IMG/VR virus record: IMGVR_UViG_2588253749_000006
Direction: 5' to 3' (one strand)
DNA length: 37,960 nucleotides
From: a virus
Taxonomy: Duplodnaviria; Heunggongvirae; Uroviricota; Caudoviricetes
Shown here: piece by piece, positions 1 through 37,960 of the stretch
How the letters are laid out: every line of letters begins with the position of its first letter
How positions within the stretch are numbered: position 1 is the first letter of the stretch
Made by a program: the position numbers and the translations under genes
The notes under the pieces: model-generated
Told to the model about the DNA's origin: nothing
The model's input: only the letters and a program-made list of their open reading frames with translations
Database searches by the model: none

Positions 1-390
1 TTACTCTTTTTTCTCCGTATCTGCATCGGGTTCATCAGCAAATAGCTTGCCCTGCATCCGATCCAGTTCTTCTTTTCTTACCCGCTTAACCACGCTGTAG
101 ACCCACTGAAGCGAAACACCAAATTTGCGGGCCAGTTCGTGGTGGTTGCGTCCGTTAAACTCCCTGAAGATTTCCCGGTCGCGCTGACTGACCTTCCATA
201 CCATGCCCATTGGGAAATAAACGTTTTGCCCGCCCCAGACCTGCATCATTCGGTTCGCGACAGCCTGACCAATCTGGTCGGCAATTGCGGGCTCAATATC
301 AATAATCTCGCGAACGGTCTCAGAGGTATGCTGTGCCAGTTCCACCAGGAGTTCCGGCCCTTTACTTCGAAACTGATTCAGGTCGCTCAT
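1..390 (-). CDS. mor: Mor/C-family transcription activator (middle/late gene activator)
   Basis: 129 aa; C-terminal HTH region FNGRNHHELARKFGVSLQWVYSVVKR and NVYFPMG motif match my recollection of Mu Mor/C; sits at the distal end of the early operon directly after the GemA-like gene, as in Mu. Confidence 0.65.
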   Translation of the reverse strand: MSDLNQFRSKGPELLVELAQHTSETVREIIDIEPAIADQIGQAVANRMMQVWGGQNVYFPMGMVWKVSQRDREIFREFNGRNHHELARKFGVSLQWVYSVVKRVRKEELDRMQGKLFADEPDADTEKKE

Positions 391-814
391 GTTTTACTCC
401 CGCAGCTCTGCGCTGCCACTTCTTCAGTTTCTCAATAACACTGCTTGCCTGTTCAGTATTGAGCCAGCGCAGGGCGCTGATGCCCGTTTCCCGCTTGATC
501 CACCGCGCTAATGCATTTTCTGAACGGTCACGAACAATGCCGGCAGCAGCCATTTCAATCCATAGCGCACGGATTTTCCTGGACTGCGGATGGTTATCCA
601 GCGGTAAACCGGAGCTGGCTTTTCCGGCAGGCTTAACGCGAAAGCCTTTCCTTTTCATGGATTCCAGCACGCAGTTTAGTTGTGTGGTATCCATTCCTTT
701 GGTTGAGGCTTTACCGGTCAGCCCCTGTAACATCTGGCGGTAGGTGTCTTCATCCATACCCAGTTCATTACGGGCAATATGAATGAGCTGGATAAGACGT
801 TGTTTAGTCATCAT
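362..814 (-). CDS. GemA-like early protein (Mu gp16 family, DUF1018-like)
   Basis: Track ORF 362..853; start trimmed to tandem ATG ATG preceded by AAGGAG; motif KIRALWIEMAAAGIVRDRSENALARWIKRETGISALRWL resembles the Mu GemA family from memory. Confidence 0.55.
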   Translation of the reverse strand: MMTKQRLIQLIHIARNELGMDEDTYRQMLQGLTGKASTKGMDTTQLNCVLESMKRKGFRVKPAGKASSGLPLDNHPQSRKIRALWIEMAAAGIVRDRSENALARWIKRETGISALRWLNTEQASSVIEKLKKWQRRAAGVKHERPESVSK

Positions 815-1019
815 CGTTGCTCCTTTTACCTGCGCCACCGATATAATCGACATATAAAGGAAGCGCCACAGGCCAGCACAGGAACATCACCGACCAGCTA
901 ATCCAGTAGCCGGCACCACTGTAACGTGAATAAAACCCTGAACGGCGGTGCAGTTCAGCAGTACACCAACCGACAAAACAATACCAGAACATGGCACATA
1001 CAACAGATTCAGCAGTCAT
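804..1019 (-). CDS. small hydrophobic early protein (hypothetical)
   Basis: Internal Met of track ORF 804..1175; about 71 aa with two hydrophobic stretches; stop overlaps the next start. Confidence 0.3.
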   Translation of the reverse strand: MTAESVVCAMFWYCFVGWCTAELHRRSGFYSRYSGAGYWISWSVMFLCWPVALPLYVDYIGGAGKRSNDDD

Positions 1020-1239
1020 TCTGAATATCCCCCCAACTGATATGAATATTACGGGCAGCAATGACAGGGTCGTTATTCCACCATGCACCTGACATGTATT
1101 TTTCAACCTGTTCGCGTCCGGCAATAACACCAATTGTGATCCCCGGCCTGACGTTCTTAAAAAAGGCGCGGGCAAAAAGGTATCTGGCAGATATTCGGCA
1201 GGCTTTTAATTTCCGGCTGTTACCTGATAGCGTAATCAT
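1009..1239 (-). CDS. hypothetical early protein
   Basis: 76-aa ORF; start overlaps the stop of the upstream gene (ATGA-type coupling). Confidence 0.3.
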   Translation of the reverse strand: MITLSGNSRKLKACRISARYLFARAFFKNVRPGITIGVIAGREQVEKYMSGAWWNNDPVIAARNIHISWGDIQNDC

Positions 1240-1916
1240 CTGGCCTCCAGTTTCTGTTGTTCCTGCCCACTGACCGGGCGGTGCAGTCTGACGTTCTGCC
1301 CTTCACGAAACCCCGCATAGCGCGAGGCGCCGCCATTGCGGCTTCTTCCTTTACGCGCCCTGGTGGTTTGCGTTTGCGGGTATTTATGTTCCAGCCACTG
1401 CTGCATCAGTTCACGTTCGTCATCGGTCAGGGCGAAGGACTGTATTTCACTGATAACGGCCAGCACCCAGCCTTCAGCAAACTGGTCACCACGGCTGGTA
1501 CGGGTGGCAGTTTTTATTCTTTTGTTCTGTGCGCTGATATATTGCTGACGCGCCTTTTTCAGCTGGCGGGCCAGCACTTCCCAGGTGTACGCAGCCAGTG
1601 CAGCCCGTTCCCGGTTGCCGTAGAACCCCACACCCGGATATGTGCCGGGGTGAATGATGGAGTTAACACCAAATGCCTCGCGGATGATGTTCATCAGGCC
1701 CAGCATGTAGCGCGGTGGACGGAGGCTGCCTGTCGGCCAGTAGTGACTGATGGTTTCATCAATATCACTCATGGCGATGTCGGAATGTGTGATGCCGTGA
1801 ACATCCATCAGTTTACGGGCACGGCGCAGTGCCAGAGCGGCCTCGTGAGGGTTGCCGGATGCGGCCAGCGCCAGCAACTTTTTCAGTTTCTCAATGTGTT
1901 TATCCTGGTCTGTCAT
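1236..1916 (-). CDS. early protein with DUF2786-like N-terminus
   Basis: 226 aa; N-terminal KLKKLLALAASGNPHEAALALRRARKLM resembles the DUF2786 signature from memory. Confidence 0.45.
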   Translation of the reverse strand: MTDQDKHIEKLKKLLALAASGNPHEAALALRRARKLMDVHGITHSDIAMSDIDETISHYWPTGSLRPPRYMLGLMNIIREAFGVNSIIHPGTYPGVGFYGNRERAALAAYTWEVLARQLKKARQQYISAQNKRIKTATRTSRGDQFAEGWVLAVISEIQSFALTDDERELMQQWLEHKYPQTQTTRARKGRSRNGGASRYAGFREGQNVRLHRPVSGQEQQKLEAR

Positions 1917-2219
1917 TGTTCAGTATCTCCGGTGTACATGACGCCCAGCCGTGCGGCAAGGCGTTCCAGTTTTTTCTGTTTGTGGAAGTCAATCAGCCGG
2001 TCCATCCCCTGAAGGCGCAGCTGCTCTGCCATGATTTCCACGTCTGCCAGCTCTGCCGCGAGGTCACTTTCGCTGCCCTGTCCGTTCAGGTTGCGGGCGG
2101 CACTGGCCGCCAGTTTCGGCGGCCTCTTCTGTCAGTTTCAGGGCCTGTGCATCCGGCCCGAAACGCTGCAGAGCCAGACGGTAGAGGGCGGTGCGGGTGA
2201 GTTCGGTGTTTCGTGTCAT
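1913..2219 (-). pseudogene. possible frameshifted small early gene (two short frames between coupled neighbours)
   Basis: No ORF of 60 aa or more on the coding strand in a ~300 bp slot of an otherwise tightly packed operon; RBS plus ATG at the 5' end and a stop overlapping the next ATG at the 3' end lie in different frames. Confidence 0.3.
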
Positions 2220-2228
2220 GTCGCGCCC

Positions 2229-2501
2229 TCAGTGCTTCCGGTCGACGGTGATGTGCAGGCCGCCTTCTGCAGTAGTTTCCATCCGGTACGGCACCTCATG
2301 CTCTGCCGTGTGGGTGAGTGTGTTCACCAGTACCTGCAGGGCAGCCTCCTTTCCGTTGGTCGCCACAATAGCCTGCGCGGCCATGCTGATTAATTTGGTT
2401 AATACCAGCCGGATATGGTTGGGGGTTTTACAACCACATTCACGGATATATTCCGCGACAATTTCGCGGGTCCGTTTTTCTGCGTCCTGTGGGGTAATCA
2501 T
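2229..2501 (-). CDS. hypothetical early protein
   Basis: 90-aa ORF; start overlaps the stop of the upstream gene. Confidence 0.45.
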   Translation of the reverse strand: MITPQDAEKRTREIVAEYIRECGCKTPNHIRLVLTKLISMAAQAIVATNGKEAALQVLVNTLTHTAEHEVPYRMETTAEGGLHITVDRKH

Positions 2502-2692
2502 TGCGCGTCCTCCCTGTCAGGGCGGAAGAATTCCATGACGGGCACGTCCGCCGAAAAATGCTGGCTGCAGTACGGACAGACCAGGGTGACACGTACTGCA
2601 GGTACGTGGTACTTACCGGACATCACGGCGATGGCGCTGTGAAAACGCAGGGCTGTTATATCCCTCTCGCACTGAATACATTTAAATATCAT
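2498..2692 (-). CDS. small Cys-pair (zinc-ribbon-like) early protein
   Basis: 64 aa with CxxC ... CPYC pairs (IQCERD ... CPYCSQ); GAGGAG RBS upstream. Confidence 0.45.
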   Translation of the reverse strand: MIFKCIQCERDITALRFHSAIAVMSGKYHVPAVRVTLVCPYCSQHFSADVPVMEFFRPDREDAQ

Positions 2693-2789
2693 AATTTAAT
2701 TCTCCTCTGTTTCCGGCGTGCAGAAGCCCACGGCGCTGACGCCGGAATAAAAAAGAAAATGTTTTTATTAAATAATTAACGTGGTGTGT

Positions 2790-3320
2790 TTACTGCACAT
2801 CCTGCTCAAAAGGAATTATTGAAAAATCCTCAATATCACTTTTTATGGTAATACCGGGAATATTTTTCACGGCCTCTTTTTCATTCAGAATGGCATCTTT
2901 ATTTATTTCCTCTTTTACACGAATAAAGCGCTCAAGCCCCAGACGTCTCAGTAGTTCAATAACATTATCCGCTCCACGGATACTGACTGATGGCGGACGG
3001 TTTCGCCACTGCACCTCGCCGGTGGTGAGGTTAGCGAACTTCACCTTCCCGTTGCCGGTCAGTTCATCACGGTGTGCCTCACACCATGTCTGAATACCGG
3101 ACTGCAGTTCGGCCATGCGTTTTTTTAGGCTCTCGGTGAGCGGGGCATAACGTGCGGTGATATCGCCAATGGCGTCATTCATTTCTGTTTCAGCCCTGAC
3201 CAGTTCACGTTGTGCGTCACCGAGCAGTCTGATTCCCTCAATGACCTCTTCGCGTGTCCCCGGTACCCAGAGTGCCGCTGCGGACTTGATACGTTTTGCC
3301 CCTTTTGTACTTTTTGCCAT
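2790..3320 (-). CDS. gam: Gam host-nuclease inhibitor (Mu Gam family)
   Basis: 176 aa; extended similarity to Mu Gam as I recall it (KRIKSAAA ... ETEMNDAI ... WCEANRDELT ... SVSIRG ... GLERFIR ... EDFSIIPFEQ). Confidence 0.85.
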   Translation of the reverse strand: MAKSTKGAKRIKSAAALWVPGTREEVIEGIRLLGDAQRELVRAETEMNDAIGDITARYAPLTESLKKRMAELQSGIQTWCEAHRDELTGNGKVKFANLTTGEVQWRNRPPSVSIRGADNVIELLRRLGLERFIRVKEEINKDAILNEKEAVKNIPGITIKSDIEDFSIIPFEQDVQ

Positions 3321-3347
3321 ATCTTATGATTTCTCCAGTTGTGCTGA

Positions 3348-3617
3348 TTACCACAAAGATTCCGGCCACACGACGCGACAGCCGTGCAGTTCGAAAACGC
3401 CCTGACGGAAATATCCCCTGTGGTCATGTCCGGTATACAGATAACAGGCCTTTCCCTGCTCAAGCATGCGCATGCAATGCGCACTCCGGGAAACGCGGAT
3501 GACAGGTTTGTTACCCCTGATGGTGATGCTTTGTACATCCGTGTTCGTCGCCTTAAGCGCCATAATGGCTGACTGCACTTTGCTGATTTGCTGGTTGATA
3601 CCTGTGGTGGATTTCAT
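3348..3617 (-). CDS. hypothetical early protein (occupies the position of kil in Mu)
   Basis: 89-aa ORF directly downstream of the MuB-like gene; no recognisable motif. Confidence 0.4.
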   Translation of the reverse strand: MKSTTGINQQISKVQSAIMALKATNTDVQSITIRGNKPVIRVSRSAHCMRMLEQGKACYLYTGHDHRGYFRQGVFELHGCRVVWPESLW

Positions 3618-3619
3618 TA

Positions 3620-4813
3620 TTAAACCCCTTTGACAACGTCAGCGTTGACCTGTGGAACCCCGATTTCAGCGGCCAGATTCATGGCGGCTATCACCAGGTT
3701 ACTGACGGCCAGCGGATACAACAGGCTGACCATATTTTTACGATGACTTCCCGGATTGCTCAGGCGGGCACGTATGGCATCCACTGCACTGGCGTCCATA
3801 ATGTCCGTCAGTTGTTTACCTGCCCGTTGCAGTTTGAACGTCAGAAACTCTTCAAGGTTATTGTCCAGAGGCAGAAGTTCGACCACCTCACAGCGCTGAA
3901 CGACTTCACGGACTTCCATATTGCGTTCAGACAGTTTTGTCGCCAGTTCCGGCTGGCCAATCAGCACGATGGACAGCAGTTTTTTGAAACCGGACTCCAG
4001 CTCAAAAAAGCGTTTGAGGTGTTTCAGTGTCGGAATGGGCAGACTGTGGGCCTCCTCAATCACCAGAACGTGGCTGAACCCCGCCTGGCTGCTGTCTTTC
4101 AGGACGCGATGCAACTGGCGAAAGCGGGCGTCCTGACTGCGTCTGATGCTTTCCAGTGGTGCGATGGTACTGATAATGGCTTCGGCAATAGCTGCTGCCT
4201 TCAGGGTTTTCCCTTTCACATCGTTGTCTTCCATAGCGATGATGTATGGCTCGATAACAATTACCGGCGCATTCTCGCGGTTGATACGTTCAGTCAGGTC
4301 GCGGCGCAGCGTGGATTTACCCGCACCGGACTCACCGATGACGGCCATAAACCCACCATGACGGGCTGTCTGGTACAACGCCTCACGCACGTAGCGAATG
4401 TCCGGGGTGGTGAACACATCATCAGAACCCTGCATGGCTTCGTCGGCGAACGGGTCACGGAAAAGACCAAACGCTTTTTTGGTTGCCGGGAATAACACCT
4501 GTTTTTTGAGTAACATATTCTCTTCCTCACTGAGGCTCGTTTTATCTGTGGTACCCGCTGTACGGGGAGTGGCCGCGCCCTGTACAGCATCAAAACTCTT
4601 CGCTGTATCAATCCCCTGACTTTCCAGCCAGGACGCAAGACGCCGGCGCACTTCTCCGGGGCTGGTGCGGGGCCACGCGTTATGATTCACAATCTGGGCC
4701 AGCGTGGCCTCAGAAACATCGACAGCTCTCGCCACCACCGCCTGTGGAATACGGGCCTCTTTCAGTTGCTGCTTCAGTACCAGCATGTTTCCCTCCTCAG
4801 TTGCCGTTAACAA
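3620..4813 (-). CDS. MuB-like AAA+ transposition ATPase
   Basis: Walker A GESGAGKST; N-terminal HTH-like region; immediately downstream of and overlapping the transposase gene; true start may be the internal MLVLKQQ. Confidence 0.75.
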   Translation of the reverse strand: MLTATEEGNMLVLKQQLKEARIPQAVVARAVDVSEATLAQIVNHNAWPRTSPGEVRRRLASWLESQGIDTAKSFDAVQGAATPRTAGTTDKTSLSEEENMLLKKQVLFPATKKAFGLFRDPFADEAMQGSDDVFTTPDIRYVREALYQTARHGGFMAVIGESGAGKSTLRRDLTERINRENAPVIVIEPYIIAMEDNDVKGKTLKAAAIAEAIISTIAPLESIRRSQDARFRQLHRVLKDSSQAGFSHVLVIEEAHSLPIPTLKHLKRFFELESGFKKLLSIVLIGQPELATKLSERNMEVREVVQRCEVVELLPLDNNLEEFLTFKLQRAGKQLTDIMDASAVDAIRARLSNPGSHRKNMVSLLYPLAVSNLVIAAMNLAAEIGVPQVNADVVKGV

Positions 4814-6566
4814 TGCTGATAACGCTGCTGCGGGCCGGCGTGGTCAGCGTGGCCATTACTTCATCCAGTGCGGCTTCCGGTACGCCGTCCGGGTACTGTG
4901 CCGTTAACTGGCGGTAATGTTCCGGCGTCCAGGTAAGGCCGTCGGCGCTGAACTTATCGCGTAGGGCTTTCGCGGCCTCCACATGAGTCATGGGACGTTG
5001 TTCAGTGCGCGGTCTGCGTACATCAGAGACCTGACCGCGCTTCGGTATACAGGCCGGAAGTGTGGCGTCATCAATATGTTTATACGGGTCAAGCCGCCCG
5101 CCGAACGGCAGCGCCTTCGCCTTGCGTGCGGCAGCTGCATCTGCGGCGTTGTCTGTACCGGTGACCAGCGCTTCGGTTTCTTTTGCCGCCGTCTGTGCCG
5201 GTGTTTCCGGCAGGGCTTTGTAACTTTCGCCAAATACCGCCGCGCCTTCAGCAAAGCCAAACTCGTTCTTTCTGACCTCTTCGACCAGGAAGAACGTCTC
5301 GTGGCCGTCCTCACCGGTCAGAACCACCTGTGCCACATCGCTGCGCCATGGGTTACGGGTAATCATCAGTTTTTCACCAACCAGTACGCCCGGTACCGTT
5401 GATACGTCAAATTCAGTGCCCCGGAACGAGACACGAAGTTTTGGCGTGACTTTGCGGAGTTCTGGTGTCGCCACAGCCAGTTCACGGCATACCTCAACGG
5501 AAGGCGCTTTTTTCAGCTGCTCAGCAGTAATCTTCAGCCAGATATCCGTGCGGGTTTTACCGTGGCGGCTGTGAACAGCTGTTGCGTTAAAGTGGCTACG
5601 CCATTTCGCGGCCAGCGCGTTGAGTTCTTCCAGACTGTGAACCGGCCGGAATTTCAGACCCGGCTCAAGCTTGCGTTCGATAATGTCACGCGCCTTTTCC
5701 ACCTGTCCGGTGGCGCGGGCGTTATGCGGCTTGTGCGCTATCAGGTCGATGCCCAGTGAGCGGCACATGTTTTTCGTCATACCCGCGGTGTTTGCCGAGC
5801 CGGGGTCGAGATAGAGTATTTTCGGCACGCCGTGCAGCACGTCTGCGCCGCCACGCTCCTGCATGGCGTTGATAAGCACAGAACACAGGTTCTCACCGGA
5901 TTCCGCACCCGTCACATACTCAACGTAAATCCAGCCGCTGGCATGGTCGGTAATCTCGTAACTCCACACGCGGTCACTGGCGATACGGGCAAGGTTAGCG
6001 GGTTTGTTCTTGTAGAACTTCGCGCTGTCCATCACCTGCAGCCCTTTGTGTCCATTGCTCAGGTAGTAAAGCGTGCAGAGCGAGGCATCAATCTGCCAGA
6101 CGTGATTGGGATGCAGACTGGCCACTTCGGTATGCGGCGCAGGGGCATCCAGTTGTTCCGGGTGCAGGCCATAGTTACGCAAGGCACGACTGATGGCATC
6201 TTCGGACAACGGGAAAAACTCACCGGTGGTTTCATCTGTTCTGCCTGCGGAGATAAAGCCGTTAGCCCGCAGGGTTTCCACTGCATCTGCGATGGAATAG
6301 AGACGCTTACCGTTCTTGCGGGTGGCCTCACGCAGTGTGGCAGATATCAGCGCGGCTTCGTCGCGGGTCAGGGCGCTGCGCCCGGCATCGGCGCGTTTTT
6401 TGCGTTTATCAGTCACAGATACCTCCTTCAGCTTGCGCAGCAGAGTGGCGCGGGACATGCCAAGTTCAGCACAGGCAGCGTCGTATATTGCACCGCGTTT
6501 ACCATGCCCCGCGTCACGTGCCGCGCGGGCGACATAAACCAGTCGTTCAGTCAGGGCAGCATTCAT
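4797..6566 (-). CDS. Mu A-type DDE transposase
   Basis: 589 aa; N-terminal HTH; HVWQIDAS and YLDPGS candidate DDE blocks; followed by the MuB-like gene. Confidence 0.8.
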   Translation of the reverse strand: MNAALTERLVYVARAARDAGHGKRGAIYDAACAELGMSRATLLRKLKEVSVTDKRKKRADAGRSALTRDEAALISATLREATRKNGKRLYSIADAVETLRANGFISAGRTDETTGEFFPLSEDAISRALRNYGLHPEQLDAPAPHTEVASLHPNHVWQIDASLCTLYYLSNGHKGLQVMDSAKFYKNKPANLARIASDRVWSYEITDHASGWIYVEYVTGAESGENLCSVLINAMQERGGADVLHGVPKILYLDPGSANTAGMTKNMCRSLGIDLIAHKPHNARATGQVEKARDIIERKLEPGLKFRPVHSLEELNALAAKWRSHFNATAVHSRHGKTRTDIWLKITAEQLKKAPSVEVCRELAVATPELRKVTPKLRVSFRGTEFDVSTVPGVLVGEKLMITRNPWRSDVAQVVLTGEDGHETFFLVEEVRKNEFGFAEGAAVFGESYKALPETPAQTAAKETEALVTGTDNAADAAAARKAKALPFGGRLDPYKHIDDATLPACIPKRGQVSDVRRPRTEQRPMTHVEAAKALRDKFSADGLTWTPEHYRQLTAQYPDGVPEAALDEVMATLTTPARSSVISIVNGN

Positions 6567-6569
6567 TGG

Positions 6570-7481
6570 TTATGCCTCCAGCCCGTTAATCTGTGGCGTC
6601 GGCTCAGTCAGCCATGAAGGCGCGACATCGCCTGTTGGCTCGTCCGGCAGGTCAAATGTGGAGCGCAGGCTACGCGCTGTGCTTTCCAGTTGACAGACCA
6701 GGCCTGCCATGAAGTCTCTGGGGGTATCAATCATGTTTTCAGCACAATATGCGCACAGTGTCTCAAAAGCGCTGGACAGTCGAACGGCGATGGCAGATTC
6801 CGCCTCAACCGCTAACGCGGTCACTTCCGCCCGCAGTTTCTTCACCTCTTCATCAGGCTCAGGTGGCTGAATACGGGATTTCTTCTCCAGTCTGGTGGAG
6901 AGTGAGTCTATTTTTTCATTTTTATCGGCGAGAACACGCTGTTGTGCTGCGTTGGTTTCGCGCGCTTCACGCAGGGCCTGACGCAATTCACGTACTGACA
7001 TGCGATCAACATCGTCAAGCGTCATGCCGGCAACTGTGCCGCCGTCGGCCAGTTCGGCAAGCTCTTCGTCGTCTTCTGTCATTAATTCGAAAAGTTTGGC
7101 TTTTCCCAAATGTGCCAACGTTGGCACATTTGGTTTCAGCGCCGGGGATAAGTATTTTGTCGATGCTTGCATCATTCTCACAGATGTCCGGTATGCCAGC
7201 CCCAACTCACTTTCAAGAATCTTTATAAACTCCCCGTGTGGTTCATTTTCCTTAAGGATTATCAGCCGCTTACCTGCCTCCAGCATGGCCTCAGCGCTCT
7301 GTGCCATATAAAAGCGTGCCTCATGGACAACACGATCGCGCTCATAGGGCAGACCATCGCCGAACTGTTGCATGATTTCCATGCGATGCTGTGTCATGGC
7401 GTTTAGACTGACATTGAGATCATCCGACAGCGGTACCTCGACGTTCAGTTCAGTGCTAACCGGTGATTTGGTGCGTCCCAT
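6570..7481 (-). CDS. hypothetical early protein (coiled-coil region)
   Basis: 303-aa ORF between the wHTH gene and the transposase; no counterpart in the Mu ner-A-B arrangement. Confidence 0.45.
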   Translation of the reverse strand: MGRTKSPVSTELNVEVPLSDDLNVSLNAMTQHRMEIMQQFGDGLPYERDRVVHEARFYMAQSAEAMLEAGKRLIILKENEPHGEFIKILESELGLAYRTSVRMMQASTKYLSPALKPNVPTLAHLGKAKLFELMTEDDEELAELADGGTVAGMTLDDVDRMSVRELRQALREARETNAAQQRVLADKNEKIDSLSTRLEKKSRIQPPEPDEEVKKLRAEVTALAVEAESAIAVRLSSAFETLCAYCAENMIDTPRDFMAGLVCQLESTARSLRSTFDLPDEPTGDVAPSWLTEPTPQINGLEA

Positions 7482-7491
7482 TGATTACTCC

Positions 7492-7800
7492 TTACAAACG
7501 ACTACCTGAAATAACACGTTGGTTGATTTCGTTAATGCGATCCTGTGCACGTGCCATCTCGTTACTGTGGGCCATGGCGATCTGCAGCAACTGGATGCCT
7601 GGTGCGAAACGCCCGTTTTCCAGTTTCAGGGCTAGTCCCTCTTCGATAAGGGTATTGAGTGCTCGATTGATGTTCGCCGGGGACTCATCTAGGGCTGATG
7701 CCAGTTCACCGTTAGAAACACCGTTCAGAGAGTGACCGCGTAGAGCTTTGAGTACACGTAGGATGCGGGTCCCGGAACTGGAGATATTTACTTTACTCAT
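7492..7800 (-). CDS. winged-HTH DNA-binding protein (IclR-like N-terminal HTH only)
   Basis: Internal Met MSKVNISS of track ORF 7492..7863; GTRILRVLKAL ... GELASALDESPANINRALNTLIEEGLA. Confidence 0.45.
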   Translation of the reverse strand: MSKVNISSSGTRILRVLKALRGHSLNGVSNGELASALDESPANINRALNTLIEEGLALKLENGRFAPGIQLLQIAMAHSNEMARAQDRINEINQRVISGSRL

Positions 7801-7852
7801 GTCACATTTCCATTTTTGCAATATGTGATAACCTGTTGCATATATGGAAAAT

Positions 7853-8041
7853 TTATGCCGCATTTGACGTGGGTTTTAATCCCAGCTTTACGGCAATTTC
7901 ATGGGCTTTGCCGTAACGAGCTTTGGTCTGTCCATTGAGAACACGATAGACCTCATTGCGGCTGTAGCCGTGTTCTTCGGCCCAGCGGGTAAACGTGATA
8001 CCACGCTGACGGAAGAGAGTTTTAACTTGTTCGGAAGTCAT
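7853..8041 (-). CDS. Ner-like small DNA-binding regulator
   Basis: 62 aa; GITFTRWAEEHGYSRNEVYRVL ... HEIAVKLGLKP resembles the Ner/Nlp fold; first gene of the leftward operon, divergent from the repressor. Confidence 0.5.
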   Translation of the reverse strand: MTSEQVKTLFRQRGITFTRWAEEHGYSRNEVYRVLNGQTKARYGKAHEIAVKLGLKPTSNAA

Positions 8042-8130
8042 TGTTGTCTCCTTTGTTGATGCAATGATGTTTGTTTTATATGTGATAGATTATGAGAACT
8101 ATTGTTCTCATTGTCAATGAGGTTTATGTG
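8040..8130. promoter_or_regulatory. divergent early/repressor control region with operator-like palindrome
   Basis: Short AT-rich gap between divergent ner-like and repressor genes; perfect inverted repeat TGAGAACTATTGTTCTCA at about 8093..8110. Confidence 0.4.
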
Positions 8131-8553
8131 AATTTTGATTCTCTTTGCGCGTCGCGGTTCAAAGCTGAGCGTTCGCGGTTATCACTCAAGCAGGCTGAAG
8201 TAGCAGCCCTTTGTGGCGTTTCAAGAGAAATGTGGGGGAAATATGAACGAGGGGTTGCAGTTCCCGGAGGTGAGTTACTTGCAGCCTTTGCAAGAATTGG
8301 GGCCAACGTACAGTTCATTCTTACTGGGGAATCATCAGGTATAACTTTATCACGTGATGAAATGGAGTTACTTCAGCACTACCGGCAAGCACCGTTACAA
8401 GTCAAAGGTTCAGTTTTGTCGGCATTGACGACTGGCTCCTCCAGAGAACGGGCGGAACAGGTTATTCATGGAGATGTTCTGGGGAATGTTATCAAAGGTA
8501 ACGTAACCATAGGAACAGGTGGAATAATGAACAAAAATACAAAGAGAAAATGA
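8092..8553 (+). CDS. XRE-family HTH repressor (immunity repressor candidate)
   Basis: HTH LSLKQAEVAALCGVSREMWGKYERG; divergent from the ner-like gene; true start may be the GTG near 8128 because the annotated ATG overlaps a palindrome. Confidence 0.65.
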   Translation: MRTIVLIVNEVYVNFDSLCASRFKAERSRLSLKQAEVAALCGVSREMWGKYERGVAVPGGELLAAFARIGANVQFILTGESSGITLSRDEMELLQHYRQAPLQVKGSVLSALTTGSSRERAEQVIHGDVLGNVIKGNVTIGTGGIMNKNTKRK

Positions 8554-9536
8554 GTAAAGAGAAGCAAACAGTTAACGGAGATGTGGGTAACGTTGTCAGC
8601 GGTGATGTTACCATTCATAACTATTCTGCTGACATACTTCCCTCTGCCCAGCAACCAATTTCGTTGCTGCAAAAACGCGATTTACACAGATTGATGGATG
8701 AATTGGTTGATCTGGGGGAAAGTAAGCGCGAACTATGGATGACGATCCACACGAAACTTAATACCAAAACAGTTAATGAAATGACTGCGGCTGATTATCA
8801 TGGTGCGGTTGAGATCCTCCAGAGATATGCACAACAGATCCAGAATATGAAGGACTGTAATCTTCTGGTCAGCAAAATAATGGTGCTTACTGACCCTAGG
8901 TATCGTCTTGACCGTGACAGATACTGTCTGAAGCATTTCGGTACAACCCATCTTAAAGGCCTGGACAAAGAGCAGTTGCAGGCTGTGTTTGGTTATTTTG
9001 ATGATCTGCTGAATATTCGTGATGAGAGTAAAACTCTATCACCTCCATCGGACAGCGGGGCAAAATCAGTCGCGACTGTACCAACCAGAAGCCGGAAGCC
9101 TCATGTAGTAGTGTTGGGGGGAGCGTTAGTTCTTGTCGCAATATTTTTCGTGGGAATGATTGTGTTCGCTGGTAAATGGGGAAATGCTAAAGCAGTAGCA
9201 TCTACTGAAACCAGCGTTTTTAACATTAAAACCAACGACAAAATAATAGAAGATTCCATCCCAGCATTACGCAGCATGTTTCCAGGGTTAAATAAGTACT
9301 CAGATGATTTCCATTCGGTTTCAAGCTACAAGCAAAAATCGGGCTGGCATACCCTTAAATTCACGGTGTCTACACAGGCAATAATACCTGAATCTTATGG
9401 TGTTAAAGGGAAAACTTGTTACATCAACATAAACCCCGATGGTCGTTATGCCCGTGTTTTGACCGCCCCATGTAGAGCTCTATTACTTGACCAACAAAAC
9501 ACTCCAGATAGTAAATATCGTTATATTTTGAAATAG
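8550..9536 (+). CDS. unknown single-pass membrane protein, translationally coupled to the repressor
   Basis: 328 aa; ATGA start/stop overlap with the repressor gene; central hydrophobic segment VVVLGGALVLVAIFFVGMIVFAG; AT-rich. Confidence 0.6.
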   Translation: MSKEKQTVNGDVGNVVSGDVTIHNYSADILPSAQQPISLLQKRDLHRLMDELVDLGESKRELWMTIHTKLNTKTVNEMTAADYHGAVEILQRYAQQIQNMKDCNLLVSKIMVLTDPRYRLDRDRYCLKHFGTTHLKGLDKEQLQAVFGYFDDLLNIRDESKTLSPPSDSGAKSVATVPTRSRKPHVVVLGGALVLVAIFFVGMIVFAGKWGNAKAVASTETSVFNIKTNDKIIEDSIPALRSMFPGLNKYSDDFHSVSSYKQKSGWHTLKFTVSTQAIIPESYGVKGKTCYININPDGRYARVLTAPCRALLLDQQNTPDSKYRYILK

Positions 9537-9556
9537 AAAATAACTGCGAGGCTATT

Positions 9557-10048
9557 ATGGGGCTAATTAAACGATATAGAACAGATTATCCGAACCAAGT
9601 ACATCAACTTTCTGTTGCTGTTTCAAAGCATTATTATGCGGGAGTTGATGGATTGCTTAAGTACCAGAAAAAACCATTTGATATAAAACTTAGCAATGCA
9701 AGTAAAACTGGAAAAGATCATTTACTAGTCTATTCGTTACGCGATCACTACAGTGGTTTGTTTTATATAGAATTGGCATTTCTTTCTACACCACAACCTA
9801 TAACAGCTTTTTTGGGAAGGGCATGGAGGCCAAAGGAAGATAACGTGTTACAGGGTCTTCCTGATATGCTGATGATCCCCAAAACTGTAGAAGATGAGTT
9901 CCCTAACGTATGTAATGCCGTTTATAACCAAGGAGTTGATCTTTTAAAAGTAACCAGCGGTTTTCAGAGTGGAGGGCTTATCGCCATACGAGCGGTAGAG
10001 GAAGATCTTAAATTCTACACAAATACTCCTATAGCACGAGTTTCGTGA
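9557..10048 (+). CDS. unknown protein, second gene of the repressor-linked cassette
   Basis: 163-aa ORF 20 bp after the previous gene; AT-rich; no recognisable motif. Confidence 0.5.
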   Translation: MGLIKRYRTDYPNQVHQLSVAVSKHYYAGVDGLLKYQKKPFDIKLSNASKTGKDHLLVYSLRDHYSGLFYIELAFLSTPQPITAFLGRAWRPKEDNVLQGLPDMLMIPKTVEDEFPNVCNAVYNQGVDLLKVTSGFQSGGLIAIRAVEEDLKFYTNTPIARVS

Positions 10049-10339
10049 GGTTGCGGTTAAAACATGCAGATACAATGCTAATGATATCGCCCGAACCAAT
10101 AAAGAAACAAAGCAAGAGATGTGGTTACGAAACGTCGGTCAGATAGATATACCTTCTCCAGATTTTTGAAACCTGAAATCACGGTGTCGACGGTTCATTC
10201 TGACGCATCATTTATTCTCGTCAGTTGCCTCATATTCGTGCGTGCTAGGAAACATCGGCCAGAATATGTCTGGCATGGCGGCGTTTACAACCAATCCATG
10301 GAGCGATGGGGAATGTCTGCATTTTCATAATCTGTAACC

Positions 10340-10470
10340 CTTTTATAATTATAAAAAATATGGCAGGCTAGTCTGGTCTCGCGAGACTGACTGAACCTCG
10401 GTCGGCTCACAGTGCATTCCTGTGGGGCGATGACCAGCCCGGAGTTCGGGTACCGGGCTGGTCGTTCTTT
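10340..10470 (+). ncRNA. candidate small structured RNA (promoter-like TATAAT, two hairpins, T-rich tail)
   Basis: Palindromic TTTTATAATTATAAAA, then GTCTCGCGAGAC palindrome, then an 11-bp perfect stem GACCAGCCCGG/CCGGGCTGGTC followed by GTCGTTCTTT, inside a 530-bp gap. Confidence 0.2.
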
Positions 10471-10578
10471 CACTGTCAGAGTTCAGAGTGAAGTTTTGAG
10501 ATACATGATTTCTATTAACGCGATTTACTGGATGCATTACCTACGTGCAGTGTTTGTTCGATAAGGATTGTTTTCTGA

Positions 10579-11154
10579 ATGGGAACGTATTACACACTTG
10601 ATTCCGCTAGTCGTCTGCCTTCGCCTTGTCATGTAATTACCGGAAAATACGAGCCTGAAATGCCAGAACTGGCCGCTTTTCTTCATCAGATGTATCCCAA
10701 TGGCCTTTCGAGTCACGGGTATAACTATCTCTATAACCCCGGCCCTAAAATGGAAGATGACAGTGGAATCAGCAGAAGTCTGCTGGTCGGTCTGGTGTTT
10801 GAGTTAGTTCGCCGTAGCCATTTTCCTGATAAACCTTCCCGCTATCAGTCACTGTTTGCCTGTCAGCATCTGAGTGAAGTCAGGAAGTTCAGGGAATTAC
10901 TGGCTGATGAGAGAGGCGAAGACGAAATAAGAACGGCACCGATATATGAAGTCATCACAAATGAGCAGGTGCATCGCGGAGATATGAGGTTATTGAACAG
11001 TGATTGCCCGGTGCTGGAACTGTATCACCGTGCTTGGCTTTACTGGTCGGGTGAAGCAGCCCCAGTTAAGACTGGTGAGGACGAACCGTTCTGGGAACTG
11101 CTGATTCCGCTTCCAGTATTCGTTGGTCGAAGGATAACTGAATCGCAGGATTAG
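10579..11154 (+). CDS. unknown protein (accessory region)
   Basis: 191-aa ORF with an upstream AAGGA. Confidence 0.5.
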   Translation: MGTYYTLDSASRLPSPCHVITGKYEPEMPELAAFLHQMYPNGLSSHGYNYLYNPGPKMEDDSGISRSLLVGLVFELVRRSHFPDKPSRYQSLFACQHLSEVRKFRELLADERGEDEIRTAPIYEVITNEQVHRGDMRLLNSDCPVLELYHRAWLYWSGEAAPVKTGEDEPFWELLIPLPVFVGRRITESQD

Positions 11155-11389
11155 GTGCGGTTTTATATCGTGATGTCGCCGCCACATCGCCAATTAGCAT
11201 GACGTTGTTTTCTCCGCTGGCGAAATGACTTCTTCTCTCTTCAAGTGCAACCAGAACGTTTTTCAGCTCTATAATCGCTTCGGTTGGACAACATGCATCC
11301 AAGCTTAGCGTGTAAGTTTTATTCTGCTCTCCGATTCTGCTCCCAAAGAGGAACCCTTTTTTAATACCAGACTGTTTCGGTTCAGTCAT
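11066..11389 (-). CDS. unknown protein convergent with and overlapping the 10579..11154 gene
   Basis: Internal Met MTEPKQ with GGAGG RBS; 3' end overlaps the convergent gene by about 89 bp. Confidence 0.4.
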   Translation of the reverse strand: MTEPKQSGIKKGFLFGSRIGEQNKTYTLSLDACCPTEAIIELKNVLVALEERRSHFASGENNVMLIGDVAATSRYKTAPNPAIQLSFDQRILEAESAVPRTVRPHQS

Positions 11390-11454
11390 TGTGCTTGCCT
11401 CCCCTATGTTTTGTGTGCGACCATTCTGGTCGCTTCCCTCTGCGAACACTTATA

Positions 11455-11480
11455 ACGCGCTTTAAAATCCGTATCCCGCC
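11455..11480 (+). promoter_or_regulatory. candidate late-promoter activator site upstream of the lysis cassette
   Basis: GCTTTAAAATCCGT about 45-60 bp upstream of the first lysis gene; the same motif recurs near 24826 and 32932. Confidence 0.4.
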
Positions 11481-11519
11481 ACATTTGTGATGCTGTCTCC
11501 ACCAAACAAGGAGACACAC

Positions 11520-11870
11520 ATGAAAAGCCTGAAAAAATTCATTCCCCCTGTTAAAAAACCTCGCCTCAGCGGCTGGCTGCTGACCTCAGTGCTGTTGCTG
11601 GGCACCATCGCTCTGGTCTCGCCACAGCAGTTGCCTGTTGTGATCTACAAGCTGGCACTCATCACGCTGGCAGCAGTGCTGGGTTACTGGCTTGACCGTT
11701 CGCTCTTCCCCAAAGCCCGTCCCGGTCAGTACCTGAAACATGAAGACAGGCTGATGGCTGAAGGGCGTTTCCCTGTGCAGACCGGCCTTCACCTTGTATT
11801 TTCTGCTGCGTTAATCCGCCGTGCACTGATTGTTGCAGCGGTCTGTCTGGCTGTGGCAACAGGACTGTGA
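11520..11870 (+). CDS. holin-like membrane protein
   Basis: ATG with AAGGAG RBS inside track ORF 11487..11870; about 116 aa with two to three hydrophobic segments; first gene before the endolysin. Confidence 0.45.
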   Translation: MKSLKKFIPPVKKPRLSGWLLTSVLLLGTIALVSPQQLPVVIYKLALITLAAVLGYWLDRSLFPKARPGQYLKHEDRLMAEGRFPVQTGLHLVFSAALIRRALIVAAVCLAVATGL

Positions 11871-11872
11871 CC

Positions 11873-12601
11873 ATGAACTGGCCTCAAATCACCCTCATTA
11901 TTCTGTTCGCCTTTGGTCTGGGCGTAACCGCCATCAGACACGGCGAACCACGTAACGATAAATACAGCTTCTGGTGGCAGCTTGCTGGCAACCTGGTGAT
12001 TGTCTGGCTGCTCTGGTGTGGTGGCTTCTTCAGTCAGGCCCGCGCAGCGCAGCCTCCGCAGGCTGCGCTGCAGTATCGCGATGATGTGATCCGTAATGCC
12101 CGGCTTGAATGGGGACTGTCTGCGCCGGTGGCAGATTTCGCCGCGCAACTGCATCAGGAAAGCGGCTGGCGACCTGATGCGGTCTCGCCGGCTGGTGCTC
12201 AGGGACTGGCGCAGTTCATGCCTGCCACTGCCGACTGGATAAGTCAGCTGATGCCGGGACTTAACAGCCGTGAGCCGTTTAATCCGGCATGGGCCATCCG
12301 GGCGCTGGTCAGCTATGACCGCTGGCTGTGGCAGCGCGTCAGCGCCGCCAACGACTGCGAGCGTATGGCCATGACACTGTCAGGCTATAACGGTGGTCTG
12401 GGCTGGGTACAACGGGACAGGCGGCTTGCATCACAGAAAGGTCTGGACAGCACCCGCTGGTTCGGACATGTCGCCACGGTGAATGCCGGACGCAATGCGG
12501 CCAGCTGGCGGGAGAACCGCCATTATCCGCAGCGCATCCTGCGCGAACTGGCACCGCGATATCTCACATGGGGAGGCAGCAGTTGTGTGGCATCTGGTTA
12601 A
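11873..12601 (+). CDS. endolysin, lytic transglycosylase (SLT) domain with hydrophobic N-terminus
   Basis: SLT signature LHQESGWRPDAVSPAGAQGLAQFMPAT; two N-terminal hydrophobic stretches; ATG at 11873 inside track ORF 11867..12601. Confidence 0.7.
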   Translation: MNWPQITLIILFAFGLGVTAIRHGEPRNDKYSFWWQLAGNLVIVWLLWCGGFFSQARAAQPPQAALQYRDDVIRNARLEWGLSAPVADFAAQLHQESGWRPDAVSPAGAQGLAQFMPATADWISQLMPGLNSREPFNPAWAIRALVSYDRWLWQRVSAANDCERMAMTLSGYNGGLGWVQRDRRLASQKGLDSTRWFGHVATVNAGRNAASWRENRHYPQRILRELAPRYLTWGGSSCVASG

Positions 12602-13235
12602 AAAGCTGCCGTGGCGCGGCATTCTGCTGGCCATTCTTATCAATGCCTTTCTGATCGGCCTGTATGCCATGGGATACAGAAGTGGTCATGACTCTGCAAA
12701 GCGTGACGGTAATACCGCGCTCAGTCAGTTGCAGTCAGCATTTGACGCGTACAAAACGGCGCAGGCAACGCTTGAGAATGCTGCGCTGCGGGCTTGGGCC
12801 AGACGGTATCAGGAGCAGGTGGCCGCCGGGCAGCGGGCTGAAGCCGGTTATCTTGAGCAGATTGCTCAACTGGAGAGCCGGAACAAACAACTACAGGGGC
12901 AAATTAACGATGTCACACAGCGCTGGATTGATGAAAAAGGTAAGAGTCATCCCATTGAGTGCGTGTTTACTCGCGGTTTCGTGCGCCAGTACAACGCCGC
13001 ACTCGGATATGACAACGCATCCGTCGACACCGGTCATTCAGACTCAGTTGCCGCCACTGGCACCCGCTCTGGCACAGCGACCGGGCAACCTGAAACCACT
13101 GACACCCGGTTACGCGATTCGGGTGTCTCCCAGCGTGACGTTCTCGCCAACATCATCGACAACGCATGGCAATGTCGTCGCTGGCGGAACCAGATAAACG
13201 CGCTGCTGGATGAACGGGAAGGATTACAGAAATGA
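12585..13235 (+). CDS. i-spanin (Rz-like)
   Basis: GTG start with GGGAGG RBS in track ORF 12483..13235; N-terminal TM WRGILLAILINAFLIGLYAM then coiled-coil-like periplasmic region; contains the nested o-spanin. Confidence 0.6.
   Translation: MWHLVKKLPWRGILLAILINAFLIGLYAMGYRSGHDSAKRDGNTALSQLQSAFDAYKTAQATLENAALRAWARRYQEQVAAGQRAEAGYLEQIAQLESRNKQLQGQINDVTQRWIDEKGKSHPIECVFTRGFVRQYNAALGYDNASVDTGHSDSVAATGTRSGTATGQPETTDTRLRDSGVSQRDVLANIIDNAWQCRRWRNQINALLDEREGLQK
12931..13197 (+). CDS. o-spanin (Rz1-like lipoprotein) nested in the +1 frame of the i-spanin gene
   Basis: Internal Met of track ORF 12664..13197: MKKVRVIPLSACLLAVSC signal/lipobox-like, then a proline-rich mature region. Confidence 0.55.
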   Translation: MKKVRVIPLSACLLAVSCASTTPHSDMTTHPSTPVIQTQLPPLAPALAQRPGNLKPLTPGYAIRVSPSVTFSPTSSTTHGNVVAGGTR

Positions 13236-13558
13236 CACTGCAGGTTGAATTCTGGACGGTGGTGAGTTTTCTGCTCACCTTCATGGGGTTTGTGGGAGGG
13301 CTCGCCAAATGGTTGTTCAGTAAAACAGAAGAACGCCAGGCGGCACGATTCGCCTCCCTTGAACAGGCCCTGCAACAATCCGCCTCCAACTGGGGCGAGC
13401 TGGAAAAAGAATTTATGCGATTTAAAGCGGATTTACCGCTGAATTATGTCCGTCGAGAGGATTATATCCGTGGCCAGACAGTCATTGAGGCCAAACTGGA
13501 CGCGCTTTATAACAAACTGGAAGTGGTACAGCAGTACCGCAATACCGGAGGTCAATAA
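13232..13558 (+). CDS. membrane-anchored protein after the spanins (lysis accessory candidate)
   Basis: 108 aa; N-terminal TM FWTVVSFLLTFMGFVGGLAKWLF. Confidence 0.4.
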   Translation: MTLQVEFWTVVSFLLTFMGFVGGLAKWLFSKTEERQAARFASLEQALQQSASNWGELEKEFMRFKADLPLNYVRREDYIRGQTVIEAKLDALYNKLEVVQQYRNTGGQ

Positions 13559-13869
13559 TGGTCGATATTACCCGAGTACGCCGCGAATCCCTGCGCTGGA
13601 GTCTGCTGGTTGCCCTGAACAAGACCCGCCCTTACACCGCCAGCGAGACGCTGCTGCTGGATGTGTCCCGTGCCATCTACCCGGACACCACACCGCTGGA
13701 GCTGCGCCGCGAACTGGATTATCTGGCTGACCGTAAAATGGTTGAGCTGGAGAAAAAACCTTCTGGTGACTGGTTTGCTGACCTGACCCGCCTCGGCGTA
13801 GACCTGGTGGAATACACCGTGGAATGTGGTCCGGGTATTGCCCGCCCGGAAAAGTACTGGAGTGAATAA
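13558..13869 (+). CDS. hypothetical protein
   Basis: 103-aa ORF with coupled start/stop. Confidence 0.4.
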   Translation: MVDITRVRRESLRWSLLVALNKTRPYTASETLLLDVSRAIYPDTTPLELRRELDYLADRKMVELEKKPSGDWFADLTRLGVDLVEYTVECGPGIARPEKYWSE

Positions 13870-14414
13870 TGGCCAGACGCAGCACAATAGAAAAGCTGCC
13901 GGAAGACGTGCGCCGCTGGCTTGAACGGGCGCTGACTGAATCCGGCTTCAGCGGGTATAACGAGCTGGAGTCCCTGCTGCGTGAGCGGGGATACGTCATC
14001 AGCAAATCCGCTATCCATCGCTATGGACAGAAGATTGAGCGCCGCTATGGTGCTATCCGTGCGGCGACAGAAGCGGCCCGCATGCTGACCGAAGGCGCAG
14101 CAGACGATCAGGATGCGCGTTCGGAGGCTGTGATAGCCCTTATTCAGACCGAGCTGTTCGAGAGTATTGTCCAGTTGCAGGAGGCGGAAGAAGGCGAAGT
14201 CGATCCTAAAGAACGCGTGGCCCTGCTGTCGAAGGTGGCGAAGAATGTGGCTACGCTGTCACGCGCGTCCGTCAACCTCAAAAAGTTCCAGTCTGAAGTG
14301 CGAGCCAGAGCGCAGCAGGCAGCCAGCAACGCAGAGAAAATTGCCCGTAAGGGCGGACTGTCAAGCGACGCAGTACAGGCGCTTCGTCGCGAGATTCTGG
14401 GGATTGCCACATGA
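13869..14414 (+). CDS. terminase small-subunit-like protein (Mu gp27/DUF3486-like)
   Basis: N-terminal STIEKLPEDVRRWLERALTE ... SKSAIHRYGQK resembles DUF3486; directly precedes the large terminase. Confidence 0.55.
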   Translation: MARRSTIEKLPEDVRRWLERALTESGFSGYNELESLLRERGYVISKSAIHRYGQKIERRYGAIRAATEAARMLTEGAADDQDARSEAVIALIQTELFESIVQLQEAEEGEVDPKERVALLSKVAKNVATLSRASVNLKKFQSEVRARAQQAASNAEKIARKGGLSSDAVQALRREILGIAT

Positions 14415-16006
14415 CAAAATCATCCGGAGTGATTTTAAACGCCGCTGGCGGCGGCCCCGAAGGGATGAGTCCCATGGACGGGAGGAATAACCTTGCTCCC
14501 GTTTTGCCTGATACCTCGGCGCTGGATGCCCCTCCCGTTCTGTTGCCTTACCAGCAGCGCTGGGTGGCAGACACCTCTCCGCTTAAGGTGATAGAAAAGA
14601 GCCGTCGTACCGGTATTACATGGGCTGAGGCATCCGATAACGTACTGACCGCCGCCTCTTCTGCGCCAGCAGGCGGGATGAATGTGTATTACATCGCTTA
14701 TAACCAGGACATGACCGTCGAATACATTCAGGCGTGTGCGATGTGGGCACGGGCATTCAACTATGCGGCCAGTGAAATTGAAGAAGGATTCTGGGAAGAG
14801 GACGACGACGACAAACACATCAGGACTTACACCATCAAATTTCCTGACTCCGGCTTTCGTATTGTTGCGCTCTCCAGCCGCCCGTCTAACCTGCGTGGCC
14901 GTCAGGGTATTATTGTTATCGACGAAGCGGCGTTCCATGAGCAACTGGACGAACTGCTGAAAGCGGCGCTGGCGATGCTTATCTGGGGGGGGAAGGTACA
15001 CGTTATCTCCACCCATAACGGTGACGACAATCCGTTCAATACGCTTATCGGGGATATCCGTGCCGGACGTCAGGGAGGCAGCATACATCGCATCACTTTC
15101 CGGGAAGCCGTATCTGAGGGGCTGTTCCGGCGCGTCTGTCTGCGCACCGGGAAGGAATGGTCGGAGGCCTCCGAGCAGGCCTGGATGGCATCGGTGTACA
15201 AATTCTACGGTGCCGGCGCATCCGAAGAGCTTGACTGTATTCCGGCCAACGGTGGCGGTGCCTGGCTGTCCCGTGCCCTGATAGAGTCCCGCATGTCCGC
15301 TGATACGCCGGTATTGCGTCTGACCTGCAAGGAAGGTTATGAACTGCTGTCTGATGAGGTTCGCTTCCGCGAGACGCAGGACTGGCTTGATGAGTATCTG
15401 AAACCATTGCTGGAGGCACTCCCCACTGATGCCCGCTCTTTCCTGGGGCGCGACTTTGGCCGTAGCGGTGATTTGTCGGTGGACTATCCCCTGCTGCAGG
15501 AGAAGAACCTGGTACGACGCGTGCCATTCGTACTGGAGCTGCGTAACGTGCCGTTCAGACAGCAGGAGCAAATCACCTGGTATCTGATGGATGGCCTGCC
15601 CGGTCTGCTGGGTGCAGCGTTTGATGCCCGTGGTAATGGTGCCTATCTGGCTGAATACGCCATGCAGCGCTACGGCTCCAGCCGGATTCAGCAGGTGATG
15701 CCAACCGAAGGCTGGTACAGGGAGCATATGCCTCCGGTCAAAGCTGCACTGGAAGACGGTAACCTGGTGGACTTACCAAAGGATGAAGACACACTGGATG
15801 ACCTGCGGGCCGTTCAGGTGGTGAACGGTGTCCCCCGCGTACCGGAGCAACGCTCAAAAGCAAAGGCTGACGGTGGTAAACGCCACGGGGATTCAGCCAT
15901 CGCACTGGCGCTGGCGTATTTCGCCAGCCGTGAAATTAACAAAGGGCCGGTGAAGGCAAGCTCACGCCGTCGTCGTCAGGCGGCCCGTATGCTGGAGGGA
16001 TTCTGA
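14411..16006 (+). CDS. terminase large subunit
   Basis: 531 aa; position before the portal; ATPase/nuclease-like blocks (IVIDEAAFH, ISTHNGDDNPF). Confidence 0.8.
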   Translation: MTKSSGVILNAAGGGPEGMSPMDGRNNLAPVLPDTSALDAPPVLLPYQQRWVADTSPLKVIEKSRRTGITWAEASDNVLTAASSAPAGGMNVYYIAYNQDMTVEYIQACAMWARAFNYAASEIEEGFWEEDDDDKHIRTYTIKFPDSGFRIVALSSRPSNLRGRQGIIVIDEAAFHEQLDELLKAALAMLIWGGKVHVISTHNGDDNPFNTLIGDIRAGRQGGSIHRITFREAVSEGLFRRVCLRTGKEWSEASEQAWMASVYKFYGAGASEELDCIPANGGGAWLSRALIESRMSADTPVLRLTCKEGYELLSDEVRFRETQDWLDEYLKPLLEALPTDARSFLGRDFGRSGDLSVDYPLLQEKNLVRRVPFVLELRNVPFRQQEQITWYLMDGLPGLLGAAFDARGNGAYLAEYAMQRYGSSRIQQVMPTEGWYREHMPPVKAALEDGNLVDLPKDEDTLDDLRAVQVVNGVPRVPEQRSKAKADGGKRHGDSAIALALAYFASREINKGPVKASSRRRRQAARMLEGF

Positions 16007-17499
16007 TGGCGAGGGGTATCTGGGTTTCACCCGATGAATTTGTTGCTTTTTCTGAGCCTCAGAAATCACTGACCGCGCAGATTGCCTCCCGCAGCCGCGC
16101 GATCGACTTTTACGGACTGGGCATGTATCTGCCCAATCCTGATCCCATTCTCAAGGCTCAGGGACGGGATATCCGTATCTACCGCGAACTGCGCACCGAC
16201 CCGCTGGTCGGAGGCTGTATCCGCAGACGTAAAGCAGCGCTCAAATCGCTGGAGCGTGGACTGGAGCGCGGTCACGCTTCTGCCCGGGTCTTCCGTTTCA
16301 TCCGCGACATGCTCGACGATCTGGATCTGTCCCGCATCATCGGTGAGATGAGCGATGCCGTGCTCTACGGGTATCAGCCCTGTGAAATCATGTGGGGCCG
16401 TTCGGTCAGGGCGTGGGCGGTGACGGATATTGTCGGCAAACCGCCTGAGTGGTTTCAGTTTGATACGGACAACTGCCTGCGCTTCCGGGCGCGTGATGCG
16501 GGTGTGGAGGGTGAGCTGCTGTCACCGTCAAAATTCGTGGTGCCGGCACAGGATGCCTCGTATGACAATCCTTACGGTTTCCCGGACCTGTCCATGTGCT
16601 TCTGGCCGGTCGCCTTCAAGAAAGGCGGGATGAAATTCTGGCTCCGCTTTGCCGAAAAGTTTGGCTCCCCGTGGGTGATCGGTAAGCACCCGAGGGGTGC
16701 AAATGATGCAGAGATTGAAAAACTGCTGGACTCCATGGAGCAGATGGTGGAGGACGCTGTGGCCGCCATCCCCGATGACAGCAGCATTGAACTCAAAGCC
16801 GCGGATGGCAAGGCGGACAGCAGCGAGGTATTCCGCGAGCTGATCACGCTGTCACGCAGTGAGATCTCCATTGCATTACTCGGTCAGAATCAGACCACGG
16901 AAGCGAACAGTAACAAGGCCTCTGCACAGGCCGGGCTGGAGGTGACGGCTGATATCCGCGATGCGGATGCGGACATCATTCAGGCGGCAGTGAATCAGGT
17001 CATCAGAACGGTGGTCACCCTGAACTTCGGCGATGTGCCGTGTCCGGTCTGGGCCATGTGGGAACAGGAGGCCATTGATGACACCCGTGCCACCCGCGAC
17101 GAAAAACTCACCCGCGCGGGACTACGCCTGACCCCGCAGTACTTCATGCGGGAGTACCAGCTGCAGGAGGGGGATATTGACCTCTCTGATGCACCGGTTG
17201 CGGACGGGGCAGTGCCTGCGGAGTTTGCCGAGGCGATAAGCGCCGATCATGATGCACAACAGCAGCTTGACGACGCGCTGGACATTCTGATGAACGGAGG
17301 TGTGTTAAATGGCACGCTGGAACCCGTCCTGGCACCTCTGTTCAGGCGGGTCGAAAACGGGGTTAACCCGTCTGAGCTGCTGGGCGAACTGGCGGAGCTC
17401 TACCCTCAGATGAACACGGACGATCTGCAGGAGCGGCTGGCCCGCATTCTCTTTGTGGCAAATATCTGGGGGCGTCTGCATGAGCGTGACAACGGCTGA
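16006..17499 (+). CDS. portal protein (Mu gp29/DUF935 family)
   Basis: 497 aa between terminase and the F-like gene; N-terminal region typical of DUF935 as I recall it. Confidence 0.8.
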   Translation: MARGIWVSPDEFVAFSEPQKSLTAQIASRSRAIDFYGLGMYLPNPDPILKAQGRDIRIYRELRTDPLVGGCIRRRKAALKSLERGLERGHASARVFRFIRDMLDDLDLSRIIGEMSDAVLYGYQPCEIMWGRSVRAWAVTDIVGKPPEWFQFDTDNCLRFRARDAGVEGELLSPSKFVVPAQDASYDNPYGFPDLSMCFWPVAFKKGGMKFWLRFAEKFGSPWVIGKHPRGANDAEIEKLLDSMEQMVEDAVAAIPDDSSIELKAADGKADSSEVFRELITLSRSEISIALLGQNQTTEANSNKASAQAGLEVTADIRDADADIIQAAVNQVIRTVVTLNFGDVPCPVWAMWEQEAIDDTRATRDEKLTRAGLRLTPQYFMREYQLQEGDIDLSDAPVADGAVPAEFAEAISADHDAQQQLDDALDILMNGGVLNGTLEPVLAPLFRRVENGVNPSELLGELAELYPQMNTDDLQERLARILFVANIWGRLHERDNG

Positions 17500-18301
17500 A
17501 CTGGCGTACTGCATGACGCTTCCCCCGAAGCGGGCAGTCAGCTACCTGAAGTCCAAAGGGTATCAGATTACCTGGGACTGGGAGGAGATGTGGCAGGAAG
17601 CCCATGCCCGCGCCTTTACCGTCGCTAAAGTGACCCGCCTGGATATCCTGGAAGATATTCGCGGGGCACTGCAGCAGGCTGTCGATGAAGGAAAAACCGA
17701 TCGCTGGTTCCGGCAGGCGCTGGAGCCGGTGCTGAAGCGTAAGGGATGGTGGGGACCACGTGACACGACTGACCCGGTAACGGGTGAGCCGGTCACCATT
17801 CAGCAGGGCAGTCCGTGGCGGCTCGATACCATCTTTCGCACCAATATGTCCGTACTCTACAGCGCCGGTCGTTGGGCGGAGCAGATGGAAAACGTCGACG
17901 ACAGGCCGTACTGGATGTATACCGGCATCAACGACAGCCATACCCGCAGGAGCCATCTGGCGCTGCATGGTCTGGTGCTGCGCTGGGATGACCCGTTCTG
18001 GCAGGCATTTTACCCGCCGAACGGCTGGCGCTGCCGCTGTAGTGTGATTGCCCTGAGTGCGGCGGATGTACGTGCCCGTGGCCTGAAGGTTATCAGCTCC
18101 GGCTCTGTCATGGGCCAGGAACTGAAACTGGTCTCAGAGAAAACCGGCGAAATGCGGAACGTGGCCACCTTTAATACCGGCACCACGAAGGTGACCACCG
18201 ACGTCGGCTGGTCTTATGCACCGGGGGCAGCATACCGTCCCGACCTGGCCCGCTATCAGGGTACGTTTCAGCCACTGGCACAACAGGAACTGAGAGGATA
18301 A
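17480..18301 (+). CDS. Mu F-like minor head protein
   Basis: ATG inside track ORF 17453..18301; follows the portal gene. Confidence 0.7.
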   Translation: MSVTTAELAYCMTLPPKRAVSYLKSKGYQITWDWEEMWQEAHARAFTVAKVTRLDILEDIRGALQQAVDEGKTDRWFRQALEPVLKRKGWWGPRDTTDPVTGEPVTIQQGSPWRLDTIFRTNMSVLYSAGRWAEQMENVDDRPYWMYTGINDSHTRRSHLALHGLVLRWDDPFWQAFYPPNGWRCRCSVIALSAADVRARGLKVISSGSVMGQELKLVSEKTGEMRNVATFNTGTTKVTTDVGWSYAPGAAYRPDLARYQGTFQPLAQQELRG

Positions 18302-18303
18302 CA

Positions 18304-18762
18304 ATGGCTTCCGATAACCTGGTCAGTATCACCATTAACGATAAATCCCTGCGCCGGAGCCTCCGTGCGCTGGATCTTGCTGCCACAGACCTGGAGCCCG
18401 CGATGCGCAAAATCGCCGGAACCCTGCTGGCGGAAACACAGTTTAACTTTCTTGATGAGGGGCGTCCGGGGTGGATGCCCTCGCTGGCAGCGGAAGAACG
18501 TGACGGGCAGACACTGCAGGATACCGGGCGTCTGATGGGGTCAGTATCAACCGACCATGACGACCGGCAGGCTGTTGTGGGGACCAACGTTGTTTACGGT
18601 GCCATTCACCAGTTCGGGGGTAAAACGGGGCGTAATGAGTCTGTTGAACTTCCGGCCCGCCCGTTCCTGCCGGTGACGGGGGATGGAGAACTACAGCCTG
18701 AAGTGGTAATCCCCATCCTCGATACCATTGTCCGCCATCTTGAATCAGCGGCCCGTCGCTGA
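18304..18762 (+). CDS. virion morphogenesis protein (Mu G-like)
   Basis: 152 aa; GAIHQFGG motif typical of this family. Confidence 0.55.
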   Translation: MASDNLVSITINDKSLRRSLRALDLAATDLEPAMRKIAGTLLAETQFNFLDEGRPGWMPSLAAEERDGQTLQDTGRLMGSVSTDHDDRQAVVGTNVVYGAIHQFGGKTGRNESVELPARPFLPVTGDGELQPEVVIPILDTIVRHLESAARR

Positions 18763-18976
18763 GTTTTCTCTCTTCAGGCGGGTGATTTATCATTGCCAGC
18801 GAATGAGGGGCTGTATTACCTTTATAAAGGCTTTACAGCCTCTGTTTTATAACCGCTTCCGGTTCACCGCATTGCTTTCCCTGTCCTTCTCCCCTGATGT
18901 TTTCTAAAGCAGATTAAAATCGCCGGGCCTGCATTTCTCACAAACTGTCTCCGACAACATAACGCGGGACAGCAAA

Positions 18977-20092
18977 ATGTCAGCCATTCACATTTTTAAA
19001 GCCGGTACTCATACCGATATGCACGGCAAAAAACTGCCGTTCACGCCAGACGATCTTGCCGCCTGCGTGAAAGCCTATGACCCGTCCGTCCATGAAGCAC
19101 CACTCGTGATTGGTCATCCCAGAACGGAAGACCCGGCGTGGGGCTGGGTGAAAGCCCTGTCGCTCAGCGGCGTCGATCTGATGGCAGAGCCTGCCCAGTT
19201 GGACCCGCAGTTTGCTGAGATGGTCACCGACGGACGATTCAAAAAAGTGTCCGCCTCTTTCTACCTCCCGGATTCACCGTCCAATCCGAAGCCCGGCGTG
19301 CTCTACCTGCGCCATGTGGGCTTTCTCGGGGCACAGCCACCTTCCGTCAAGGGGCTGAAACAGGTGTCCTTCAGTGAGCAGGAAGAAGGTGTGGTGGAGT
19401 TCGCCGACTGGCAGGCCATCACGAATGCCTCCCTGTGGGGAAAGCTGCGCGATTTTCTGATCGCCCGCTTCAGTCTGGACGAAGCAGAAAAAGTCCTGCC
19501 GGAATGGCAGCTCAACAATCTGCGCGAAGAGGCGTACCGCGACACACCGTCGCAGGATGCAGCAGGTGCACAATTCAGTGAGACAGGCCAGGTGCCGTCT
19601 TCCGCAAGTAACGAGGAATCATCGATGACAAAAGAAGAGATTGAAGCCCTTCAGGAGGAGAACCGCCGCCTGAAGCAGCAGGCTGCTGATCGCGATGCGC
19701 GTGATGCACAGGCCAGACAGGAGCAACTGCATAAGGACAATGTGGCCTTTGCAGAAAAACTGGTCGCAGAGGGGCGTCTGGCTCCCCGCGCCTCCTCCGT
19801 GGTGGTTGCCCTGCTGGATGCCGTCGCCGGTGGCGACAAGCCGGTGGAGTTTGCTGAGGGGGAAAGCCGCACGCCGCTGGCCACCGCCTTCCGTTCATTG
19901 CTCTCCGACGGGGAGCCGGTAATGAATTTCGCCGAACAGGCCACAAAGGAGCGTGTCGGCGACACGGTGAAGGTGGATGTGGCGGAGTTTGCGGAAGCCG
20001 ATCCTGAGCGTCTGGCCCTGCATCAGAAAGCAGTGGCCCTGTCCAAAAAAGAAGGCATCAGCTATGAGGCTGCTGTCGCACGCTGCCTGTAA
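18977..20092 (+). CDS. head protease/scaffold (Mu I-like)
   Basis: 371 aa immediately before the major capsid gene; acidic coiled-coil C-terminal half. Confidence 0.65.
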   Translation: MSAIHIFKAGTHTDMHGKKLPFTPDDLAACVKAYDPSVHEAPLVIGHPRTEDPAWGWVKALSLSGVDLMAEPAQLDPQFAEMVTDGRFKKVSASFYLPDSPSNPKPGVLYLRHVGFLGAQPPSVKGLKQVSFSEQEEGVVEFADWQAITNASLWGKLRDFLIARFSLDEAEKVLPEWQLNNLREEAYRDTPSQDAAGAQFSETGQVPSSASNEESSMTKEEIEALQEENRRLKQQAADRDARDAQARQEQLHKDNVAFAEKLVAEGRLAPRASSVVVALLDAVAGGDKPVEFAEGESRTPLATAFRSLLSDGEPVMNFAEQATKERVGDTVKVDVAEFAEADPERLALHQKAVALSKKEGISYEAAVARCL

Positions 20093-20106
20093 TTTAAGGA
20101 GAAATC

Positions 20107-21060
20107 ATGTCTGATTACTTAAAAGGTAAACGTGTCGTTGATCCGGTACTGACCAGTATCGCCCGAGGCTATAAAAATGCCGCATTCATTGGCGAACGTA
20201 TTTTCCCCGTCGTGCTGACGGACAAGGAAGGCGTGCGTGTGCCGACCTTCGGGAAAACCGCCTTTGTGGAATATGACACTGAGCGTGCCGTCGGGGCGGA
20301 CAGCAATGTTCTGGTCCGTGAGAAAACCGGCACGCTTGATCTGGTGCTGGGTGAGCACGATCTGGCTGCGCCGGTGGACTATCGCGAGCAGGCGGAGTCC
20401 ATGTTTAACGAGGAGAGCAAGGCCATCCGTCGCGCCACGAATGGCGTGAATCTGCGCCGTGAACTTATCGCCGCCCGTCTGGCTCAGGATGAAAAGGTCT
20501 ACCGTACCGGGCACGTTAAAAAACTGACAGCCAGTGATCGCTGGGCCGGTGGTAAGGGGGACCCCATCGGGGTGATTGAAGCCGGTATGGAAGCGGTCCG
20601 TACGGCCACGGGGCTGCGTCCTAACCTGATGACCATGGGTGCCAGCGTGATGGCGCTGCTGAAGTTCCACCCGGCGATTCAGGCTGCCATCGGAGCCAAC
20701 GAACGCAAGCGCATCACTACGGAGATCCTGCAGGACCTCTTTCAGATCGAAGAGATCGTCATCGGTGCCCCTGTCTCCCTGCCATCCATGAAAGCGGCAA
20801 TGGATAAGGACAGCGTGCCGGCGGATATCTGGGGAGACAACCTGATGCTGCACTACGTCGGCAAGCCGCAGCCGGGGGCGGACAGCGCGGACGAGAACGA
20901 GCCGTCCTTCGGCTACACCCTGCGCCGTAAGGGGATGCCTGTTGCAGACAAATACGACGGTGCCGGTGGCAAGGTGAAGTACTGCCGTTATACCGATATC
21001 TACAAAGTCGCCGTGGTTGGTGGCGATGCCGGGTATCTCATCACCGGTATCAGTAAATAA
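20107..21060 (+). CDS. major capsid protein (Mu T-like)
   Basis: 317 aa; AAGGAG RBS; position after the protease/scaffold. Confidence 0.7.
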   Translation: MSDYLKGKRVVDPVLTSIARGYKNAAFIGERIFPVVLTDKEGVRVPTFGKTAFVEYDTERAVGADSNVLVREKTGTLDLVLGEHDLAAPVDYREQAESMFNEESKAIRRATNGVNLRRELIAARLAQDEKVYRTGHVKKLTASDRWAGGKGDPIGVIEAGMEAVRTATGLRPNLMTMGASVMALLKFHPAIQAAIGANERKRITTEILQDLFQIEEIVIGAPVSLPSMKAAMDKDSVPADIWGDNLMLHYVGKPQPGADSADENEPSFGYTLRRKGMPVADKYDGAGGKVKYCRYTDIYKVAVVGGDAGYLITGISK

Positions 21061-21069
21061 GGAGGCGTT

Positions 21070-21408
21070 ATGGGAACCACTCAGCAGGTCATTCTGATTA
21101 CAACCGTAACGGCAGGGGCAGAACTGGCACAGCAGCGTTTTGTCGGGGCAGATAATACCCCCTGTAAAGCCGGTGCCGCAGCGCTCGGGGTTGCCGAAGT
21201 GGATGCTGTTACCGGCGACAGCACGCCGGTGAGCGTTCTGGGCATTATTGCTGTTGAGGCCGGTGCTGCGGTCAGCCGTGGTGTGGCTGTTCAGTCAGAT
21301 GCTCAGGCCAGAGCCGTGCCGCAGTCCGGCGACGGTAAATCCTGTGGTATTGCACTTGATGAAGCCGGGGGTGAAGGCGACGTCATTCGTATCCTGCGCG
21401 GGGTGTGA
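21070..21408 (+). CDS. hypothetical head-associated protein
   Basis: 112-aa Ala/Gly/Val-rich ORF after the capsid gene. Confidence 0.4.
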   Translation: MGTTQQVILITTVTAGAELAQQRFVGADNTPCKAGAAALGVAEVDAVTGDSTPVSVLGIIAVEAGAAVSRGVAVQSDAQARAVPQSGDGKSCGIALDEAGGEGDVIRILRGV

Positions 21409-21409
21409 C

Positions 21410-21856
21410 ATGTACTGCACCCTGGAGGATTTGCTTGAGCAGGTGCCGGAACGAACGCTGATCGAGCTCACCAGTGAAGAGATGGACTTCGACTCGCCTG
21501 CGACAGTGAATACCCGTGTGGTGGAGAGCTGTATCCGCTATGCCGACGAGCTGATTGATGCCCATCTGCGCGGACGCTATATCCTGCCGCTGGCGGAGAT
21601 ACCGACCGTTCTGCGGGACATTGCCATCACGCTGGTCCGTTACCGGCTCTACGCCCGCCGCCCGGAAGGTGACCTCCCGGATACGGTGAAGGATGACCAC
21701 AAAGAAGCGCTGCGGCAACTGAAGGAGTTACGTGATAACAGGCTTACGCTGGGGCTGCCGTCCACTCAGAAAGATATGCCTGAGCCAGGAGAGTTTCGTG
21801 TACGCAGCCGCCCGGCCACTTTCGGCGGTCGTGACGGCTTACTGGAGAAATACTGA
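21410..21856 (+). CDS. Mu gp36-like head-completion protein (DUF1320-like)
   Basis: Internal ATG at 21410 of track ORF 21248..21856, directly after the previous stop; MYCTLEDLLEQVPERTLIELT. Confidence 0.55.
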   Translation: MYCTLEDLLEQVPERTLIELTSEEMDFDSPATVNTRVVESCIRYADELIDAHLRGRYILPLAEIPTVLRDIAITLVRYRLYARRPEGDLPDTVKDDHKEALRQLKELRDNRLTLGLPSTQKDMPEPGEFRVRSRPATFGGRDGLLEKY

Positions 21857-22320
21857 TGAATGTTCTGCCCGTCCTTGATGCGGTGCTGGCCCGGTTACGC
21901 GAGAAGCTGCCTCAGCTGCAGGTTGAGTACTTCCCGGAAAAGCCGTCCGAATACCGCCTCAATCATTCTGTCGGGGCGTTGCTGCTGAGCTATGCAGGAT
22001 CGCGTTTCGACAGGCCGGATGATACCGGTGCGGTGATCCAGCCTCAGACTATCCAGCTCTGCGTCACGGTGGTCTTCCGACAGCTCAACGGTAAAAAAGG
22101 GGCGATTAATGTCCTGGATGCTGTCCGCCGCATTCTTGGTGGCTACACCCCGCCCGGGTGCCGCCGCCGTATCTGGCTGACCCGCGAGGTGTTTATCGGT
22201 GAAGTCAGGGGGCTGTGGCAGTACGCCCTCGACTTCGCGACTGAAAGCGTCTTTATCGAAGACAGCGATTTACCGTCCGGCCCGCTGTTAACTGAAGTGA
22301 ACTATGAGGAAAGCGAGTGA
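21856..22320 (+). CDS. Mu gp37-like protein (DUF1834-like)
   Basis: 154 aa; coupled start; position between head and tail modules. Confidence 0.55.
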   Translation: MNVLPVLDAVLARLREKLPQLQVEYFPEKPSEYRLNHSVGALLLSYAGSRFDRPDDTGAVIQPQTIQLCVTVVFRQLNGKKGAINVLDAVRRILGGYTPPGCRRRIWLTREVFIGEVRGLWQYALDFATESVFIEDSDLPSGPLLTEVNYEESE

Positions 22321-22571
22321 TGAAAGAATACCGCTATTCCGGCCCGGCCAGCGGCGTCACGCTGTCGGACGGAACCGAAATCCTGCTCTGGCCGGGGAAG
22401 ACTGTTTCCCTGCCGGAGGAGCATGACTACGTGAAGGTACTGGTGGCGCTGAAGCATCTGACGCCGGTATCTGAAGAAATTAAACCCGCCGGCACACCGG
22501 CTGTGCAGTCACCAAAGCGCAGGAACGGCGGTGACAGCGAGGTGAAAACGGAGGACGCCCATGTCAGCTAA
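22317..22571 (+). CDS. hypothetical protein
   Basis: 84-aa coupled ORF before the sheath gene. Confidence 0.4.
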   Translation: MMKEYRYSGPASGVTLSDGTEILLWPGKTVSLPEEHDYVKVLVALKHLTPVSEEIKPAGTPAVQSPKRRNGGDSEVKTEDAHVS

Positions 22572-23988
22572 CTATCTGCATGGTCCGGAAACCATTGAAG
22601 TGGAAAACGGTGCCCGCCCGGTTAAAACGGTGAAATCTGCCGTTATTGGCCTGATTGGTACCGCACCAATGGGGGATGTCAATACGCTGGTACAGTGCCT
22701 GTCTGAGAAAGACGCTGCGGCATTTGGCAGCCAGTTCACCGGCTTTACCATTCCACAGGCGCTGGATGCGATTTATGACCATGGTGCAGGCACCGTTCTG
22801 GTCATTAACGTACTCGATCCGTCTGTGCATAAAACCGCTGTGGTCAGTGAGAATGTGTCGTTCGACAAGGCGACAGGCAGAGCCCGGCTGGCTAATCCGG
22901 TGGTCGCGCAGCTGGTACTGAAACCGGACAGCGACGGTCAGCCTTATGTTGAAGGTCAGGACTACTCGCTTGATGCACAGACCGGGGTGATTACTAACCT
23001 GGGTAAAAGCATTGCTGCAGATGCAACGGTGAAGGCCAGCTATAACTATGCTGATCCGACCAAAGTCACCCCGGCTGATATCATCGGTACCGTTAACGCT
23101 GCAGGCAACCGTACCGGCATGAAGCTGCTTAACGACAGTTTTAACCTGTTTGGCTACTTCGCCAAAATCCTGATTGCTCCGGTATTCTGCACCCAGAACA
23201 GCGTCTCGGTTGAGCTTATCGCCATGGCTGAGAAACTGGGAGCAGTAACCTATATTGATGCGCCGGTTGGTACCACTTTTGCGCAGGCTCTGGTGGGACG
23301 AGGCCCGGAAGGCACCATTAACTTTAATACCAGCTCTGACCGTGTCCGCCTGTGCTACCCGCATGTGAAGGTATATGACCCGGTGACGAACACGGAACGT
23401 CTGGAGCCACTGAGCCAGCGTGCGGCGGGCCTGCGTGCCAAAGTCGACCTGGACAAAGGGTACTGGTGGTCATCCTCAAATCAGGAAATTCTGGGGATCA
23501 CCGGCGTGGAGCGCCAGCTGTCGGCAATGATTGACGATCCGCAGAGCGAGGTGAACCTGCTTAACGAACAGGGAATCACCACGGTATTCAGCAGTTACGG
23601 CAGCGGCCTTCGTCTGTGGGGTAACCGGACGGCAGCATGGCCAACGGTCACCCATATGCGTAACTTTGAGAACGTTCGCCGCACCGGTGATGTGATCAAT
23701 GAGTCCATTCGTTACTTCAGCCAGCAGTACATCGACATGCCGATTACTCAGGCGCTGATTGATGCACTGACGGAGTCGGTCAACGCCTACGGTCGCAAAA
23801 TGACTGGTGATGGCGCGGTACTGGGCTTCCGTTGCTGGTTTGATCCGGCCCGCAATCCGGAAACGGAGCTGGCCGCCGGGCACCTGTTGCTGAGCTACAA
23901 ATATACGCCACCACCGCCGCTGGAGCGACTGACGTTTGAGACTGAGATCACCTCGGAATACCTGTTAACCCTGAAAGGGGGCAACTGA
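22561..23988 (+). CDS. contractile tail sheath protein
   Basis: 475 aa, followed by the tube gene. Confidence 0.75.
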   Translation: MSANYLHGPETIEVENGARPVKTVKSAVIGLIGTAPMGDVNTLVQCLSEKDAAAFGSQFTGFTIPQALDAIYDHGAGTVLVINVLDPSVHKTAVVSENVSFDKATGRARLANPVVAQLVLKPDSDGQPYVEGQDYSLDAQTGVITNLGKSIAADATVKASYNYADPTKVTPADIIGTVNAAGNRTGMKLLNDSFNLFGYFAKILIAPVFCTQNSVSVELIAMAEKLGAVTYIDAPVGTTFAQALVGRGPEGTINFNTSSDRVRLCYPHVKVYDPVTNTERLEPLSQRAAGLRAKVDLDKGYWWSSSNQEILGITGVERQLSAMIDDPQSEVNLLNEQGITTVFSSYGSGLRLWGNRTAAWPTVTHMRNFENVRRTGDVINESIRYFSQQYIDMPITQALIDALTESVNAYGRKMTGDGAVLGFRCWFDPARNPETELAAGHLLLSYKYTPPPPLERLTFETEITSEYLLTLKGGN

Positions 23989-24509
23989 TGTCAAAGATTG
24001 AGATAAACCGAATCACGAATGCCAACATCTATCTGGATGGTACTAACCTGCTGGGACGGGCTGAGGAGGTTAAACTCCCCGATGTCTCCATGATTATGCA
24101 GGAACACAAGGCACTGGGGATGGTGGGTAAGGTGGAACTCCCGGCTGGTTTTGACAAACTGGAAGGCGAAATCAAATGGAACAGCTTTTACCGCGATGCG
24201 ATGCTGTCTGCCGCGAACCCGTACAAGTCGCTGGCGCTGCAGTGTCGCTCCAGCGTCCAGCGCTACAGCTCGCAGGGGCTGATCGACGAAATCCCGCTGG
24301 TCACCTTCCTGACAATTATGTTCAAGAAGAACCCGCTGGGGACGTTTAAACAGCACGAGAACGCCGAGTTCTCCAGTAGCTTCACCTGCACGTATATCAG
24401 ACAGGTACTGGATGGTGAAGAGTTGCTGCAACTGGACTATCTGGCCAACATCTTCCGCGTCGGTGGCGTTGATCAACTGACTGACTATCGGATCAATATC
24501 GGGGGCTGA
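23988..24509 (+). CDS. tail tube protein
   Basis: 173 aa directly after the sheath gene. Confidence 0.65.
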   Translation: MSKIEINRITNANIYLDGTNLLGRAEEVKLPDVSMIMQEHKALGMVGKVELPAGFDKLEGEIKWNSFYRDAMLSAANPYKSLALQCRSSVQRYSSQGLIDEIPLVTFLTIMFKKNPLGTFKQHENAEFSSSFTCTYIRQVLDGEELLQLDYLANIFRVGGVDQLTDYRINIGG

Positions 24510-24511
24510 CG

Positions 24512-24793
24512 GTGAGTGTTGAACTGACTGACAAAGGAGGGCGATGTGCGTCACTGGGCATGTCAAATGGTACGTGGTTTACCCTCCTTGATATTCCGGG
24601 GGTGGAAACCCTTTTTAATACCCGTAAAACCAATGACCCGATTGACTGCACACGTTCAAAGGCCCGCAAACTGGCCGATTTGATTGAAGCATGGGAGCCG
24701 CCCGACCACTGGTTCTCCGGCATCGGCAAATCTGAGGGAAAGGCGCTTCTCATCGCTTTCCTGCGTAACTGCAAGGGTTTTCGCACTTGCTGA
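24512..24793 (+). CDS. small hypothetical protein inside the tail operon
   Basis: 93-aa ORF with GTG start, followed by a hairpin terminator. Confidence 0.35.
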   Translation: MSVELTDKGGRCASLGMSNGTWFTLLDIPGVETLFNTRKTNDPIDCTRSKARKLADLIEAWEPPDHWFSGIGKSEGKALLIAFLRNCKGFRTC

Positions 24794-24800
24794 CATCACA

Positions 24801-24822
24801 GGGGCTCCGGCCCCTTCTTCTT
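24801..24822 (+). terminator. Rho-independent terminator candidate
   Basis: GGGGC-TCCG-GCCCC hairpin followed by TTCTTCTT. Confidence 0.45.
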
Positions 24823-24823
24823 A

Positions 24824-24846
24824 ATCTCCTTTAATATCCGTCACGT
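24824..24846 (+). promoter_or_regulatory. candidate late-promoter activator site upstream of the tail chaperone/tape-measure operon
   Basis: CCTTTAATATCCGT about 45-60 bp upstream of the chaperone start; the same motif recurs near 11457 and 32932. Confidence 0.4.
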
Positions 24847-24890
24847 CCACCGCCAGACATACTGCTCTGAATTTACAAAGGAGTATGATC

Positions 24891-25226
24891 ATGTCACAGA
24901 CCCAGTCCGATACTTTTACGCTGTCTTATCCTTTCACCACTGCTGCAGGTACCAGAATTGAACAGATTGAACTGAAACGCCTGACAGTAAAAGACCTGAA
25001 GCAGGTGCGCAAAATCAACAAAGACCCGGCAGACTGGGACGAACCACTGATTGCCCGTAGCACCGGTATCCTCCCGGAAGACCTCGATAACATGGATCTT
25101 GCCGACTATATGGAGCTGCAGAAACGATTTCAGAAAATCACTGGGCTGGGCAAGAGCGACAAAAACACTGATGCAGGCGCAGGGCCTGCTGGCGAGATGG
25201 TTCAGGTTTCAGCCGGGGGAGATTGA
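24891..25226 (+). CDS. tail assembly chaperone candidate
   Basis: Second ATG of track ORF 24885..25226 (better spacing from AAAGGAG); lies just before the tape-measure gene; overlapping +1-frame ORF 25051..25308. Confidence 0.45.
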   Translation: MSQTQSDTFTLSYPFTTAAGTRIEQIELKRLTVKDLKQVRKINKDPADWDEPLIARSTGILPEDLDNMDLADYMELQKRFQKITGLGKSDKNTDAGAGPAGEMVQVSAGGD

Positions 25227-25400
25227 TGCCCTCGATACTGACGATCTGGAGATGTGGCTGGAGCAGGCTGAAGAGCAAATCAAAAGCGAGTTCGGCGACA
25301 ATCAGTAACAACGTATCACTTAACAGCCGCCAGTCGCGGCTGTTCTGCATGGGGTTCAGACACTTCCCTTCCGTTTTTTTGCTTTCAGAGGATAGCCACC

Positions 25401-27866
25401 GTGGCCAGTGAATTTTCAGTCGGCGTCATTATTGGCGGCATTGTCGGGAGCAGCTTCCGCTCAGCCGTCAGTGGCACCCGACGCGCCCTTGATTCCCTTG
25501 GTGATACCTCCCGCCGTCTGCAGGAACGCCAGAATGCCTTAACCCGGGCAACAGAACGTTATGGTCAACTGGGTTCTTCCCGGATGCAGCATCTCAACAG
25601 CGAGTTGCTGCGGGTAAGCCGCACCATGGAGCAAATTGAACGTCAGCAGCGCCGTCTGTCAGCAGTATCAGCCACCGGTGATGCGTTGAAGGCTAACCGC
25701 CTGGCGCTCTATGGTCAGGGTGCAGAAACCTATGCTATTGGCAGAACGCTGGGCGCACCGGTCATGGCCTCGGTTAAACAATATGCCTCGTTTGAATCAC
25801 AGTTGCGGGATATCAGTGTCACAGGAGACCTGGATGCAAAACAGGAACGTGCAATTGGCCTGGCTATCAGACAGGCCTCGCTGAAGGTTAACCAACTGCA
25901 GGAGTCTCTGTTAGGGGGAGTCGGACAATTAGTTGCTGATGGTATGGCCCCCGAACGGGCAGCAACGTTTGCAGAGATGCTTGGAAAGACCGCTACAGCA
26001 ACCAAAGCCGATATGACCGACCTTGCCAAAATGACTTATGCCTTCAGCGATGCACTCAGAATCACTGATGCGAAAGAACTTGAACAGGCGTTTGGCATTG
26101 CGGCAACAGGAGCCAAACTTGGGTCATTTGAGCTGAAGGATATGGCAAAAGCATTACCCGGTATGGCGAAAGCCTTCGCTGCTCGTGGTATTTATGGAAA
26201 AGATGCGATTACCCAGATTGTTGCCAGTCTGGAGGTCGGTAAAGGTAGTGGCTCTGCAGAGGAAGCGGTCACCAATATGTCCAACTGGCTGGCAGCAATG
26301 GGCCGCGGAGATACCATCCAGAAATATGCTAAAGCCGGGGTGGATTACCAGGGGTCAATGCAGAATTACGTCGCTCAGGGTTTTTCGCAGTACGAAGCTT
26401 CACTGATGATTGCCAACCGTTTTATCGACAGTAAAGGCAAAGCGTTTTTGCAGCAATGGAAAGCTGCAGGAGCAAGAGGCGATCAGGAAGGTCAGCAGAA
26501 ACTCATGGAGTCATTTGGTCTGGCTGAGGTCTTTACCGATATTCAGACTGTCAACCATTTACTGTCAATGCGACAGGGCTGGGATAAATACCTTTCCAGT
26601 AAGCAGGAAATGAATGCTCCGGCTGCAATGTCTACCCTGGATAAGGATGCTGCAAAGCAGAATGATACGCTTGAAGGTCGCTGGCGCAGAATGCAGATCG
26701 GCTTTAATGATTCTGCTATCAGCATCGGGCAATCCTTGCGTCCGGCTTTGCTCCAGTTGGGTGAAACATTTATTCCTTTAATGGACAGCGTCGGCAAATG
26801 GATAGCGGCAAATCCGCAGCTCGTCAGCAGCACCATAAAGGTTGTGGGCGCATTACTCGCTTTCAGGATGGCCACTATCGGTCTCAAGTTTGGGCTGAAT
26901 CTCCTTATTTCCCCCTTTGTAAGCGTCTGGAAAAATGCTGTTTTACTTCGGGCCAACTGGCTTCGTCTGATGCTCGCACTGGGGGAAGGCGGTAAACTCC
27001 GCTGGCTGGTGACAGGCTTTGGTGCCGTCGCCAGAGGAACCAGAACACTGGGGGGGGTGCTCTCAGGGGGGCTGGTTCGCGGAATTATGAGCGCCGGGCG
27101 TGCCGTTCTCTGGATTGGCCGGGCGCTGCTGATGAATCCCATCGGTCTCGTTATCACCGCCGTCGCGGCAGCAGCTTACCTTATCTACCGCAACTGGGGC
27201 GCTGTCAGTAGCTGGTTTAAACAGCGCTGGGCTGACATTCAGGAAGCCTTTAACGGCGGCATCGCGGGAATTGGTAAACTGCTGGTTAACTGGTCTCCGG
27301 CAGGTCTGCTTTATAAAGCCTTTGCGGCTGCGCTGAAATATCTCGGCGTTGATTTGCCGGCGAAATTCACCGACTTCGGTGGTCATCTTATTGACGGGCT
27401 GATAAATGGCATCAGAAACAAATGGGCGTCACTGAAAACCAGCATAACCGGAATGGGTGACAGCATCAGTGACTGGTTCAGCGAAAAGCTGGGCATCCAT
27501 TCACCGAGTCGCGTGTTTATAGGCTTTGGTGACAATATCGCGCAGGGTGCCGCCATTGGCCTGCAACGGACCACTCCGCTTGCTGCACTGGCCGGGCAGC
27601 GCCTGGCCGCTGAAATGACACCGGATGTTCCCCGTATCCCGTCGCCGGAAATCATGGCTGCCGGATATTCAGGCCGTGGCGCAACTGCAACCGGCGGTGG
27701 AGCGTCTGGCGGTATCCAGGTCAGCTTTAATCCTCATTTTTTCCTCAATGGTAAGGAAACCGCAGCGCCTGCCGGGCTGGCTGGTGCCCTGAATATGAGC
27801 CTGCATGAGCTGGAAAAAATGCTGGAGCGTCTGCTGGCTCAGAAACAACGTAAGGAGTACAGCTGA
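25401..27866 (+). CDS. tail tape-measure protein
   Basis: 821 aa, GTG start with AGAGGA RBS, helical/Gly-rich, between the chaperone and N-like genes. Confidence 0.8.
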   Translation: MASEFSVGVIIGGIVGSSFRSAVSGTRRALDSLGDTSRRLQERQNALTRATERYGQLGSSRMQHLNSELLRVSRTMEQIERQQRRLSAVSATGDALKANRLALYGQGAETYAIGRTLGAPVMASVKQYASFESQLRDISVTGDLDAKQERAIGLAIRQASLKVNQLQESLLGGVGQLVADGMAPERAATFAEMLGKTATATKADMTDLAKMTYAFSDALRITDAKELEQAFGIAATGAKLGSFELKDMAKALPGMAKAFAARGIYGKDAITQIVASLEVGKGSGSAEEAVTNMSNWLAAMGRGDTIQKYAKAGVDYQGSMQNYVAQGFSQYEASLMIANRFIDSKGKAFLQQWKAAGARGDQEGQQKLMESFGLAEVFTDIQTVNHLLSMRQGWDKYLSSKQEMNAPAAMSTLDKDAAKQNDTLEGRWRRMQIGFNDSAISIGQSLRPALLQLGETFIPLMDSVGKWIAANPQLVSSTIKVVGALLAFRMATIGLKFGLNLLISPFVSVWKNAVLLRANWLRLMLALGEGGKLRWLVTGFGAVARGTRTLGGVLSGGLVRGIMSAGRAVLWIGRALLMNPIGLVITAVAAAAYLIYRNWGAVSSWFKQRWADIQEAFNGGIAGIGKLLVNWSPAGLLYKAFAAALKYLGVDLPAKFTDFGGHLIDGLINGIRNKWASLKTSITGMGDSISDWFSEKLGIHSPSRVFIGFGDNIAQGAAIGLQRTTPLAALAGQRLAAEMTPDVPRIPSPEIMAAGYSGRGATATGGGASGGIQVSFNPHFFLNGKETAAPAGLAGALNMSLHELEKMLERLLAQKQRKEYS

Positions 27867-28750
27867 TGTTTGCCGTACTGGGTGATATTGAGTTTGAACT
27901 GATTACCTACTGGGACGGCTTCGAGGCCACGTTTGGCGTCGATTATGCGGAGCATGCCCGCATCGAGGGTAAACCCGGCCTGCAGTTCGTCGGCGACAGG
28001 CTGGACGAAATCCAGATAAGCCTGGTCTTCCATCAGCATTATTGTGTGCCCGACGTGGAGCTGGCGAGAGTGCGAACAGCCATGAAGGCCCATCAGGCAC
28101 TGGCGCTGGTCTTCGGCAACGGTGACTATCGCGGCTGGTTCGTGATTACCGATGTGACCGCAACCAGCGAGCAGACAGACAGCACCGGTAACGTGCTGGC
28201 TGTCAGTGCCACCGTGTCTCTCCGGGAATACACCGGTGACCCGAAAAATCCTCTGCAACCGCCGGCAATACGCAGGCAGGTTCCCGGTGCCGGGGCCATA
28301 TCTGGTGCTGTTCCATCGCCTTCCGGGGTGGCGCAGTTCGTCCGTAACGGCGTCAACTATGCGAAACAGGCGCAGTCTGTACTCCAGACCACCATCAGTG
28401 CCGTTCGGGTGGCGCAGAAAATGAAGGGTAACCCCGTTGTCGCGCTGACCCGTGTGCCGGGACTGATGAGCGGACTGGGTAATATATCCGGCGCTCTGGG
28501 GAAAAGTATTCCGGCGTTTAATGTACTCTCTGAATCCATGCCCGATGCCATCAGTCTGGCCAGAACAGCCAGTGAGGCAGCCACGTATGTACAGCAGGCG
28601 CAGTCGGCGCTGAGTGGTGTGGACAAAAGAAATATTGCAGGTGCTCTGGATACCGTTTCCGGGCAGCTTAACGCCGCCGGCACAGCATTCAACCGCATGT
28701 CTCCGGGATTAAGTGCAATGGCCGCCAGAATACTGACGAGGAGTGTGTGA
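27866..28750 (+). CDS. DNA circularisation protein (Mu N-like)
   Basis: 294 aa after the tape measure; N-terminal MFAVLGDIEFELI ... resembles the Mu N family. Confidence 0.65.
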   Translation: MFAVLGDIEFELITYWDGFEATFGVDYAEHARIEGKPGLQFVGDRLDEIQISLVFHQHYCVPDVELARVRTAMKAHQALALVFGNGDYRGWFVITDVTATSEQTDSTGNVLAVSATVSLREYTGDPKNPLQPPAIRRQVPGAGAISGAVPSPSGVAQFVRNGVNYAKQAQSVLQTTISAVRVAQKMKGNPVVALTRVPGLMSGLGNISGALGKSIPAFNVLSESMPDAISLARTASEAATYVQQAQSALSGVDKRNIAGALDTVSGQLNAAGTAFNRMSPGLSAMAARILTRSV

Positions 28751-28962
28751 TGTTTCTTGAACATATTACCCGTGACGGAGAGCGCTGGGATTCGCTGGCA
28801 TGGCAGTACTACGGTGACCCGCTGGGCTATCCCCGGATTATTGCAGCCAATCCGCACGTGGCCATTACGCCAGTGCTGCCCTCCGGGTTGTTGTTACTGA
28901 TCCCGGTTATTGAGGCTGAAGATGCCCGTACAGAAGAGGATATTGCCCCATGGCTGAGATAA
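28747..28962 (+). CDS. tail protein X-like (small LysM-like)
   Basis: 71 aa; MFLEHITRDGERWDSLAWQYYGDP resembles P2 gpX. Confidence 0.55.
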   Translation: MMFLEHITRDGERWDSLAWQYYGDPLGYPRIIAANPHVAITPVLPSGLLLLIPVIEAEDARTEEDIAPWLR

Positions 28963-30104
28963 ACAGTACTGCGCAAGCCACATCAGCGTTAACCGGCGTC
29001 AGCGATGTGCTGACGCCGGTATTCACTCTGTGGTATTTGCAGAAAAACATCACCTCTGATATCGCGCCTTATGTCACCCGTGTGGTCTGGAGCGATAACA
29101 TCAAAAATGAGTCTGATACCATTGAGGTGGAGCTGGACGACACCGATGGCCGCTGGCTGGATAAGTGGTATCCGGGCAAGGGTGACACGCTGACGCTGAA
29201 AATGGGTTATCAGGGCGAGAAACTGCTGTCCTACGGTACATTCTCAATAGACGAGATCGAAGTGAGTTCGCCCGCGTCCGTTGTCGCTATCCGTGGGGTG
29301 GCCACCTCGGTTAACAGTGCTCTGCGGACTAAATCCAGCCGTGGTTTTGAGAACACCACGCTGGCAGCTGTTGCGGGTCGGATTGCCAGAAAGCACCGGC
29401 TGAAACTGGTGGGCAGCATTGAGTCCATCAGAATCGACCGGGTGACCCAGTATGCTGAAACCGACGTGGGTTTTCTGCGCCGGCTGGCCAGCGAGTATGG
29501 TTATGCAGTGAAAGTGGTCAGTGACCAGTTGATTTTTTCTCATCTGGCCACATTGCGCAGTCAGGAGCCGGTCAGGCAGTTAAAACCGCAGGATGTGGCC
29601 CACTTTTCCCTGCGTGACACCATCAACCGGGTCTATAAATCTGCAAAGGTAAAACACCAGAAAAGCAGCAGTAAAAAACTGATCGTCTACGAAGCTGATG
29701 GTGGTACCCGTGAAAGCGACAAAAAGCTCAAAGGCGGTAAGGTTACCAGCGCTGACTCACTTAAAGTTAACAGCCGCGTCAGCGACCCGGACAGTGCCCG
29801 GATTAAAGCGGATTCAGCACTGGCCAGACATAACGAATACCAGCAGAACGGCTCCCTGACGCTGACGGGAACGCCTCAACTGACAGCAGGCAACAAAATT
29901 GAACTGGTGGGCTTTGGACAATTATCCGGTCCATGGCTGATAATCACTGCCCGCCATGCGTTTGAGCGTAACAGCGGCTACACCACAGAGCTGGAAGTGG
30001 CACGGGGGCCAGTCACAAGAGGGAAAAAACAAAAAACTCAGAAACTCACGGTTTATCACCCGGATGGCAGTACATCGACGGTGATTAAGGAGAAGAAAAA
30101 ATGA
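28950..30104 (+). CDS. baseplate hub/tail protein (Mu P / P2 gpD-like)
   Basis: 384 aa; position between X-like and V-like genes. Confidence 0.65.
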   Translation: MAEINSTAQATSALTGVSDVLTPVFTLWYLQKNITSDIAPYVTRVVWSDNIKNESDTIEVELDDTDGRWLDKWYPGKGDTLTLKMGYQGEKLLSYGTFSIDEIEVSSPASVVAIRGVATSVNSALRTKSSRGFENTTLAAVAGRIARKHRLKLVGSIESIRIDRVTQYAETDVGFLRRLASEYGYAVKVVSDQLIFSHLATLRSQEPVRQLKPQDVAHFSLRDTINRVYKSAKVKHQKSSSKKLIVYEADGGTRESDKKLKGGKVTSADSLKVNSRVSDPDSARIKADSALARHNEYQQNGSLTLTGTPQLTAGNKIELVGFGQLSGPWLIITARHAFERNSGYTTELEVARGPVTRGKKQKTQKLTVYHPDGSTSTVIKEKKK

Positions 30105-30613
30105 CTGGTGTCACCCGCCAGGTCGGTACGGTCAGTGCCGTTGATGCCGACAGGGTTCAGGCCCGCGTTCGTCTGCCTGAATGCGATAATCTGCGCACAA
30201 ACTGGCTTAACGTGCTGCAGCGCAATACCCAGGATAACAAGGATTACTGGCTCCCTGACGTGGGGGAGCAGGTTGAGGTGCTGCTCGATGCCAACGGCGA
30301 GGATGGTGTTATTCTGGGCGCGGTGTACTCAGACGTCGATAAACCGCCGTTCGGTGATAAAAACGTCCGGGGCACGAAGTACGCTGATGGCGCGGAGTTC
30401 AGTTATGACCGCGCGACCCATACGCTGACGGTCAAAGGAGGTATCGAGCATGTGGTGATCGAGGTTGCAGTGGGTATTAGTCTGAAAGGGAAAACCATTG
30501 ATTTGACAGCTGACACTATCATGGTGAACGGCAATCTTGAAATCAAAGGGAGTACCCATGCGACTGGTAACATATTTGCAGATGGACAGAATTCCAATCA
30601 TCACTCTCACTAA
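30101..30613 (+). CDS. baseplate spike/assembly protein V-like (Mu gp45-like)
   Basis: 170 aa; N-terminal GTVSAVDADRVQARVRLPE ... typical of gpV. Confidence 0.7.
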   Translation: MTGVTRQVGTVSAVDADRVQARVRLPECDNLRTNWLNVLQRNTQDNKDYWLPDVGEQVEVLLDANGEDGVILGAVYSDVDKPPFGDKNVRGTKYADGAEFSYDRATHTLTVKGGIEHVVIEVAVGISLKGKTIDLTADTIMVNGNLEIKGSTHATGNIFADGQNSNHHSH

Positions 30614-30694
30614 TTTTTCAAGTATGTGACTCCATTTCCTCTCCCGCGGATATGATAGAATTTTTTAATTAACACTAATTTGGCGGGGACTTAA

Positions 30695-31411
30695 ATGCGG
30701 TTATCAAGATCCTTATGTAAAGTAGTTGGCGATGTCATTGCTAACTCAGGCTCTCATGCAGCTTTAGATACGTTATTTCTTACTTCGGGAGCACCAGGAA
30801 ACCCTCCGGCAGGATCTCATAGTACAAAATGGAAAGACTGGTTATTTCTTGCAGGGCAAGATCCAGATACAGATAGTCTGGCAGTTCTGGGCGGAGTAAT
30901 TGAGGAGTTTATGGATTTACCTCCAAAAGAAGGTACTCCCGAATATGCAGAATGGAAGGAAAAACGAGACAGAATTGAAGCTGTGTTACAAGAGAATGGA
31001 CTTAGATATTATCGTTTTGGTCGAGTGTTGCCTGAAGGCCACATCCCGTCACACAATATGGATTACCCAGAGACCATAATTACTTATCAACAGCCAGTAA
31101 TGCCAGAAAAAGTTGAGAACTTACTGGAAAGGCTGGTCAAAGGCTTACAGCGAGCAATGCATCCACTTACTCATAGGCGAAAAGGAAGCCAGTCATTATC
31201 TTTTAGCAATGAATATGACGTGCAAGACCTTCTCCATGCATTGCTCAGACCATGGGTTCAGGACATCCGCCCAGAAGAGTTTACTCCAAGTTACGCTGGT
31301 TCAAGTACTCGAATGGATTTTTTGTTACCTGCGCATAAATTAGTACTGGAAACCAAAATTGTTCGTGATCGTTCTCATGCAAAGAAAATCGGCGATGAAC
31401 TTATTATCGAT
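30695..31411 (+). pseudogene. 5' part of an AT-rich cargo gene interrupted by IS2; C-terminal region resembles a PD-(D/E)xK nuclease core
   Basis: The track ORF's stop is the first three bases (TAG) of the IS2 left end; reading frame resumes at 32748; candidate catalytic D in RMDFLL and ExK in LVLETK. Confidence 0.6.
31407..31411. repeat. IS2 target-site duplication, left copy (TCGAT)
   Basis: Identical 5-mer abuts both IS2 ends. Confidence 0.85.
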
Positions 31412-31502
31412 TAGACTGGCCCCCTGAATCTCCAGACAACCAGTATCACTTAAATAAGTGATAGTCTTAATACTAGTTTTTAGACTAGTCATTGGAGAAC
31501 AG

Positions 31503-31868
31503 ATGATTGATGTCTTAGGGCCGGAGAAACGCAGACGGCGTACCACACAGGAAAAGATCGCAATTGTTCAGCAGAGCTTTGAACCGGGGATGACGGTCTC
31601 CCTCGTTGCCCGGCAACATGGTGTAGCAGCCAGCCAGTTATTTCTCTGGCGTAAGCAATACCAGGAAGGAAGTCTTACTGCTGTCGCCGCCGGAGAACAG
31701 GTTGTTCCTGCCTCTGAACTTGCTGCCGCCATGAAGCAGATTAAAGAACTCCAGCGCCTGCTCGGCAAGAAAACGATGGAAAATGAACTCCTCAAAGAAG
31801 CCGTTGAATATGGACGGGCAAAAAAGTGGATAGCGCACGCGCCCTTATTGCCCGGGGATGGGGAGTAA
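31503..31868 (+). CDS. insC: IS2 OrfA (InsC)
   Basis: 121 aa starting [24 protein letters not shown], recognised as IS2 InsC. Confidence 0.9.
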
Positions 31869-32731
31869 GCTTAGTCAGCCGTTGTCTCCGGGTGTCGCGT
31901 GCGCAGTTGCACGTCATTCTCAGACGAACCGATGACTGGATGGATGGCCGCCGCAGTCGTCACACTGATGATACGGATGTGCTTCTCCGTATACACCATG
32001 TTATCGGAGAGCTGCCCACGTATGGTTATCGTCGGGTATGGGCGCTGCTTCGCAGACAGGCAGAACTTGATGGTATGCCTGCGATCAATGCCAAACGTGT
32101 TTACCGGATCATGCGCCAGAATGCGCTGTTGCTTGAGCGAAAACCTGCTGTACCGCCATCGAAACGGGCACATACAGGCAGAGTGGCCGTGAAAGAAAGC
32201 AATCAGCGATGGTGCTCTGACGGGTTCGAGTTCTGCTGTGATAACGGAGAGAGACTGCGTGTCACGTTCGCGCTGGACTGCTGTGATCGTGAGGCACTGC
32301 ACTGGGCGGTGACTACCGGCGGCTTCAACAGTGAAACAGTACAGGACGTCATGCTGGGAGCGGTGGAACGCCGCTTCGGCAACGATCTTCCGTCGTCTCC
32401 AGTGGAGTGGCTGACGGATAATGGTTCATGCTACCGGGCTAATGAAACACGCCAGTTCGCCCGGATGTTGGGACTTGAACCGAAGAACACGGCGGTGCGG
32501 AGTCCGGAGAGTAACGGAATAGCAGAGAGCTTCGTGAAAACGATAAAGCGTGACTACATCAGTATCATGCCCAAACCAGACGGGTTAACGGCAGCAAAGA
32601 ACCTTGCAGAGGCGTTCGAGCATTATAACGAATGGCATCCGCATAGTGCGCTGGGTTATCGCTCGCCACGGGAATATCTGCGGCAGCGGGCTTGTAATGG
32701 GTTAAGTGATAACAGATGTCTGGAAATATAG
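31826..32731 (+). CDS. insD: IS2 OrfB (InsD) transposase catalytic part
   Basis: 301 aa recognised as IS2 InsD; overlaps InsC in the -1 frame at the A6G site. Confidence 0.9.
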
Positions 32732-32742
32732 GGGCAAATCCA

Positions 32743-32747
32743 TCGAT
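32743..32747. repeat. IS2 target-site duplication, right copy (TCGAT)
   Basis: Identical to 31407..31411. Confidence 0.85.
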
Positions 32748-32906
32748 ATAGAGCATTATCGTCGGCACTCTGATTGCAAAAATCTCTGGTGTGTCATCTA
32801 CGATCCGAACCAGCTTATTACTAATTCTGAGGGGCTGAAATCTGATCTTGAGGGGAAGAGAGTTTCTAAAGACGGAGAACTTATCGTCAAGGTTTTCGTA
32901 ATTTAA
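32748..32906 (+). pseudogene. 3' part of the IS2-interrupted cargo gene
   Basis: In frame with 30695..31411 once IS2 and one TCGAT copy are removed (about 291 aa reconstructed). Confidence 0.55.
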
Positions 32907-32929
32907 CAAACGTATCAATAACTCCTTTT

Positions 32930-32952
32930 TAAATCCCTTTAATATCGTTCTT
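32930..32952 (+). promoter_or_regulatory. candidate late-promoter activator site upstream of the baseplate operon
   Basis: CCTTTAATATCGT about 30-45 bp upstream of the gpW-like start; the same motif recurs near 11457 and 24826. Confidence 0.35.
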
Positions 32953-32977
32953 TTCTTACTGGGGCAATACTGCCCCC

Positions 32978-33325
32978 ATGAAAACGACCTCAGTATTCTG
33001 GCAACCGGCTCTGCAGGCTCCCGGCGAAATCGTCCGGGGGCTGGATGATATCCAGCAGTCCATCCAGATCATCCTGCGGACTCCCCGCGGCAGCGACCCG
33101 CATCGCCCAGAGTTCGGCAGCAATCTGCACCTTTATATCGACTGGCCTGTCGACCGGGCCATTCCGCATGTGGTTCGCGAATCCGTCGATGCCATCAGGC
33201 GCTGGGAACCCCGCTGCCAGCTTATGTCGGTTAAACCCGCCGTCGACGGCGAACATCTTACGCTCCGGGTGAGCTGGAAAGGCTCAGACGGACAACCCCG
33301 TACTCAGGAACTGCTATGGCGCTGA
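32978..33325 (+). CDS. baseplate wedge protein (GPW/gp25-like)
   Basis: 115 aa; GLDDIQQSIQIILRTPRGSDPHRPEFGSNLHLYID resembles the GPW/gp25 family. Confidence 0.7.
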   Translation: MKTTSVFWQPALQAPGEIVRGLDDIQQSIQIILRTPRGSDPHRPEFGSNLHLYIDWPVDRAIPHVVRESVDAIRRWEPRCQLMSVKPAVDGEHLTLRVSWKGSDGQPRTQELLWR

Positions 33326-34419
33326 CAGAACCCGATTTTATTGAACTCGATGCCGATAAAATCACGGCAGAAATGATTGCGAAATATGAAGCGGATACCG
33401 GCAAAACGTTGTACCCGGCACAGGCAGAACGTCTGCTGATAGATCTGTGGGCCTATCGCGAAATGCTGGTCAGGGTGGCGGTACAGGAGGCGGCGAAGCT
33501 GAATCTGGTCGCCTTTTCCCGGGAGCCGATGATTGATTACCTCGGAGAACTGGTTGGTGTATACCGCCTTCCCGCGCAGCCTGCCACCACCACACTTCAG
33601 TTCTCTGTGGATGAGGCACTGGCCATTGATGTGCTGATCCCGGCAGGCACCCGCGTCAGCGCTTCCGACAGCGTGATTTTTGCCACCGATACAGATGTAG
33701 TGCTGAAGGCCGGTTTGCAACTGGTCAATGCCCCTGCCACCTGTACTGAGCCGGGTACCTCTGGCAACGGCTGGCAACCGGCTCAGGTCAGTCAGCTGCT
33801 TGATGAGATTGATAACGTTGACCTGCTGGTGACCAATCTGACGGCCAGCACTGGCGGTTCAGAGCAGGAAGACAATGACCGACTCCGGGAGCGTATCAGG
33901 CTGGCCCCGGAGTCATTCACCAATGCCGGAAGCCGTGGTGCATACCGTTTTCATGCCATGGGGGCGCATCCCAGTATTGTCGACGTCGCTGTTCTTTCTC
34001 CCGTTCCCGGTACTGTCGAGCTGTATCCACTGCTCAGCACTGGTCTGCCAGACAGCAGTATCCTCACTCTGGTAGAGAGTTTCTGTTCTGACGAAAAAGT
34101 CAGACCACTCACTGATACCGTGCGGGCTAAAACACCTGTTCAGGTGGATTACACCATTGAAGCCAGGATTACGATCTATCGTGATCAGGATGCAATGTCG
34201 GTAAAGGACAACGCTAACAGCGCCATACAGAACTGGGTGGCATCACGTGCCGCCACGCTGGGACGCGATATTGTCCCCAGCCAGATTATCAGTGCATTGT
34301 CCGTTTCCGGGGGGTACCAGGTTGAACTGGTGACACCGGCACTGCGGGTGGTTGCAGAAAACGAATGGGCAAACTGTACGGCAATCACTCTTAACGTGAC
34401 AGGGGTGTCCGATGGCTGA
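33316..34419 (+). CDS. baseplate J-like protein
   Basis: 367 aa following the W-like gene. Confidence 0.75.
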   Translation: MALTEPDFIELDADKITAEMIAKYEADTGKTLYPAQAERLLIDLWAYREMLVRVAVQEAAKLNLVAFSREPMIDYLGELVGVYRLPAQPATTTLQFSVDEALAIDVLIPAGTRVSASDSVIFATDTDVVLKAGLQLVNAPATCTEPGTSGNGWQPAQVSQLLDEIDNVDLLVTNLTASTGGSEQEDNDRLRERIRLAPESFTNAGSRGAYRFHAMGAHPSIVDVAVLSPVPGTVELYPLLSTGLPDSSILTLVESFCSDEKVRPLTDTVRAKTPVQVDYTIEARITIYRDQDAMSVKDNANSAIQNWVASRAATLGRDIVPSQIISALSVSGGYQVELVTPALRVVAENEWANCTAITLNVTGVSDG

Positions 34420-34990
34420 GGCGCTACGACTACCGCCACCGCTTGAGGGTGATATCAGTCTCAAAACGCTGGGAAGACTGGCCGAACGGCTGGATAACAT
34501 CGACCTGAGCGTACTGATGGTCTGTCTCGTCGATATCGTCGACAGTTCCGCGCTGCCATGGCTGGGCGAGCAGTTCTCGTTGTTCGGCGATGGCTGGGAA
34601 CTGGCGGAATCGGACGATGTACGCCGCATGCTTATCAAATCCGCTATCGAGCTACACCGCTATAAAGGAACGCCGTGGTCAATCCGGGAAATTATCCGCC
34701 GTTTTGGCTTTGGCGAAGTAGAGCTGATAGAAGGTACGGGGCAGATCGGCTACGACGGTAAACACAGTTACAACGGACTTTTCGTCCATGGCGATGCACA
34801 AGCCTGGGCAGTCTATCGGGTCATCCTTCAACAGCCCATCACTAATGATCAGGCAGCGCTGTTACGTCAGACGCTCGCTGCCTTTGCTCCGGCTCGCTGC
34901 CATCTGGCAAGCCTGGAATATCAGTCTGTCGCCATTCGATACAACAGTACTACCCGTTATGACGGTAGTTACAACCACGGGAGCAGTTAA
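34412..34990 (+). CDS. tail protein (P2 gpI / Mu gp48-like)
   Basis: 192 aa between the J-like and fibre genes. Confidence 0.6.
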   Translation: MAEALRLPPPLEGDISLKTLGRLAERLDNIDLSVLMVCLVDIVDSSALPWLGEQFSLFGDGWELAESDDVRRMLIKSAIELHRYKGTPWSIREIIRRFGFGEVELIEGTGQIGYDGKHSYNGLFVHGDAQAWAVYRVILQQPITNDQAALLRQTLAAFAPARCHLASLEYQSVAIRYNSTTRYDGSYNHGSS

Positions 34991-34992
34991 TT

Positions 34993-35937
34993 ATGGCAAA
35001 TCTACCTGAAACCCCACAGTGGGAAGACGGCATCTACCAGATTGAGGTCTCTGACCCCGTTCTGGGCGGGCCTGACGGAATTTCTAACCGTCAGGGTAAA
35101 CAACTGGCCAGCCGCACGCTGTACCTGAAGCAACAGGTTGAAAAAGGCGGGGCTGACCTTGCGAAACACATCGCGGCAGCAGACCCGCATGCCCAGTATG
35201 CACCGAAAGCCAGTCCGGCATTCACCGGCACACCAACAGCACCTACACCTGCAAATGGCGATAACAGCAAAAAGCTGGCGACGACGGAGTTTGTGGCCAA
35301 AGCACTTGCGGCGCTTGCAGGCAGCGCCCCTGAGACACTGGATACGCTTAAAGAGCTGGCTGACGCTCTCGGTAATGATCCAAACTTTGCGACTACGGTA
35401 CTGAACAAGCTGGCGGAAAAGCTGGCTAAAGACCAGAACGGCGCAGATATTCCTGATCCTGCGCTGTTTGTCAAAAACCTTGGTTTGGGAGAAGGTACTC
35501 CAGCTATTGGCGTTCCGTTCTTCTGGCCCTCCGCGGCAATGCCAAATACTGTAATCGACAGCTGGTCCAGTATGGTGTTTTTGAAGTTCAACGGGGCGAA
35601 ATTTTCTGCCACTGATTACCCTGTGCTGGCGAAAGTGTTTCCTTCGCTGGTATTACCTGAAGCCCGCGGTGATTTCATTCGTATCTGGGATGACGGGCGA
35701 GGTGTAGACGGTGGTCGCGAATTATTAAGCTGGCAGGCAGCTACAAACTTTTCTCAGTTTGCCGGGAATATAGGCGATGGTGCGGGCCACGCAATTAATT
35801 TTCATGATGGTATCGCCGGAAATCAGCCAGGATTTTCACGATTTAATTTCACCAGTAACTCTGTGGGTGATGGTGTGAATTTTGTTGCCGTCAGACCGCG
35901 AAATATTGCATTTAACTTTCTGGTGAGGGCTAAATGA
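34993..35937 (+). CDS. tail fibre protein; constant N-terminal part plus currently expressed variable C-terminal part
   Basis: 314 aa; the recombination site lies in-frame at codons 159-167, so everything downstream is inside the invertible segment. Confidence 0.75.
   Translation: MANLPETPQWEDGIYQIEVSDPVLGGPDGISNRQGKQLASRTLYLKQQVEKGGADLAKHIAAADPHAQYAPKASPAFTGTPTAPTPANGDNSKKLATTEFVAKALAALAGSAPETLDTLKELADALGNDPNFATTVLNKLAEKLAKDQNGADIPDPALFVKNLGLGEGTPAIGVPFFWPSAAMPNTVIDSWSSMVFLKFNGAKFSATDYPVLAKVFPSLVLPEARGDFIRIWDDGRGVDGGRELLSWQAATNFSQFAGNIGDGAGHAINFHDGIAGNQPGFSRFNFTSNSVGDGVNFVAVRPRNIAFNFLVRAK
35468..35493. repeat. left invertase crossover site (gix/hix-like), inside the tail fibre gene
   Basis: TTGTCAAAAACCTTGGTTTGGGAGAA; 21 of 26 positions identical to the reverse complement of the right site, with a perfect 14-bp core TTGGTTTGGGAGAA. 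Confidence 0.6.
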
Positions 35938-36530
35938 TGACCCCAATTTTTGATGAAAATGGACTGGCTACAGTGCCGGGCGATATGCGTTGTTTTTATT
36001 ATGATGCAGTAACGTATGAATATACGGGCTGGTCTGATGAATATATTAATACTGGTGTAAGTATGCCCGCCTGTTCCACTGGTATTGACCCGGGCGAAAA
36101 CATTCCGGGAAAAGTGGCAGTATTTACGGGTAAGGGATGGAGCCATGAAGAAGACCATCGCAATGAGACTGTTTACTCAACAGAAAATGGTGCAACTGTT
36201 ACAGTGGATTATATCGGTGCCATCAAAGACGGTTATGTCACGCTTTCACCGTTAACGCCATACGATAAATGGGATGGTGAGAAATGGGTGACAGATTCTG
36301 AGGCACAACACGGTGCCGCAGTAGAAGCGGCAGAAGCACAGCGCCAGTCACTTATTGATGCAGCAATGGCTTCCATTAGTCTGATTCAGCTGAAATTACG
36401 GGCCGGGCGGAAGCTGATGCAGGCAGAGACCTCCCGACTTAACACTGTGCTGGATTACATTGACGCGGTGACGGCAACAGATACCAGCACCGCGCCGGAT
36501 GTCATCTGGCCTGAACTGCCGGAGGAGTAG
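35934..36530 (+). CDS. tail fibre assembly chaperone (Tfa/U-like), expressed orientation
   Basis: 198 aa directly after the fibre gene; C-terminal DYIDAVTATDTSTAPDVIWPELP. Confidence 0.7.
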   Translation: MMTPIFDENGLATVPGDMRCFYYDAVTYEYTGWSDEYINTGVSMPACSTGIDPGENIPGKVAVFTGKGWSHEEDHRNETVYSTENGATVTVDYIGAIKDGYVTLSPLTPYDKWDGEKWVTDSEAQHGAAVEAAEAQRQSLIDAAMASISLIQLKLRAGRKLMQAETSRLNTVLDYIDAVTATDTSTAPDVIWPELPEE

Positions 36531-36942
36531 GCCATTCAATATCTGGCGCACTGGAAGTATCGACCAGCTCCAGTGCGTCCAGATAATCCAGCCACAAATT
36601 ATATTGCGCCAGTTCCTCACCTTTCAGACGACCAATAGCCGCTTTACCAGCCCATTGTTTACTGTTCATATAATCGTTGGCCTGATTAATCAATTGCTGC
36701 TTTTTCAGTTCGGCTGCAGCAATCTGTTCCTCATGTGTTGGTGGTGGAATTTCAGACCATGCAGGAAAACCATTTTCTCCAGCGATACGGATTTTTCCTT
36801 TCGGCGGTAATCCGGAAAACTCAATATACACTTGCTCATCAACTTCAACAGCATCATCTGGCCATGAGTCAGCTTGCGTGTAATCCTCTTTCATCTCCAA
36901 GGGATAGAAAGAGTTTGTAGTCGCGGAATATATGTAATTCAT
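36502..36942 (-). CDS. alternative tail fibre assembly chaperone (U'-like), silent orientation
   Basis: 146 aa convergent with and overlapping the Tfa gene; C-terminal DYLDALELVDTSSAPDIEWPTPP. Confidence 0.7.
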   Translation of the reverse strand: MNYIYSATTNSFYPLEMKEDYTQADSWPDDAVEVDEQVYIEFSGLPPKGKIRIAGENGFPAWSEIPPPTHEEQIAAAELKKQQLINQANDYMNSKQWAGKAAIGRLKGEELAQYNLWLDYLDALELVDTSSAPDIEWPTPPAVQAR

Positions 36943-36968
36943 TTTTCACTCCATAAAGTTAAAAGAAA

Positions 36969-37316
36969 TTAACACCCTAATGCGAAAAATGAAGCACCGA
37001 TACCGGGTACGCCTGCTCTGGAAATAAATTTCACCGGGTCCTGGTTATAACCGGCACAAGCTATATAGCCAACATTTGCACTGCCGGGAGTGTAATCCTG
37101 AGTTGCAAATACCCGCAGACATCTATTCGGAAATGCAATCGGAAAATAGGTTACTGTGTCCTGAGACGTCAGCGAAACATCAATTGGCCCCCATTGAATA
37201 ATTAAACCGGATGGCAATTTTTGATATCCAGTACCTGAAACAGAAAGCGTGAAGCTACCCATATCAGGTATCTGATTCGTCCCTGTCCCCACATTCCTTT
37301 TTGCCGCTTCTCCCAA
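36969..37316 (-). CDS. alternative tail fibre variable C-terminal cassette (Sv'-like), promoterless
   Basis: 115-aa frame opening at the right crossover site, in the same codon phase (GGT TTG GGA GAA) as the fibre gene at the left site. Confidence 0.6.
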
Positions 37317-37333
37317 ACCAACGTTTTCGTCTT
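37308..37333. repeat. right invertase crossover site (gix/hix-like)
   Basis: TTCTCCCAAACCAACGTTTTCGTCTT, about 55 bp upstream of the invertase start. Confidence 0.6.
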
Positions 37334-37387
37334 AACTCCCACCTATACCAGCTATGTATTTTTAACAAAACAAAGAGGATATTTTTC

Positions 37388-37960
37388 ATGCAAATTGGCT
37401 ACATTCGTGTGTCAACAAATGACCAGAATACAGATTTACAACGAAACGCACTGAACTGCGCAGGATGTGAACTGATTTTTGAGGATAAAATCAGCGGAAC
37501 AAAGTCAGCCCGACCGGGATTGAAAAAGCTGCTCAGAACGTTATCAGAAGGAGATACGCTCGTTGTCTGGAAGCTGGATAGGCTGGGCAGAAGCATGAAA
37601 CACCTTATCACTCTTATTGAGGAACTGCGGGGAAAAGGGGGTAATTTCCGTAGTCTTACAGACAGCATTGATACGTCAACACCCATGGGACGTTTCTTTT
37701 TTCACGTCATGGGGGCTTTAGCGGAAATGGAGCGCGAATTAATAGTTGAACGAACACTGGCCGGACTTGAGGCAGCACGTGCACAGGGGCGTATTGGCGG
37801 ACGCCGTCCGAAACTGACAAAAGAGCAACATGAACAAATAGCAAGGCTGATCAAAAATGGCTATAGCAGGAAACAGTTGGCAATTATTTACGATATCGGT
37901 ATATCGACGATTTATCGTTATCACCCTGTAGAGGAACTCCAAACTCAAGCTAAGTTGTAA
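37388..37960 (+). CDS. serine DNA invertase (Gin/Pin/Hin/Cin family)
   Basis: 190 aa from the ATG with AAGAGGA RBS inside track ORF 37301..37960; MQIGYIRVSTNDQNTDLQRNAL ... closely resembles e14 Pin / Mu Gin as I recall them. Confidence 0.9.
   Translation: MQIGYIRVSTNDQNTDLQRNALNCAGCELIFEDKISGTKSARPGLKKLLRTLSEGDTLVVWKLDRLGRSMKHLITLIEELRGKGGNFRSLTDSIDTSTPMGRFFFHVMGALAEMERELIVERTLAGLEAARAQGRIGGRRPKLTKEQHEQIARLIKNGYSRKQLAIIYDIGISTIYRYHPVEELQTQAKL

Follow-up and report, generated by a model that had tools for sequence, protein, structure and literature searches.

A BcepMu-like transposable prophage of Escherichia coli with divergent early and late gene clusters

The stretch of viral DNA analysed here (37,960 nucleotides, hereafter the window) is very probably nearly the whole of a BcepMu-like transposable myovirus prophage, about 38.2 kb long including one IS2 and integrated in E. 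coli; two divergent gene clusters are usual for its lineage and do not mark it as a rearranged Mu. Fifteen early genes occupy the minus strand from 1 to 8041; an XRE-type repressor starts at 8092 on the plus strand and is followed there by cargo, lysis, head and then tail genes, and both GC skew and AT skew switch sign at about 8 kb. Gene order and strands thus confirmed the original prediction that the early block diverges from a repressor co-oriented with cargo, lysis and late genes. Since the same layout recurs in at least 523 complete E. coli genomes and in 80 of the best 80 related IMG/VR loci, it is not an assembly accident. Among 5426 complete E. coli genomes, 645 contain the prophage. 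A related transposase is encoded on 547 IMG/VR contigs; in the best 80 of these 547 loci the early genes always lay on the transposase strand, and the lysis and terminase genes always on the opposite one.

The BcepMu family of transposable phages has already been described, and the "inverted" arrangement is real but ordinary. When we compared the window with BcepMu (AY539836; genus Bcepmuvirus), 38 of its genes matched at 28-77% amino-acid identity, with order and strands conserved. The window shares with BcepMu and the related phage phiE255 two divergent clusters, one with the Mor/C gene leftmost, then GemA, the ATPase, an rve transposase, gp10 (DUF3102), gp12 and gp16. In the other direction, it shares with BcepMu the XRE repressor, a cargo slot, the holin/SLT/Rz/Rz1 genes, a Mu-like head and a P2-like tail. 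Both phages also have a single Mor/C gene and TG...CA ends with two-box repeats. At the nucleotide level, the similarity to BcepMu is only about 21%; the genus rule is 70% nucleotide identity, so the window phage is not a strict Bcepmuvirus. BcepMu has been described with exactly this two-cluster layout (PMC2771037), with CA dinucleotides at the ends of the termini (given as TG...CA in PMC2628397) and with a P2-like tail (PMC2771037; PMC2628397). A resemblance to BcepMu-type phages, which the original prediction had offered tentatively, is therefore correct and explains the whole arrangement, as the window is collinear with BcepMu and the published layout identical (PMC2771037). The main claim of that prediction, a whole early module inverted relative to Mu, gives way to a BcepMu-collinear lineage, queries with Mu c, ner, A and B having found no match anywhere in the window. 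The divergent architecture is ancestral to a separate lineage, and no block was inverted within a Mu genome.

Both prophage ends had been expected to lie outside the window, and extending the sequence on both sides located them there. NZ_CP025865.1, whose only departures from the window sequence are five small differences and one extra IS100, was compared with the empty K-12 site and placed the left end 163 bp, and the right end 78 bp, beyond the window. The termini are TG...CA, each with two GMGATAWWT sites 22 bp apart, and the phage ends share the BcepMu layout, starting with TGA and carrying two GMGATAWWT boxes at positions 11-21 and 33-43. Insertions were found at four sites (ybaV/ppiD, aqpZ/ybjD, inside yehQ and inside a cobalamin adenosyltransferase-like gene), one of which was compared with the empty K-12 locus, and a 6-bp duplication was seen at each of the four examined (TTTGTT, GCAAAT, TTTAAT, TCCCGT). 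Termini and duplications together bear out a transposable Mu-like prophage, although the host duplication foreseen was of 5 bp, the length made by Mu, and that observed in all four independent insertions was of 6 bp. No 6-bp duplication was seen at the BcepMu prophage of B. cenocepacia NCTC13227, so the 6-bp rule holds so far only for the E. coli phage. A search inside the window for end repeats, which had been named as the sign of two unrelated elements, returned no paired sites and one isolated 10-mer (0.78 expected by chance); the window accordingly holds one element.

The early cluster comprises the following features.

1-390, minus strand: Mor/C-family transcription activator (Pfam Mor, 1.3e-43; 54% identity to BcepMu gp01)
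362-811, minus strand: GemA homologue (Pfam GemA, 5e-41; 43% identity to BcepMu gp02, 36% to Mu GemA)
804-2692, minus strand: small early ORFs, including the next two
1236-1916, minus strand: DUF2786/DUF7168 protein
2498-2692, minus strand: 64-aa four-cysteine zinc-ribbon protein
2790-3320, minus strand: Mu-type Gam, DNA-end protection against host nucleases (Pfam Phage_Mu_Gam, 5.6e-41; 63% identity to Mu Gam)
3620-4786, minus strand: AAA+ (AAA_22/ExeA-like) ATPase (59% identity to BcepMu gp08; Pfam AAA_22, 3.7e-20; PHROG 296 'DNA transposition protein')
4797-6566, minus strand: DDE transposase with rve core, BcepMu gp09 type (69% identity to gp09 over 581 aa; PHROG 310 transposase, 1e-146)
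6570-7481, minus strand: DUF3102 protein, BcepMu gp10 homologue (41% identity; Pfam DUF3102)
7492-7800, minus strand: winged-HTH (IclR/MarR-like) regulator, BcepMu gp12 homologue
7853-8041, minus strand: BcepMu gp16-family HTH protein (NCBIfam TIGR04111, 4e-27, 93.9 bits against a cut-off of 34; 45% identity to gp16)

These genes had been read as ner, A, B, gam, GemA-like and mor. Their functional order does mimic that of Mu, and gam, GemA and mor are Mu homologues; ner, A and B are positional analogues only, the Mu proteins giving no match. The gp16-family protein, encoded at the head of the early operon, is by position a Ner/Cro analogue, with no similarity to Mu Ner, and the ATPase is by position the MuB analogue, with no similarity to MuB. 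For the transposase, rve was the sole Pfam match and MuA gave none; transposases of the BcepMu gp09 type belong to the Tn552/IS1604 family (PMC2771037; PMC2628397). What had been taken for two extra genes between ner and the transposase are the conserved homologues of gp12, found in 69 of the best 80 of the 547 related loci, and of gp10, found in 79 of these 80. An AlphaFold2 model (pLDDT 89) of the DUF3102 protein is all-helical with a long coiled-coil hairpin, and a structural-neighbour search with it gave nothing informative. Gam has no counterpart in BcepMu and was found in 37 of the best 80 of the 547 loci. The small genes of 804-2692 showed no BcepMu or Mu homologue by tblastn; in one minus-strand ORF among them (1913-2219), the reading frame is broken by a single inserted nucleotide at 2114. 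The Mor/C-family gene, whose stop codon is bases 1-3, is the last of the leftward operon and the sole member of its family in the element, Mu Mor and Mu C queries both matching it only. There is thus no support for the claim that a late activator is to be sought beyond the window, as the 163 and 78 bp of phage DNA beyond it leave no room for a missing one.

Between the two clusters lies a short control region, followed by the repressor and its cargo.

8042-8130: divergent control region with candidate promoter and candidate operator (consensus matches)
8092-8553, plus strand: XRE-type HTH repressor, BcepMu gp17 homologue (39% identity; Pfam HTH_31 and HTH_3)
8550-11154, plus strand: low-GC cargo (40-45% GC)
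8550-9536, plus strand: single-pass membrane protein, its start overlapping the repressor stop
9557-10048, plus strand: 203-aa ORF, truncated in the window copy by a 1-nt insertion at 10041
10579-11154, plus strand: DUF2441 protein

The candidate leftward early promoter (-35 TTGACA at 8117-8112, -10 CATAAT at 8094-8089) is the only 11/12 sigma-70 match on the minus strand in 1-8200. Inside its spacer lies a perfect palindrome, TGAGAAC-N4-GTTCTCA (8093-8110), which from its sequence is a candidate operator. The repressor allele is variable, being detected in 21 of the best 80 of the 547 relatives, and the cargo gave no PADLOC matches and no BcepMu homologues.

The remainder of the plus strand, up to the tail fibre, carries the lysis, head, tail and baseplate genes, among which we noted four candidate late-promoter elements.

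11460-11469, plus strand: candidate late-promoter element CTTTAAAATC, upstream of the lysis genes
11520-13235, plus strand: lysis cassette (homology to BcepMu gp21-gp23)
11520-11870, plus strand: holin (Pfam Holin_2-3)
11873-12601, plus strand: SLT transglycosylase endolysin (Pfam SLT)
12585-13235, plus strand: Rz
about 12931-13197, plus strand: Rz1 lipoprotein embedded in Rz (lipobox and proline-rich tail)
13232-22571, plus strand: head module (45-67% identity to BcepMu gp25-gp38, order conserved)
from 13232, plus strand: two small genes at the start of the head module, before TerS
13869-14414, plus strand: TerS
14411-16006, plus strand: TerL (49% identity to Mu TerL)
16006-17499, plus strand: Mu gp29-type portal (27% identity to Mu portal)
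17480-18301, plus strand: Mu F-like protein (48% identity to Mu F)
18304-18762, plus strand: Mu G-like protein (29% identity to Mu G)
18912-18921, plus strand: candidate late-promoter element, head module
18977-20092, plus strand: protease/scaffold
20107-21060, plus strand: major capsid protein, then head completion genes
22561-30613, plus strand: P2-like contractile tail with sheath, tube, chaperones, tape measure and U-, X-, D- and V-like genes (28-77% identity to BcepMu gp39-gp48)
24829-24838, plus strand: candidate late-promoter element, tail module
30695-31414, plus strand: moron with C-terminal DpnII/MboI-type restriction-endonuclease domain, truncated by IS2 (PADLOC Aga_Helical-REase)
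31416-32742 (approximate), plus strand: IS2 insertion, unrelated to the phage (breakpoints from the uninterrupted prophage L005)
32937-32946, plus strand: candidate late-promoter element before the baseplate genes, at a position where BcepMu also has the motif
32978-33325, plus strand: baseplate W (W, J and I 54-65% identical to BcepMu gp49-gp51)
33316-34419, plus strand: baseplate J
34412-34990, plus strand: baseplate I

The tail genes of 22561-30613 showed no similarity to Mu tail genes. The late motif, SWTTAAWATC, had five matches against 0.28 expected, a count made on the sites on which the motif was defined, and four of the five closely precede the lysis, head, tail and baseplate units. 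Among 47 distinct related loci, whose sequences are not independent of each other, 41 also have it 40-62 nt ahead of the holin gene, and BcepMu has it at matching positions. The intact moron is 291 aa long and matches Pfam PF18742 at 4e-47 in the copy from L005; RefSeq annotates the IS2 as an IS2-family transposase with programmed frameshift.

The right end of the window holds a tail-fibre inversion switch.

34993-35937, plus strand: tail-fibre gene, codons 1-167 constant, the remainder within the invertible segment
35474-35494: left crossover site (gix-like), within the fibre gene
35495-37306: invertible segment (Pfam Caudo_TAP twice and Gp53-like_C)
to 36530, plus strand: fibre C-terminus and assembly chaperone, inside the invertible segment
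36502-36942, minus strand: alternative chaperone, inside the invertible segment
36969-37316, minus strand: alternative fibre C-terminus
37307-37327: right crossover site (gix-like), a 21-nt inverted repeat 95% complementary to 35474-35494
37388-37960, plus strand: Gin-type serine invertase, the last gene (74% identity to Mu Gin; Pfam Resolvase and HTH_7)

The fibre is 53% identical to BcepMu gp52 over its N-terminal 143 aa and, around the crossover site, 68% identical to the part of Mu S at the boundary of the G segment. Simulated inversion produced an in-frame fibre of 279 aa with 167 N-terminal residues in common, and two E. coli genomes with the same proteins have the segment in opposing orientations.

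Relative to BcepMu, the E. coli phage has gained modules of Mu type, namely Gam, which stands where BcepMu carries SSB- and HU-like genes, and an invertible tail-fibre G-segment with a gin homologue. It further differs from BcepMu in lacking the gp53 acyltransferase, in the cargo after the repressor, and in having the IS2 insertion and, between V and W, an additional nuclease moron. With Mu (AF083977) it shares the way of life of a transposable myovirus, TG...CA ends and the gix/Gin switch, but only ten genes (gam, gemA, mor, TerS, TerL, portal, F, G and gin being those named) and the short fibre stretch at the crossover site are alike. Mu, unlike the window, has its repressor at the left end with everything else rightward, a three-tier cascade from Mor to C, its own tail genes and com/mom.

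These comparisons bear on the possibility that the prophage is genuinely of Mu type (Muvirus-like) and that its c-to-mor block was turned round by a physical inversion. Homologues of Mu Gam (63%), GemA (36%), Mor (31%), TerL (49%), F (48%) and Gin (74%), together with the Mu-like functional order of the early genes, would fit such an origin, but c, ner, A and B lack detectable homologues, the tail is P2-like, the target duplication is not of 5 bp, there is just one Mor/C gene, nucleotide similarity to Mu is 2.5%, and the layout is fixed in 80 of the best 80 relatives and in BcepMu itself. We regard this origin as highly improbable and effectively refuted. At each of four independent sites, it is the full unit of 37.5-40 kb that is framed by matching terminal repeats and 6-bp duplications; the junction of the two blocks contains no end-type repeats, and the plaque-forming isolated phage BcepMu has the same combined genome (PMC2628397). 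It is thus hardly conceivable that a transposon-like early module merely adjoins an unrelated, P2-like defective prophage, as the transposon-like transposase family, the P2-like tail and the opposite strands of the two blocks might suggest.

A BcepMu-type prophage being the preferred reading, it is possible, if somewhat doubtful, that this particular copy is a decaying, non-inducible remnant. An IS2 interrupts a tail-region gene, the 1-nt insertions at 2114 and 10041 are seen relative to otherwise matching prophages, and in sister strains there is a further IS100 or IS66-family element. However, all lesions fall in accessory genes (the moron, a cargo gene and a small early ORF), and comparison with BcepMu shows none of the recognisable replication, lysis, head and tail genes to be broken or shortened.

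The gene content suggests how such a BcepMu-type prophage would operate. In the lysogen, the XRE repressor, expressed rightward with the cargo, would block the single strong leftward promoter through the palindrome. Induction would yield one long leftward transcript for the gp16-family HTH protein, the winged-HTH and DUF3102 proteins, the rve-type DDE transposase, the AAA+ ATPase (presumed to handle the target), Gam, GemA and, last, the Mor/C-family activator. The transposase would act on the TG...CA termini to give the 6-bp target duplications, probably by replicative transposition as judged from the phage family. The single Mor/C protein may then turn on four rightward late units (lysis, head, tail and baseplate), each after a SWTTAAWATC element. 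The Gin-type invertase at the right end would flip the 1.8-kb segment between two alternate fibre C-termini and chaperones, as the logic of the sequence and the occurrence of both orientations in nature indicate.

Burkholderia phage KS10 is likewise transposable, with a divergent repressor/early arrangement and gp16-like and gp10-like genes upstream of the transposase; unlike the window, it has a D3112-like transposase, another module order and no TG...CA ends (PMC2628397). Closer relatives are enterobacterial: Escherichia phage PhiKM (PQ738613), the KP12_2 contig (OM835952), Phi06_2974 B (KM389306) and E. coli prophages share the layout and have 87-100% nucleotide identity over most of the genome. 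PhiKM, which GenBank files under Bcepmuvirus, is 94% identical over the shared part. The terminal invertase is also present in KP12_2 and the E. coli prophages fetched, the partial PhiKM record listing none. PhiKM and KP12 carry a DNA adenine methylase in an immunity/cargo region that differs from that of the window. These relatives have different fibre cassettes and lack the IS2 and the restriction-endonuclease moron, the latter being found in just 17 of 5426 E. coli genomes.

The divergent gene layout described in the original prediction is real and was correctly described. Our ORF map and family scans reproduced the gene order, which a near-identical genome also shows in its RefSeq annotation, and both GC and AT skew change sign at ~8 kb. 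The features are as follows.

1-390, minus strand, Mor/C-family gene, whose stop codon is bases 1-3
362-811, minus strand, GemA
between GemA and Gam, minus strand, several small ORFs
2790-3320, minus strand, Gam
3620-4786, minus strand, AAA+ ATPase
4797-6566, minus strand, rve-type DDE transposase
6570-7481, minus strand, DUF3102 protein
7492-7800, minus strand, winged-HTH (wHTH) protein
7853-8041, minus strand, 62-aa HTH protein
from 8092 on, plus strand, all essential genes, an XRE-type repressor first
after the repressor, plus strand, low-GC cargo of 2.6 kb
after the cargo, plus strand, holin, SLT endolysin and Rz/Rz1
plus strand, terminase, portal and Mu F/G-like head genes
plus strand, P2-like tail genes, then an invertible fibre cassette
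plus strand, serine invertase, the last gene, ending at base 37960

An Rfam scan of the window gave no match. In Mu the repressor c lies at the left end and ner and all remaining genes run rightward, whereas here 8 kb separate the repressor from the left end, and it reads in the same direction as the late genes. The layout had been interpreted as that of a Mu-type prophage with its early module inverted. The only proteins that resemble those of Mu are Gam (63% identity), GemA (36%), Mor (31%), TerL (49%), portal (27%), F (48%), G (29%) and Gin (74%), together with a weak match to TerS and, at the G-segment boundary, 25 aa of S. Mu c, ner, A and B and all Mu tail genes had no match in the window with E below 0.01. 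For MuA and MuB there was none with E below 0.1, and Mu-specific Pfam domains were not found. For the transposase Pfam recognized only an rve core, and for the ATPase AAA_22. Searches of PDB sequences with these two proteins found no relatives of MuA, MuB, TnsB or TnsC and returned only marginal matches, to retroviral-integrase cores and P-loop proteins. The names ner, A and B were therefore misapplied, and "A", "B", "ner" and "c" of this prophage should not be annotated or modelled as Mu proteins.

The arrangement is also not a one-off inversion. Of 5426 complete E. coli genomes, 645 contained related prophages, and in 523 of the 645 coverage of the first 19 kb reached 80% or more. With a transposase alignment as query, IMG/VR yielded 547 contigs that encode a relative, and strands were counted in the best 80 of these 547 loci (69-100% identity). 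Among these best 80 the transposase strand carried DUF3102 in 79, the ATPase in 79, GemA and Mor in 75 each and the wHTH gene in 69; the opposite strand carried holin, TerS and TerL in 62 each and SLT in 61, without a single exception in either direction. Since Mu c, ner, A and B lack homologues here and the layout is fixed in the relatives, a Mu with an inverted early module is the wrong description. The same counts for DUF3102 and wHTH show that the "two extra genes" noted between ner and the transposase are core genes of the lineage. DUF3102 proteins form a large family, with 1661 clusters at the 50% identity level; a profile search of PDB sequences gave coiled-coil noise only, the single-sequence AlphaFold2 model was uninformative (pLDDT 46), and we found nothing on its function in the literature.

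A resemblance to BcepMu, a Burkholderia phage (AY539836), had been suggested tentatively in the original prediction and proved to be the correct explanation, given the same map, the collinear genes and the aligned termini. By tblastn, 38 genes of the window matched BcepMu with order and orientation kept, identities being 54% for Mor, 59% for the ATPase (gp08), 69% for the transposase (gp09), 41% for DUF3102, 34% for wHTH, 45% for the gp16-like protein, 39% for the repressor, 63% for TerL and 77% for the sheath. The NCBIfam "BcepMu gp16 family" model matched the 62-aa HTH protein (4e-27). BcepMu, like the window, has on its bottom strand gp01 (Mor/C), gp02 (GemA), gp08 (ExeA-like ATPase), gp09 (rve transposase), gp10, gp12 and gp16, and on its top strand the gp17 repressor, a variable slot, holin/SLT/Rz/Rz1, head genes and P2-like tail genes. 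PMC2771037 describes the BcepMu-like layout as regulators, transposase and small genes on one strand and repressor, lysis, head and tail genes on the other. In PMC2771037, PMC2628397 and PMC2920897, lysogeny control is placed at the strand interface (genes 16/17), the transposase is of the Tn552/IS1604 type and unrelated to MuA, and the tail is P2-like; the termini carry CA dinucleotides (TG...CA according to PMC2628397) and 23-bp terminal repeats. In the window phage we likewise found divergent clusters with lysogeny control at their interface, a gp09-type transposase with an ExeA-like AAA+ ATPase (the Tn552 link coming from the literature only), TG...CA termini with ~23-bp imperfect terminal repeats, and a Mu-like terminase and head followed by P2-like tail order, with holin/SLT/Rz/Rz1. 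The divergent arrangement is the published hallmark of this known phage group, and the prophage, which about one complete E. coli genome in eight carries, is a transposable phage of the BcepMu type and not a rearranged Mu.

Nucleotide similarity to BcepMu amounts to ~21%, with 31.6% of the window aligned at 67.5% identity. Phage genera are delimited at ~70% nucleotide identity over the genome, and the window falls short of that similarity to BcepMu. On this nucleotide comparison the phage is best regarded as a relative of the genus Bcepmuvirus and not as a strict member by the usual threshold. GenBank classes the close relative PhiKM (94% identical) under Bcepmuvirus, and prophages of E. coli ST131 have been reported as Bcepmuvirus (bioRxiv 10.1101/2022.05.07.487787).

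The prophage ends had been expected outside the window, which was borne out, though by very short distances. The window matches prophages of ETEC genomes such as NZ_CP025865.1, from which it departs by five small differences and by an additional IS100 that those genomes carry. In NZ_CP025865.1 the element lies between ybaV and ppiD, which are neighbours in K-12. Compared with the empty K-12 site, the left junction reads ...ccttgTTTGTT/TGATTAGACTTGAGATAAATG... and the right junction ...CGCGGCGCATCA/TTTGTTaacag. The phage ends read TGATTAGAC... and ...GCGCATCA, and by this comparison the phage starts 163 bp to the left of the window and ends 78 bp to its right; neither stretch has room for a gene, and the window was evidently cut at its first and last CDS. 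Three other genomes revealed further insertions, in the aqpZ/ybjD intergenic region, inside yehQ and inside a cobalamin adenosyltransferase-like gene, with duplications of GCAAAT, TTTAAT and TCCCGT. All four independent insertions have TG...CA ends and a 6-bp target duplication. Phages of the BcepMu-like group are characterized by transposition into many host sites and by variable host flanks on virion DNA; the observation for the window phage is these four different sites. The target-site duplication of Mu is 5 bp, the length that had been predicted here; the 6-bp duplication in the E. coli phage is directly shown, and is a modest addition. These ends and duplications allow the element to be delimited exactly; prophage callers that cut at the first and last CDS lose end sequence that is essential, 163 bp on the left and 78 bp on the right. 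Insertion at many sites, including within genes such as yehQ and the cobalamin adenosyltransferase-like gene, would make the phage an insertional mutagen in E. coli populations.

Both termini of the E. coli phage, read from the near-identical genome outside the window, align with both termini of BcepMu. All four ends open with TGA and each contains two GMGATAWWT boxes, at positions 11-21 and 33-43. Inside the window the paired-box pattern had no match with two mismatches allowed, so the internal end repeats that would have implied two unrelated elements were not found; a single box matched once, in the tape-measure gene, against 0.78 expected. For a BcepMu prophage in B. cenocepacia NCTC13227 we located both ends on the same contig (L091 6173-6199 and L094 2906-2932, two stretches of that genome). 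In contrast to all four E. coli insertions, no target duplication was found at these ends, the flanks AGCATG and AATTGG being different, possibly because of rearrangement after replicative transposition or because the ends belong to different copies.

The window phage differs from BcepMu in carrying a Mu-type Gam, which BcepMu lacks and which is present in 37 of the 80 best IMG/VR relatives, in its cargo, which includes a membrane-protein gene overlapping the repressor stop, and in having a nuclease moron that separates V from W. It shares with Mu a G-segment-type invertible tail-fibre cassette and a Gin invertase. Inverted repeats of 21 nt at 35474-35494 and 37307-37327 (AAAACCTTGGTTTGGGAGAAG) bound a 1.8-kb segment, adjoined by the Gin homologue (37388-37960, 74% identical to Mu Gin). 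Inversion in silico produced an in-frame alternative fibre of 279 aa that has 167 residues in common with the current one, and two stretches of E. coli genomes (L005 and L006) with identical protein accessions carry the segment in opposite orientations. BcepMu is stated in PMC2771037 to be without an invertible fibre system. A BcepMu backbone that carries Mu-derived Gam and gin modules is directly shown; neither this combination nor the 6-bp duplication was found in the accessible literature. The cassette (35474-37327) and the Gin gene had not formed part of the original prediction.

Mu uses a two-activator cascade, Mor and then C, whereas the window phage has one Mor/C-family gene. Mu Mor and Mu C both matched only the gene at 1-390, and in BcepMu, too, the left end bears just one "C/Mor" gene. 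Since this is the sole match and there is no coding room beyond the window, the late activator that had been placed outside it is unsupported. The motif SWTTAAWATC occurs five times in the window (0.28 expected). Its four plus-strand copies, at 11460, 18912, 24829 and 32937, precede the lysis, head, tail-chaperone and baseplate-W units, in that order, by 41-65 nt. In BcepMu the corresponding lysis, head and baseplate positions carry it too. We also found it in 41 of 47 distinct holin upstream regions of IMG/VR relatives (background 0.011 per 160 nt), counts to be read in light of the motif having been defined partly on sites later counted and of the relatives not being independent. From these positions we infer a candidate late-promoter element at which the single Mor/C protein may act. 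For the early genes, the sole 11-of-12 sigma-70 match on the minus strand of 1-8200 is 8117-8089, and within its spacer lies a perfect palindrome, TGAGAAC-N4-GTTCTCA, a plausible candidate for the repressor operator. It is conceivable, although somewhat less likely than not, that enterobacterial BcepMu-type phages, besides being Mu/BcepMu mosaics with 6-bp rather than 5-bp duplications, have a cascade shorter than that of Mu, in which a lone Mor/C, last on an 8-kb leftward early transcript, would directly activate four rightward late promoters, each marked by SWTTAAWATC and having an AT-rich box ~10 bp upstream. The candidate element with a one-activator cascade was not found in the accessible literature. 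An early ORF (2498-2692) encodes a 64-aa protein with two CxxC pairs (zinc ribbon). We rejected it as the main candidate for an Ogr-like late activator, as it has no Ogr/Delta Pfam match and no homologue was found in BcepMu; none was found in Mu either.

None of the three cargo genes was assigned to a defence system by PADLOC, Pfam or NCBIfam. The first cargo gene (8550-9536), itself without a PADLOC match, starts 4 nt ahead of the repressor stop codon. Its product is a single-pass membrane protein of 328 aa whose transmembrane helix lies at about residues 183-213; the N-terminus is weakly similar to Flk (1.6e-11, which does not reach the family cut-off). Judging by its position, the gene may be one that the lysogen expresses for exclusion or conversion. 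Between the early-operon start and the lysis genes lies a slot that is an exchange hot spot for immunity and cargo genes. In the close relatives PhiKM (28993-31446) and KP12_2 (24342-26949) it holds other genes, including a DNA adenine methylase and some on the opposite strand, and the repressor allele of the window was not detected there.

The moron (30695-31414, between the baseplate V and W genes) is intact in L005 (11838-12713, minus strand), where its 291-aa product has as its C-terminal half a DpnII/MboI-type PD-(D/E)XK restriction-endonuclease domain (Pfam 4e-47; PADLOC Aga_Helical-REase 1.8e-30). No methylase gene adjoins it, and one may speculate that it is an orphan nuclease for which host Dam methylation supplies the protection. 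The moron was present in just 17 of 5426 complete E. coli genomes, and in five of the 17 it is split by IS elements (IS2 in the window, IS2 and IS100 in NZ_CP025865.1). The IS2 copy in the window (31416-32742) has a frameshifted transposase, and sister genomes show an additional IS100 or IS66-family element in or near the moron. The copies of the prophage in E. coli 8178 and GABEEC10 are free of IS elements. Relative to NZ_CP025865.1 the window also has single-T insertions at 2114, splitting a 101-aa early ORF (1913-2219), and at 10041, shortening a 203-aa cargo ORF to 163 aa (9557-10048); these reflect genuine frameshifts or else errors of sequencing in one of the assemblies.

Follow-up and report, generated by a model that had tools for sequence, protein, structure and literature searches.

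Phage lambda carries its rexA and rexB genes on the same strand as the immunity repressor gene and directly after it, and their products form an exclusion system of a membrane and a soluble protein. Exclusion lipoproteins and membrane morons of other phages, such as T5 Llp, HK022/phi80 Cor and HK97 gp15, are also well known. We analysed a locus of similar layout in a BcepMu-like (Mu-like) transposable prophage of E. coli, within a 37,960-nucleotide stretch of DNA referred to here as the window. As in lambda, a membrane protein and then a soluble protein are encoded on the same strand right after a repressor-like gene, and expression in the lysogen is expected. A first-pass annotation had taken these two genes, ORF1 and ORF2, for a cassette translationally coupled to the repressor and for a candidate exclusion or abortive-infection module. 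The locus has the following features.

8085..8118, no strand assigned: operator-like inverted repeat (arms 8085-8099 and 8104-8118), its function assigned from position only
8092..8553, plus strand: HTH (XRE-type) repressor-like gene, 153 aa (HTH_31 4.7e-7, HTH_3 8.5e-5; synteny)
8550..9536, plus strand: ORF1, 328 aa, bitopic inner-membrane protein (PHROG 10002), overlapping the repressor stop by ATGA
9557..10048, plus strand: ORF2 as read in the window, 163 aa, the N-terminal 80% of a dead DDE-transposase-core protein

The inverted repeat overlaps both the annotated repressor start and a sigma-70-like early promoter on the minus strand (TTGACA-17-CATAAT, 8117..8089). The repressor gene is divergent from the early transposition operon, in synteny with the BcepMu-like early region, and its product gave sub-threshold matches to the NCBIfam models of RstR- and DicA-type repressors. 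These features suggest that the 8092..8553 product acts as a repressor. The position of the two genes directly after a divergently transcribed HTH repressor was as originally described, as were the ATGA overlap of ORF1 with the repressor stop (ORFs 8092-8553 and 8550-9536), the single central transmembrane segment of ORF1 (one strong hydrophobic stretch, aa ~186-207) and the AT-richness of both genes (GC 0.426 for ORF1 and 0.386 for ORF2, compared to 0.537 in the early and 0.566 in the late operon). ORF2 had been described as a soluble protein of 163 aa starting 20 bp after ORF1; the gap and the lack of a hydrophobic segment were borne out, whereas the length reflects truncation of a protein that has 203 aa in 27 genomes. 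Coupling to the repressor applies to ORF1, through the overlap, but not to ORF2, which has its own Shine-Dalgarno (GAGG) within the 20-nt gap. A promoter and terminator scan of 7800-11600, in which shuffled sequences gave more matches and which was used only for the early-promoter-like site, found no terminator-like site between ORF1 and ORF2. On the positional basis of the overlap, the short gap and the lack of a terminator-like site, the three genes are probably carried on one transcript.

ORF1 and ORF2 are not inherited together. The repressor and ORF1 occur jointly in 127 E. coli genomes, 27 of which carry ORF2; in the other 100 or so ORF2 is absent and other genes take its place. The word "cassette" is therefore incorrect, and variable cargo describes ORF2 but not ORF1, which travels with the repressor. 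These counts (27 vs 127 genomes), together with the occurrence of ORF2 as a solo gene without a conserved partner in 34 loci and of ORF1 mostly without ORF2, speak against a single superinfection-exclusion or abortive-infection system expressed from the repressor operon in the manner of lambda RexB/RexA. Such a system would fit the post-repressor position, the AT-richness, the membrane-plus-soluble pair, the lack of a terminator-like site between the genes, the order repressor-ORF1-ORF2 retained in a Serratia quinivorans prophage and the toxin or defence genes found beside some ORF2 homologues. However, ORF1 with its one transmembrane helix is no polytopic channel, the window copy of ORF2 carries a frameshift, and PADLOC-DB v2 yielded no match for ORF1, for ORF2 (163 or 203 aa), for four distant ORF2 relatives, for a distant Flk_N relative or for a free lipoprotein form of the ORF1 periplasmic domain. 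Neither protein had a functional match in PADLOC, Pfam, NCBIfam or PHROG, the PHROG families being of unknown function, and homology to RexA or RexB was not detected. The pair further differs from rexA/rexB in sequence and fold, in the motif that single-pass ORF1 copies from the repressor and in the derivation of ORF2 from a transposase core. We thus regard a RexAB-like two-gene system as very improbable; an exclusion role for ORF1 or ORF2 is possible. The best explanation is that ORF1 and ORF2 are two unrelated units that have only a probable transcript in common. We are highly confident that they are independent units with the architectures and homologies described below, and evenly divided on the fuller account in which ORF1 would be a partner of the repressor and ORF2 a mobile moron with a dead transposase core.

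The surroundings of ORF2 have the following features.

9548..10247, no strand assigned: ORF2 insertion module; homology to ORF2-less relatives ends at 9547 and resumes at 10248
10248..10327, minus strand: remnant of the 5' end of a dam methylase gene that is whole at this place in relatives
10041..10043, plus strand: TTT run with a 1-nt insertion that leads to a premature stop at 10046-10048 (TT in 27/27 complete E. coli genomes with the gene)
10044..10169, plus strand: the 40 final ORF2 codons (REVAVKTCRYN...PSPDF*), displaced but intact in the +1 frame

The dam methylase remnant marks the ORF2 slot as a recombination hotspot. ORF2 homologues are strongly conserved solo genes in variable regions across distant phyla, and the mean column identity of 46% across phyla indicates strong constraint. 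Clustering of the neighbours in 34 loci and a Pfam scan of 111 neighbours revealed no conserved partner, and the neighbourhoods contained no conserved element structure. An rve domain was present in 2 of the 111 neighbours, a Mu-like transposase was mostly not nearby, and ORF2 was found in only 4 viral contigs. Some homologues adjoin toxin or defence genes, an anecdotal observation and not a statistical enrichment.

The copies in the 27 complete E. coli genomes encode the 203-aa protein, and the codons displaced in the window hold the family-invariant K185 and W189. The ORF2 copy in the window may be inactive. To the alternative that it is a dead gene or carries a sequencing error, so that it contributes nothing and one extra T creates the 163-aa protein as an artefact, we give slightly less than an even chance. 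The insertion set against 27/27 genome copies and the loss of K185 and W189 argue for it; the strong constraint on the family and the remainder of the gene, which is 100% identical to the intact copies, argue against it. Given this identity, a very recent change or an error in base calling is likelier than decay.

Both products had been said to match no recognisable family. This holds for functional annotation, and ORF2 belongs to an unannotated family that has no entry in Pfam, NCBIfam or PHROG, but ORF1 matches PHROG 10002 and Flk_N and ORF2 matches the DDE transposase core. Searches of the ORF1 and ORF2 sequences against PDB chains returned chance-level matches only (fucosyltransferase, Bcl-xL, E 0.08-0.5) and the ORF2 family profile had no match among PDB sequences, so that the integrase core was revealed by fold comparison only: ORF2 contains an RNase-H-like catalytic-core fold. 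Alignment of the ORF2 family with residues 148-347 of the window transposase (rve domain 152-282) using hhalign gave 96% at E 4e-9, and the ORF2 HMM scored 35-71 bits on five Mu-like transposases. The resident transposase scored 35 bits and distant ones 60-70 bits, indicating that ORF2 is not tuned to the resident enzyme. An origin by recent duplication of the resident transposase was rejected because of this higher score on distant enzymes. The DDE triad is missing throughout the 122-member family: the first D is replaced by hydrophobic or small residues, the second by Pro (117/122) and the E by Arg/Gly/Ile or Gly/Ser, the E. coli protein having S19, P108 and I142/G139 at these columns. For this reason we do not class ORF2 as a transposase. 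It appears to be catalytically dead, a conclusion drawn from two alignments that differ by three columns for the Glu position. D143, beside that position, is conserved in 107 of the 122 members, the E. coli protein not among them. The non-catalytic motifs PN.V(H/W)Q and DH.SG..Y.E are kept. The 203-aa protein is core only, with all DNA-binding domains missing. Clear homology to a Mu-family core protein present in all relatives had been named as evidence against the first-pass annotation; half of this was found, in an unexpected form, since ORF2 is clearly homologous to the transposase but is a degenerate extra paralogue that not all relatives carry.

The best reading of ORF2 is that of a non-catalytic, transposase-derived moron. 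Unlike the DDE transposase and retroviral integrase cores (MuA, TnsB, IstA, HIV/RSV integrase), it lacks the triad, the DNA-binding domains and the C-terminal regulatory domains, and it is a solo gene of about 200 aa in total without terminal repeats or transposon context. It resembles Tn5 Inh and the P-element KP repressor, which also derive from transposases, miss part of the enzyme and could interfere with transposition. However, these two are made from the transposase gene and retain the active site (Inh) or the DNA-binding domain (KP), whereas ORF2 is a distant paralogue with its own gene, widespread outside transposons. It is conceivable, though we consider it unlikely, that ORF2 acts by binding and not cutting; the most plausible way would be to occupy a protein or DNA interface of the transposase type and thereby to hinder the transposition-based replication of incoming elements. 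A sharper version, likewise unlikely in our judgement, makes ORF2 a dominant-negative inhibitor of superinfecting transposable phages or of the resident prophage, whose transposase oligomers it would poison, in functional parallel to the Tn5 inhibitor protein. The specific homology to the BcepMu-type catalytic core with its non-catalytic motifs kept, the loss of catalytic residues and DNA-binding domains, and the position downstream of the repressor in a transposable phage speak for this version. The low score to the resident transposase (only 35 bits vs 60-70) and the family's distribution, with most homologues lacking a nearby Mu-like transposase in their genome or locus and only 4 viral contigs, point the other way, and ORF2 has no recruitment domain and no obvious route to the transpososome without DNA-binding domains. 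Candidate roles of the family include transposition interference or nucleic-acid binding. To our knowledge, domesticated, inactivated transposases are familiar in eukaryotes and rarely described in bacteria.

ORF1 behaves differently. Its start lies between -4 and +3 nt from the repressor stop in every examined relative with the same repressor type (~36 pairs in two clades). Besides the 127 E. coli genomes, the pair was found in Yersinia, Serratia and Salmonella-type prophages and in a second BcepMu-like clade, where the two genes are adjacent in 26/26 pairs; in most lineages the ORF1 relatives are without ORF2. ORF1 travels with the repressor and shares a motif with it, which makes it a part of the immunity region that is conserved in the lineage, and not variable cargo. 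The parts of ORF1 and the shared motif are as follows.

8461..8511, plus strand: repressor C-terminal tail motif VIHGDVLGNVIKGNVTI, aa 124-140 (local alignment against ORF1)
8568..8615, plus strand: ORF1 N-terminal head motif TVNGDVGNVVSGDVTI, aa 7-22 (tail/head alignments)
8652..9029, plus strand: cytoplasmic helical Flk_N-like domain, aa ~35-160 (NCBIfam, Pfam, hhalign, AF2)
9105..9170, plus strand: single transmembrane helix, aa ~186-207, with basic residues on its N-terminal side (KD19 = 2.9; AF2)
9210..9533, plus strand: periplasmic alpha/beta domain, aa ~221-328, with the conserved Cys pair C290/C308 (pLDDT >90)

The cytoplasmic domain is related to that of Flk (Fluke/RflH). ORF1 matched the NCBIfam Flk model PRK10715 over aa 19-147 (E 1.6e-11) with 44 bits, below the equivalog cutoff of 353, and PF27202 Flk_N was detected on ORF1 homologues. 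Alignment of the ORF1 family with residues 25-147 of E. coli K-12 Flk by hhalign gave 96.4% at 22% identity, and the AF2 model shows helices in this domain (pLDDT 90+ for aa 40-100). Both proteins have a cytoplasmic Flk_N helical domain anchored to the inner membrane by one transmembrane helix, and most phage relatives are, like Flk, tail-anchored. In contrast to Flk, the phage proteins bear an N-terminal beta-motif and their genes are tied to the repressor gene, whereas flk is a chromosomal locus next to pdxB; ORF1 also has the added periplasmic domain. The score far below the cutoff and the central transmembrane helix followed by a 120-aa periplasmic domain make ORF1 a domain relative and not a Flk orthologue. 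The chromosomal flagellar regulator may itself be a domesticated relative. Flk, anchored in the membrane, inhibits the flagellar secretion switch, and by this homology ORF1 might bind the flagellar export gate and alter flagellar assembly in the lysogen, a lysogenic conversion unrelated to the repressor. We consider this highly improbable given the remote homology (22% identity; 44 bits vs 353), the tie to repressors across clades and the absence of the head motif from Flk.

The periplasmic domain, in which C290 and C308 are near-invariant, is encoded as a separate lipoprotein in sister phages. The KP12 and 'short-variant' 177-aa lipoproteins match PHROG 10002 positions 215-321 (E 5e-14 and 2e-12), and L064 carries the domain as an extra copy. 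These forms raise the prospect that ORF1 alone is a superinfection-exclusion protein that would block adsorption or DNA entry at the envelope through this domain, with the motif common to repressor and ORF1 serving only co-regulation or stability. Predicted lysogen expression and the Cys pair, which is typical of periplasmic proteins, agree with this role, and the conservation of ORF1 equally fits a conserved exclusion function. Like T5 Llp, Cor and gp15, the domain is a small periplasm-facing prophage product, with a lipobox in the split form of relatives; unlike them, it is fused to a repressor-tied cytoplasmic Flk_N module, and no homology or fold match to them was detectable. We hold this role to be a minority possibility. 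Our best reading is that the repressor has in ORF1 a conserved partner anchored in the membrane.

The repressor and ORF1 have a motif in common. When the whole repressor was aligned with the whole of ORF1, the best local alignment fell at the tail motif (score 55; shuffles 29.8+/-4.5; z 5.7). The tail motif is kept in all relatives of the same repressor type. The head motif is its copy, of Gly/Asn(Gln)/Val type (~16-25 aa), and is the most conserved stretch of ORF1, with G10, G13, N14, V15, V16, S17, G18, V20 and I22 invariant. The motif pair was found in 7/7 lineages and in 26/26 pairs of the second clade; the E. coli type reads GDVxGNV and the second-clade type FHGxVGQ. In the AF2 monomer model the head motif has a pLDDT of about 40, and confidence is low for aa 1-30. 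A search of the INPHARED phage set with the repressor tail and the N-terminal half of ORF1 (tblastn) returned no match, and a distant Flk_N relative matched only Escherichia phage 520873, weakly; with these near-empty results, deposited, annotated phages are uninformative on ORF1. The motif data tentatively suggest, with somewhat less than an even chance, that ORF1 contacts the repressor through the common motif. The two copies would pair with each other, and ORF1 would thereby hold or modulate a fraction of the repressor at the inner membrane. Through the periplasmic domain, which is fused in ORF1 and a separate lipoprotein elsewhere, the lysogeny switch, or an entry block, would then be tied to envelope events. 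Alternatively, a third party, for instance a protease or a chaperone, could recognise the motif. Joining of repressor and ORF1 by a -1 frameshift on the AGA-AAA-TGA overlap was rejected as a mechanism of general validity, since in the second clade 1-3 nt separate the stop from the start and no slippery site is shared.

Motifs shared between adjacent gene products are known from amyloid signalling pairs, such as fungal HET-S/NWD2 and the bacterial BASS motifs of Bell-domain/NLR pairs (bioRxiv 10.1101/2020.01.06.895854). As in those pairs, a short G/N/Q/V/I-rich motif of ~16-25 aa occurs C-terminally in the product of the upstream gene and again N-terminally in that of its collinear neighbour, the intergenic distance is tiny, and the motif is disordered in the monomer model. 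The likeness is known from sequence and not from fibrils, and the E. coli motif is shorter (~16 aa). The partners also differ: amyloid pairs join an NLR with NB-ARC/NACHT and repeats to a Bell/HeLo effector, whereas here one partner is an HTH_31 repressor and the other a Flk_N membrane protein, encoded by a phage of a unicellular proteobacterium. That the repressor tail and the ORF1 head form a prion-like (cross-beta) signalling pair inside the lysogeny switch is, in our estimate, quite unlikely. In such a mechanism, the periplasmic domain or lipoprotein would sense an envelope event that clusters the membrane-anchored Flk_N protein; its N-terminal motifs would take a beta-arch fold and template the identical repressor motif. 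The repressor would be drawn from solution and the transposable prophage derepressed or, in the reverse case, immunity would be locked. If true, amyloid-type signalling would for the first time be extended beyond NLR/death-domain pairs and to a unicellular proteobacterium, and prophage induction would have a new route.

For ORF1 as a conserved repressor partner, pairing of the motif copies would already form a new connection between the lysogeny switch and the cell envelope, and could explain the induction or protection of BcepMu-like prophages. In the literature on BcepMu, inactive phage transposases, repressors with amyloid, and Mu-like exclusion, neither ORF1 nor ORF2 was found described, and we found no published account of induction control in BcepMu-like prophages of this group. 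Widespread BcepMu-like phages of enterobacteria and other proteobacteria link the repressor gene to a membrane-anchored Flk_N protein with the repressor tail motif, and clinical E. coli, ETEC and ST131-type genomes among them, commonly carry prophages with the repressor-ORF1 pair.

The 37,960-bp window represents a transposable prophage of Escherichia coli that is BcepMu-like (Bcepmuvirus-type). Across 8000-11500, it matches chromosomal prophages of 27 complete E. coli genomes, including B7A and TW10573, at 99.8-100% identity. RefSeq annotation of the E. coli copies places Mor, Gam, an ExeA-like ATPase, a 589-aa transposase, DUF3102, an IclR-like HTH protein and a BcepMu_gp16-family protein in a minus-strand early operon. 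This operon is followed by a divergent HTH gene (the repressor), the ORF1/ORF2 region, a holin, an SLT lysin and Mu-type head and tail genes. PhiKM and KP12, two related phages, share this backbone and differ in the genes that separate the early region from the holin. The genes at the centre of this analysis are:

8092-8553, plus strand: repressor, a 153-aa HTH_31/HTH_3 protein (open reading frame with domain match)
8550-9536, plus strand: ORF1, 328 aa, its start overlapping the repressor stop via ATGA
9557-10048, plus strand: ORF2, 163 aa as read in the window, 20 nt after ORF1

The coordinates, the ATGA overlap and the 20-bp gap agree with the first-pass annotation, as do the presence of one hydrophobic segment in ORF1 (aa ~186-207) and none in ORF2. 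Both genes were confirmed to be AT-rich (GC of 0.426 and 0.386, respectively, compared to 0.54-0.57 for the phage backbone); GC was also low in the repressor (0.448) and in the gene after ORF2 (0.484). The proposed translational coupling to the repressor holds for ORF1 through the ATGA overlap but not for ORF2, which is preceded by a GAGG Shine-Dalgarno sequence in the 20-nt gap. At 8085-8118, the annotated repressor ATG (8092) is overlapped by an inverted repeat of 15 nt and by a minus-strand promoter close to consensus (TTGACA-17-CATAAT). Because the repressor starts ~12 codons further downstream in relatives (V..K.I..RLKEERK), its translation may in fact begin at the GTG near 8128.

The first-pass annotation had proposed these adjacent, AT-rich genes as a two-gene cassette and a strong candidate for a superinfection-exclusion or abortive-infection module. 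A search with 8092-10170 matched 127 of 5,426 E. coli genomes, and ORF2 was covered in only 27 of them. In the remaining ~100 (94.8% identity), the match ended at window position ~9547, just past the ORF1 stop, and a different 193-aa gene (PHROG 12025) was present in place of ORF2. The repressor and ORF1 are retained in Yersinia, Serratia marcescens, Salmonella-type and other prophages, where ORF1 is followed by a 249-aa membrane protein, nothing, or a lipoprotein; among these non-E. coli relatives, an ORF2 homologue was present only in Serratia quinivorans-type prophages. Pairwise comparisons with relatives gave these mosaic boundaries:

8000-9547: segment common to the ORF2-less prophages
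9548-10247: ORF2 module
10248-10327, minus strand: remnant of the dam methylase 5' end (first ~80 nt)
10248-11452: segment common to KP12, including the DUF2441 gene

A whole dam gene stands at this position in KP12, PhiKM and the Yersinia and Serratia relatives, and the ORF2 module occupies the site of dam loss. Homology to all relatives picks up again at the holin. ORF1 and ORF2 are thus mutually independent genes and not a cassette, and a joint exclusion system is unlikely. Of the two, ORF2 is variable cargo, whereas ORF1 is conserved by lineage with the repressor. Collectively, the earlier interpretation of 8550-10048 is partly supported: the region holds a conserved membrane protein, the proposed partner of the repressor, with which it shares a duplicated tail/head motif, plus a member of an unannotated, dead transposase-core family.

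No family had been recognised for either gene, which stands for ORF2 as regards library matches but not for homology. Profile and structure-based searches related ORF1 to Flk_N and ORF2 to a dead Mu-type transposase core; fold searches with ORF1 gave no functional lead, and no description of either family was found in the searched libraries or literature. ORF1 belongs to PHROG 10002, a family without assigned function, and the NCBIfam model of the flagellar regulator Flk aligns through its N-terminal part with ORF1 aa 19-147 (E 1.6e-11) at 44 bits, far under the equivalog cutoff of 353. Pfam PF27202 (Flk_N) was found on ORF1 homologues, and the profile of the phage Flk_N family (alignment A5) matched residues 25-147 of E. 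coli K-12 Flk (flk, b2321; L097) with 96.4% probability. When 1.84 billion representatives were searched exhaustively by HMMER with ORF1 aa 1-188, only 48 clusters were returned, most of them 185-290-aa proteins with the N-terminal motif of ORF1, an Flk_N domain and a C-terminal TM anchor. Compared to A5, this N-terminal motif is absent from chromosomal K-12 Flk, which may be a domesticated relative of this phage immunity-region gene.

The AlphaFold model of ORF1 shows a poorly predicted N-terminus (residues 1-30, pLDDT ~40), a helical domain (aa ~35-160; pLDDT >90 for aa 40-100), the TM helix and a confident alpha/beta domain (aa 225-328) with a near-invariant Cys pair, C290 and C308. This C-terminal domain is also found on its own, as a lipobox-bearing lipoprotein of 177 aa, in KP12, where its gene stands after an unrelated repressor, and in a 'short' variant, in which a 197-aa Flk_N+TM protein precedes the separate lipoprotein. 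These lipoproteins match PHROG 10002 positions 215-321. Free lipoprotein genes were located in four compared loci (L064 5135-5662, L014 2295-2828, L003 4726-5259 and L066 4135-4665); L064 has one in addition to full-length ORF1. The two forms are related by fusion or fission, and this relationship locates the domain to the periplasm and the ORF1 N-terminus to the cytoplasm. That this domain acts in exclusion by itself is a reasonable rival explanation, albeit an unlikely one.

The most conserved stretch of ORF1 is its extreme N-terminus (the head), TVNGDVGNVVSGDVTI. The repressor C-terminus (the tail) reads VIHGDVLGNVIKGNVTI, followed by a Lys-rich end. The best local alignment of whole repressor against whole ORF1 is exactly tail against head, scoring 55 compared to 29.8+/-4.5 for shuffles; the E. 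coli tail scored 22-31 against foreign heads. The match recurs in seven lineages, always at the same positions (z 1.7 to 7.5). In a second BcepMu-like clade, with the same early synteny and transposases 55-59% identical, the upstream HTH gene ends 1-3 nt before the Flk_N gene or overlaps it by 4 nt in 26/26 pairs; tails there resemble QTFHGSVGQAVAGNVTNKSGVTFNVG and heads QDFHGGVGQAAAGDINNFGVSISLAG, with alignment scores of 36-67. No Flk_N gene is present in KP12, which has a different repressor type that lacks the tail motif. At L094 2884-4043, the repressor is likewise of a different type and lacks the tail motif; after 9 nt comes a 227-aa Flk_N protein whose N-terminal extension is a different, helical one and which retains just the second half of the head motif. 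The adjacency and shared motif across lineages make ORF1 a lineage-conserved component of the immunity region, tied to the repressor by translation and a duplicated motif.

Amyloid signalling pairs of Bell/NLR genes are defined by motif geometry (bioRxiv 10.1101/2020.01.06.895854). As in those pairs, the upstream C-terminal motif of repressor/ORF1 equals the downstream N-terminal motif, the motif is G/N/Q/V/I-rich, and the genes are collinear with a minimal gap. The partner proteins differ, and NLR-like and Bell-domain architectures are reported to be rare or absent in Proteobacteria (bioRxiv 10.1101/2020.01.06.895854). We treat the likeness as an analogy only. The repressor tail and ORF1 head would bind each other, part of the repressor pool would come under the control of membrane-anchored ORF1, and the periplasmic partner domain would report on the envelope. 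Flk, the only ORF1 relative studied, is a cytoplasmic protein anchored in the membrane, where it is reported to act through binding of another protein (PMC13344023).

ORF2 reads as 163 aa in the window but as 203 aa in all 27 E. coli genome copies, which have TT where the window has TTT (10041-10043). The last 40 codons, including the family-invariant K185 and W189, are intact in the +1 frame (10044-10169). The 163-aa form thus reflects a frameshift or a sequencing error: the additional T either arose by very recent mutation or was miscalled in the source record.

Searches of Pfam, NCBIfam, PHROG and PADLOC gave no match to the 203-aa ORF2. Its 224 homologues, ~200-230 aa long, come from metagenomes and genomes, and its structure model is confident (pLDDT 91.4). 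Its profile aligned residues 7-193 with 148-347 of the window transposase (96% probability, E 4e-9), whose rve domain spans 152-282. The family HMM scored 70.7 and 61.8 bits on full-length Mu-like transposases of other phyla, compared to 35.4 bits on the resident transposase. The closest active relatives are the full-length Mu-like transposases L044 2882-4621 (Zetaproteobacterium) and L045 7602-9281 (Bacteriovoracaceae MAG), which at 62-71 bits are closer to the family than the window's own transposase. ORF2 is an old family, not a recent duplicate of the resident transposase gene. The first catalytic Asp corresponds to column 19 (I/V/T/S/A/M), the second to P108 (Pro in 117/122 members) and the catalytic Glu to R142 (R99/G10/I7) or, in the hhalign register, G139. 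Because the core homology and the non-catalytic motifs PN.V[H/W]Q, DH.SG..Y.E and K/T...W are retained and the catalytic positions replaced, ORF2 is predicted to be a Mu-type transposase derivative that is reduced to the core and catalytically dead.

ORF2 homologues were found in 29 of ~185,000 species-level genomes, from Gammaproteobacteria, Bacteroidota, Acidobacteriota, Desulfobacterota, Chlamydiota, Ignavibacteriota, a clostridial-type anaerobe (Acidaminobacter) and WOR-3, and in only four viral contigs, two being this phage. Their neighbours are mixed (ParE, HipA, RhuM, HEPN, Fic, restriction-modification, HamA, an OLD-type ATPase with NERD and Hen1/PNKP, SymE with an integrase, and IS and conjugation genes), and no neighbour family recurred in >3 of 34 loci. 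By this distribution, ORF2 acts alone and moves among variable regions, a pattern that would fit a role in defence, counter-defence or addiction. ORF2 would bind its target instead of catalysing a reaction; our most specific guess, to which we give a low probability, is that it interferes with transposase-type complexes.

The DUF2441 protein (PHROG 5663; 10579-11154), with ~90% DNA identity to KP12, is a further moron in the same slot; a promoter-like site (10322-10349) and a weak terminator-like hairpin (10443-10459) lie ahead of its gene. Between DUF2441 and the holin, a 127-aa antisense ORF (11066-11449, minus strand) matched no family and goes unannotated in RefSeq copies; it is unlikely to be a gene. 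Other stretches of low GC (0.42-0.49), at 30500-31500, 32500-33000 and 35500-37960 in the tail-fibre and right-end region, may hold additional acquired genes.

Follow-up and report, generated by a model that had tools for sequence, protein, structure and literature searches.

Co-varying terminal peptides point to a recognition tag that couples prophage repressors to a membrane protein of the adjacent gene

Comparison of related loci from dozens of prophages revealed that a short peptide in the C-terminal region of the repressor is matched by a similar peptide near the start of the protein that the next gene encodes. The co-variation of the two peptides points to a recognition tag by which the repressor would be tied to a membrane protein. 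We assign a probability of about 0.5 to this explanation as a whole, that is, to matched recognition tags coupling a prophage repressor to a membrane protein. Our literature searches on amyloid signalling with prophage or repressor, on Flk_N, on Flk with prophage, on BcepMu immunity and on prion-like lysogeny found no description of such a pairing.

Results

The repressor gene and its putative operator

The window, that is, the whole stretch of DNA analysed here, is 37,960 bp long, and the source prophage is a Mu-like prophage of E. coli. The XRE-type repressor gene (8092..8553, + strand) is annotated to encode a lysogeny-repressor-like, helix-turn-helix (HTH) protein of 153 aa, which has Pfam matches to HTH_31/HTH_3 and is labelled 'helix-turn-helix domain-containing protein' by PGAP. 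The true start is probably the GTG codon at 8128, which shortens the protein to 141 aa; the majority of the homologues begin with MNFDSL, and an SD-like TGAGG (8118-8122) lies ahead of this codon. The gene is divergent from the early operon (ner-like gene and transposase). An early promoter-like site on the - strand (8089..8117; TTGACA-17-CATAAT, σ70-like, 11/12 matches) has within its spacer a perfect palindrome, ATGAGAAC-TATT-GTTCTCAT (8+4+8; 8092-8111), the probable operator of the repressor. The location of the palindrome in the promoter spacer lends support to the assignment as a repressor and to GTG 8128 as the start, and the gene order, together with the putative operator over the early promoter, agrees with the position of an immunity repressor (c repressor of the Mu/BcepMu type). 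In the AF2 model of the repressor monomer, the HTH and two helices were predicted with confidence (residues 15-114), and the tail (residues 122-153) had a pLDDT below 50. Three related repressors (P0092, P0093 and P0102) have a peptidase S24 domain where the tail would be.

The partner gene and its product

The adjacent gene (8550..9536, + strand), hereafter the partner gene, encodes 328 aa and belongs to phrog_10002, the function of which is listed as unknown. Its start codon overlaps with the stop codon of the repressor gene (ATGA, 8550-8553), so that the two genes are translationally coupled, which ties the synthesis of the two tags together in space and time. A programmed -1 slip at AGA_AAA_TGA, which would fuse the repressor and the partner, is not general, since the ATGA overlap was found only in this clade and at one other locus (L245), and the other pairs have gaps of 3-36 nt. 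No HTH-Flk_N fusion protein was found; in each of the 115 family representatives, the Flk_N match lay inside the first ~60 residues.

The cytoplasmic part of the partner is a Flk_N-like domain (8652..9023, + strand; aa ~35-158), which was modelled by AF2 as entirely helical with a pLDDT of ~90. The partner matched the NCBIfam model of Flk, NF007987, over aa 19-147 (E=1.6e-11), with 44 bits against an equivalog cut-off of 353 bits, and the precomputed Pfam annotation placed PF27202 (Flk_N) on homologues and also on the genes located downstream at three further loci. A single transmembrane helix, VVVLGGALVLVAIFFVGMIVFAG, follows (9105..9173, + strand; aa 186-208; Kyte-Doolittle value 2.9); in most related partners this helix is at the extreme C-terminus as a tail anchor, as in Flk. 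The partner is thus predicted to be a Flk-like, membrane-anchored protein that faces the cytoplasm. Past the membrane helix, there is an extra α/β domain (9222..9533, + strand; aa ~225-328; AF2 pLDDT >90), which is presumably periplasmic. Among the partners, this domain is limited to the clade of the present one; it also occurs stand-alone in proteins of 120-200 aa and in Klebsiella phage KP12. A fold search with the partner model gave no significant hit in PDB or BFVD. The partner is near-absent from the cultured phages of the INPHARED collection. No partner type was assigned to a toxin or defence family in PADLOC, Pfam or NCBIfam, and no PHROG toxin matched either; an NTPase domain was likewise absent from the partners in Pfam, NCBIfam and PADLOC.

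The two tags in this prophage

The repressor tag, HGDVLGNVIKGNVTIGTGG (8467..8523, + strand; aa 126-144), consists of G-[DN]-V-x-x pentads and is followed by a Lys/Arg-rich end, IMNKNTKRK (8524..8550, + strand). The partner tag, NGDVGNVVSGDVTIHN (8574..8621, + strand), occupies aa 9-24 of the partner. A sequence-only reading of this DNA had noticed a near-identical Gly/Val motif in the two proteins, together with matching nucleotide strings, and both were found: the strings are GGAGATGTT (8470-8478) and GGAGATGTG (8577-8585), and GGTAACGTAACCATA and GGTGATGTTACCATT. The same reading had placed the motif at the end of the repressor; the protein goes on beyond it, since IMNKNTKRK comes after the motif. 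The BLOSUM62 local score between the two tags was 55, against 30.0±4.8 for shuffles of the repressor, of which 3/2,000 reached 55. A six-frame scan of the whole window revealed no third copy of the tag (next best score 33 vs 54).

At the DNA level, the tag-encoding regions are direct repeats, 104 nt apart and 77% identical. The tag is among the most conserved parts of the repressor and also of the partner. The repressor tag is 86-94% conserved among repressors whose HTH domains are merely 34-52% identical. On the partner side, the motif was kept in every complete N-terminus among 24 homologues (45-95% identity), and G10, G13-G18, V20, I22 and Y25 did not vary among 20 homologues with overall identities of 44-80%. 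Residues 1-30 of the partner had a pLDDT below 50 in the AF2 monomer.

Compared with the rest of the same proteins, the tags are enriched in N (2.9x), G (2.3x), V (1.5x) and Q (1.4x) and depleted in L (0.15x) and P (0.12x). Enrichment of N/G/Q/V/I and depletion of P/L have been reported for bacterial amyloid-signalling motifs and β-helices. Searches of the tag peptides against Pfam at E≤10 gave no meaningful family and no pentapeptide-repeat match, and there was no match to a BASS model. Lysine is not depleted in the tag flank. Basic ends like IMNKNTKRK (NKKKK, ENKK, GGKKKQ and VKRKR) are present in every tail class, on the repressor side only, and the mean number of K/R in the last eight residues was 2.9 in the tails that match a partner vs 1.6 in the non-matching repressors.

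Matching tags across related loci

We compared 61 non-redundant related loci, and matching pairs of a repressor tail and a partner N-terminus were found at 31 of them, in at least 10 unrelated motif classes (for example, repressor GNRVAGRDFNENK with partner QNRVAGRDFNENK, and GHRFALGDYHE with EHRIALGDYYE). Additional tag classes were found in further scans. The mean score was 36.4 for the cognate and 20.8 for the non-cognate combinations of the 61 pairs, and none of 20,000 permutations reached the cognate mean, although the p-values from such permutations overstate the independence of pairs that share descent. The co-variation extended into a single class: with the AGRDY class alone, the cognate score was 53.7 vs 49.7±1.4, which was reached by 128/20,000 permutations. 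When ~6 kb was searched in six frames, the stretch most similar to the repressor tail was located 6-80 nt past the repressor stop, on the same strand, at 31/61 loci. When the scan was started from the partner side, an upstream XRE gene with a matching tail was found at 80/80 Flk_N loci (39 distinct combinations), and these genes included several HTH types.

The motif pair was found in diverged prophages of two backbone types, Mu-like transposable and integrase-type. Repressors with HTH domains that are 34-52% identical may have tails that are 86-94% identical; in the converse case, the HTH was 82% identical but the tail was different, and the partner of that phage followed its tail. These comparisons indicate that the tail assorts with the partner gene and not with the DNA-binding domain, and that the tail and the partner behave as one portable module. 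The proposal that a cargo cassette had been acquired here is thus borne out in so far as the tail and the partner behave as such a module; the recombination joint that went with it is unsupported, as numerous diverged prophages with either backbone carry the pair, with purifying selection and with different codons for 56% of the identical residues (see below).

The NRVAGRDY tag class was present on unrelated partner bodies, either Flk_N with a transmembrane helix or a zinc ribbon with two helices; the other partner types are small zinc-ribbon or two-helix membrane proteins. The helical hairpin ahead of the repressor tail was constant across the tag classes. Since neither the partner bodies nor the hairpin follow the class, neither is likely to be a class-specific receptor, which leaves recognition between the tags. 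Many partners have two pseudo-repeats of the motif (NRTAGRDFHE...ARDINIF), and the repressor has essentially one. Three partners (L033, L114 and L123) have no transmembrane helix, suggesting that membrane tethering is not universal. A Gly-rich repressor tail with no matching neighbour was found at L022, L024, L027/L246 and L089; the next gene of the L027/L246 repressors encodes a DUF4236 protein. At L009-L013 and L019, a tail-less repressor precedes a membrane protein whose Gly-rich motif is internal, suggesting that the motif may primarily drive the self-assembly of the partner.

Selection on the tags

The aligned tag pairs comprised ~18.6 residues with ~52% identity between the partners. For the identical residues, the same codon was used in 133/303 cases where 112 were expected, and 56% used different codons. 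This codon test rules out gene conversion as the cause of the likeness, although the small excess of shared codons (0.44 vs 0.37, p=0.007) leaves room for occasional gene conversion. Codon changes between orthologous tags were mostly synonymous (in the L054 tail, 18 synonymous vs 4 non-synonymous), which indicates purifying selection on both tags. The two copies within a pair stay ~52% identical to each other, and orthologous tails of different classes are unalignable. Judged from these codon patterns, the likeness of the tags is upheld at the protein level. The sequence-only reading had also offered a shared interaction tag, and this suggestion now has indirect but strong support from the co-variation in at least 10 classes and within one class, and from the assortment of the tail with the partner.

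Discussion

A possible mechanism

The matched tags are of ~16-22 residues, rich in Gly/Asn/Val/Gln and poor in Leu/Pro, and lie in terminal segments of low AF2 confidence. One tag is carried on a flexible linker at the C-terminus of the repressor and the other lies at the extreme N-terminus of the partner. We consider it somewhat probable, from the co-variation, that the two tags bind each other directly. A pairing of like with like as β-strands in register (a β-zipper or a β-solenoid-like co-assembly) has a little under an even chance of being the mode. The repressor would then be coupled, physically and in a phage-specific manner, to a membrane-anchored Flk-like protein. In the consequence that we prefer, the partner would set the amount of repressor free for DNA binding, either by titration at the membrane or by disruption of tail-mediated repressor oligomers, following the example of SinI/SinR or of anti-sigma factors in the membrane. 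Repressors without a LexA-type cleavage domain would thereby gain an alternative route to induction or to the tuning of immunity, and the divergence of the tags into many classes would prevent cross-talk between co-resident prophages. That the partner regulates the repressor is a tentative reading, less likely than not and only slightly ahead of its reverse. Flk itself is a membrane-anchored cytoplasmic inhibitor, which counts for a regulating partner; the small, diverse membrane bodies of many partners look at least as effector-like as regulator-like.

Comparison with known systems

The closest precedent for a neighbour that bears a copy of the C-terminal element of a repressor is the SinR/SinI system. 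In B. subtilis, the C-terminal oligomerisation element of an XRE repressor is duplicated in a small protein encoded by a neighbouring gene (SinR/SinI and SlrR/SlrA), and SinI uses its look-alike element to form a heteromer that takes SinR off DNA. Our pair shares with it the XRE HTH repressor (HTH_31/HTH_3) and the look-alike element in an adjacent, here overlapping, gene. However, the SinI element is helical (PF08671) and neither the repressor nor the partner has a SinI Pfam match; moreover, SinI is a soluble protein without a membrane anchor, the element is not known to have diversified into many classes, and SinR does not serve as an immunity repressor of a phage.

[quoted passage not shown] Flk has been described as a cytoplasmic inhibitor with a membrane anchor, which keeps a cytoplasmic machine in a single state. 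Like Flk, the partner has a single hydrophobic helix (aa 186-208), which in most relatives is placed at the extreme C-terminus, and the same topology is predicted. Besides the difference in score (44 vs 353 bits), the phage members are shorter (185-330 aa vs 340-427 aa for Flk) and are located beside a repressor with no flagellar context, whereas true Flk starts with MQPxSxPG without the tag.

In type II toxin-antitoxin pairs (XRE/HipB/HigA) and in RseA/σE, the product of a coupled downstream gene binds the factor, and an anti-sigma factor sequesters it at the membrane. The order of a factor gene and a translationally coupled gene is similar here, and by analogy the C-terminal tail of the factor may be the binding element. 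The interfaces in those systems are complementary and not look-alike, and no known toxin or anti-sigma family was detected here. Adjacent genes whose cognate terminal modules fix the pairing are also known from Death-like/EAD pairs and from the docking domains of PKS/NRPS; unlike our β-type peptides of 16-22 residues, those modules fold as domains of 60-100 aa or are helices that complement each other, in protein families unrelated to those described here.

Alternative explanations

The direction of control may be the reverse, as in a toxin-antitoxin or guard module, which we regard as possible at most to the same tentative degree as a regulating partner. The partner would be a membrane effector whose N-terminal tag drives self-assembly, and the repressor tail, with the same tag and a polybasic cap, would co-assemble with the effector and block it; loss of the repressor (by induction, curing or the attack of a superinfecting phage) would free the effector, leading to depolarisation, lysis timing or superinfection exclusion. 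The layout of a first XRE gene, a following gene for a small membrane protein and an ATGA overlap is that of type II toxin-antitoxin systems. Classical antitoxins that bind DNA have a disordered C-terminal tail; the repressor tail here was modelled with a pLDDT below 50. The diversity of the partner bodies, mostly small membrane proteins of one or two helices and some zinc ribbons, agrees with effectors, as does the number of pseudo-repeats (two in many partners and one in the repressor), which resembles effector and receptor in HET-s and BASS pairs. The Lys/Arg-rich end found only on the repressor side would serve as the cap, and the partner-type proteins with an internal motif and no repressor tail suggest that self-assembly was the ancestral role of the motif. 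In contrast, none of the partners could be matched to a toxin or defence family that is already known. Their commonest body, the large helical domain resembling Flk, is related by homology to a regulatory tether that is not toxic, and the folded extracytoplasmic domain of the present partner has the look of a sensor.

A specific version of either direction, which we regard as unlikely, is amyloid-like (prion-type) templating as in the fungal HET-s/NWD2 and the bacterial BASS pairs. By analogy, the tags would be cognate amyloid-signalling motifs, and templating would govern the lysogeny switch or the membrane effectors of prophages: the clustered tags of one protein would nucleate a cross-β fold that spreads to the tags of the other and switches its activity irreversibly. 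A membrane event might thus convert and inactivate the repressor irreversibly, or the loss or clustering of the repressor might fire a membrane effector, and the many tag classes would provide an immunity-like orthogonality among co-resident prophages.

We compared our pairs with amyloid signalling pairs, namely those of fungi (HET-s/NWD2, with HRAM, σ and PP), of bacteria (BASS1-10 with Bell-domain effectors and NLRs) and of animals (RHIM). The genomic signature is the same, in that the C-terminus of one product shares a short motif with the N-terminus of what the adjacent gene encodes (~20-25 aa in those pairs; ~18.6 aligned residues and ~52% identity between partners here), as are the many unrelated classes that match within a pair, the pseudo-repeats on one side and the action of one partner at the membrane. 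The N/G/Q/V/I-rich, P/L-poor composition agrees with the bias reported for BASS, the tags are of low AF2 confidence in the monomers (pLDDT below 50), and the G-[DN]-V-x-x pentads of the prophage tag, read from the sequence, sum to ~20 residues, which is one coil of a β-solenoid. However, an NLR/STAND NTPase is lacking, as is any other receptor that would obviously oligomerise, and the partners are Flk_N with a transmembrane helix, a zinc ribbon with two helices, or small proteins. The polarity of the tags relative to the membrane protein is inverted, with the C-terminal tag on a DNA-binding repressor and the N-terminal tag on the membrane protein, and the polybasic end beside the repressor tag would disfavour stacking. 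The BASS pairs were reported from multicellular bacteria, with none from Proteobacteria, whereas the hosts here are unicellular Proteobacteria and the pairs are in their prophages. No Pfam or BASS model matched the tags, and a simple 1:1 β-augmentation explains the data equally well.

Both tags might instead bind one third factor (a host or phage protease, a chaperone or a docking site), with the partner as a competitor or decoy and without contact between the tags; we consider this quite improbable. Two tags competing for one site would be expected to resemble each other in the same N-to-C order, which is what we found. In phage Mu, the C-terminal tail of the repressor controls the sensitivity to ClpXP; Flk-like domains also bind other proteins. 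However, a constant host factor is disfavoured, since it would not force class-specific co-variation, and at least 10 unrelated tag classes were found within the same host groups. Moreover, neither a third copy of the tag nor an obvious class-specific receptor gene was found in the 38-kb prophage, and neither the conserved hairpin nor the partner bodies change along with the class.

The reading of the likeness as a functionless residue of a junction duplication at gene acquisition, of homogenisation by gene conversion or of chance Gly/Val low complexity would fit the closely spaced direct repeats and the slight excess of shared codons, but it is largely refuted, and very improbable, by the recurrence of the pair in many classes and backbones, the purifying selection on both copies, the different codons, the place of the motif among the most conserved parts of both proteins, and the permutation and six-frame tests, which exclude chance.

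Significance and distribution

Mu-like and many other prophage repressors have no LexA-type self-cleavage domain, and their inactivation or tuning is often unexplained. A co-evolving tag that links the repressor to a membrane protein made from one and the same transcript suggests that a layer of lysogeny control, or a membrane effector guarded by the repressor, has gone unrecognised. The principle of matched C-terminal and N-terminal motifs has so far been described for NLR amyloid signalling, and it is found here on a DNA-binding repressor. If templating were true, amyloid signalling would extend from the NLR immunity of multicellular organisms to the viruses of unicellular Proteobacteria and to the control of transcription factors. 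The many orthogonal tag classes could also find use as naturally occurring modules for specific peptide pairing. The GDV-GNV and AGRDY classes were found in E. coli/Salmonella and the SGQF class in Pectobacterium/Dickeya. As the pair occurs in prophages of E. coli, the idea could be tested directly in an organism that is easy to work with; the module was present in 126 of the 5,426 complete E. coli genomes.

Paired tags on the repressor and the adjacent protein

The repressor of the prophage (XRE-family HTH gene, 8092-8553, plus strand) carries a Gly/Asn/Val-rich tag, HGDVLGNVIKGNVTIGTGG, at residues 126-144 (nt 8467-8523), followed by IMNKNTKRK. The next protein (the partner; 8550-9536, plus strand, 328 aa), whose start overlaps the repressor stop codon as ATGA, carries a similar tag, NGDVGNVVSGDVTIHN, at residues 9-24 (nt 8574-8621). 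The window tag is made up of G-[DN]-V-x-x pentads. The local alignment between the two proteins scored 55, against 30.0 ± 4.8 for shuffled sequences, and only 3 of 2,000 shuffles scored as high, confirming the near-identical motif pair pointed out in the sequence-only reading. A six-frame scan found no third copy of the tag in the whole prophage, and the tag peptides were recognised by neither Pfam nor any other library.

The junction (8540-8556) reads AGA AAA TGA, and the partner ATG lies in the -1 frame; if tRNA-Lys slipped by -1 on A-AAA at the stop codon, repressor and partner would be fused in frame. The ATGA overlap was limited to the window clade and one related prophage locus (L245), so that this arrangement is not general.

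Co-variation of the tags across related loci

At 39 genomic and 80 viral loci around repressor homologues, the C-terminal 40 residues of the repressor were set against the N-terminal 45 residues of the following plus-strand ORF. The downstream N-terminus matched the repressor tail, whichever tail sequence was present, as seen in the tail/N-terminus pairs GNRVAGRDFNENKK/QNRVAGRDFNENK (locus L015), QVFHGNVSGQFAGNQIVNN/QEFNGTASGQFSARDIIN (L004), GHRFALGDYHENK/EHRIALGDYYEH (L104), AGGVQVGYVGGSV/SGGVQVGKVDGDV (L123), DGQVSAENIYNIG/VGQVAANNIYNIY (L085), GAQAAGRNIVN/GGQAAGRDINN (L096), KNVAGRDII/KNVAQRDVI (L038) and IGQVVDGDIKN/IGQVAAGDIIN (L021). A pattern scan revealed further tag classes (e.g. tail QQFNGPVGTVTTGDVVN, partner QQFHGAVEQVAAGDIKN). 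The concern that the likeness is that of any two Gly/Val-rich segments, or is absent from relatives, was not supported: among 61 non-redundant pairs the mean score was 36.4 for cognate and 20.8 for non-cognate combinations, and none of 20,000 permutations scored as high, although the pairs are related by descent and the P-values therefore overstate their independence. Within the largest class alone, cognate pairs scored 53.7 against 49.7 ± 1.4 for permuted pairs (128 of 20,000 permutations as high). When six frames were scanned with no gene assumption, the best tail match lay 6-80 nt past the repressor stop in 31 of the 61 loci. In the search from the partner side, all 80 Flk_N loci (39 distinct combinations) had an upstream XRE gene with a matching tail.

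Among partner homologues with 45-95% identity, the N-terminal motif was nearly invariant (G10, G13-G18, V20, I22 and Y25), and the repressor homologues had Gly/Asn/Val-rich but quite different tails, each with a Lys/Arg-rich end. Tails with 86-94% identity to that of the window were found in repressors whose HTH is only 34-52% identical. At L245, the HTH is 82% identical to that of the window, yet the tail is a variant, VIHGNVMGNVIEGGATFNAP, and the partner start, DVNGDVSGHVVGGDFNINYH, tracks the change. As judged from these comparisons, the tail follows the partner rather than the DNA-binding domain.

At L022, L024, L027/L246 and L089, the tail has no counterpart in the neighbouring protein. 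In a Burkholderiaceae MAG prophage (L246/L247), the gene after the repressor with the His/Val/Gly-rich tail IRIDGTVHGHVVQGDVVQHG encodes a DUF4236 membrane protein whose N-terminus does not match, perhaps because the partner was replaced. At L009-L013 and L019, repressors lacking the tail precede membrane proteins that have the motif internally. In Lonsdalea and Pseudomonas prophages (these loci together with L020, L023, L025 and L097), the repressor ends in a helical domain (…VLKLVINH) instead of the Gly-rich tail, and the next protein, a membrane protein of 150-177 aa with an N-terminal helix, has the internal Gly-rich motif ITISVGGDNPGSIHVGSVVN or IKIKGDYGNINLGTQ. Here repressor and partner may be coupled through another interface, or the main role of the motif may be self-assembly of the partner.

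Origin of the similarity

The 31 matching pairs had a mean alignment of 18.6 residues with 52% identity. Identical residues used the same codon in 133 of 303 cases, compared with 112 expected, a small excess (P = 0.007), indicating that the similarity is held at the protein level; gene conversion as its source was rejected by this test, although the small excess would fit occasional conversion events. Differences between orthologues of the window pair were overwhelmingly synonymous (the L054 tail, for example, has 18 synonymous and 4 non-synonymous changes). Between classes, orthologous tails were similar only at the background level, whereas the two copies within one phage stay alike, so independent drift after one duplication cannot explain the pattern. 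The same observations argue against a recombination scar, and the earlier suggestion that the motif pair could mark the joint where a cargo cassette was acquired was not supported. The codon and co-variation data show that selection holds the two peptides on neighbouring, co-translated proteins alike, and that the pairs differ from phage to phage.

Predicted structures of the repressor and the partner

In the AlphaFold2 model of the repressor, built with 34 homologues, residues 15-114 form a confident HTH with two further helices. The tail (122-153) had pLDDT below 50, as did partner residues 1-30, which include the tag, when each protein was modelled alone. The helical hairpin preceding the repressor tail is constant across tag classes.

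The partner consists of a confident all-helical domain (residues 35-158), a single hydrophobic helix (186-208) and a confident α/β domain (225-328). The helical domain shares homology with the N-terminal domain of the flagellar regulator Flk (NCBIfam, E = 1.6e-11, with a score well short of the equivalog cut-off), and the precomputed Pfam family PF27202 'Flk_N' is recorded on partner homologues; searches of PDB and BFVD for folds and of family libraries gave no explanatory match for the rest of the protein, including no fold match in PDB or BFVD for the α/β domain. The latter (nt 9222-9533, predicted to be extracytoplasmic) stands alone in many proteins of 120-200 aa, and has relatives in Klebsiella phage KP12 and Escherichia phage Phi06_2974 B (25% identity). 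With Foldseek, residues ~35-100 showed a weak, non-significant similarity to the C-terminal peptide-binding domain of Redβ (8tfu; prob 0.80, TM 0.61, 64 columns, E = 1.5), and part of the helical domain was likewise weakly and non-significantly similar to phage 'recombination function' proteins in BFVD.

The majority of partners across the loci are Flk_N-like, 185-270 aa in length, and have a membrane helix at the C-terminus. The same tag classes also occur on 120-aa zinc-ribbon proteins with two membrane helices, on other two-helix proteins and, rarely, on small soluble proteins; no partner of any type matched a known toxin or defence family in PADLOC, Pfam or NCBIfam. The Flk_N-like family as a whole has few members (115 representatives among 1.84 billion proteins), and no HTH-Flk_N fusion was found among these representatives. 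Almost all phage-type members begin with a Gly/Asn/Val-rich tag, whereas genuine Flk proteins are without it.

Proposed function of the tags

The tags contain more N (2.9x), G (2.3x), H (2.3x), V (1.5x) and Q (1.4x) than the remainder of the proteins that carry them, and less L (0.15x) and P (0.12x). A bias of this kind has been reported in amyloid-signalling motifs of bacteria and in β-helices (Dyrka et al., bioRxiv 10.1101/2020.01.06.895854). Many partners have a second pseudo-repeat (…AGRDFHE…ARDINIF…, …TINIAIP…). One tag class is found on partner bodies that are unrelated to each other, and the hairpin ahead of the tail does not vary between classes; the simplest class-specific counterpart for each tag would therefore be the other tag. 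The tags are alike rather than complementary and run in the same N-to-C order, as in-register β-sheet pairing requires; we therefore propose that they would co-assemble homotypically in a β-type structure, coupling the repressor to the membrane-anchored partner.

In consequence, the partner may control the availability of the repressor, as with SinI/SinR or an anti-sigma factor. We slightly prefer this direction because Flk-like proteins are inhibitory tethers, relatives of the window repressor have a peptidase S24 domain at the tail position, and the outer domain of the partner appears sensor-like in the model. The reverse, in which the repressor tail with its polybasic cap restrains a membrane effector by a toxin-antitoxin or guard logic, is nearly as likely. 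Prion-like templating between the tags, a specific and more exciting version of either model, seems unlikely.

The tag pairs share their genomic signature with amyloid-signalling pairs (HET-s/NWD2, BASS), but the proteins belong to wholly different families, and the NLR receptor which defines the latter is absent here. In regulatory logic the pairs are like SinR/SinI, but without a SinI domain, and the partner has a Flk_N domain, yet it is not Flk. No account of such tag pairs between a repressor and its neighbour in phages came up in literature searches, and the tag module is almost entirely missing from cultured phages. The paired terminal-motif architecture is known; its setting on a phage repressor and its neighbour is new. 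The comparative support is solid, and the mechanism is directly testable in E. coli.

The prophage and its early region

The window, 37,960 bp long, comprises a complete transposable prophage of Escherichia coli of the BcepMu-like type. Many complete E. coli genomes have prophages that are 99.6-100% identical to it, and the 1.8 kb surrounding the tag pair were covered to at least 80% in 126 of 5,426 complete E. coli genomes. The early operon on the minus strand contains a ner-like HTH gene of the 'BcepMu_gp16 family' (7853-8041), an IclR-like HTH gene (7492-7863), a DUF3102 gene, an rve transposase gene (4797-6566) and further genes, and the repressor gene diverges from it. A strong σ70-like promoter (8117-8089, TTGACA-17-CATAAT, 11 of 12 matches) fires leftwards, and its spacer contains a perfect 8+4+8 palindrome, ATGAGAAC-TATT-GTTCTCAT (8092-8111), which is probably an operator over the early promoter; the HTH gene thus occupies the position of an immunity repressor. 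Because the annotated ATG (8092) falls within this promoter and palindrome, homologues mostly start with MNFDSL, and TGAGG lies 5 nt upstream of GTG 8128, the true start is probably this GTG, giving 141 aa, and the deposited 153-aa annotation would be 12 codons too long.

The sequence ATATGTGATA is present twice, at 7821-7830, within a 20-nt imperfect inverted repeat (region 7807-7850) just upstream of the IclR-like HTH gene, and at 8078-8087. A different regulator of the early region may use these sites as a second set of operators.

In E. coli TW14425 (L001, 1-1205), the prophage interrupts the aga galactosamine PTS operon, and the gene for subunit IID is cut short at the junction; the prophage end adjoining the Mor gene is position 1 of the window. 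Over 1.7 kb, the window is 99.8% identical to TW14425, with a 1-bp gap in a hypothetical gene (9557-10048) which encodes 163 aa in the window and 203 aa in TW14425, so the window copy is frameshift-truncated near codon 162; searches of Pfam, PHROGs, PADLOC and NCBIfam matched its product to no family. About 0.5 kb of apparently non-coding DNA (10049-10578) and a DUF2441 gene (phrog_5663, 10579-11154) separate the immunity module from the lysis cassette, a typical moron position.

Follow-up and report, generated by a model that had tools for sequence, protein, structure and literature searches.

A predicted structured antisense RNA opposite the leader of phage dam genes and its orphan copy in a BcepMu-like prophage of Escherichia coli

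What resides in the seemingly empty stretch that separates the accessory genes from the lysis genes of a transposable prophage? The window, which denotes the whole stretch of 37,960 nucleotides of viral DNA analysed in this study, contains between positions 10049 and 10578 a gap of 530 bp that was described as non-coding in an earlier sequence-only reading. In this gap, a promoter-like AT palindrome followed by two hairpins was taken as a small regulatory RNA of about 110 nt located in an immunity-proximal accessory region, or equally as a terminator of the repressor operon or a remnant recombination site. The window is evidently a BcepMu-like transposable prophage of E. coli. Across the query region, it shares 100% identity with a prophage that is found beside ybaV in E. 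coli strain 503025 (NZ_CP025892) and comprises genes for Mor, Gam, a transposase, a Ner-like protein, an HTH repressor, holin/SLT and the Mu-type head, and the nearest named phage is PhiKM, classed as Bcepmuvirus. The non-coding character of the gap holds only in part, since positions 10049-10169, its first ~120 nt, still belong to the upstream ORF as its 3' end, frameshifted in the window by a 1-nt insertion relative to the prophage in NZ_CP025892, and since 10245-10328 contain the start of a dam gene on the minus strand. A tRNA or tmRNA gene or an att remnant was considered as well and excluded, as ARAGORN finds no tRNA or tmRNA genes in the window. We regard the gap as what appears to be a decayed dam locus with a surviving antisense RNA gene, whose features are collected in Table 1.

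Table 1. Features of the locus and its surroundings in the window.
Feature	Position	Strand	Remarks
Early operon		-	leftward
Repressor-like gene	8092-8553		rightward; followed by two accessory ORFs, likewise rightward, and then the gap
Remnant of Dam-family DNA adenine methylase gene	10245-10328	-	ATG at 10328-10326; 27 codons (MKMQTFPIAPWIGCKRRHARHILADVS, then stop)
Sigma-70-like promoter, lineage-specific	10322-10349	+	TTTTCA-16-TATAAT, 10/12 consensus matches; -35 overlaps the dam start codon
dam translation-initiation region	10329-10345	-	SD-like AAAAGG and box X' (GGGUUACAG here, GGCUUACAG in relatives; plus strand CTGTAACCC, 10332-10340)
AT palindrome TTTTATAATTATAAAA	10341-10356	none	located in the dam leader, which is the promoter region of the predicted antisense RNA
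Family-wide -10-like box	10354-10359	+	consensus T[A/G]AAAAT, AAAAAT here; 6 nt separate its end from the A of AGGCU
Predicted antisense RNA gene	10365-10472	+	~108 nt; ~117 nt if starting from the lineage-specific TATAAT
SL1	10366-10398	+	stems GG/CC, AGUC/GACU, GGUCU/AGACU; CGCG loop; RNAalifold consensus
SL3	10401-10431	+	core CUCACAG/CUGUGGG (10406-10412/10420-10426), extending to 12 bp with G-U pairs; loop hypervariable
SL4	10429-10466	+	GC-rich, 15 bp in consensus; includes the 11-bp stem 10432-10442/10453-10463
Pyrimidine tail GUUCUUUCA	10464-10472	+	initial bases can form helix P0 with the SL1 3' strand (CUGACUGAAC, 10387-10396); the rest is a U-rich run
DUF2441 gene	10579-11154		3' of the gap; lysis genes next

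The origin of the locus is reflected in the comparison with its relatives. Positions 10248-10472 of the window match the dam start and its upstream region in ~530 E. coli genomes and in the phages PhiKM and KP12 with 80-92% identity, a range also found when the remnant is compared at DNA level with the 5' ends of the annotated dam genes of the ~530 E. coli prophages and both phages. Homology of the remnant to intact dam ends near 10248 and the remaining dam sequence is replaced in the window. The intact methylase protein of the relatives matches PF02086 and TIGR00571 and is a member of the Dam family, yet distant from E. coli Dam. In these relatives, the repressor (+) and a hypothetical gene (+) are followed by dam (-), by the conserved element that is the subject of this study and then by late genes, with either DUF2441, the holin directly or two minus-strand ORFs located beyond the element, which thus remains linked to dam while its downstream neighbours change. 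What had been proposed as a remnant recombination site is in this respect borne out solely as a deletion scar, the truncation of dam at ~10248, that adjoins the element.

The sequence features recognised previously are present as described. The 16-nt AT palindrome is perfect and contains TATAAT at 10344-10349, the palindrome GTCTCGCGAGAC at 10376-10387 is flanked by arms of AGTC (10370-10373) and GACT (10389-10392), and the perfect 11-bp stem encloses a 10-nt loop and precedes GTTCTTTCA at 10464-10472. In contrast, the AT palindrome with its TATAAT proved not to be a conserved part of the unit. In our alignments, the palindrome is exclusive to the lineage of the window, with most relatives containing TTTTGCAATCAGTGAAAAT instead, and its perfection results from a single substitution in this lineage, which lacks dam. 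The counterpart of TATAAT is TACAAT in PhiKM-type relatives (9/12 matches) and TGCAAT, TACAGT or TACTGT in most others, and it is the change from TACAAT to TATAAT that has generated both the near-consensus promoter and the perfect palindrome. This promoter is located 10 nt upstream of a -10-like box that is found throughout the family in a position profile of 49 distinct members anchored on AGGCU. Since the conserved box ends 6 nt ahead of AGGCU, the transcript is predicted to start at 10365, at the base of SL1. A convincing -35 element for the RNA was not found in most family members and consensus scans did not locate a promoter of dam. A sigma-54 promoter in TGGCAGGC was rejected upon inspection of the sequence, where the -12 element does not fit.

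On the plus strand, the 119-nt segment starting at 10356 folds with an energy of -52.9 kcal/mol (z = -3.4), which was not reached by any of 200 shuffled sequences, and the covariance model R1 that was built from close relatives scores 138 bits over 10353-10476. Within this fold, SL1 consists of the GTCTCGCGAGAC palindrome and its AGTC/GACT arms. The hairpin SL3 (CTCACAG/CTGTGGG) was overlooked in the sequence-only reading and forms with SL1 and SL4 part of one element of ~110 nt. The 5' strand of SL3, termed Y (GGCUCACAG, 10404-10412), is identical in sequence to the ribosome-binding box X' of dam. In the window, the 15-bp SL4 is followed by UUCUUUCA, a short U-run that is interrupted by a C, whereas in many members 6-8 non-U bases, corresponding to the 3' strand of helix P0, precede the U-run. 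Because this run is short, interrupted and frequently 6-8 nt away from SL4, it is uncertain whether SL4 acts as a simple intrinsic terminator. Short reading frames were considered on both strands and rejected, since indels of 1-2 nt in the loops break their frames and give lengths of 123-126 nt, which excludes a coding function.

Of 5426 complete E. coli genomes, a tenth (555, ST131 among them) contain a core of 146 nt, which is unannotated among the matches listed. Scans with the exact core have identified 69 true loci in many genera of the Enterobacterales with 42 distinct sequences, and the RNAalifold consensus of these variants yields SL1, SL3 and SL4. Among close relatives, the ~115 nt beyond the site of the AT palindrome are more conserved than the dam coding sequence, the 5' 75 nt of the element being almost invariant in enterobacterial copies, and the loop of SL3 varies in sequence and length. 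In the 42 variants, 99.6% of the cells are paired on the plus strand, a value that falls to 78.1% when these pairs are transferred to the minus strand. In SL4, five pairs show compensatory changes and every one-sided change results in a G-U pair on the plus strand. The comparison across related prophages, which had been suggested as a check of the proposed RNA, has thus found its structure conserved with compensatory changes. The differing 5' end of a Pantoea copy was considered as a natural boundary of the element and discarded, as it stems from the insertion of an IS630-type element into a decayed prophage.

The element extends far beyond this group. R1, whose underlying alignment contains the 42 variants, was run on 80 viral contigs picked solely for encoding a Dam homologue with 63-94% identity to that of KP12, and it finds full-length matches in more than 50 of them, each directly upstream of dam and on the opposite strand. 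Several of the remaining contigs also carry the element as judged by eye. Further matches were obtained in Vibrio VP882 (49 bits), Burkholderia phiE125 (38 bits), Shewanella MuM16-1 and Pseudomonas B3, in latter overlapping two tiny annotated ORFs, which are spurious. In the matches found, the element always lies opposite dam or opposite a com-like gene that precedes it. This gene, encoding a Com zinc ribbon (PF10122, E = 5e-14 to 6e-19), is located between element and dam in a subset of the family, where X' becomes the ribosome-binding region of com, and neither the window nor any of the enterobacterial BcepMu-like copies contains it. The element resides in P2-like, Mu-like and lambda-like phages, transposable and cos-type alike, and its contexts differ, with locations after the portal, after baseplate or tail-fibre genes, after gpD and after Rz/Rz1. 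Element and dam thus appear to move together as one cassette. In P2-like, lambda-like and other surroundings, the orientation of the RNA is mostly convergent with that of the late gene ahead of it (portal, tail, lysis), and the RNA therefore cannot be a 5' UTR. The presence of the holin as direct neighbour in some BcepMu-like prophages had prompted us to consider the leader of a late or lysis operon, comparable to the PR'-6S RNA-tR' arrangement ahead of the holin in lambda, which was dismissed in view of two minus-strand genes that intervene in PhiKM-type prophages and the convergence on late genes in P2-, lambda- and B3-like phages.

Across the wider family, compensatory changes are observed in 34 of 38 pairs, and the paired cells amount to 90.9%, compared with 70.5% in shuffled alignments and ~40% if the partners are slid. 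At the level of single helices, covariation extends over 10/10 inner pairs of SL1, 7/7 pairs of SL3 and 14/15 pairs of SL4. In diverged members, the sequence of SL1 is wholly replaced while the hairpin is kept, and 264 G-U cells contrast with 50 A-C cells. Since the underlying alignment (A4) was fitted to the model and thus favours its structure, tests of strand stability, of the helices P0 and Y':X' and of the leader fold serve as alignment-light controls. In the first of these, which is alignment-free, 47 of 49 members fold better on the strand of the element, the difference averaging 9.9 kcal/mol (Wilcoxon p = 4e-9).

A distinct structural feature was found on the strand of dam. Here, X' (AAGGCUUACAG) is located between the SD and the AUG, and it pairs with Y' (CUGUGAGCC, the complement of 10404-10412) in a helix that encloses the complement of SL1. 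The Y':X' duplex has an energy of -12.1 kcal/mol in cognate combinations compared with -9.8 in shuffled ones, with 0/2000 permutations as low, a count that is uncorrected for kinship and, the sequences being phylogenetically related, not a true probability. Matched variants are found on both sides of the helix (CUCACAG, CUUGCAG, CUCACGG, CUUACGG and GAGAUCGUG). Of 49 members, 34 form the more stable duplex on the dam strand, with -15.2 compared with -7.9 kcal/mol in the E. coli group. The duplex employs G-U pairs that are available on this strand only, and it is present in the minimum-energy fold of 42 of the 49 leaders. Since Y':X' covaries, the leader of the dam mRNA should reach at least ~95 nt upstream and run through the element, and the plus-strand RNA would as a consequence be a cis-antisense RNA. 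It is solely from this covariation, by way of a predicted helix, that we infer both the length of the leader and the overlap of the two RNAs. In the dam-less lineage of the window alone, X' has changed from GTAAGCC to GTAACCC and the helix is weakened (-11.8 compared with -15.9 kcal/mol), which would fit a relaxed constraint on a dead target.

The second long-range interaction, helix P0, belongs to the strand of the element, where the terminal ~10 nt of the SL1 3' strand form pairs with the ~10 nt that follow SL4. The tail variants GCUCCC, GCCCUC, GCUGUC, GCACCGUC, GCUCUU and GUUC, latter found in the window, each match their own partner in SL1. Cognate pairs show an energy of -9.5 kcal/mol compared with -5.3 in non-cognate pairs, with 0/2000 permutations as low, again without correction for kinship, and in 40 members P0 is more stable when formed on the strand of the element, the reverse being true of 4. 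The tail mimics the 5' strand of SL1, which results in two mutually exclusive folds, and a U-rich run follows the P0 strand. Pairing between the RNA tail and the dam start was investigated as a further interaction; it is perfect in KP12-type copies (UGAAAGAAC) and was rejected as it shows no significant covariation in the entire family (p = 0.07).

Collectively, these properties lead us to propose, with a probability of about 0.6, that the plus strand between ~10365 and 10472 encodes a structured antisense RNA of ~110 nt located opposite the dam leader, a member of an unannotated phage family that is orphaned in the window. The predicted RNA would comprise the three hairpins SL1, SL3 and SL4 and the pyrimidine tail, its gene being placed head-to-head with dam or a com-like gene. 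A small RNA gene of this length is supported by strand-specific G-U pairs, covariation, the -10-like box, the U-rich run and the convergent contexts. From the small regulatory RNA that had been proposed initially, the structured body, the terminator-like 3' hairpin and the assignment to the plus strand are retained on comparative grounds, whereas the palindromic promoter as a conserved part and the role in the immunity region are not, as the element is the partner of a dam leader on the opposite strand and dam is deleted here. With its target in cis dead, any present function of the RNA in the window is doubtful, and the gene appears as an orphan relic. It might still be transcribed from the near-consensus promoter, and a by-product of the loss of dam is the placement of its terminator-like 3' end downstream of the repressor-side accessory operon.

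In relatives with an intact target, the leader helix Y':X' may keep translation of the methylase off by default, and the antisense RNA might modulate the leader by pairing with it. By analogy to counter-transcribed RNAs such as CopA, our best guess would be that it represses dam, or triggers cleavage by RNase III, in the lysogen, although the opposite direction, an activation by freeing the ribosome-binding site, is also conceivable. A broader proposal, to which we concede somewhat less than even odds, describes the ensemble as a widespread and hitherto undescribed two-strand RNA control module of phage anti-restriction adenine methylases. This module would combine a long-range anti-ribosome-binding helix in the leader of dam or com with a structured antisense RNA encoded across it, latter being itself a conformational switch whose tail competes with the 5' strand of SL1 for one partner and could in this way couple termination or activity to target pairing. 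As a cassette, the module would be exchanged between temperate phages of the Mu-like, P2-like, lambda-like and N15-like types throughout the Proteobacteria.

Several observations could instead be reconciled with a stand-alone small RNA that resides on the dam moron and acts in trans on host or phage mRNAs via its conserved 5' part, with the link to dam reflecting mere co-inheritance. The near-invariance of the 5' 75 nt in enterobacterial copies, the intact gene with its improved -10 in a lineage that lacks dam and the terminator-like 3' end would all be expected of such a molecule. However, in the wider family SL1 is conserved in its pairing only, which argues against a conserved seed, and the near-invariance of the enterobacterial copies is explained by the constraint on both strands. 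We did not find a meaningful complementary target in the window, where the recurrent 10-mer CTGACTGAAC, considered as a candidate for targets within the prophage, was rejected, as it encodes a same-sense Leu-Thr-Glu string and is not complementary. With respect to Hfq-dependent RNAs, a sequence-conserved single-stranded seed was not detected across the family, and the tail, broken by a C, makes a poor Hfq-type U-tail. We thus consider an action in trans unlikely.

The fixed position directly upstream of the start codon of dam or com and the dam-strand specificity of a Y':X' helix that sequesters the ribosome-binding region raise the question whether the functional RNA might be that of the dam strand alone, the element being a cis-regulatory 5' leader of dam or com without any antisense RNA. 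A cis-regulatory motif located upstream of D12 methylases, which Rfam is said to hold, would provide a precedent. We regard this as quite improbable, since SL1, SL3, SL4 and P0 all pair better on the opposite strand, as described above for the 42 variants, the G-U cells, the fold stability and P0 (99.6% vs 78.1%, 264 vs 50, 47/49 and 40 vs 4), since that same strand carries the -10-like box at a fixed distance upstream of SL1, and since no Rfam match was obtained on either strand.

Still less probable is a function as terminator or insulator against read-through from the repressor-side operon or against dam-antisense transcription into the lysis genes, with the upstream hairpins being incidental. 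SL4 is terminator-like on the plus strand in the window and in KP12 according to a consensus scan, the BcepMu-like element is found just upstream of a motif that is common to the region upstream of the holin (CTATTAACGCGATTTA, 10512-10527 and 11449-11464), and in the window it now follows an accessory operon of the plus strand. Yet a plain terminator would not need SL1, SL3, P0 and ~75 nt of conserved or covarying structure, and there is nothing downstream for the hairpin to protect in P2-like, lambda-like and B3-like phages, where it is directed against late genes. The specific proposal of a terminator for the repressor operon fails at the level of the family, where dam on the minus strand separates this operon from the hairpin and where, elsewhere, the hairpin converges on late genes. 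Finally, an element acting at the level of DNA, such as operator palindromes of a DNA-binding protein or a recombination or packaging site, for which the perfect palindromes, the location at the border of a module with exchange of the genes downstream and the adjacent portal gene of some P2-like phages might be invoked, is very remote given that half-changes are systematically G-T on one strand, that the SL3 loop varies in length and sequence, that SL1 changes its sequence completely with pairing kept and that the same element is found in transposable, cos-type and lambda-like phages.

If the antisense RNA is real and regulatory, regulation by RNA would be a further level at which phages control their DNA-modification enzymes. 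These enzymes shield phage DNA against restriction and can be detrimental to the host, and their control is so far known mainly from Com and mom of Mu. The covariation-supported structure would also supply a new family of the Rfam type. The copy in the window deserves modest interest by itself, the real interest being in the family that it has revealed.

How does the predicted RNA relate to known systems? A covariance-model search had been suggested as a further check, and its outcome is divided: it has assigned the element to no Rfam family, whereas our own model R1 finds a wide one. None of the 4227 models of Rfam 15 matched at gathering threshold in the whole window, only chance-level matches to miRNAs and snoRNAs were obtained between 10000 and 10650 at E <= 10, and we found no description of the RNA in the literature. 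The closest approach was observed for ctRNA_pGA1 (RF00236), which scores 35.6 and 29.2 bits in two of the diverged loci (L089 and L084), restricted to SL3-SL4 and below its gathering score of 45, and which finds no match in the window or 10 other diverged loci. CopA/CopT and the Inc RNA of IncI plasmids exemplify the counter-transcribed, or antisense, type of plasmid RNA. Like these, the element would encode a small untranslated multi-hairpin RNA opposite the leader of its presumed target, with a GC-rich hairpin and a U-rich tail, and the leader shows a long-range structure that involves the ribosome-binding site. Unlike in plasmids, the target would be a phage DNA methylase, or com, instead of a replication initiator, and the element contains the extra 5' hairpin SL1 and the covarying alternative pairing between tail and SL1.

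Among phages, cis-antisense RNAs are known in lambda OOP and P22 sar, which contain one or two hairpins and act in immunity or antirepressor circuits, and which are not known to be associated with a methylase. The predicted transcript would resemble them in being short, in ending at a hairpin and in its full complementarity to part of an mRNA from the opposite strand, and the Rfam scans of the window have detected no similarity to either in sequence or model. As expected for the cis-antisense class, the structure lies opposite dam, the overlap being deduced from the Y':X' covariation, and candidates for a promoter and terminator of its own are found in the -10-like box, in TTTTCA-16-TATAAT in case of the window, and in the terminator-like SL4 or P0 with the U-rich run, although the -35 is poor. 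The D12-methyl motif, reportedly one of 224 motifs and an Rfam family, is said to be a cis-regulatory candidate found ahead of adenine methylase genes of the D12 class. Our element shares the location directly upstream of genes of the D12/Dam class; its conserved structure resides on the opposite strand, whereas that of the motif is on the methylase strand, and Rfam 15 gave no match of this type on either strand, neither at gathering threshold in the window nor with limits of E <= 10 or E <= 1 in the gap and in 12 diverged loci.

The most instructive comparison concerns the com-mom operon of Mu, where a translation-inhibition stem is combined with the zinc-finger activator Com. As in this system, a predicted RNA structure occludes the ribosome-binding region of a protective DNA-modification gene; in the window, this structure is less stable. 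Some members of the family contain a Com homologue (PF10122) directly upstream of dam, as in B3 (PMC3299994), and the location of com ahead of dam has already been noted for B3 and for Mu-like prophages with promiscuous adenine methylases in place of mom (PMC3299994). Expression of mom is harmful and tightly controlled, as is that of the methylases which replace it (PMC3299994). Unlike in Mu, the occluding strand is located ~95 nt upstream instead of in a local hairpin, a structured RNA would be encoded on the opposite strand, and the enzyme is a Dam-family methylase instead of Mom, with com being absent from the window. What appears to be new here is thus the attachment of a cis-antisense RNA and a translational leader structure, both of known kinds, to the DNA-modification genes of phages.

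The accessory ORF at 9557-10048, on the upstream side of the gap preceding the DUF2441 gene, is cut short by a 1-nt insertion near 10040 (GTTTCG in the window vs GTTCG). Since its copy in the matching prophage of E. coli 503025 (NZ_CP025892) encodes 203 aa and extends to the equivalent of position 10169, about 120 nt of the gap constitute a frameshifted coding tail or reflect a sequencing error. The inverted repeat that follows may act as a weak terminator of the repressor-side accessory operon. Farther downstream, we find a motif (CTATTAACGCGATTTA / CTTATAACGCGCTTTA) with 0.14 matches expected by chance, versions of which are located after the RNA element, the predicted structured RNA gene opposite dam, in AF22 and the named Bcepmuvirus relative PhiKM, whose downstream genes differ. 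This motif may represent the core of a late, Mor-dependent promoter that was duplicated through moron insertion. The counterpart of the minus-strand ORF overlapping DUF2441 is annotated as 'hypothetical protein' in relatives (L005 3225-3548).

Coordinates of features in the window and in compared loci (L-numbers, own coordinates)
Feature	Position	Strand	Context
Inverted repeat CTGACG...CGTCAG	10200-10224		13-nt loop; just past full-length accessory ORF stop
Motif CTATTAACGCGATTTA / CTTATAACGCGCTTTA	10512-10527; 11449-11464		upstream of DUF2441 and of holin gene
ORF, internal start ATGACTGAACCG at 11390	11066-11449	-	overlaps DUF2441 3' end
Com-type genes (PF10122)	about 2700-3000		L088, L092, L096, L098, L106, L108, L114, L117-L119, L132, L136, L138, L144
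Com-type gene (PF10122)	L151 (phage B3) 1334-1519		between RNA element and dam

In phage B3, the covariance-model match (1194-1318) is overlapped on the opposite strand by the annotated ORF45 and ORF46 (43 and 26 aa; L151 1067-1292), and both ORFs were probably called in error across the RNA gene. A decayed prophage remnant of Pantoea stewartii (L057 5690-6000) carries an IS630-family transposase inserted exactly at the TA preceding the element's AGTCTGG, and an IS66-type element downstream of DUF2441.

Dam homologues of some loci (L111, L113, L137, L139, L145, L146; about 2800-3000) are not accompanied by the RNA element, in place of which their upstream regions contain clustered GATC-containing repeats (TGATCGATT, TGATCAGT, CGATCAAG), suggesting that here the gene family is controlled in another, methylation-sensitive way. 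In many non-enterobacterial members, a Com-type zinc-ribbon gene is placed between the RNA element and dam, and the predicted anti-ribosome-binding helix would in these cases target com rather than dam. Phage B3 shows this arrangement with its ORF47/48.

Follow-up and report, generated by a model that had tools for sequence, protein, structure and literature searches.

The A/B locus and its prophage setting

The window analysed here, that is, the whole stretch of 37,960 nucleotides, corresponds to a Mu-like transposable prophage of the Bcepmuvirus type from E. coli. The region is 100% identical to many E. coli chromosomes and about 91% identical to the Klebsiella phage KP12, and the related phage PhiKM is a classified Bcepmuvirus. 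Along the window, an HTH gene is followed by accessory ORFs, the ORF-A/ORF-B pair (A and B hereafter), a holin, an SLT endolysin and the late genes (Table 1), with a G+C content of 0.36-0.49 in the accessory region versus 0.54-0.63 in the late genes. A preliminary description of this DNA had reported a 191-aa plus-strand ORF and a minus-strand ORF of roughly 108 aa with a GGAGG ribosome-binding site, convergent and overlapping by about 89 bp; this geometry is confirmed, B being 107 aa long. The same description had placed the pair in a cargo site between the immunity and lysis modules, and the site is indeed a variable position of the BcepMu-like prophage, occupied by other genes in PhiKM. The query is matched in 554 of 5426 complete E. 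coli genomes, 32 of which carry the A/B cassette at high identity.

Table 1. Coordinates of the A/B locus and of its surroundings in the window
Feature	Position	Strand	Remarks
Transposase and early genes	4797-6566	-	
HTH gene	8092-8553	+	accessory ORFs next, also on the plus strand
Region upstream of A	10473-10578	+	conserved in BcepMu-like loci of two cassette subtypes
ORF-A	10579-11154	+	191 aa; DUF2441, ADP-ribosyltransferase-like fold
Overlap of A and B	11066-11154	both	89 bp; conserved A C-terminus and unconstrained B tail
ORF-B	11389-11066	-	107 aa plus stop; new unannotated family
Conserved core of B	11165-11329	-	residues 21-75, predicted beta-alpha-beta-beta; AF2 pLDDT 82-96
Shine-Dalgarno GGAGG of B	11402-11398	-	8 nt before ATG; read from sequence
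B-holin intergenic region	11390-11519		between divergent genes
Holin (Holin_2-3)	11520-11870		
SLT endolysin	11867-12601		late genes after

The accessory region contains several other elements to the left of A. Downstream of the HTH gene, positions 8550-9536 encode a 328-aa accessory protein (phrog_10002) whose N-terminal ~130 residues resemble the flagellar regulator Flk and which has a hydrophobic segment near residue 190; at 44 bits (E=1.6e-11), the NCBIfam match to Flk is far below the family cutoff of 353. KP12-like relatives have this region swapped for a Dam methylase gene on the other strand. The gene at 9557-10048 carries one extra T in a T-run (~10039-10041; GAGTTTCG versus GAGTTCG in the otherwise identical prophage of E. 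coli 503025), which cuts the hypothetical protein WP_000522931.1 from 203 to 163 aa, making the gene either a frameshifted pseudogene or the product of a sequencing error. Finally, 10304-10472 is a non-coding element of ~150-170 bp, 87-92% identical in PhiKM and Phi06_2974, both of which lack the A/B cassette. It marks the left border of the cargo hotspot and probably accounts for most of the partial matches among the complete E. coli genomes. Inside this element, a sigma-70-like promoter (TTTTCA-16-TATAAT, 10322-10349, plus strand) is followed by a strongly structured stretch (MFE -52.9 kcal/mol, z -3.3), at the end of which stands a GC-rich hairpin of 11-14 bp (10432-10463) with GUUCUUUC behind it. 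The element has no Rfam match, and could be either a prophage sRNA of ~115 nt or a leader for Dam, whose gene directly adjoins the element in relatives.

A is a DUF2441 protein with an ADP-ribosyltransferase-like fold

A belongs to the DUF2441 family, with a score of 31.8 bits against PF10386 (cutoff 25). It also matches phrog_5663, PGAP names its product DUF2441, and its homologues carry a precomputed PF10386 match. DUF2441 has been placed by Pfam in the ADP-ribosyltransferase (ART) clan (PMC7955679), and in SCOP the 'BC2332-like' family sits in the ADP-ribosylation superfamily (PMC3000352). The profile of A matches BC2332 from Bacillus cereus (2AUA) with E=1e-11, and A shares with it the three-dimensional fold, including the NAD+-binding split beta-sheet core; identity between both proteins is only ~20%, and the match names the fold, not the activity. 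AcrIF11 is also among the fold matches of A. The preliminary description had stated that neither ORF matches a recognisable family, which does not hold for A. The homology and structure searches that it had proposed gave a family and a fold for A; for B they returned no database family, and only its beta-alpha-beta-beta core could be predicted.

Across 25 homologues of A (33-94% identity), the invariant residues are Y4, D8, S44, H46, G47, E75, R78, P83, R88, F93, A94, D135, Y155, W156, E173, L175 and P177-P179. Among them, H46, R78, R88, D135 and E173 are candidate members of a catalytic triad of the H-Y-E, R-S-E or a related type. The C-terminal FWELLIPLP is the best conserved stretch of this alignment, and therefore the 3' end of A is genuine. 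A is predicted to be a cytoplasmic, soluble, enzyme-like protein of the BC2332-like branch of the ART fold. A literature search for a functional description of DUF2441, PF10386 or BC2332 found none, and neither A, B nor two upstream ORFs matched any PADLOC-DB 2.0 entry at E<=1.

B defines a previously unannotated protein family

Read from a GTG at 11449, the minus-strand frame would give 127 aa; the ATG at 11389 gives 107 aa, and the stop codon lies at 11066-11068. The longer version is not supported, as all homologues begin at the equivalent of the ATG (MTEPKQ...). A Shine-Dalgarno-like element precedes B in most of the 18 loci listed, those of L012 and L042 being poor. B has no match in Pfam, PHROG, PADLOC or NCBIfam. 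Its homologues (16 close ones and 85 by profile, down to ~20% identity) are all annotated as 'hypothetical' and none carries a Pfam domain; the family amounts to 31 representative clusters among 1.84 billion proteins, and its named members come nearly all from Enterobacterales. The length of these proteins is typically 66-91 aa, and 107-109 aa is reached only in the clade of this window. Annotation of B by PGAP is sporadic (e.g., WP_024160641.1) and absent in most identical genomes.

In the AF2 model of B, the confident core (Table 1) is preceded by a disordered N-terminus and followed by a tail, residues 76-107, of low confidence (pLDDT 51-58). The core is kept across three B subtypes down to about 20% identity. 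Neither a DNA-binding or antitoxin fold nor an HTH was recognisable in B. B is a real protein family, previously unannotated and with no known relatives.

A perfect 7-bp inverted repeat (GCGACCA-TTC-TGGTCGC) is located at 11417-11433, 28-44 nt upstream of the B start. It was considered as a conserved operator and is probably not functional, as it is broken in the close relatives L001 and L003-L005.

Selection on the overlapping reading frames

Selection was assessed by dN/dS and codon-position comparisons between loci at 91-93% nucleotide identity. In the A-only part, the frame of A shows a dN/dS of 0.10-0.15, with substitutions at codon positions 1/2/3 of 0.043/0.026/0.144. Within the overlap, the frame of A yields 0.05-0.15 (one pair reaching 0.62), and the frame of B yields 0.7-1.8 or undefined values, which resembles the antisense control frame (1.5-2.0). 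In the B-only part, dN/dS is 0.53-0.62 in the frame of B and 1.0-1.9 in the control frame, and B differs from its distant relative in L007 at 0.29/0.21/0.53 of codon positions 1/2/3. From this pattern it follows that A is under strong constraint, that the core of B is constrained yet fast-evolving, and that the overlapping tail of B is devoid of constraint of its own; substitutions in the overlap obey the frame of A only. Both ORFs are thus genuine, as had been proposed, with a coding signature in A and in the B core and a conserved family on each side.

B subtypes 2 and 3 lack the 30-residue tail, as does variant P0011, in which B stops at 82 aa. Codon positions, dN/dS and this absence in other clades rule out the tail as a functional overlapping reading frame. 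The stop of B is the antisense of a Val-Lys codon pair (GTT-AAG) in A, and a reading of the codons of A indicates that only one or two synonymous choices could give an antisense stop; the frame of B therefore stays open passively. The 89-bp overlap alone is not beyond chance, and the long overlap, specific to this lineage, looks incidental: it would be a by-product of a B stop that lies further downstream here. What exceeds chance is the conserved tail-to-tail pairing of the A and B families, found in 37 loci and several phage backbones.

Conserved pairing and mobility of the cassette

Loci were gathered from a genome scan, a viral-contig scan and look-ups of diverse B proteins, and the ORF and HMM scripts were applied to them. 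B is located tail to tail directly behind A in each of the 37 loci in which the identity of A is ~35-40% or higher. The distance between the two stops varies from -107 to +20 bp, and the length of the overlap is not conserved. The emphasis of the preliminary description on the 89 bp is not upheld, given this variation and the purifying selection acting there on the frame of A only. Two adjacent, strictly linked genes, as expected in type II toxin-antitoxin (TA) modules, are present in 37/37 loci of this A clade, and the B subtypes track the A clades.

The cassette resides in diverse surroundings. In the BcepMu-like backbone the order is Dam, A and then B, which is divergent from the holin. In the Mu-like backbone (L007, L011), GemA, Mor and B lie on one strand and A is convergent. 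In the lambdoid backbone, B follows Q, and the pair lies between Q and the holin. Among the lambdoid loci, HicAB adjoins the pair in L040 and Imm_superinfect does so in L042; in the L024 group, the pair occupies an immunity region of lambdoid type, with a cI-like repressor and a putative AbiC as neighbours. The orientation of the pair relative to the lysis genes is not conserved, and therefore the A/B unit is autonomous and mobile. Moreover, since BcepMu-like, Mu-like and lambdoid backbones all carry the pair, it constitutes a mobile two-gene cargo cassette. It displays the variable presence between conserved flanks and the occurrence in unrelated backbones expected of a moron, so that the moron-type nature suggested earlier is sustained both by the mobility of the pair and by its HicAB, Imm_superinfect and putative AbiC neighbours elsewhere.

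In L006, L011 and L014, A is a pseudogene and B is intact. Two loci represent natural knock-outs of one partner each: in Erwinia tracheiphila L006 (4466-5675), an insertion, probably an IS element, interrupts A, and in Pantoea stewartii L010 (4562-7519) an IS66-like insertion splits B and A looks intact. B is absent next to distant phage DUF2441 genes (L033-L038, 33-39% identity) and in a Chloroflexota MAG (L015). The phage genes without B indicate that an antidote is not an inherent requirement of the DUF2441 fold.

The gene divergent from the holin is a mosaic in BcepMu-like prophages (L046, 3001-4184; L047, 3001-3693; L045, 4310-5038). In L046, the N-terminal ~55 residues of B are joined to an unrelated 170-aa C-terminus, and the convergent partner is a different protein of 162 aa, for which a relationship to DUF2441 was ruled out (hhalign probability 0.1). 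L047 encodes a protein of 230 aa in which a P-loop-like N-domain is joined to a C-terminal B-like domain, and neither A nor a convergent partner is present. PhiKM combines the P-loop-like N-domain with yet another C-terminus; its 242-aa gene was discarded as a relative of B, the B-like domain being absent. Such combinations suggest that recombination has taken place within this gene, which lies at the right border of the hotspot.

Transcription signals around the pair

Scans for the sigma-70 consensus and for terminators gave no promoter immediately before A or B and no terminator between the two genes. A motif, TTAACGCGATTTA at 10515-10527, is situated 64 nt before the ATG of A and resembles ATAACGCGCTTTA at 11452-11464, 68 nt before the ATG of the holin; this similarity is weak, with 6 matches in the window versus 1.5 expected when one mismatch is allowed. 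The motif may be a shared late-activator site or a -10 region, its promoter function being putative. Alignment of 12 BcepMu-like loci with different cargo divides the B-holin intergenic region in two: the holin-proximal ~75 bp are backbone sequence, common to BcepMu-like phages with any cargo and a putative lysis promoter, and the B-proximal ~45 bp go with the cassette subtype.

In lambdoid copies, B comes after a terminator-like hairpin and has no obvious promoter of its own, and a conserved TCTGATATCGTTAAATCGCC block precedes A behind another hairpin, so that the cassette is flanked by putative terminators. This arrangement suggests that B often relies on read-in from phage regulatory transcription and that A would have its own signals; L024, where B shares its strand with the cI-like gene, is not obviously in line with this. 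An Rfam search of 9900-11700 returned only a sub-threshold snoRNA chance match. No cassette has room for a terminator between the two stops, so the transcripts of A and B probably extend into one another. Such convergent transcription may couple A and B at a second level, antisense interference included.

Relationship to known systems

Several ART-fold toxin-antitoxin or defence modules are among the closest known systems, namely DarT-DarG, ParT-ParS, RES-Xre, MbcT-MbcA and NatT-NatR, and CmdTAC is another module of this kind. The A/B pair departs from classical type II TA modules, which are bicistronic autoregulated operons with a DNA-binding antitoxin. Phage ARTs directed at host or defence targets, such as AcrIF11 and T4 Alt/ModA/ModB, have no detectable sequence relationship to A. 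The usual partner of AcrIF11 is an HTH Aca regulator encoded in the same orientation, whereas the partner of A is convergent and lacks an HTH.

The txpA/RatA and bsrG/SR4 pairs are type I TA systems of Bacillus prophage-like elements with convergent, 3'-overlapping transcripts. The A/B pair shares with them the convergence, the overlapping 3' ends and the location in prophage cargo regions; however, the two features that define this class, a short membrane peptide toxin and a non-coding RNA antidote, are both missing, A and B being conserved proteins. The A/B pair is thus not to be filed under type I or type II TA, although it may still work like them. It also resembles the phage morons of the lambdoid Q-to-lysis region and of Bcepmuvirus variable regions in its variable presence between conserved flanks, its position between Q and the holin in lambdoid hosts and a G+C below that of the backbone. 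Unlike morons, which are single promoter-gene-terminator units, the A/B cassette is a convergent gene pair.

Proposed function and alternative explanations

The most likely reading, which we put forward tentatively, is that the locus comprises an ART-fold effector and its cognate neutraliser, forming a TA-like or exclusion module. The A/B locus would be a mobile two-gene cargo cassette (moron) of temperate enterobacterial phages. A would act as an NAD+-using effector, toxic or exclusion-type, by analogy with the ART-fold toxins DarT, ParT, Res, MbcT and CmdT. B, with its ~55-residue core, would be a dedicated neutraliser or modulator of A, and the pair would work like a toxin/antidote or an abortive-infection/exclusion module. 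The enzymatic activity and toxicity of A, the binding between A and B, and any antisense effect are what we infer from the families, fold and pairing described above. The interpretation of the preliminary description is partly supported. Several observations speak against a toxin/antidote reading: no PADLOC model matches either protein, the convergent genes do not form the operon known from classical type II TA, no DNA-binding or antitoxin fold is recognisable in B, and the phage DUF2441 genes of L033-L038 do without B. In addition, L010 keeps an apparently intact A with B split by an IS element, and the B-like domain is found in L047, where A is missing, and in L046, where the convergent partner is another protein.

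The main rival, possible though on the whole unlikely, is that A benefits the phage by modifying a host or host-defence target during infection or induction, in host takeover or counter-defence as T4 Alt/ModA/ModB or AcrIF11 do, with B as a timing or regulatory partner or a specificity subunit instead of an antidote. The fold match to AcrIF11 argues for it, and so do the B-less DUF2441 relatives, which lie beside terminase genes (L033, L036, L037) or next to replication-type genes on a 55-kb contig (L035). The motif shared by A and the holin at the same distance from their ATG in BcepMu-like phages also hints at co-expression with the lysis genes, but the resemblance between its two sites is slight. 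Moreover, A is antisense to late transcription in lambdoid hosts, and the strict, mobile A-B linkage next to Abi, TA and superinfection-immunity genes fits a defence or TA cassette better. It is clearly less probable that control is exerted at the RNA level, the B transcript acting as a 3'-overlapping antisense RNA on the A mRNA, or the reverse, as in txpA/RatA and bsrG/SR4, with the B protein being secondary. The invariable tail-to-tail arrangement with no terminator space and the 89 nt of coding complementarity in the window are consistent with such control. However, the B protein is itself conserved, its predicted fold is confident and its gene has a Shine-Dalgarno sequence. The complementary stretch varies in length between loci, and the overlap carries no constraint beyond the coding needs of A; moreover, A is soluble, enzyme-like and 191 aa long, unlike a small hydrophobic toxin. 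Antisense control at the RNA level may play a part, but the data can be explained without it.

Two further alternatives question the partnership itself. We regard as rather improbable that B is functionally unrelated to A, being a backbone or hotspot-border gene such as a regulator divergent from the lysis promoter. Other cargo genes at the site in BcepMu-like phages do share the 5' region of B and its first ~25-55 residues (P0121 in L046; the chimera P0016), and the L047 domain occurs without A; yet B accompanies A in Mu-like and lambdoid phages, where the BcepMu-like backbone is missing, and its subtypes co-vary with the A clades. That the minus-strand ORF is a chance antisense ORF and no gene at all is effectively refuted. 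The missing PGAP annotation in most identical genomes and the tail without a coding signature would agree with it, but B as a spurious ORF is rejected on the size of its family, its confident core structure, its conserved Shine-Dalgarno sequence, the predominance of third-position variation against a distant relative and a dN/dS below that of the control frame.

Returning to the effector-neutraliser reading, it could be extended to a new ADP-ribosyltransferase module under dual control, in which the B protein would neutralise A and the colliding or pairing transcripts would set the A:B ratio. In several backbones, B comes immediately after a lytic regulator (Q, Mor) or is divergent from the lysis promoter, and B could therefore be a 'self-immunity' switch by which the prophage turns off its defence enzyme on going lytic. 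This extended version is speculative, and we consider it unlikely.

Implications

The overlap in this window serves as a warning that long antisense overlaps can be passive by-products of the amino-acid constraints of the partner gene. At the same time, the locus provides a natural case for the regulation of convergent gene pairs that have no intervening terminator. DUF2441 is a structurally solved family of the ART clan for which the literature searched gives no function or partner. One phage-borne clade of this family is now tied to a dedicated partner gene, usually left unannotated, and the two move together as cargo, with abortive-infection, TA and superinfection-immunity genes among their neighbours. 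At ~0.9 kb the pair can be cloned, which offers a handle on a phage-exclusion or counter-defence activity in E. coli that may be new and based on ADP-ribosylation.

Follow-up and report, generated by a model that had tools for sequence, protein, structure and literature searches.

Mor-type boxes at four predicted late promoters in a BcepMu-like prophage of Escherichia coli

A short motif that recurs upstream of late operons in a transposable prophage very probably marks four activator-dependent late promoters, which we call P-lys, P-I, P-TAC and P-W, under a single Mor-family protein. The analysis concerned one stretch of DNA of 37,960 bp, which is referred to throughout as the window. Elements of this kind are well known from phage Mu, and Mor-box late promoters appear not to have been mapped before in the BcepMu-like group. 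Our literature search, whose scope does not take in the original BcepMu genome paper, turned up no account of such sites in BcepMu-like phages and no transcript 5' ends, binding assays or reporter data for the group.

Results

The window is a transposable E. coli prophage that resembles BcepMu. Its genes at 1-8041 lie on the minus strand and include those for the transposase (4797-6566), a B-like ATPase, GemA (365-853; Pfam PF06252, 6e-41) and a Mor-family protein. The plus strand carries, from about 8.1 kb onward, a repressor-like gene and then holin, SLT endolysin, spanin, terminase and portal genes, which are followed after the portal by head, sheath, tube, tape-measure and P2-like baseplate genes. 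This inverted layout of the early region is common to BcepMu and the window. Among phage records, those nearest to the window are Klebsiella phage KP12, with ~91% DNA identity, and the Escherichia phages PhiKM and Phi06_2974 B, and E. coli chromosomes carry DNA that is nearly identical to the window.

A first-pass annotation of the window had described a motif of consensus CTTTAAwATCCGT upstream of the lysis cassette, the tail chaperone gene and the baseplate wedge gene. We found the motif at all three locations, as GCTTTAAAATCCGT at 11459-11472, CCTTTAATATCCGT at 24828-24841 and CCTTTAATATCGT at 32936-32948, and the genes downstream are indeed those of a holin (Holin_2-3) with an SLT endolysin, a Phage_TAC_7 chaperone and a GPW_gp25 baseplate wedge protein. 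When both strands of the window were scanned, the exact core CTTTAAWATC was matched three times (11460, 24829 and 32937), always on the plus strand and always in intergenic DNA, and a count of three was reached in 0 of 100 dinucleotide shuffles. Allowing one mismatch raised the count to six, against 2.87 expected; the three added matches lie in coding sequence and are at chance level. Thus, no exact match falls inside a gene, and the inexact matches in coding regions amount to background.

Alignment of the sites on the core TTAAWATC revealed a fourth site, at 18903-18921, together with an architecture that all four sites share. The fourth site had been overlooked in the first pass because its core reads ATTAAAATC rather than CTTTAAWATC. 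The originally described motif is real but is only part of the element: CTTTAAwATCCGT covers the last part of the spacer together with the right half-site and 3' flank of a 16-bp dyad, in which 5-bp inverted repeats (nnTAA and TTAAw) are separated by a 6-bp spacer. After each of the four dyads come ATC, a variable spacer of 19 nt and a -10-like hexamer of the form nAnnCT, with A at position 2 and T at position 6 in every case, and the distance from the right half-site of the dyad to the hexamer is 22 nt at all four sites. The inverted repeats match at 4 of 5 positions in all four boxes, as they do in the Mor-dependent promoter Pm of Mu, and the G+C content of the box spacer is 5/6 at the lys site, 3/6 at the I, TAC and W sites and 5/6 in Pm. 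A loose pattern consisting of the box, 22 nt and nAnnnT had exactly four plus-strand matches in the 37,960 bp and a single match on the minus strand, where it reads the W box in reverse.

The A+T content of intergenic DNA exceeds that of coding DNA, a bias that whole-window shuffles do not model, and an A/T-rich word might in principle recur there by chance. Nevertheless, three exact matches were found where 0.10 were expected, the fourth site has the same extended architecture, and the element is kept at orthologous positions in relatives although the flanking intergenic sequence is unalignable; we consider chance recurrence to be scarcely credible.

The first of the four sites, P-lys, has the box TATAA-CGCGCT-TTAAA followed by ATC at 11451-11469 on the plus strand, which contains the motif at 11459-11472. 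Its -10-like hexamer, GATGCT (11489-11494, plus strand), is immediately preceded by TGT, as in an extended -10, and predicts a transcript start at about 11501-11502, upstream of a GGAG at 11510 and the holin ATG at 11520. The P-lys unit would thus start at about 11502 on the plus strand, comprise the lysis, terminase, portal, F and G genes, and run to the hairpins at 18745-18762 and 18828-18841. The former, a terminator-like hairpin on the plus strand at the end of the G-like gene, is a candidate for the end of the unit and lies upstream of the P-I box; the latter is a second, weaker hairpin.

Two further observations were made around P-lys. The TG directly upstream of its hexamer might permit some activator-independent activity. 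On the other side of the box lies a divergent ORF (11069-11389, minus strand), whose reading frame is open in homologues down to 50-56% identity; its comparison with KP12 gave 13, 11 and 12 mismatches over the three codon positions, with no signal of purifying selection. The region between this ORF and the holin gene is almost identical in the five sequences compared (the window, KP12 and the related loci L088-L090), and the P-lys box itself is identical in KP12 and L088-L090.

At P-I, the box TCTAA-AGCAGA-TTAAA (TCTAAAGCAGATTAAA-ATC; 18903-18921, plus strand) is identical to the Mu Pm box at 11 of 16 positions and precedes a head protease/scaffold gene at 18977, which belongs to phrog_976 (head maturation protease) and is equivalent to Mu I. 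The hexamer CAAACT (18941-18946, plus strand) predicts a start at about 18953-18954. The resulting unit, from about 18954 on the plus strand, would contain the protease, capsid, head completion, sheath and tube genes and extend to a terminator-like hairpin, AGGGGCTCCGGCCCCT with a T-rich tail, at 24800-24815 on the plus strand. This hairpin is the top-ranked terminator-like site in 11000-30900 and stands directly 5' of the P-TAC box, into which its tail runs. The same order of hairpin and box was seen in KP12 and BcepMu.

The P-TAC box, CTTAA-TCTCCT-TTAAT followed by ATC (24820-24838, plus strand), contains the second of the originally described motifs and has a weak left half. It is followed by the hexamer CATACT (24858-24863, plus strand), with a predicted start at about 24870-24871, a GGAG at 24880 and the chaperone ATG at 24891. 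The P-TAC unit would begin at about 24871 on the plus strand and include the chaperone and tape-measure genes and those onward through V.

Finally, the P-W box, TTTAA-ATCCCT-TTAAT followed by ATC (32928-32946, plus strand), contains the third motif, and its hexamer, AATACT (32966-32971, plus strand), ends 6 nt before the W start codon at 32978. The unit predicted to start at about 32978 on the plus strand comprises W, J and the tail-fibre genes. In the window, V and W are separated by a cargo gene (phrog_29450) interrupted by an IS2 element, the IS-disrupted gene measuring 2.3 kb; intact copies of this gene in E. coli are annotated as a PD-(D/E)XK nuclease-domain protein. Despite this cargo, the P-W box is located directly 5' of W, which fits an independent promoter from which the baseplate genes are expressed whatever lies upstream. 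The proposal that the motif delimits the late transcription units is supported, with four sites and four predicted units in place of the three first described.

The boxes were also assessed with a weight matrix built exclusively from 15 sites outside the window, namely those of Pasteurella AFS-2018a, Pseudomonas Komp_PAO1_1, BcepMu, Ralstonia YO107_2 and Mu Pm. In the window, this matrix ranked the P-I box first, the P-W box second and the P-lys box third (26.9, 22.0 and 19.2 bits), and its maxima in 100 dinucleotide shuffles had a mean of 11.7 and a standard deviation of 2.8. The P-TAC box scored 11.9, which is about the mean shuffle maximum, and is not significant as a box alone; P-TAC is supported instead by its right half-site, ATC, hexamer, position and conservation. 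Matrix hits at 13421 and 9911, both on the plus strand, lie inside genes and have no -10-like hexamer, and were taken as chance matches.

A -35-like hexamer is absent from all four sites. The hexamers found at -35 spacing (AATCCG, AATCGC, TATCCG and TATCGT) match TTGACA poorly, and a scan with the sigma-70 consensus flagged no promoter at any of the four. These results, together with the weakness of the -10 hexamers, argue against the idea that the sites are ordinary sigma-70 promoters which need no phage activator and in which the A/T-rich motif is an UP element or an unusual -35. That idea would account for the -10-like hexamer at a fixed distance at each site and for the extended -10-like TGT before the P-lys hexamer, and upstream A/T-rich DNA can bind the alpha subunit's C-terminal domain (PMC4390567). 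However, what is conserved here is not an A-tract but a dyad with a G/C-containing spacer in the Pm register, and a prophage that expressed its lysis and structural genes constitutively would presumably harm the host. We regard ordinary sigma-70 promoters as a very unlikely explanation and propose that the four promoters depend on an activator.

The sites were then compared with those of relatives. All four are present in KP12, where the W site sits in a 55-bp gap between V and W that has no cargo insert and has flanks unlike those of the window. In BcepMu, boxes precede the holin gene, gp32 (equivalent to I) and gp49 (equivalent to W); the Ralstonia phage has three boxes and the Pseudomonas phage (Komp_PAO1_1) four, and in Pasteurella AFS-2018a one box stands before each of the homologues of lys, I, TAC and W. 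A study of uninduced biofilm cells of B. cenocepacia J2315, the host of BcepMu, lists no start at the predicted late promoters, with ambiguous strand labels (PMC4603805); silent late promoters are expected there because the prophage is repressed.

For a wider survey, one genome per species was scanned with an alignment of the tube protein, which gave 80 prophage and tailocin loci spanning Enterobacterales, Betaproteobacteria and Lysobacter. The architecture occurs within 200 nt upstream of 38 of the 47 located I homologues, 42 of 78 TAC homologues and 51 of 66 W homologues. Conservation of the P-TAC box and hexamer in these loci is mostly confined to Enterobacterales, and no recognisable TAC box was found in the betaproteobacterial relatives. 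Within 260 nt on the 5' side of the I, TAC and W homologues, the loose pattern is 51-fold enriched relative to the rest of ~3 Mb of both-strand sequence. This figure is partly circular, as the pattern was designed after the sites were known; the other survey figures obtained with the pattern likewise make the evidence look more independent than it is, and the relatives-only matrix is the cleaner test. Among distinct sites, pairwise identity is 0.76-0.80 for the box plus flank versus 0.39-0.43 for the 19-nt spacer, the length of which is constant. The base 3' of the right half-site, which is not forced by the pattern, is A in all 101 distinct sites, within the rounding of the frequency table, and the consensus of the hexamer across distinct sites is (C/G)ATACT.

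The position of the W start codon is conserved as well. In 46 of 47 distinct W sites, drawn from many genera, an ATG lies 6-8 nt after the hexamer, and in 33 of them the distance is exactly 6 nt, as in AATACT-gccccc-ATG (the window), CAACAT-ggccgc-ATG (BcepMu) and CACGAT-agccgc-ATG (the Ralstonia phage). Betaproteobacterial I genes are alike in this respect, with an ATG 6-7 nt after the hexamer in 12 of 32 distinct I sites. By eye, no Shine-Dalgarno sequence was seen at the usual distance from the W start in the window. A hexamer-ATG distance of this kind would be kept only if transcription starts there, and a transcript that begins 7 nt past the -10 would have the A of the W ATG as its first nucleotide. 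This spacing implies that the W message is leaderless, with a predicted start at or next to the A of the ATG.

The candidate for the activator is encoded at 4-390 on the minus strand, by the last gene of the minus-strand early operon, which overlaps gemA. Its 129-aa product matches PF08765 at full length (residues 9-116, E = 1.3e-43) and is 54% identical to BcepMu gp01. As tblastn queries for Mor/C genes, we used the Mor of the window itself, Mor and C of Mu, and four further homologues. One such gene each was found in the window, KP12, BcepMu, the Ralstonia phage, Komp_PAO1_1 and the Pasteurella phage, and two were found in Mu; the window contains no C gene by this search. The window begins at the mor stop codon, and because mor is the outermost gene on that side in BcepMu, a second Mor copy past the window edge is unlikely.

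The recognition helix of the window Mor reads VSLQWVY, and VS(L/M)Q(W/F)(V/I)Y is common to the phages with TTAA-type boxes. The Mor of Pseudomonas phage JBD25, which is 37% identical by alignment and 41% by tblastn, has the helix LTPSSIY. JBD25 has no TTAA-type box, and the sequences before its lysis, I and tape-measure operons share the motif C(C)TTCCAAAA(G/T)AC. A difference in both helix and motif is the pattern expected if Mor reads the box. The covariation is imperfect, as Mu Mor binds a similar box yet has the helix VTFNTVY. On these grounds, we propose the product of 4-390 as the protein that binds the boxes. The first-pass annotation had suggested the motif as a binding site for a Mor/C-family activator; the single Mor gene, the Pm-like sequence and geometry, and the conservation support sites of the Mor type, but not of the C type.

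The parallel change of motif and Mor helix in JBD25 also bears on whether the motif might be bound by some other factor, either a host nucleoid protein or another phage regulator, or might act at the RNA level as an A/U-rich RNase E site at which long late transcripts are cut between operons. Its A/T-rich sequence and its position at junctions of gene blocks that are possibly co-transcribed would suit such roles. On the other hand, the fixed 22 nt to an nAnnnT hexamer and the 6 nt between the hexamer and the W start are features of a promoter, both sequence and register match the footprinted Mor site, and in the early control region, the place to expect repressor operators, the matrix finds no box. 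Moreover, a search of the whole window against Rfam at gathering thresholds found nothing, so that no known RNA element explains the sites. We consider another factor or an RNA-level role improbable, and recognition of the boxes by Mor remains the explanation that we favour.

Discussion

The following mechanism would connect these features. Upon induction, the minus-strand early operon would be transcribed, and its last gene would supply the only Mor/C-family protein. Mor would bind, as a dimer or a tetramer, to the dyad, which we take to be centred at about -43.5 and to be followed by A(T/G)C, which is conserved, then by a 19-nt spacer in which the sequence is free and by a weak -10 of the form nAnnCT, and would thereby stand in for the missing -35 contact. 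Classical work describes the Mor oligomer as a dimer, and a 2025 cryo-EM preprint describes a tetramer. By contacting the alpha C-terminal domain and region 4 of sigma-70, Mor would recruit sigma-70 RNA polymerase to the promoters with their weak -10 elements. Four late units would then be switched on, for lysis, packaging and portal; for protease, capsid, sheath and tube; for the chaperone through V; and for W, J and the fibres. The message for W, J and the tail fibres would begin at its own start codon.

The absence of a C gene and the presence of a Mor-type box directly on the late operons suggest a cascade of two stages, not three. It is possible, and we propose it tentatively, that one Mor-family protein with Pm-type boxes runs the whole late programme of widespread BcepMu-like prophages and of the tailocins derived from them, those of the carotovoricin type included. 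If so, the early, middle and late cascade of Mu would be collapsed into two stages in this group, and a leaderless message would be a conserved trait of the baseplate operon, whose -10 would lie 6 nt from the ATG. The palindromic P-lys box might also fire both ways, onto the holin gene and, from a predicted -10 CAGAAT at 11428-11423, onto the conserved divergent ORF, an idea for which the five near-identical ORF-holin regions offer no variation to test. In addition, the C-terminal QGKLF motif of the activator would suggest that late transcription is coupled to the replication clamp, as for MuC, for which dependence of late transcription on the beta-clamp has been reported (PMC12867686).

The sites are useful for annotation and for work on the regulation of prophages and tailocins, and they will be no surprise to a specialist. 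They provide a map of the late regulon, with four promoters, predicted starts and operon boundaries, for a prophage family found across Enterobacterales and Betaproteobacteria, and the boxes could help to predict or engineer the induction of tailocins and prophages. They further suggest that the Mor, or middle-promoter, type of box, rather than the C type, is widely used for late genes outside Mu, which bears on the origin of the three-stage cascade of Mu by duplication of a single activator. For the baseplate operon, the predicted leaderless start, which is conserved, would offer a small but clean case to those who study how late phage genes are translated without a leader.

Comparison with known systems

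The closest known counterpart is the Mu middle promoter, Pm, in which the Mor dyad extends from -51 to -36 about a centre at -43.5, takes the place of the -35 and contains a 6-bp spacer rich in G/C (PMC4390567, PMC4287176). We fixed the numbering of Pm by the names of published mutants (-57G, -56T and -55 to -53 AAA). The Pm dyad, AGTAA-AGCCGG-TTAAT, is located 22 nt upstream of the hexamer TATCCT, which is the same register as that of the sites in the window and its relatives. The window boxes are identical to the Pm box at 9-11 of 16 positions, and the BcepMu P-I box, CGTAAAGCCGATTAAA, at 13 of 16 (by eye). Pm and the promoters described here are alike in having a 16-bp dyad, 22 nt to a recognisable -10-like hexamer and no -35 match, and in both cases a Mor-family activator is encoded at the end of the early operon. 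The Pm box is, by eye, overlapped by a terminator-like hairpin of the early operon, much as a hairpin tail meets the P-TAC box here. They differ in that the Mu box drives one middle operon, whose product, C, acts on the late genes, whereas the boxes here stand directly on four late operons. Further differences are the ATC at about -35 to -33 in the window boxes, where Pm has CCG, and the recognition helix, VSLQWVY here as against VTFNTVY in Mu Mor.

The four C-dependent late promoters of Mu also have a -10 without a -35, with a Mor/C-family protein on a dyad that overlaps the -35 region (PMC2582627, PMC4461284). The genes downstream of the window promoters are late lysis and morphogenesis genes (holin/SLT, head protease, tail chaperone and W), as with promoters of the C-dependent type, and two of the promoters, those before the lysis genes and before the I protease gene, are positional equivalents; CAAACT is also found upstream of the Mu I gene. 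In contrast, the third and fourth promoters precede the tail chaperone gene and W here but P and mom in Mu. Sites of the C type were ruled out: in Mu, the box search matches only Pm and none of the four C-dependent promoters, and the late promoter regions of Mu have, by eye, no TAA-N6-TTAA box. Since the search finds Pm and not the C-dependent promoters, we assign the window boxes to the Mor type.

The tail and baseplate genes of the window (V, W and J) are of the P2 type, and genes of BcepMu are likewise annotated as P2-like. P2 has four activator-dependent late promoters too. Here the activator encoded is a Mor-family protein, not an Ogr-type zinc-finger protein. Sites of the Ogr/Delta type were ruled out, as there is no TGT-N12-ACA dyad between -90 and -30 at any of the four sites.

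A last comparison is with RdgB of Pectobacterium, a Mor-family regulator of pectin lyase, whose name has been given by record annotators to the Mor homologues of KP12 and phiE255. Liu et al. are said to have described, in 1994, a role of RdgB in carotovoricin production. Two carotovoricin-type tailocin clusters of Pectobacterium among our loci (L048 and L043) have four boxes, before the holin, tail-completion, TAC and W genes, and no Mor homologue inside the 20-kb locus examined. Carotovoricin is a Mu-type tailocin (PMC13566846). The presence of the same boxes in Mu-type tailocin clusters such as these makes the boxes candidate direct targets of RdgB-type regulators, and we infer that RdgB itself binds the boxes of L048 and L043.

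Boxes and leader of the predicted promoter preceding the head protease gene

Two Pectobacterium clusters that lack head genes (L048 and L043, carotovoricin-type tailocins) were found to keep four copies of the box, the 16-bp dyad proposed as the Mor site, at 5366, 7825, 10938 and 16920 in L048 and at 5349, 7809, 10943 and 16988 in L043. These boxes precede the holin gene, a gp37-like tail-completion gene, the tail chaperone gene (TAC) and baseplate gene W, and the second is of the type found at P-I (TCTAAAACAGATTAAA), the predicted late promoter before head protease gene I. It is as if the head genes had been deleted and their promoter retained. The boxes of both clusters are candidate targets of RdgB, the Mor-family regulator of Pectobacterium.

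We also observed an element in the intergenic region between genes G and I, at 18819-18837 of the window and about 18735-18760 of comparison locus L002; CCTTTATAAAGGCTTTACA is present in this region of the window and GTAAAGTTTTATAAAGGCTTTAC in the corresponding gap of BcepMu. The Pasteurella phage AFS-2018a carries an extra box ~97 bp upstream of its own P-I box. The elements in the G-I gap could represent an upstream auxiliary site or a piece of a terminator hairpin. Furthermore, the predicted P-I leader (18947-18976) is able to fold a 5' stem-loop, GTCTCCG...CGGGAC, with an equivalent in the Photorhabdus and Xenorhabdus loci L020-L034 (GCCTCTAT...ATAGAGGC). The changes in the stem between the window and these loci look compensatory, and the stem-loop may stabilise the mRNA.

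A small ORF divergent from the holin gene

On the minus strand at 11069-11389, pointing away from the holin gene, lies an ORF of 107 aa that carries no annotation, its ATG preceded by GGGGAGG at a distance of 8 nt. Homologues are present in Enterobacterales, with identity down to 50-56%, while searches of Pfam and PHROG gave no match and a codon-position test was neutral. Because the box of P-lys, the predicted late promoter before the holin gene, is palindromic and is followed on the minus strand, after 22 nt, by CAGAAT (11423-11428), this single box might serve two divergent promoters, one on the holin side and one on the ORF side. The region between the ORF and the holin gene is strongly conserved, leaving no variation that bears on this idea. 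In a Symbiopectobacterium contig (L087, 507-1247), mor is followed after 10 nt by a homologue of the ORF, encoded on the same strand (gene order gemA-mor-ORF), so that a rearranged element connects the small ORF with the activator gene.

A fifth palindrome and a cargo gene

A fifth box-like palindrome, AGTAA-ATCGCG-TTAAT (10514-10529, minus strand), scored 14.8 with the box weight matrix and lies upstream of a DUF2441 gene (10579). Its half-sites are identical to those of Pm, the Mor-activated middle promoter of phage Mu, and it is kept in Klebsiella phage KP12 and in L088 despite differing flanks; no clean -10 was found at 22 nt on either strand. The surrounding interval of about 530 bp (10048-10579) is without a convincing gene, and an Rfam search of the window matched no family. 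It contains a sigma-70-like promoter, TTTTCA-16-TATAAT (10322-10349), and a long hairpin seen by eye at ~10426-10462, where a scan placed a terminator-like site at 10443-10459.

The interval between baseplate genes V and W (30695-32906) holds a cargo gene absent from KP12. It is present as two pieces, 30695-31414 and 32706-32906, each of which matches phrog_29450; they are separated by an IS3-family element (orfA, 31458-31868; orfB, 31826-32731), named IS2 in the annotation of E. coli records. The intact gene is labelled a PD-(D/E)XK nuclease-domain protein in E. coli records, and the cargo gene may be a disrupted defence-type moron.

Comparison with other activators

In the B3-like Pseudomonas phage JBD25 (L091), the lysis, I and tape-measure operons are each preceded by a common motif of another kind, C(C)TTCCAAAA(G/T)AC, at sites upstream of 13443, 21792 and 27322. 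The Mor recognition helix of JBD25 likewise differs from that of the window phage. The window Mor (gene 4-390, minus strand) ends in ...MQGKLFADEP, with a Q-x-x-L-F motif at residues 113-117 that is kept in BcepMu (QRDLF) and the Pseudomonas phage Komp_PAO1_1 (QGDLF) and nearly matched in the Pasteurella phage (QFDMF). This motif resembles the reported C-terminal clamp-binding motif of MuC, QPDLF. The beta-clamp may be used in late transcription of the window phage too.

Follow-up and report, generated by a model that had tools for sequence, protein, structure and literature searches.

The window analysed here, a DNA stretch of 37,960 bases, represents a transposable E. coli myophage or prophage of the BcepMu type (genus Bcepmuvirus). 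Its interval 22000-28000 is ~90% identical to Escherichia phages Phi06_2974 B and PhiKM and to Klebsiella phage KP12, and the stretch 24400-25300 is found in 640 of 5426 complete E. coli genomes, among them that of E. coli 503025 (NZ_CP025892.1), with 100% identity. The gene map comprises (i) the early genes, including the transposase gene, which run leftward from ~8 kb and end with a Mor-family gene, and (ii) the lysis, head, and tail genes, which run rightward from ~11.5 kb. In the tail module, the sheath and tube genes are followed by a 93-residue open reading frame, a tail assembly chaperone gene with its frameshift extension, and the tape-measure gene (Table 1). The chaperone and tape-measure assignments, made with Pfam Phage_TAC_7 and PhageMin_Tail, agree with the annotations of phages PhiKM and KP12. 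The sheath and tube genes are probably the last core genes of an upstream unit starting at a head promoter near 18953, and the chaperone and tape-measure genes are probably the first of a proposed separate unit extending to the gpV gene (end 30613).

Table 1. Genes and sequence elements of the tube-chaperone junction, with the sister promoters and the activator gene; positions refer to the 37,960-base window.
Feature	Coordinates	Strand	Basis or remark
Mor/C-family activator gene, 129 aa	1-390	-	Pfam Mor PF08765, 1.3e-43
Sister promoter, holin gene (ATG 11520)	11449-11497	+	36.8 bits; Pfam Holin_2-3, 1e-40
Sister promoter, head protease/scaffold gene (ATG 18977)	18901-18949	+	36.4 bits
Tail sheath gene	22561-23988	+	Pfam Phage_sheath_1, 7e-29
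Tail tube gene	23988-24509	+	Pfam Phage_tube, 2e-53
93-aa ORF	24512-24793 (TGA 24791-24793)	+	Weak match to Pfam DUF7739, 1.7e-5, under the curated cut-off
Stem-loop AGGGGC-TCCG-GCCCCT	24800-24815	+	Putative intrinsic terminator or attenuator stem
T-rich tail TCTTCTTAATC	24816-24826	+	Expected release point
Putative activator box T-N2-TTAA-N6-TTAA-tATC	24818-24838	+	Conservation, matrix
-10 element CATACT (24858-24863) and conserved G	24858-24864	+	23 nt past the proximal TTAA
Inverted repeat CATACT-GC-TCT ... AAA-GG-AGTATG	24858-24887	+	-10 and pre-start bases against the ribosome-binding site
Predicted transcription start A24870	24869-24871	+	Usual 7 nt from the last -10 base
Ribosome-binding site AAGGAG	24878-24883	+	GGAG at 24880-24883
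Tail assembly chaperone gene	24891-25226, frameshift extension ORF to 25411	+	Pfam Phage_TAC_7, 1.5e-22
Tape-measure gene, 821 aa	25401-27866	+	Pfam PhageMin_Tail, 2e-15
Sister promoter, baseplate gene W (ATG 32978)	32926-32974	+	48.5 bits; Pfam GPW_gp25, 4e-12

The junction between the 93-residue reading frame and the chaperone gene opens with a stem-loop that begins 6 nt past the TGA of the reading frame. The stem pairs A24800-C24805 with G24810-T24815 in 6 bp, five of them G-C, around the loop TCCG (24806-24809), and the hairpin folds at -12.8 kcal/mol (z = -2.7 versus shuffles). The T-rich tail, which reads TCTTCTTAAT at 24816-24825, gives a U-tract of UCUUCUUAAU, or of UUCUUCUU with the A-U closing pair open, comprising 6-7 U with interruption by C. 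Its tail score, calculated with the TransTermHP formula, is -3.5 to -4.0; random 15-mers average -2.0, and their 1st percentile is -3.7. Because the U-tract is interrupted, termination at the 24800-24826 hairpin would probably be partial. Immediately behind the tail lies the 14-mer CCTTTAATATCCGT (exact at 24828-24841, plus strand), on which the original prediction was centred. The prediction placed this motif directly after a GGGGC-TCCG-GCCCC hairpin with a T-rich tail and upstream of the chaperone and tape-measure genes, and both placements are borne out, the former by the hairpin and tail at 24800-24826 and the latter by the Pfam assignments. The 14-mer itself is likewise a genuine repeated element, but it is not the entire motif, since it covers no more than the promoter-proximal half-site of a longer dyad, together with the -35 region TATCCG; nor is it the second copy, as had been proposed, but the third in genome order among four.

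The full dyad comprises TTAA at 24821-24824 and TTAA at 24831-24834, its distal half-site overlapping the T-tail of the hairpin. The dyad centre, 24827.5, is located at -42.5 from the predicted start A24870, or at -43.5 if the start is 24871. The -10 element CATACT agrees with TATAAT at four of six positions and the -35 position TATCCG with TTGACA at two of six; in a consensus scan, no sigma-70 -35/-10 pair was found on the plus strand here. A site for IHF was considered and rejected, the pattern WATCAR-N4-TTR not being seen on reading the interval, and an Rfam search of the whole window and of 24600-25000 returned zero matches. Downstream of the predicted start, the true start codon of the chaperone gene is likely ATG 24891 and not ATG 24885, because the latter is missing in the relatives, which read ACGATCATGTCA or ACAATCATGTCA at this position.

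Three copies of the 14-mer occur in the window when up to two mismatches are allowed (11459, 24828, and 32936), against 0.07 expected. The composite pattern TAA-N6-TTAA-N24-A-NN-CTG has four occurrences in the window versus 0.01 expected and zero others on either strand. All four sites are intergenic and on the plus strand, and their spacing is identical: besides the chaperone-gene site, with CATACTG as its -10, there is one at 11452 upstream of the holin gene, with GATGCTG, one at 18904 upstream of the head protease/scaffold gene, with CAAACTG and in a position that corresponds to Mu P_I, and one at 32929 upstream of the baseplate gene W, with AATACTG. The same four sites are recovered by a 49-nt weight matrix trained exclusively on sites of the gpW, head, and holin classes in other genomes, drawn from a sample of 75 related loci fetched through the tube protein, plus BcepMu; all chaperone-gene sites and everything from the window were left out of the training. 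The matrix discloses four hits in the window, with scores of 36-48 bits (37.2 bits for the site at 24818), and the next-best match, the palindromic holin box read in reverse, scores 13.8 bits. On 200 shuffles the mean maximum was 3.5 bits and the overall maximum 18 bits. Over 1.54 Mb of related loci, the matrix gave 188 hits in gene sense versus 2 on the opposite strand, and these hits precede the same four gene classes with one recurrent exception: in ~20 loci that have a non-homologous head module, a hit falls near locus position 7800. Neither Mu nor P2 contains a matrix hit, the maximum being 5.5 bits. A chance similarity in AT-rich sequence beside an incidental hairpin, for which the shortness of the elements, and nothing else, would speak, is thus already refuted by the fourfold composite, by a matrix score of 37 bits against a shuffle maximum of 18, and by the conservation of the elements across dozens of genera.

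The site stands directly before the chaperone gene in ~57 of the 75 related prophages, whose hosts extend from Enterobacterales into some Betaproteobacteria. Of 45 distinct chaperone-gene sites, 39-45 retain T24818, C24829, A24836, and the TAA and TTAA cores of the box; at the -10 element A24859, A24861, and T24863 are invariant, with C24862 and G24864 kept in 39-40, whereas the 16-nt spacer between box and -10 varies freely. A near-invariant box and -10 around a free spacer amounts to a footprint pattern. BcepMu keeps the layout with a degenerate proximal half-site, CTGA (TTAA-tctgcg-CTGA ... GACAAT), and its site scores under the matrix threshold. Variant half-sites also occur in Lysobacter (CTAA/TTAG) and Lonsdalea (TTAA/TTAC). 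The promoter half of the original prediction is supported by the box, the 23-nt spacing, and the -10 shared with the sister sites, by the matrix, and by the ~57 prophages.

A candidate for the protein that binds the box is encoded at the left end of the window. The 129-residue Mor-family protein matches both Mu Mor (1RR7, 1e-9) and Mu C (9L0X, 4e-9), and QGKLF in its C-terminus resembles a clamp-binding motif. A six-frame search of the window with Mu Mor and Mu C revealed no second Mor/C homologue. The gene is present in all complete relatives checked, namely PhiKM, KP12, and BcepMu; in most fetched loci Mor lies >10 kb from the tube gene, and the few fetched loci that contain it (36-100% identity) all display TTAA-type half-sites. 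Since the promoters show a Mu-like geometry and the window carries exactly one Mor/C gene, Mor is proposed as the direct activator of the four promoters, and we presume that all four late promoters are under its control. The box sequence differs from that of Mu and the matrix is blank in Mu, so that it is geometry and co-occurrence that point to Mor as the binder.

It is quite improbable, in our judgement, that the box is a protein-binding site devoid of promoter function or that the promoter answers to a factor other than Mor, be it a phage helix-turn-helix protein or a host protein. Small helix-turn-helix proteins are indeed encoded at 8092-8553 and, on the minus strand, at 7495-7863 and 7856-8041, the window also holds unassigned reading frames, and the box differs from the Mu C and Mor boxes. 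Nevertheless, the fixed 23 nt to a conserved -10, the strict gene-sense orientation, and the placement before operon-first genes argue for a promoter, while Mor/C promoters are defined by just such a 4-N6-4 dyad at ~-43 in the absence of a -35, and a Mor-family gene accompanies the sites in PhiKM, KP12, and BcepMu. That the proposed Mor-dependent promoter acts late is suggested by the analogy with Mu and by the kind of genes it would serve.

As judged by per-sequence folds, a hairpin of -10 kcal/mol or below, situated within 60 nt upstream of the box, occurs in 39 of 44 distinct segments (median -12.2 kcal/mol). Under a stricter definition, hairpins of at least -8 kcal/mol strength with a T-rich tail accompany 2 of 55 gpW sites and none of the 36 head and 18 holin sites. 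The stems differ between lineages: at least eight unrelated ones occupy the same position in the relatives, each with a T-rich run behind it, including (i) GGGGC/GCCCC, (ii) GAGGGGCC/GGCCCCTT, (iii) AAGGAGGGA/CCCTCCTT, (iv) GGGAGAGA/TCTCTCCC, (v) GGCCCAC/GTGGGCC, (vi) GGGGGCG/CGTCCCT, and (vii) CGGCCCGC/GCGGGCCG. In BcepMu, the stem and its tail, GGCCCGC-ttcg-GCGGGCC-tttttt, form a textbook terminator, and the Pectobacterium version, AAGGAGGGA...CCCTCCTT-ttttt, is a canonical one as well. RNAalifold, applied to a MAFFT alignment of 14 hairpin-plus-box segments, gave a weak 5-bp consensus of -2.2 kcal/mol, because stems that vary in length and offset misalign. The recurrence of different stems, each followed by a T-run, is, on this comparative evidence, the signature of a selected intrinsic terminator. 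With a hairpin in 39 of the 44 segments, at least eight stems, and almost no counterpart at the other three site classes, the claim of a terminator ahead of the promoter has gained firm comparative backing.

The promoter and the hairpin are separable, loci L069, L051, and L058 displaying the promoter only and L055-L057 the hairpin only. The latter bear on a different understanding of the junction, one we consider unlikely but of some weight, in which the promoter is real and the hairpin is no working terminator, its main role being to stabilise the sheath-tube mRNA as a 3'-end or processing barrier, or to pause the polymerase. Read-through by most polymerases would then leave both transcripts to serve the chaperone and tape-measure genes. 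The GC hairpin of L055-L057, without a T-run and without a promoter, stands 29-33 nt before the chaperone gene, so that transcription must read through it there; the interrupted U-tract in the window and the P2 hairpin after the tube gene FII, with its poor T-tail and no promoter behind, point the same way. Against these observations stand the T-run that follows the stem in most lineages, the canonical terminators of several of them (BcepMu, Pectobacterium), and a tail score near the 1st percentile of random 15-mers, all of which favour a terminator or attenuator.

The interval between the tube stop codon and the chaperone gene spans 29-2189 nt in the relatives, and the DUF7739 reading frame is missing in many of them. 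Insertions of cargo fall between the stop codon of the tube gene and the hairpin, a slot that accommodates DUF7739, Phage_gp49_66, a PAAR protein cluster, an IS element, and a CdiA-CT RNase with its CdiI immunity protein. Relatives with a gap of 105-146 nt and no cargo reading frame display both the hairpin and the promoter. The hairpin is thus kept where a tube-chaperone cargo gene is lacking, which places it outside the inserted cassette, and its interpretation as the terminator of the DUF7739 cargo gene was rejected on the same grounds. The junction before the gpW promoter also harbours additional sequences in the window, a DpnII/MboI-like reading frame and an IS3-family element; in close relatives it measures 55 nt.

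We regard it as probable that 24800-24893 constitutes a compact junction between two late units, comprising a terminator or attenuator followed by a Mor-dependent late promoter. RNA initiated at the head promoter (near 18953) would cross the head, sheath, tube, and cargo genes, and the stem-loop at 24800-24815 together with the U-rich tail at 24816-24826 would end or thin this head-sheath-tube transcript. Mor, encoded by the last gene of the leftward early operon, would bind the TTAA-N6-TTAA dyad and recruit the host sigma-70 RNA polymerase, as Mu C does at P_lys, P_I, P_P, and P_mom, generating a new RNA from near A24870 with a short leader and a free AAGGAG. This transcript would serve the chaperone gene from ATG 24891, the tape-measure gene, and the subsequent tail genes, with the effect that the low-copy tail proteins would be uncoupled from the very abundant sheath and tube proteins. 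We infer the identity of the binding protein, the start site, the late timing, and the efficiency of termination from sequence. The separate unit for chaperone and tape measure, as originally envisaged, is supported by the comparative evidence presented here.

A further property of the junction concerns the RNA on either side of the predicted start. At all four promoters, an inverted repeat pairs the bases upstream of the predicted start, that is, the -10 itself and the next 6 nt, with the ribosome-binding site of the first gene. At the chaperone gene, the arms lie at 24858-24868 and 24877-24887, and, given the predicted start, the repeat can form only in RNA reading through from upstream; the minimum free energy is -11.1 kcal/mol for the read-through RNA versus -3.6 kcal/mol for RNA from the predicted +1. 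The pairing is kept with different arms in Dickeya (CTGCTCCTGAA/TTCAGGAGCAG), Lelliottia (CTGTCCTCATC/GATGAGGACAG), and Photorhabdus (GATACT/AGTATC). The addition of 12 pre-start bases changes the folding energy by a median of -6.4 kcal/mol at the chaperone gene, -8.5 kcal/mol at the holin gene, and -8.65 kcal/mol at the head gene, versus -2.7 to -3.5 kcal/mol for composition-matched shuffles, all of these values hanging on the predicted start sites. Duplexes between pre-start bases and ribosome-binding sites average -8.7 kcal/mol within lineages and -6.8 kcal/mol across lineages (permutation p = 0.0002), part of the pairing signal being generic CUCC:GGAG complementarity.

The gpW promoter presents a variant of this arrangement, with the -10 in the loop of GGGGC-AATACT-GCCCC and the stem adjoining ATG 32978, whose A is the predicted start. 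The covariation of this stem in a single register is modest, with 66% of cells paired versus 59% in shuffles, because two registers coexist. These features raise the possibility of doubly insulated late units, in which upstream RNA that leaks past the junction could not translate the first gene and Mor-started RNA could, the gpW RNA being leaderless. We advance this fold-back design tentatively, as conceivable and still somewhat doubtful, because it depends on the predicted start sites and because generic CUCC:GGAG pairing has a share in the signal.

If the fold-back holds, the first gene of each unit, including the holin gene, would be expressed only when Mor fires, and, in combination with the terminator, the junctions would become safe docking sites for cargo. 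Such docking sites would account for the gathering of toxins, immunity genes, a restriction-enzyme-like gene, and IS elements at precisely these places. More broadly, the analysis provides a usable late-promoter model, consisting of box, spacing, and -10, for a common prophage family, with four late units mapped, as well as better operon annotation for BcepMu-type prophages and a rationale for the places of cargo insertion. It also gives a defined set of targets for a Mor-family activator, at a time when Mu structures and a link to the sliding clamp have recently been reported. A terminator followed by an activated promoter is the kind of element to be expected in a Mu-like phage; the fold-back and leaderless design could repay experiments.

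The regulatory signals of this prophage family are not annotated in the BcepMu, PhiKM, and KP12 records inspected, the GenBank record of BcepMu containing no annotated regulatory features, and full-text searches of the accessible literature returned no description of late promoters in BcepMu or the Bcepmuvirus group. B. cenocepacia J2315 carries BcepMu, and the passages covered from its published dRNA-seq study give no start site near the expected coordinate, ~585375; these data come from uninduced lysogens, in which late promoters should be silent.

Among the closest known systems is that of Mu, whose late promoters contain a -10 and no -35 and are activated by C, which binds a 16-bp imperfect dyad centred at -43.5 (PMC2582627). 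By cryo-EM, Mor and C touch RNA polymerase and at the same time contact two neighbouring major grooves immediately upstream of the -35 region (bioRxiv 10.1101/2025.05.02.651988). The window resembles Mu in several respects, including (i) an activator of the Mor/C family and four promoters with a -10 and no -35 (in Mu, P_lys, P_I, P_P, and P_mom), (ii) two 4-bp half-sites 6 bp apart with their centre near -43, (iii) a distance of 23-24 nt to a -10 of the form nAnACTG (TAGACTG and CAAACTG in Mu), and (iv) a promoter each for the lysis genes and the head protease gene, located ahead of them. In addition, predicted terminators abut P_m (the promoter activated by Mu Mor), P_lys, and P_I in the annotated Mu record, so that a terminator followed by an activated promoter is a Mu habit. 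On the other hand, the half-sites are TTAA/TTAA in the window and TTAT/ATAA(CC) in Mu, where the boxes read TTAT-N6-ATAA and lie 24 nt from TAGACTG or CAAACTG. Given this mismatch of box and matrix, the site would work like a Mu late promoter while standing outside the Mu C regulon, with a specificity of its own. The window also carries one Mor/C gene compared to two in Mu, which implies that the early stage leads directly to the late stage, with no distinct middle step. Finally, the tube-chaperone gap of Mu measures 9 nt, and the Mu tail promoter P_P is located within gene N, ahead of the hub gene P; in the BcepMu-type family, unlike in Mu, the tail module is divided ahead of the chaperone gene and again ahead of gpW.

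The tail operon of P2, FI-FII-E-E'-T-U-D, contains homologous sheath, tube, frameshift chaperone, and tape-measure genes in the same order, and a GC-rich hairpin, CCGGTCAGC-ctg-GCTGACCGG, likewise follows the tube gene. The P2 hairpin differs in having no T-run, and P2 is not known to have a promoter between FII and E. The late promoters of P2, P_F in the case of the tail operon, depend on the zinc-finger activator Ogr and a different box. As a variable cargo slot, the tube-chaperone interval also recalls the morons, cassettes of promoter, gene, and terminator inserted in late genes; the difference is that the hairpin and the promoter do not belong to the cargo, being located at the same place in cargo-free relatives.

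For the putative fold-back, a search found no citable literature on 'fold-back inhibition'. The translation of IS10/Tn10 transposase in transcripts coming from outside the element was reportedly shown to be subject to fold-back inhibition by Davis, Simons and Kleckner in 1985. As in IS10, the bases immediately ahead of the predicted start can pair with the ribosome-binding site, and only read-through RNA would hide that site; the phage design differs in that it would insulate successive late operons, not a transposase gene.

At the holin, head and chaperone units, the late-promoter -10 and pre-start bases are complementary to the ribosome-binding site that serves the first gene, forming inverted repeats, and the pairing is kept in relatives with different arm sequences. 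These inverted repeats could constitute a fold-back design, silencing the translation of read-through RNA only. At the gpW (baseplate) promoter, a perfect inverted repeat, GGGGC/GCCCC, encloses the -10 AATACT (32966-32971) as its loop (window 32958-32980) and directly adjoins the gpW ATG at 32978. A ribosome-binding site is absent here, and the predicted transcription start would coincide with the A of the ATG, yielding a leaderless mRNA. The alignment of gpW sites from ~40 related loci discloses stem sequences that differ by lineage, including GCGGC/GCCGC, GAGGGC/GCCCTC and GGCGAC/GTCGCC, and the head promoter of betaproteobacterial relatives displays the same layout.

The stretch that runs from the gpV stop codon (30613) up to the gpW promoter comprises 30614-32925 in the window, as compared with only ~55 nt in close relatives, and accommodates an ORF encoding a DpnII/MboI restriction-endonuclease domain as well as an IS3-family insertion, with the gpW late promoter still present immediately downstream. 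The cargo slot extends from the tube stop codon to the terminator hairpin and differs in content among prophages, the alternatives being DUF7739, Phage_gp49_66, an IS element, a PAAR-motif protein together with three unknown ORFs, or a CdiI immunity protein paired with its CdiA-CT RNase A toxin.

Table. Features at and around the late promoters in the window and cargo slots in related prophage loci (L004, L011, L058, L060).
Feature	Position	Remarks
Inverted repeat, holin	11494-11516	TGTCTCC/GGAGACA
Terminator-like hairpin 1	18745-18762	overlaps stop codon of G-like gene
Terminator-like hairpin 2	18828-18841	
Inverted repeat, head	18945-18972	CTGTCTCCG/CGCGGGACAG
Cargo slot, window	24510-24799	
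Inverted repeat, chaperone	24858-24887	CATACT.../...AGTATG
DpnII/MboI-domain ORF	30695-31414	between gpV and gpW promoter
IS3-family element	31458-32731	HTH_Tnp_1 + rve
Cargo slot, L004	10519-10815	
Cargo slot, L011	11135-12091	
Cargo slot, L058	776-2904	
Cargo slot, L060	10596-11840	

Read on the minus strand, the holin box displays a TTAT half-site followed, 23 nt on, by a CAGAAT hexamer (window 11389-11470), and this palindromic box might also serve a divergent 107-aa ORF (11069-11389, minus strand), for which no Pfam match was found. The 49-nt late-promoter weight matrix gives the minus-strand box only 13.8 bits.

The Mor-family protein ends in QGKLF (residues 113-117; window 40-54, minus strand) followed by an acidic tail, and in alignment this motif corresponds to Mu C's C-terminal QPDLF, recently reported as a beta-clamp-binding motif required for late transcription (PMC12867686). 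The window contains one Mor/C-family gene (1-390), whereas Mu carries two, Mor and then C; the single gene suggests an early-to-late cascade in two steps, without a separate middle operon. Finally, the 215-nt gap upstream of the head promoter holds two terminator-like hairpins (window 18745-18900). In Mu, the equivalent gap contains P_I and a predicted terminator, together with the strong gyrase site.
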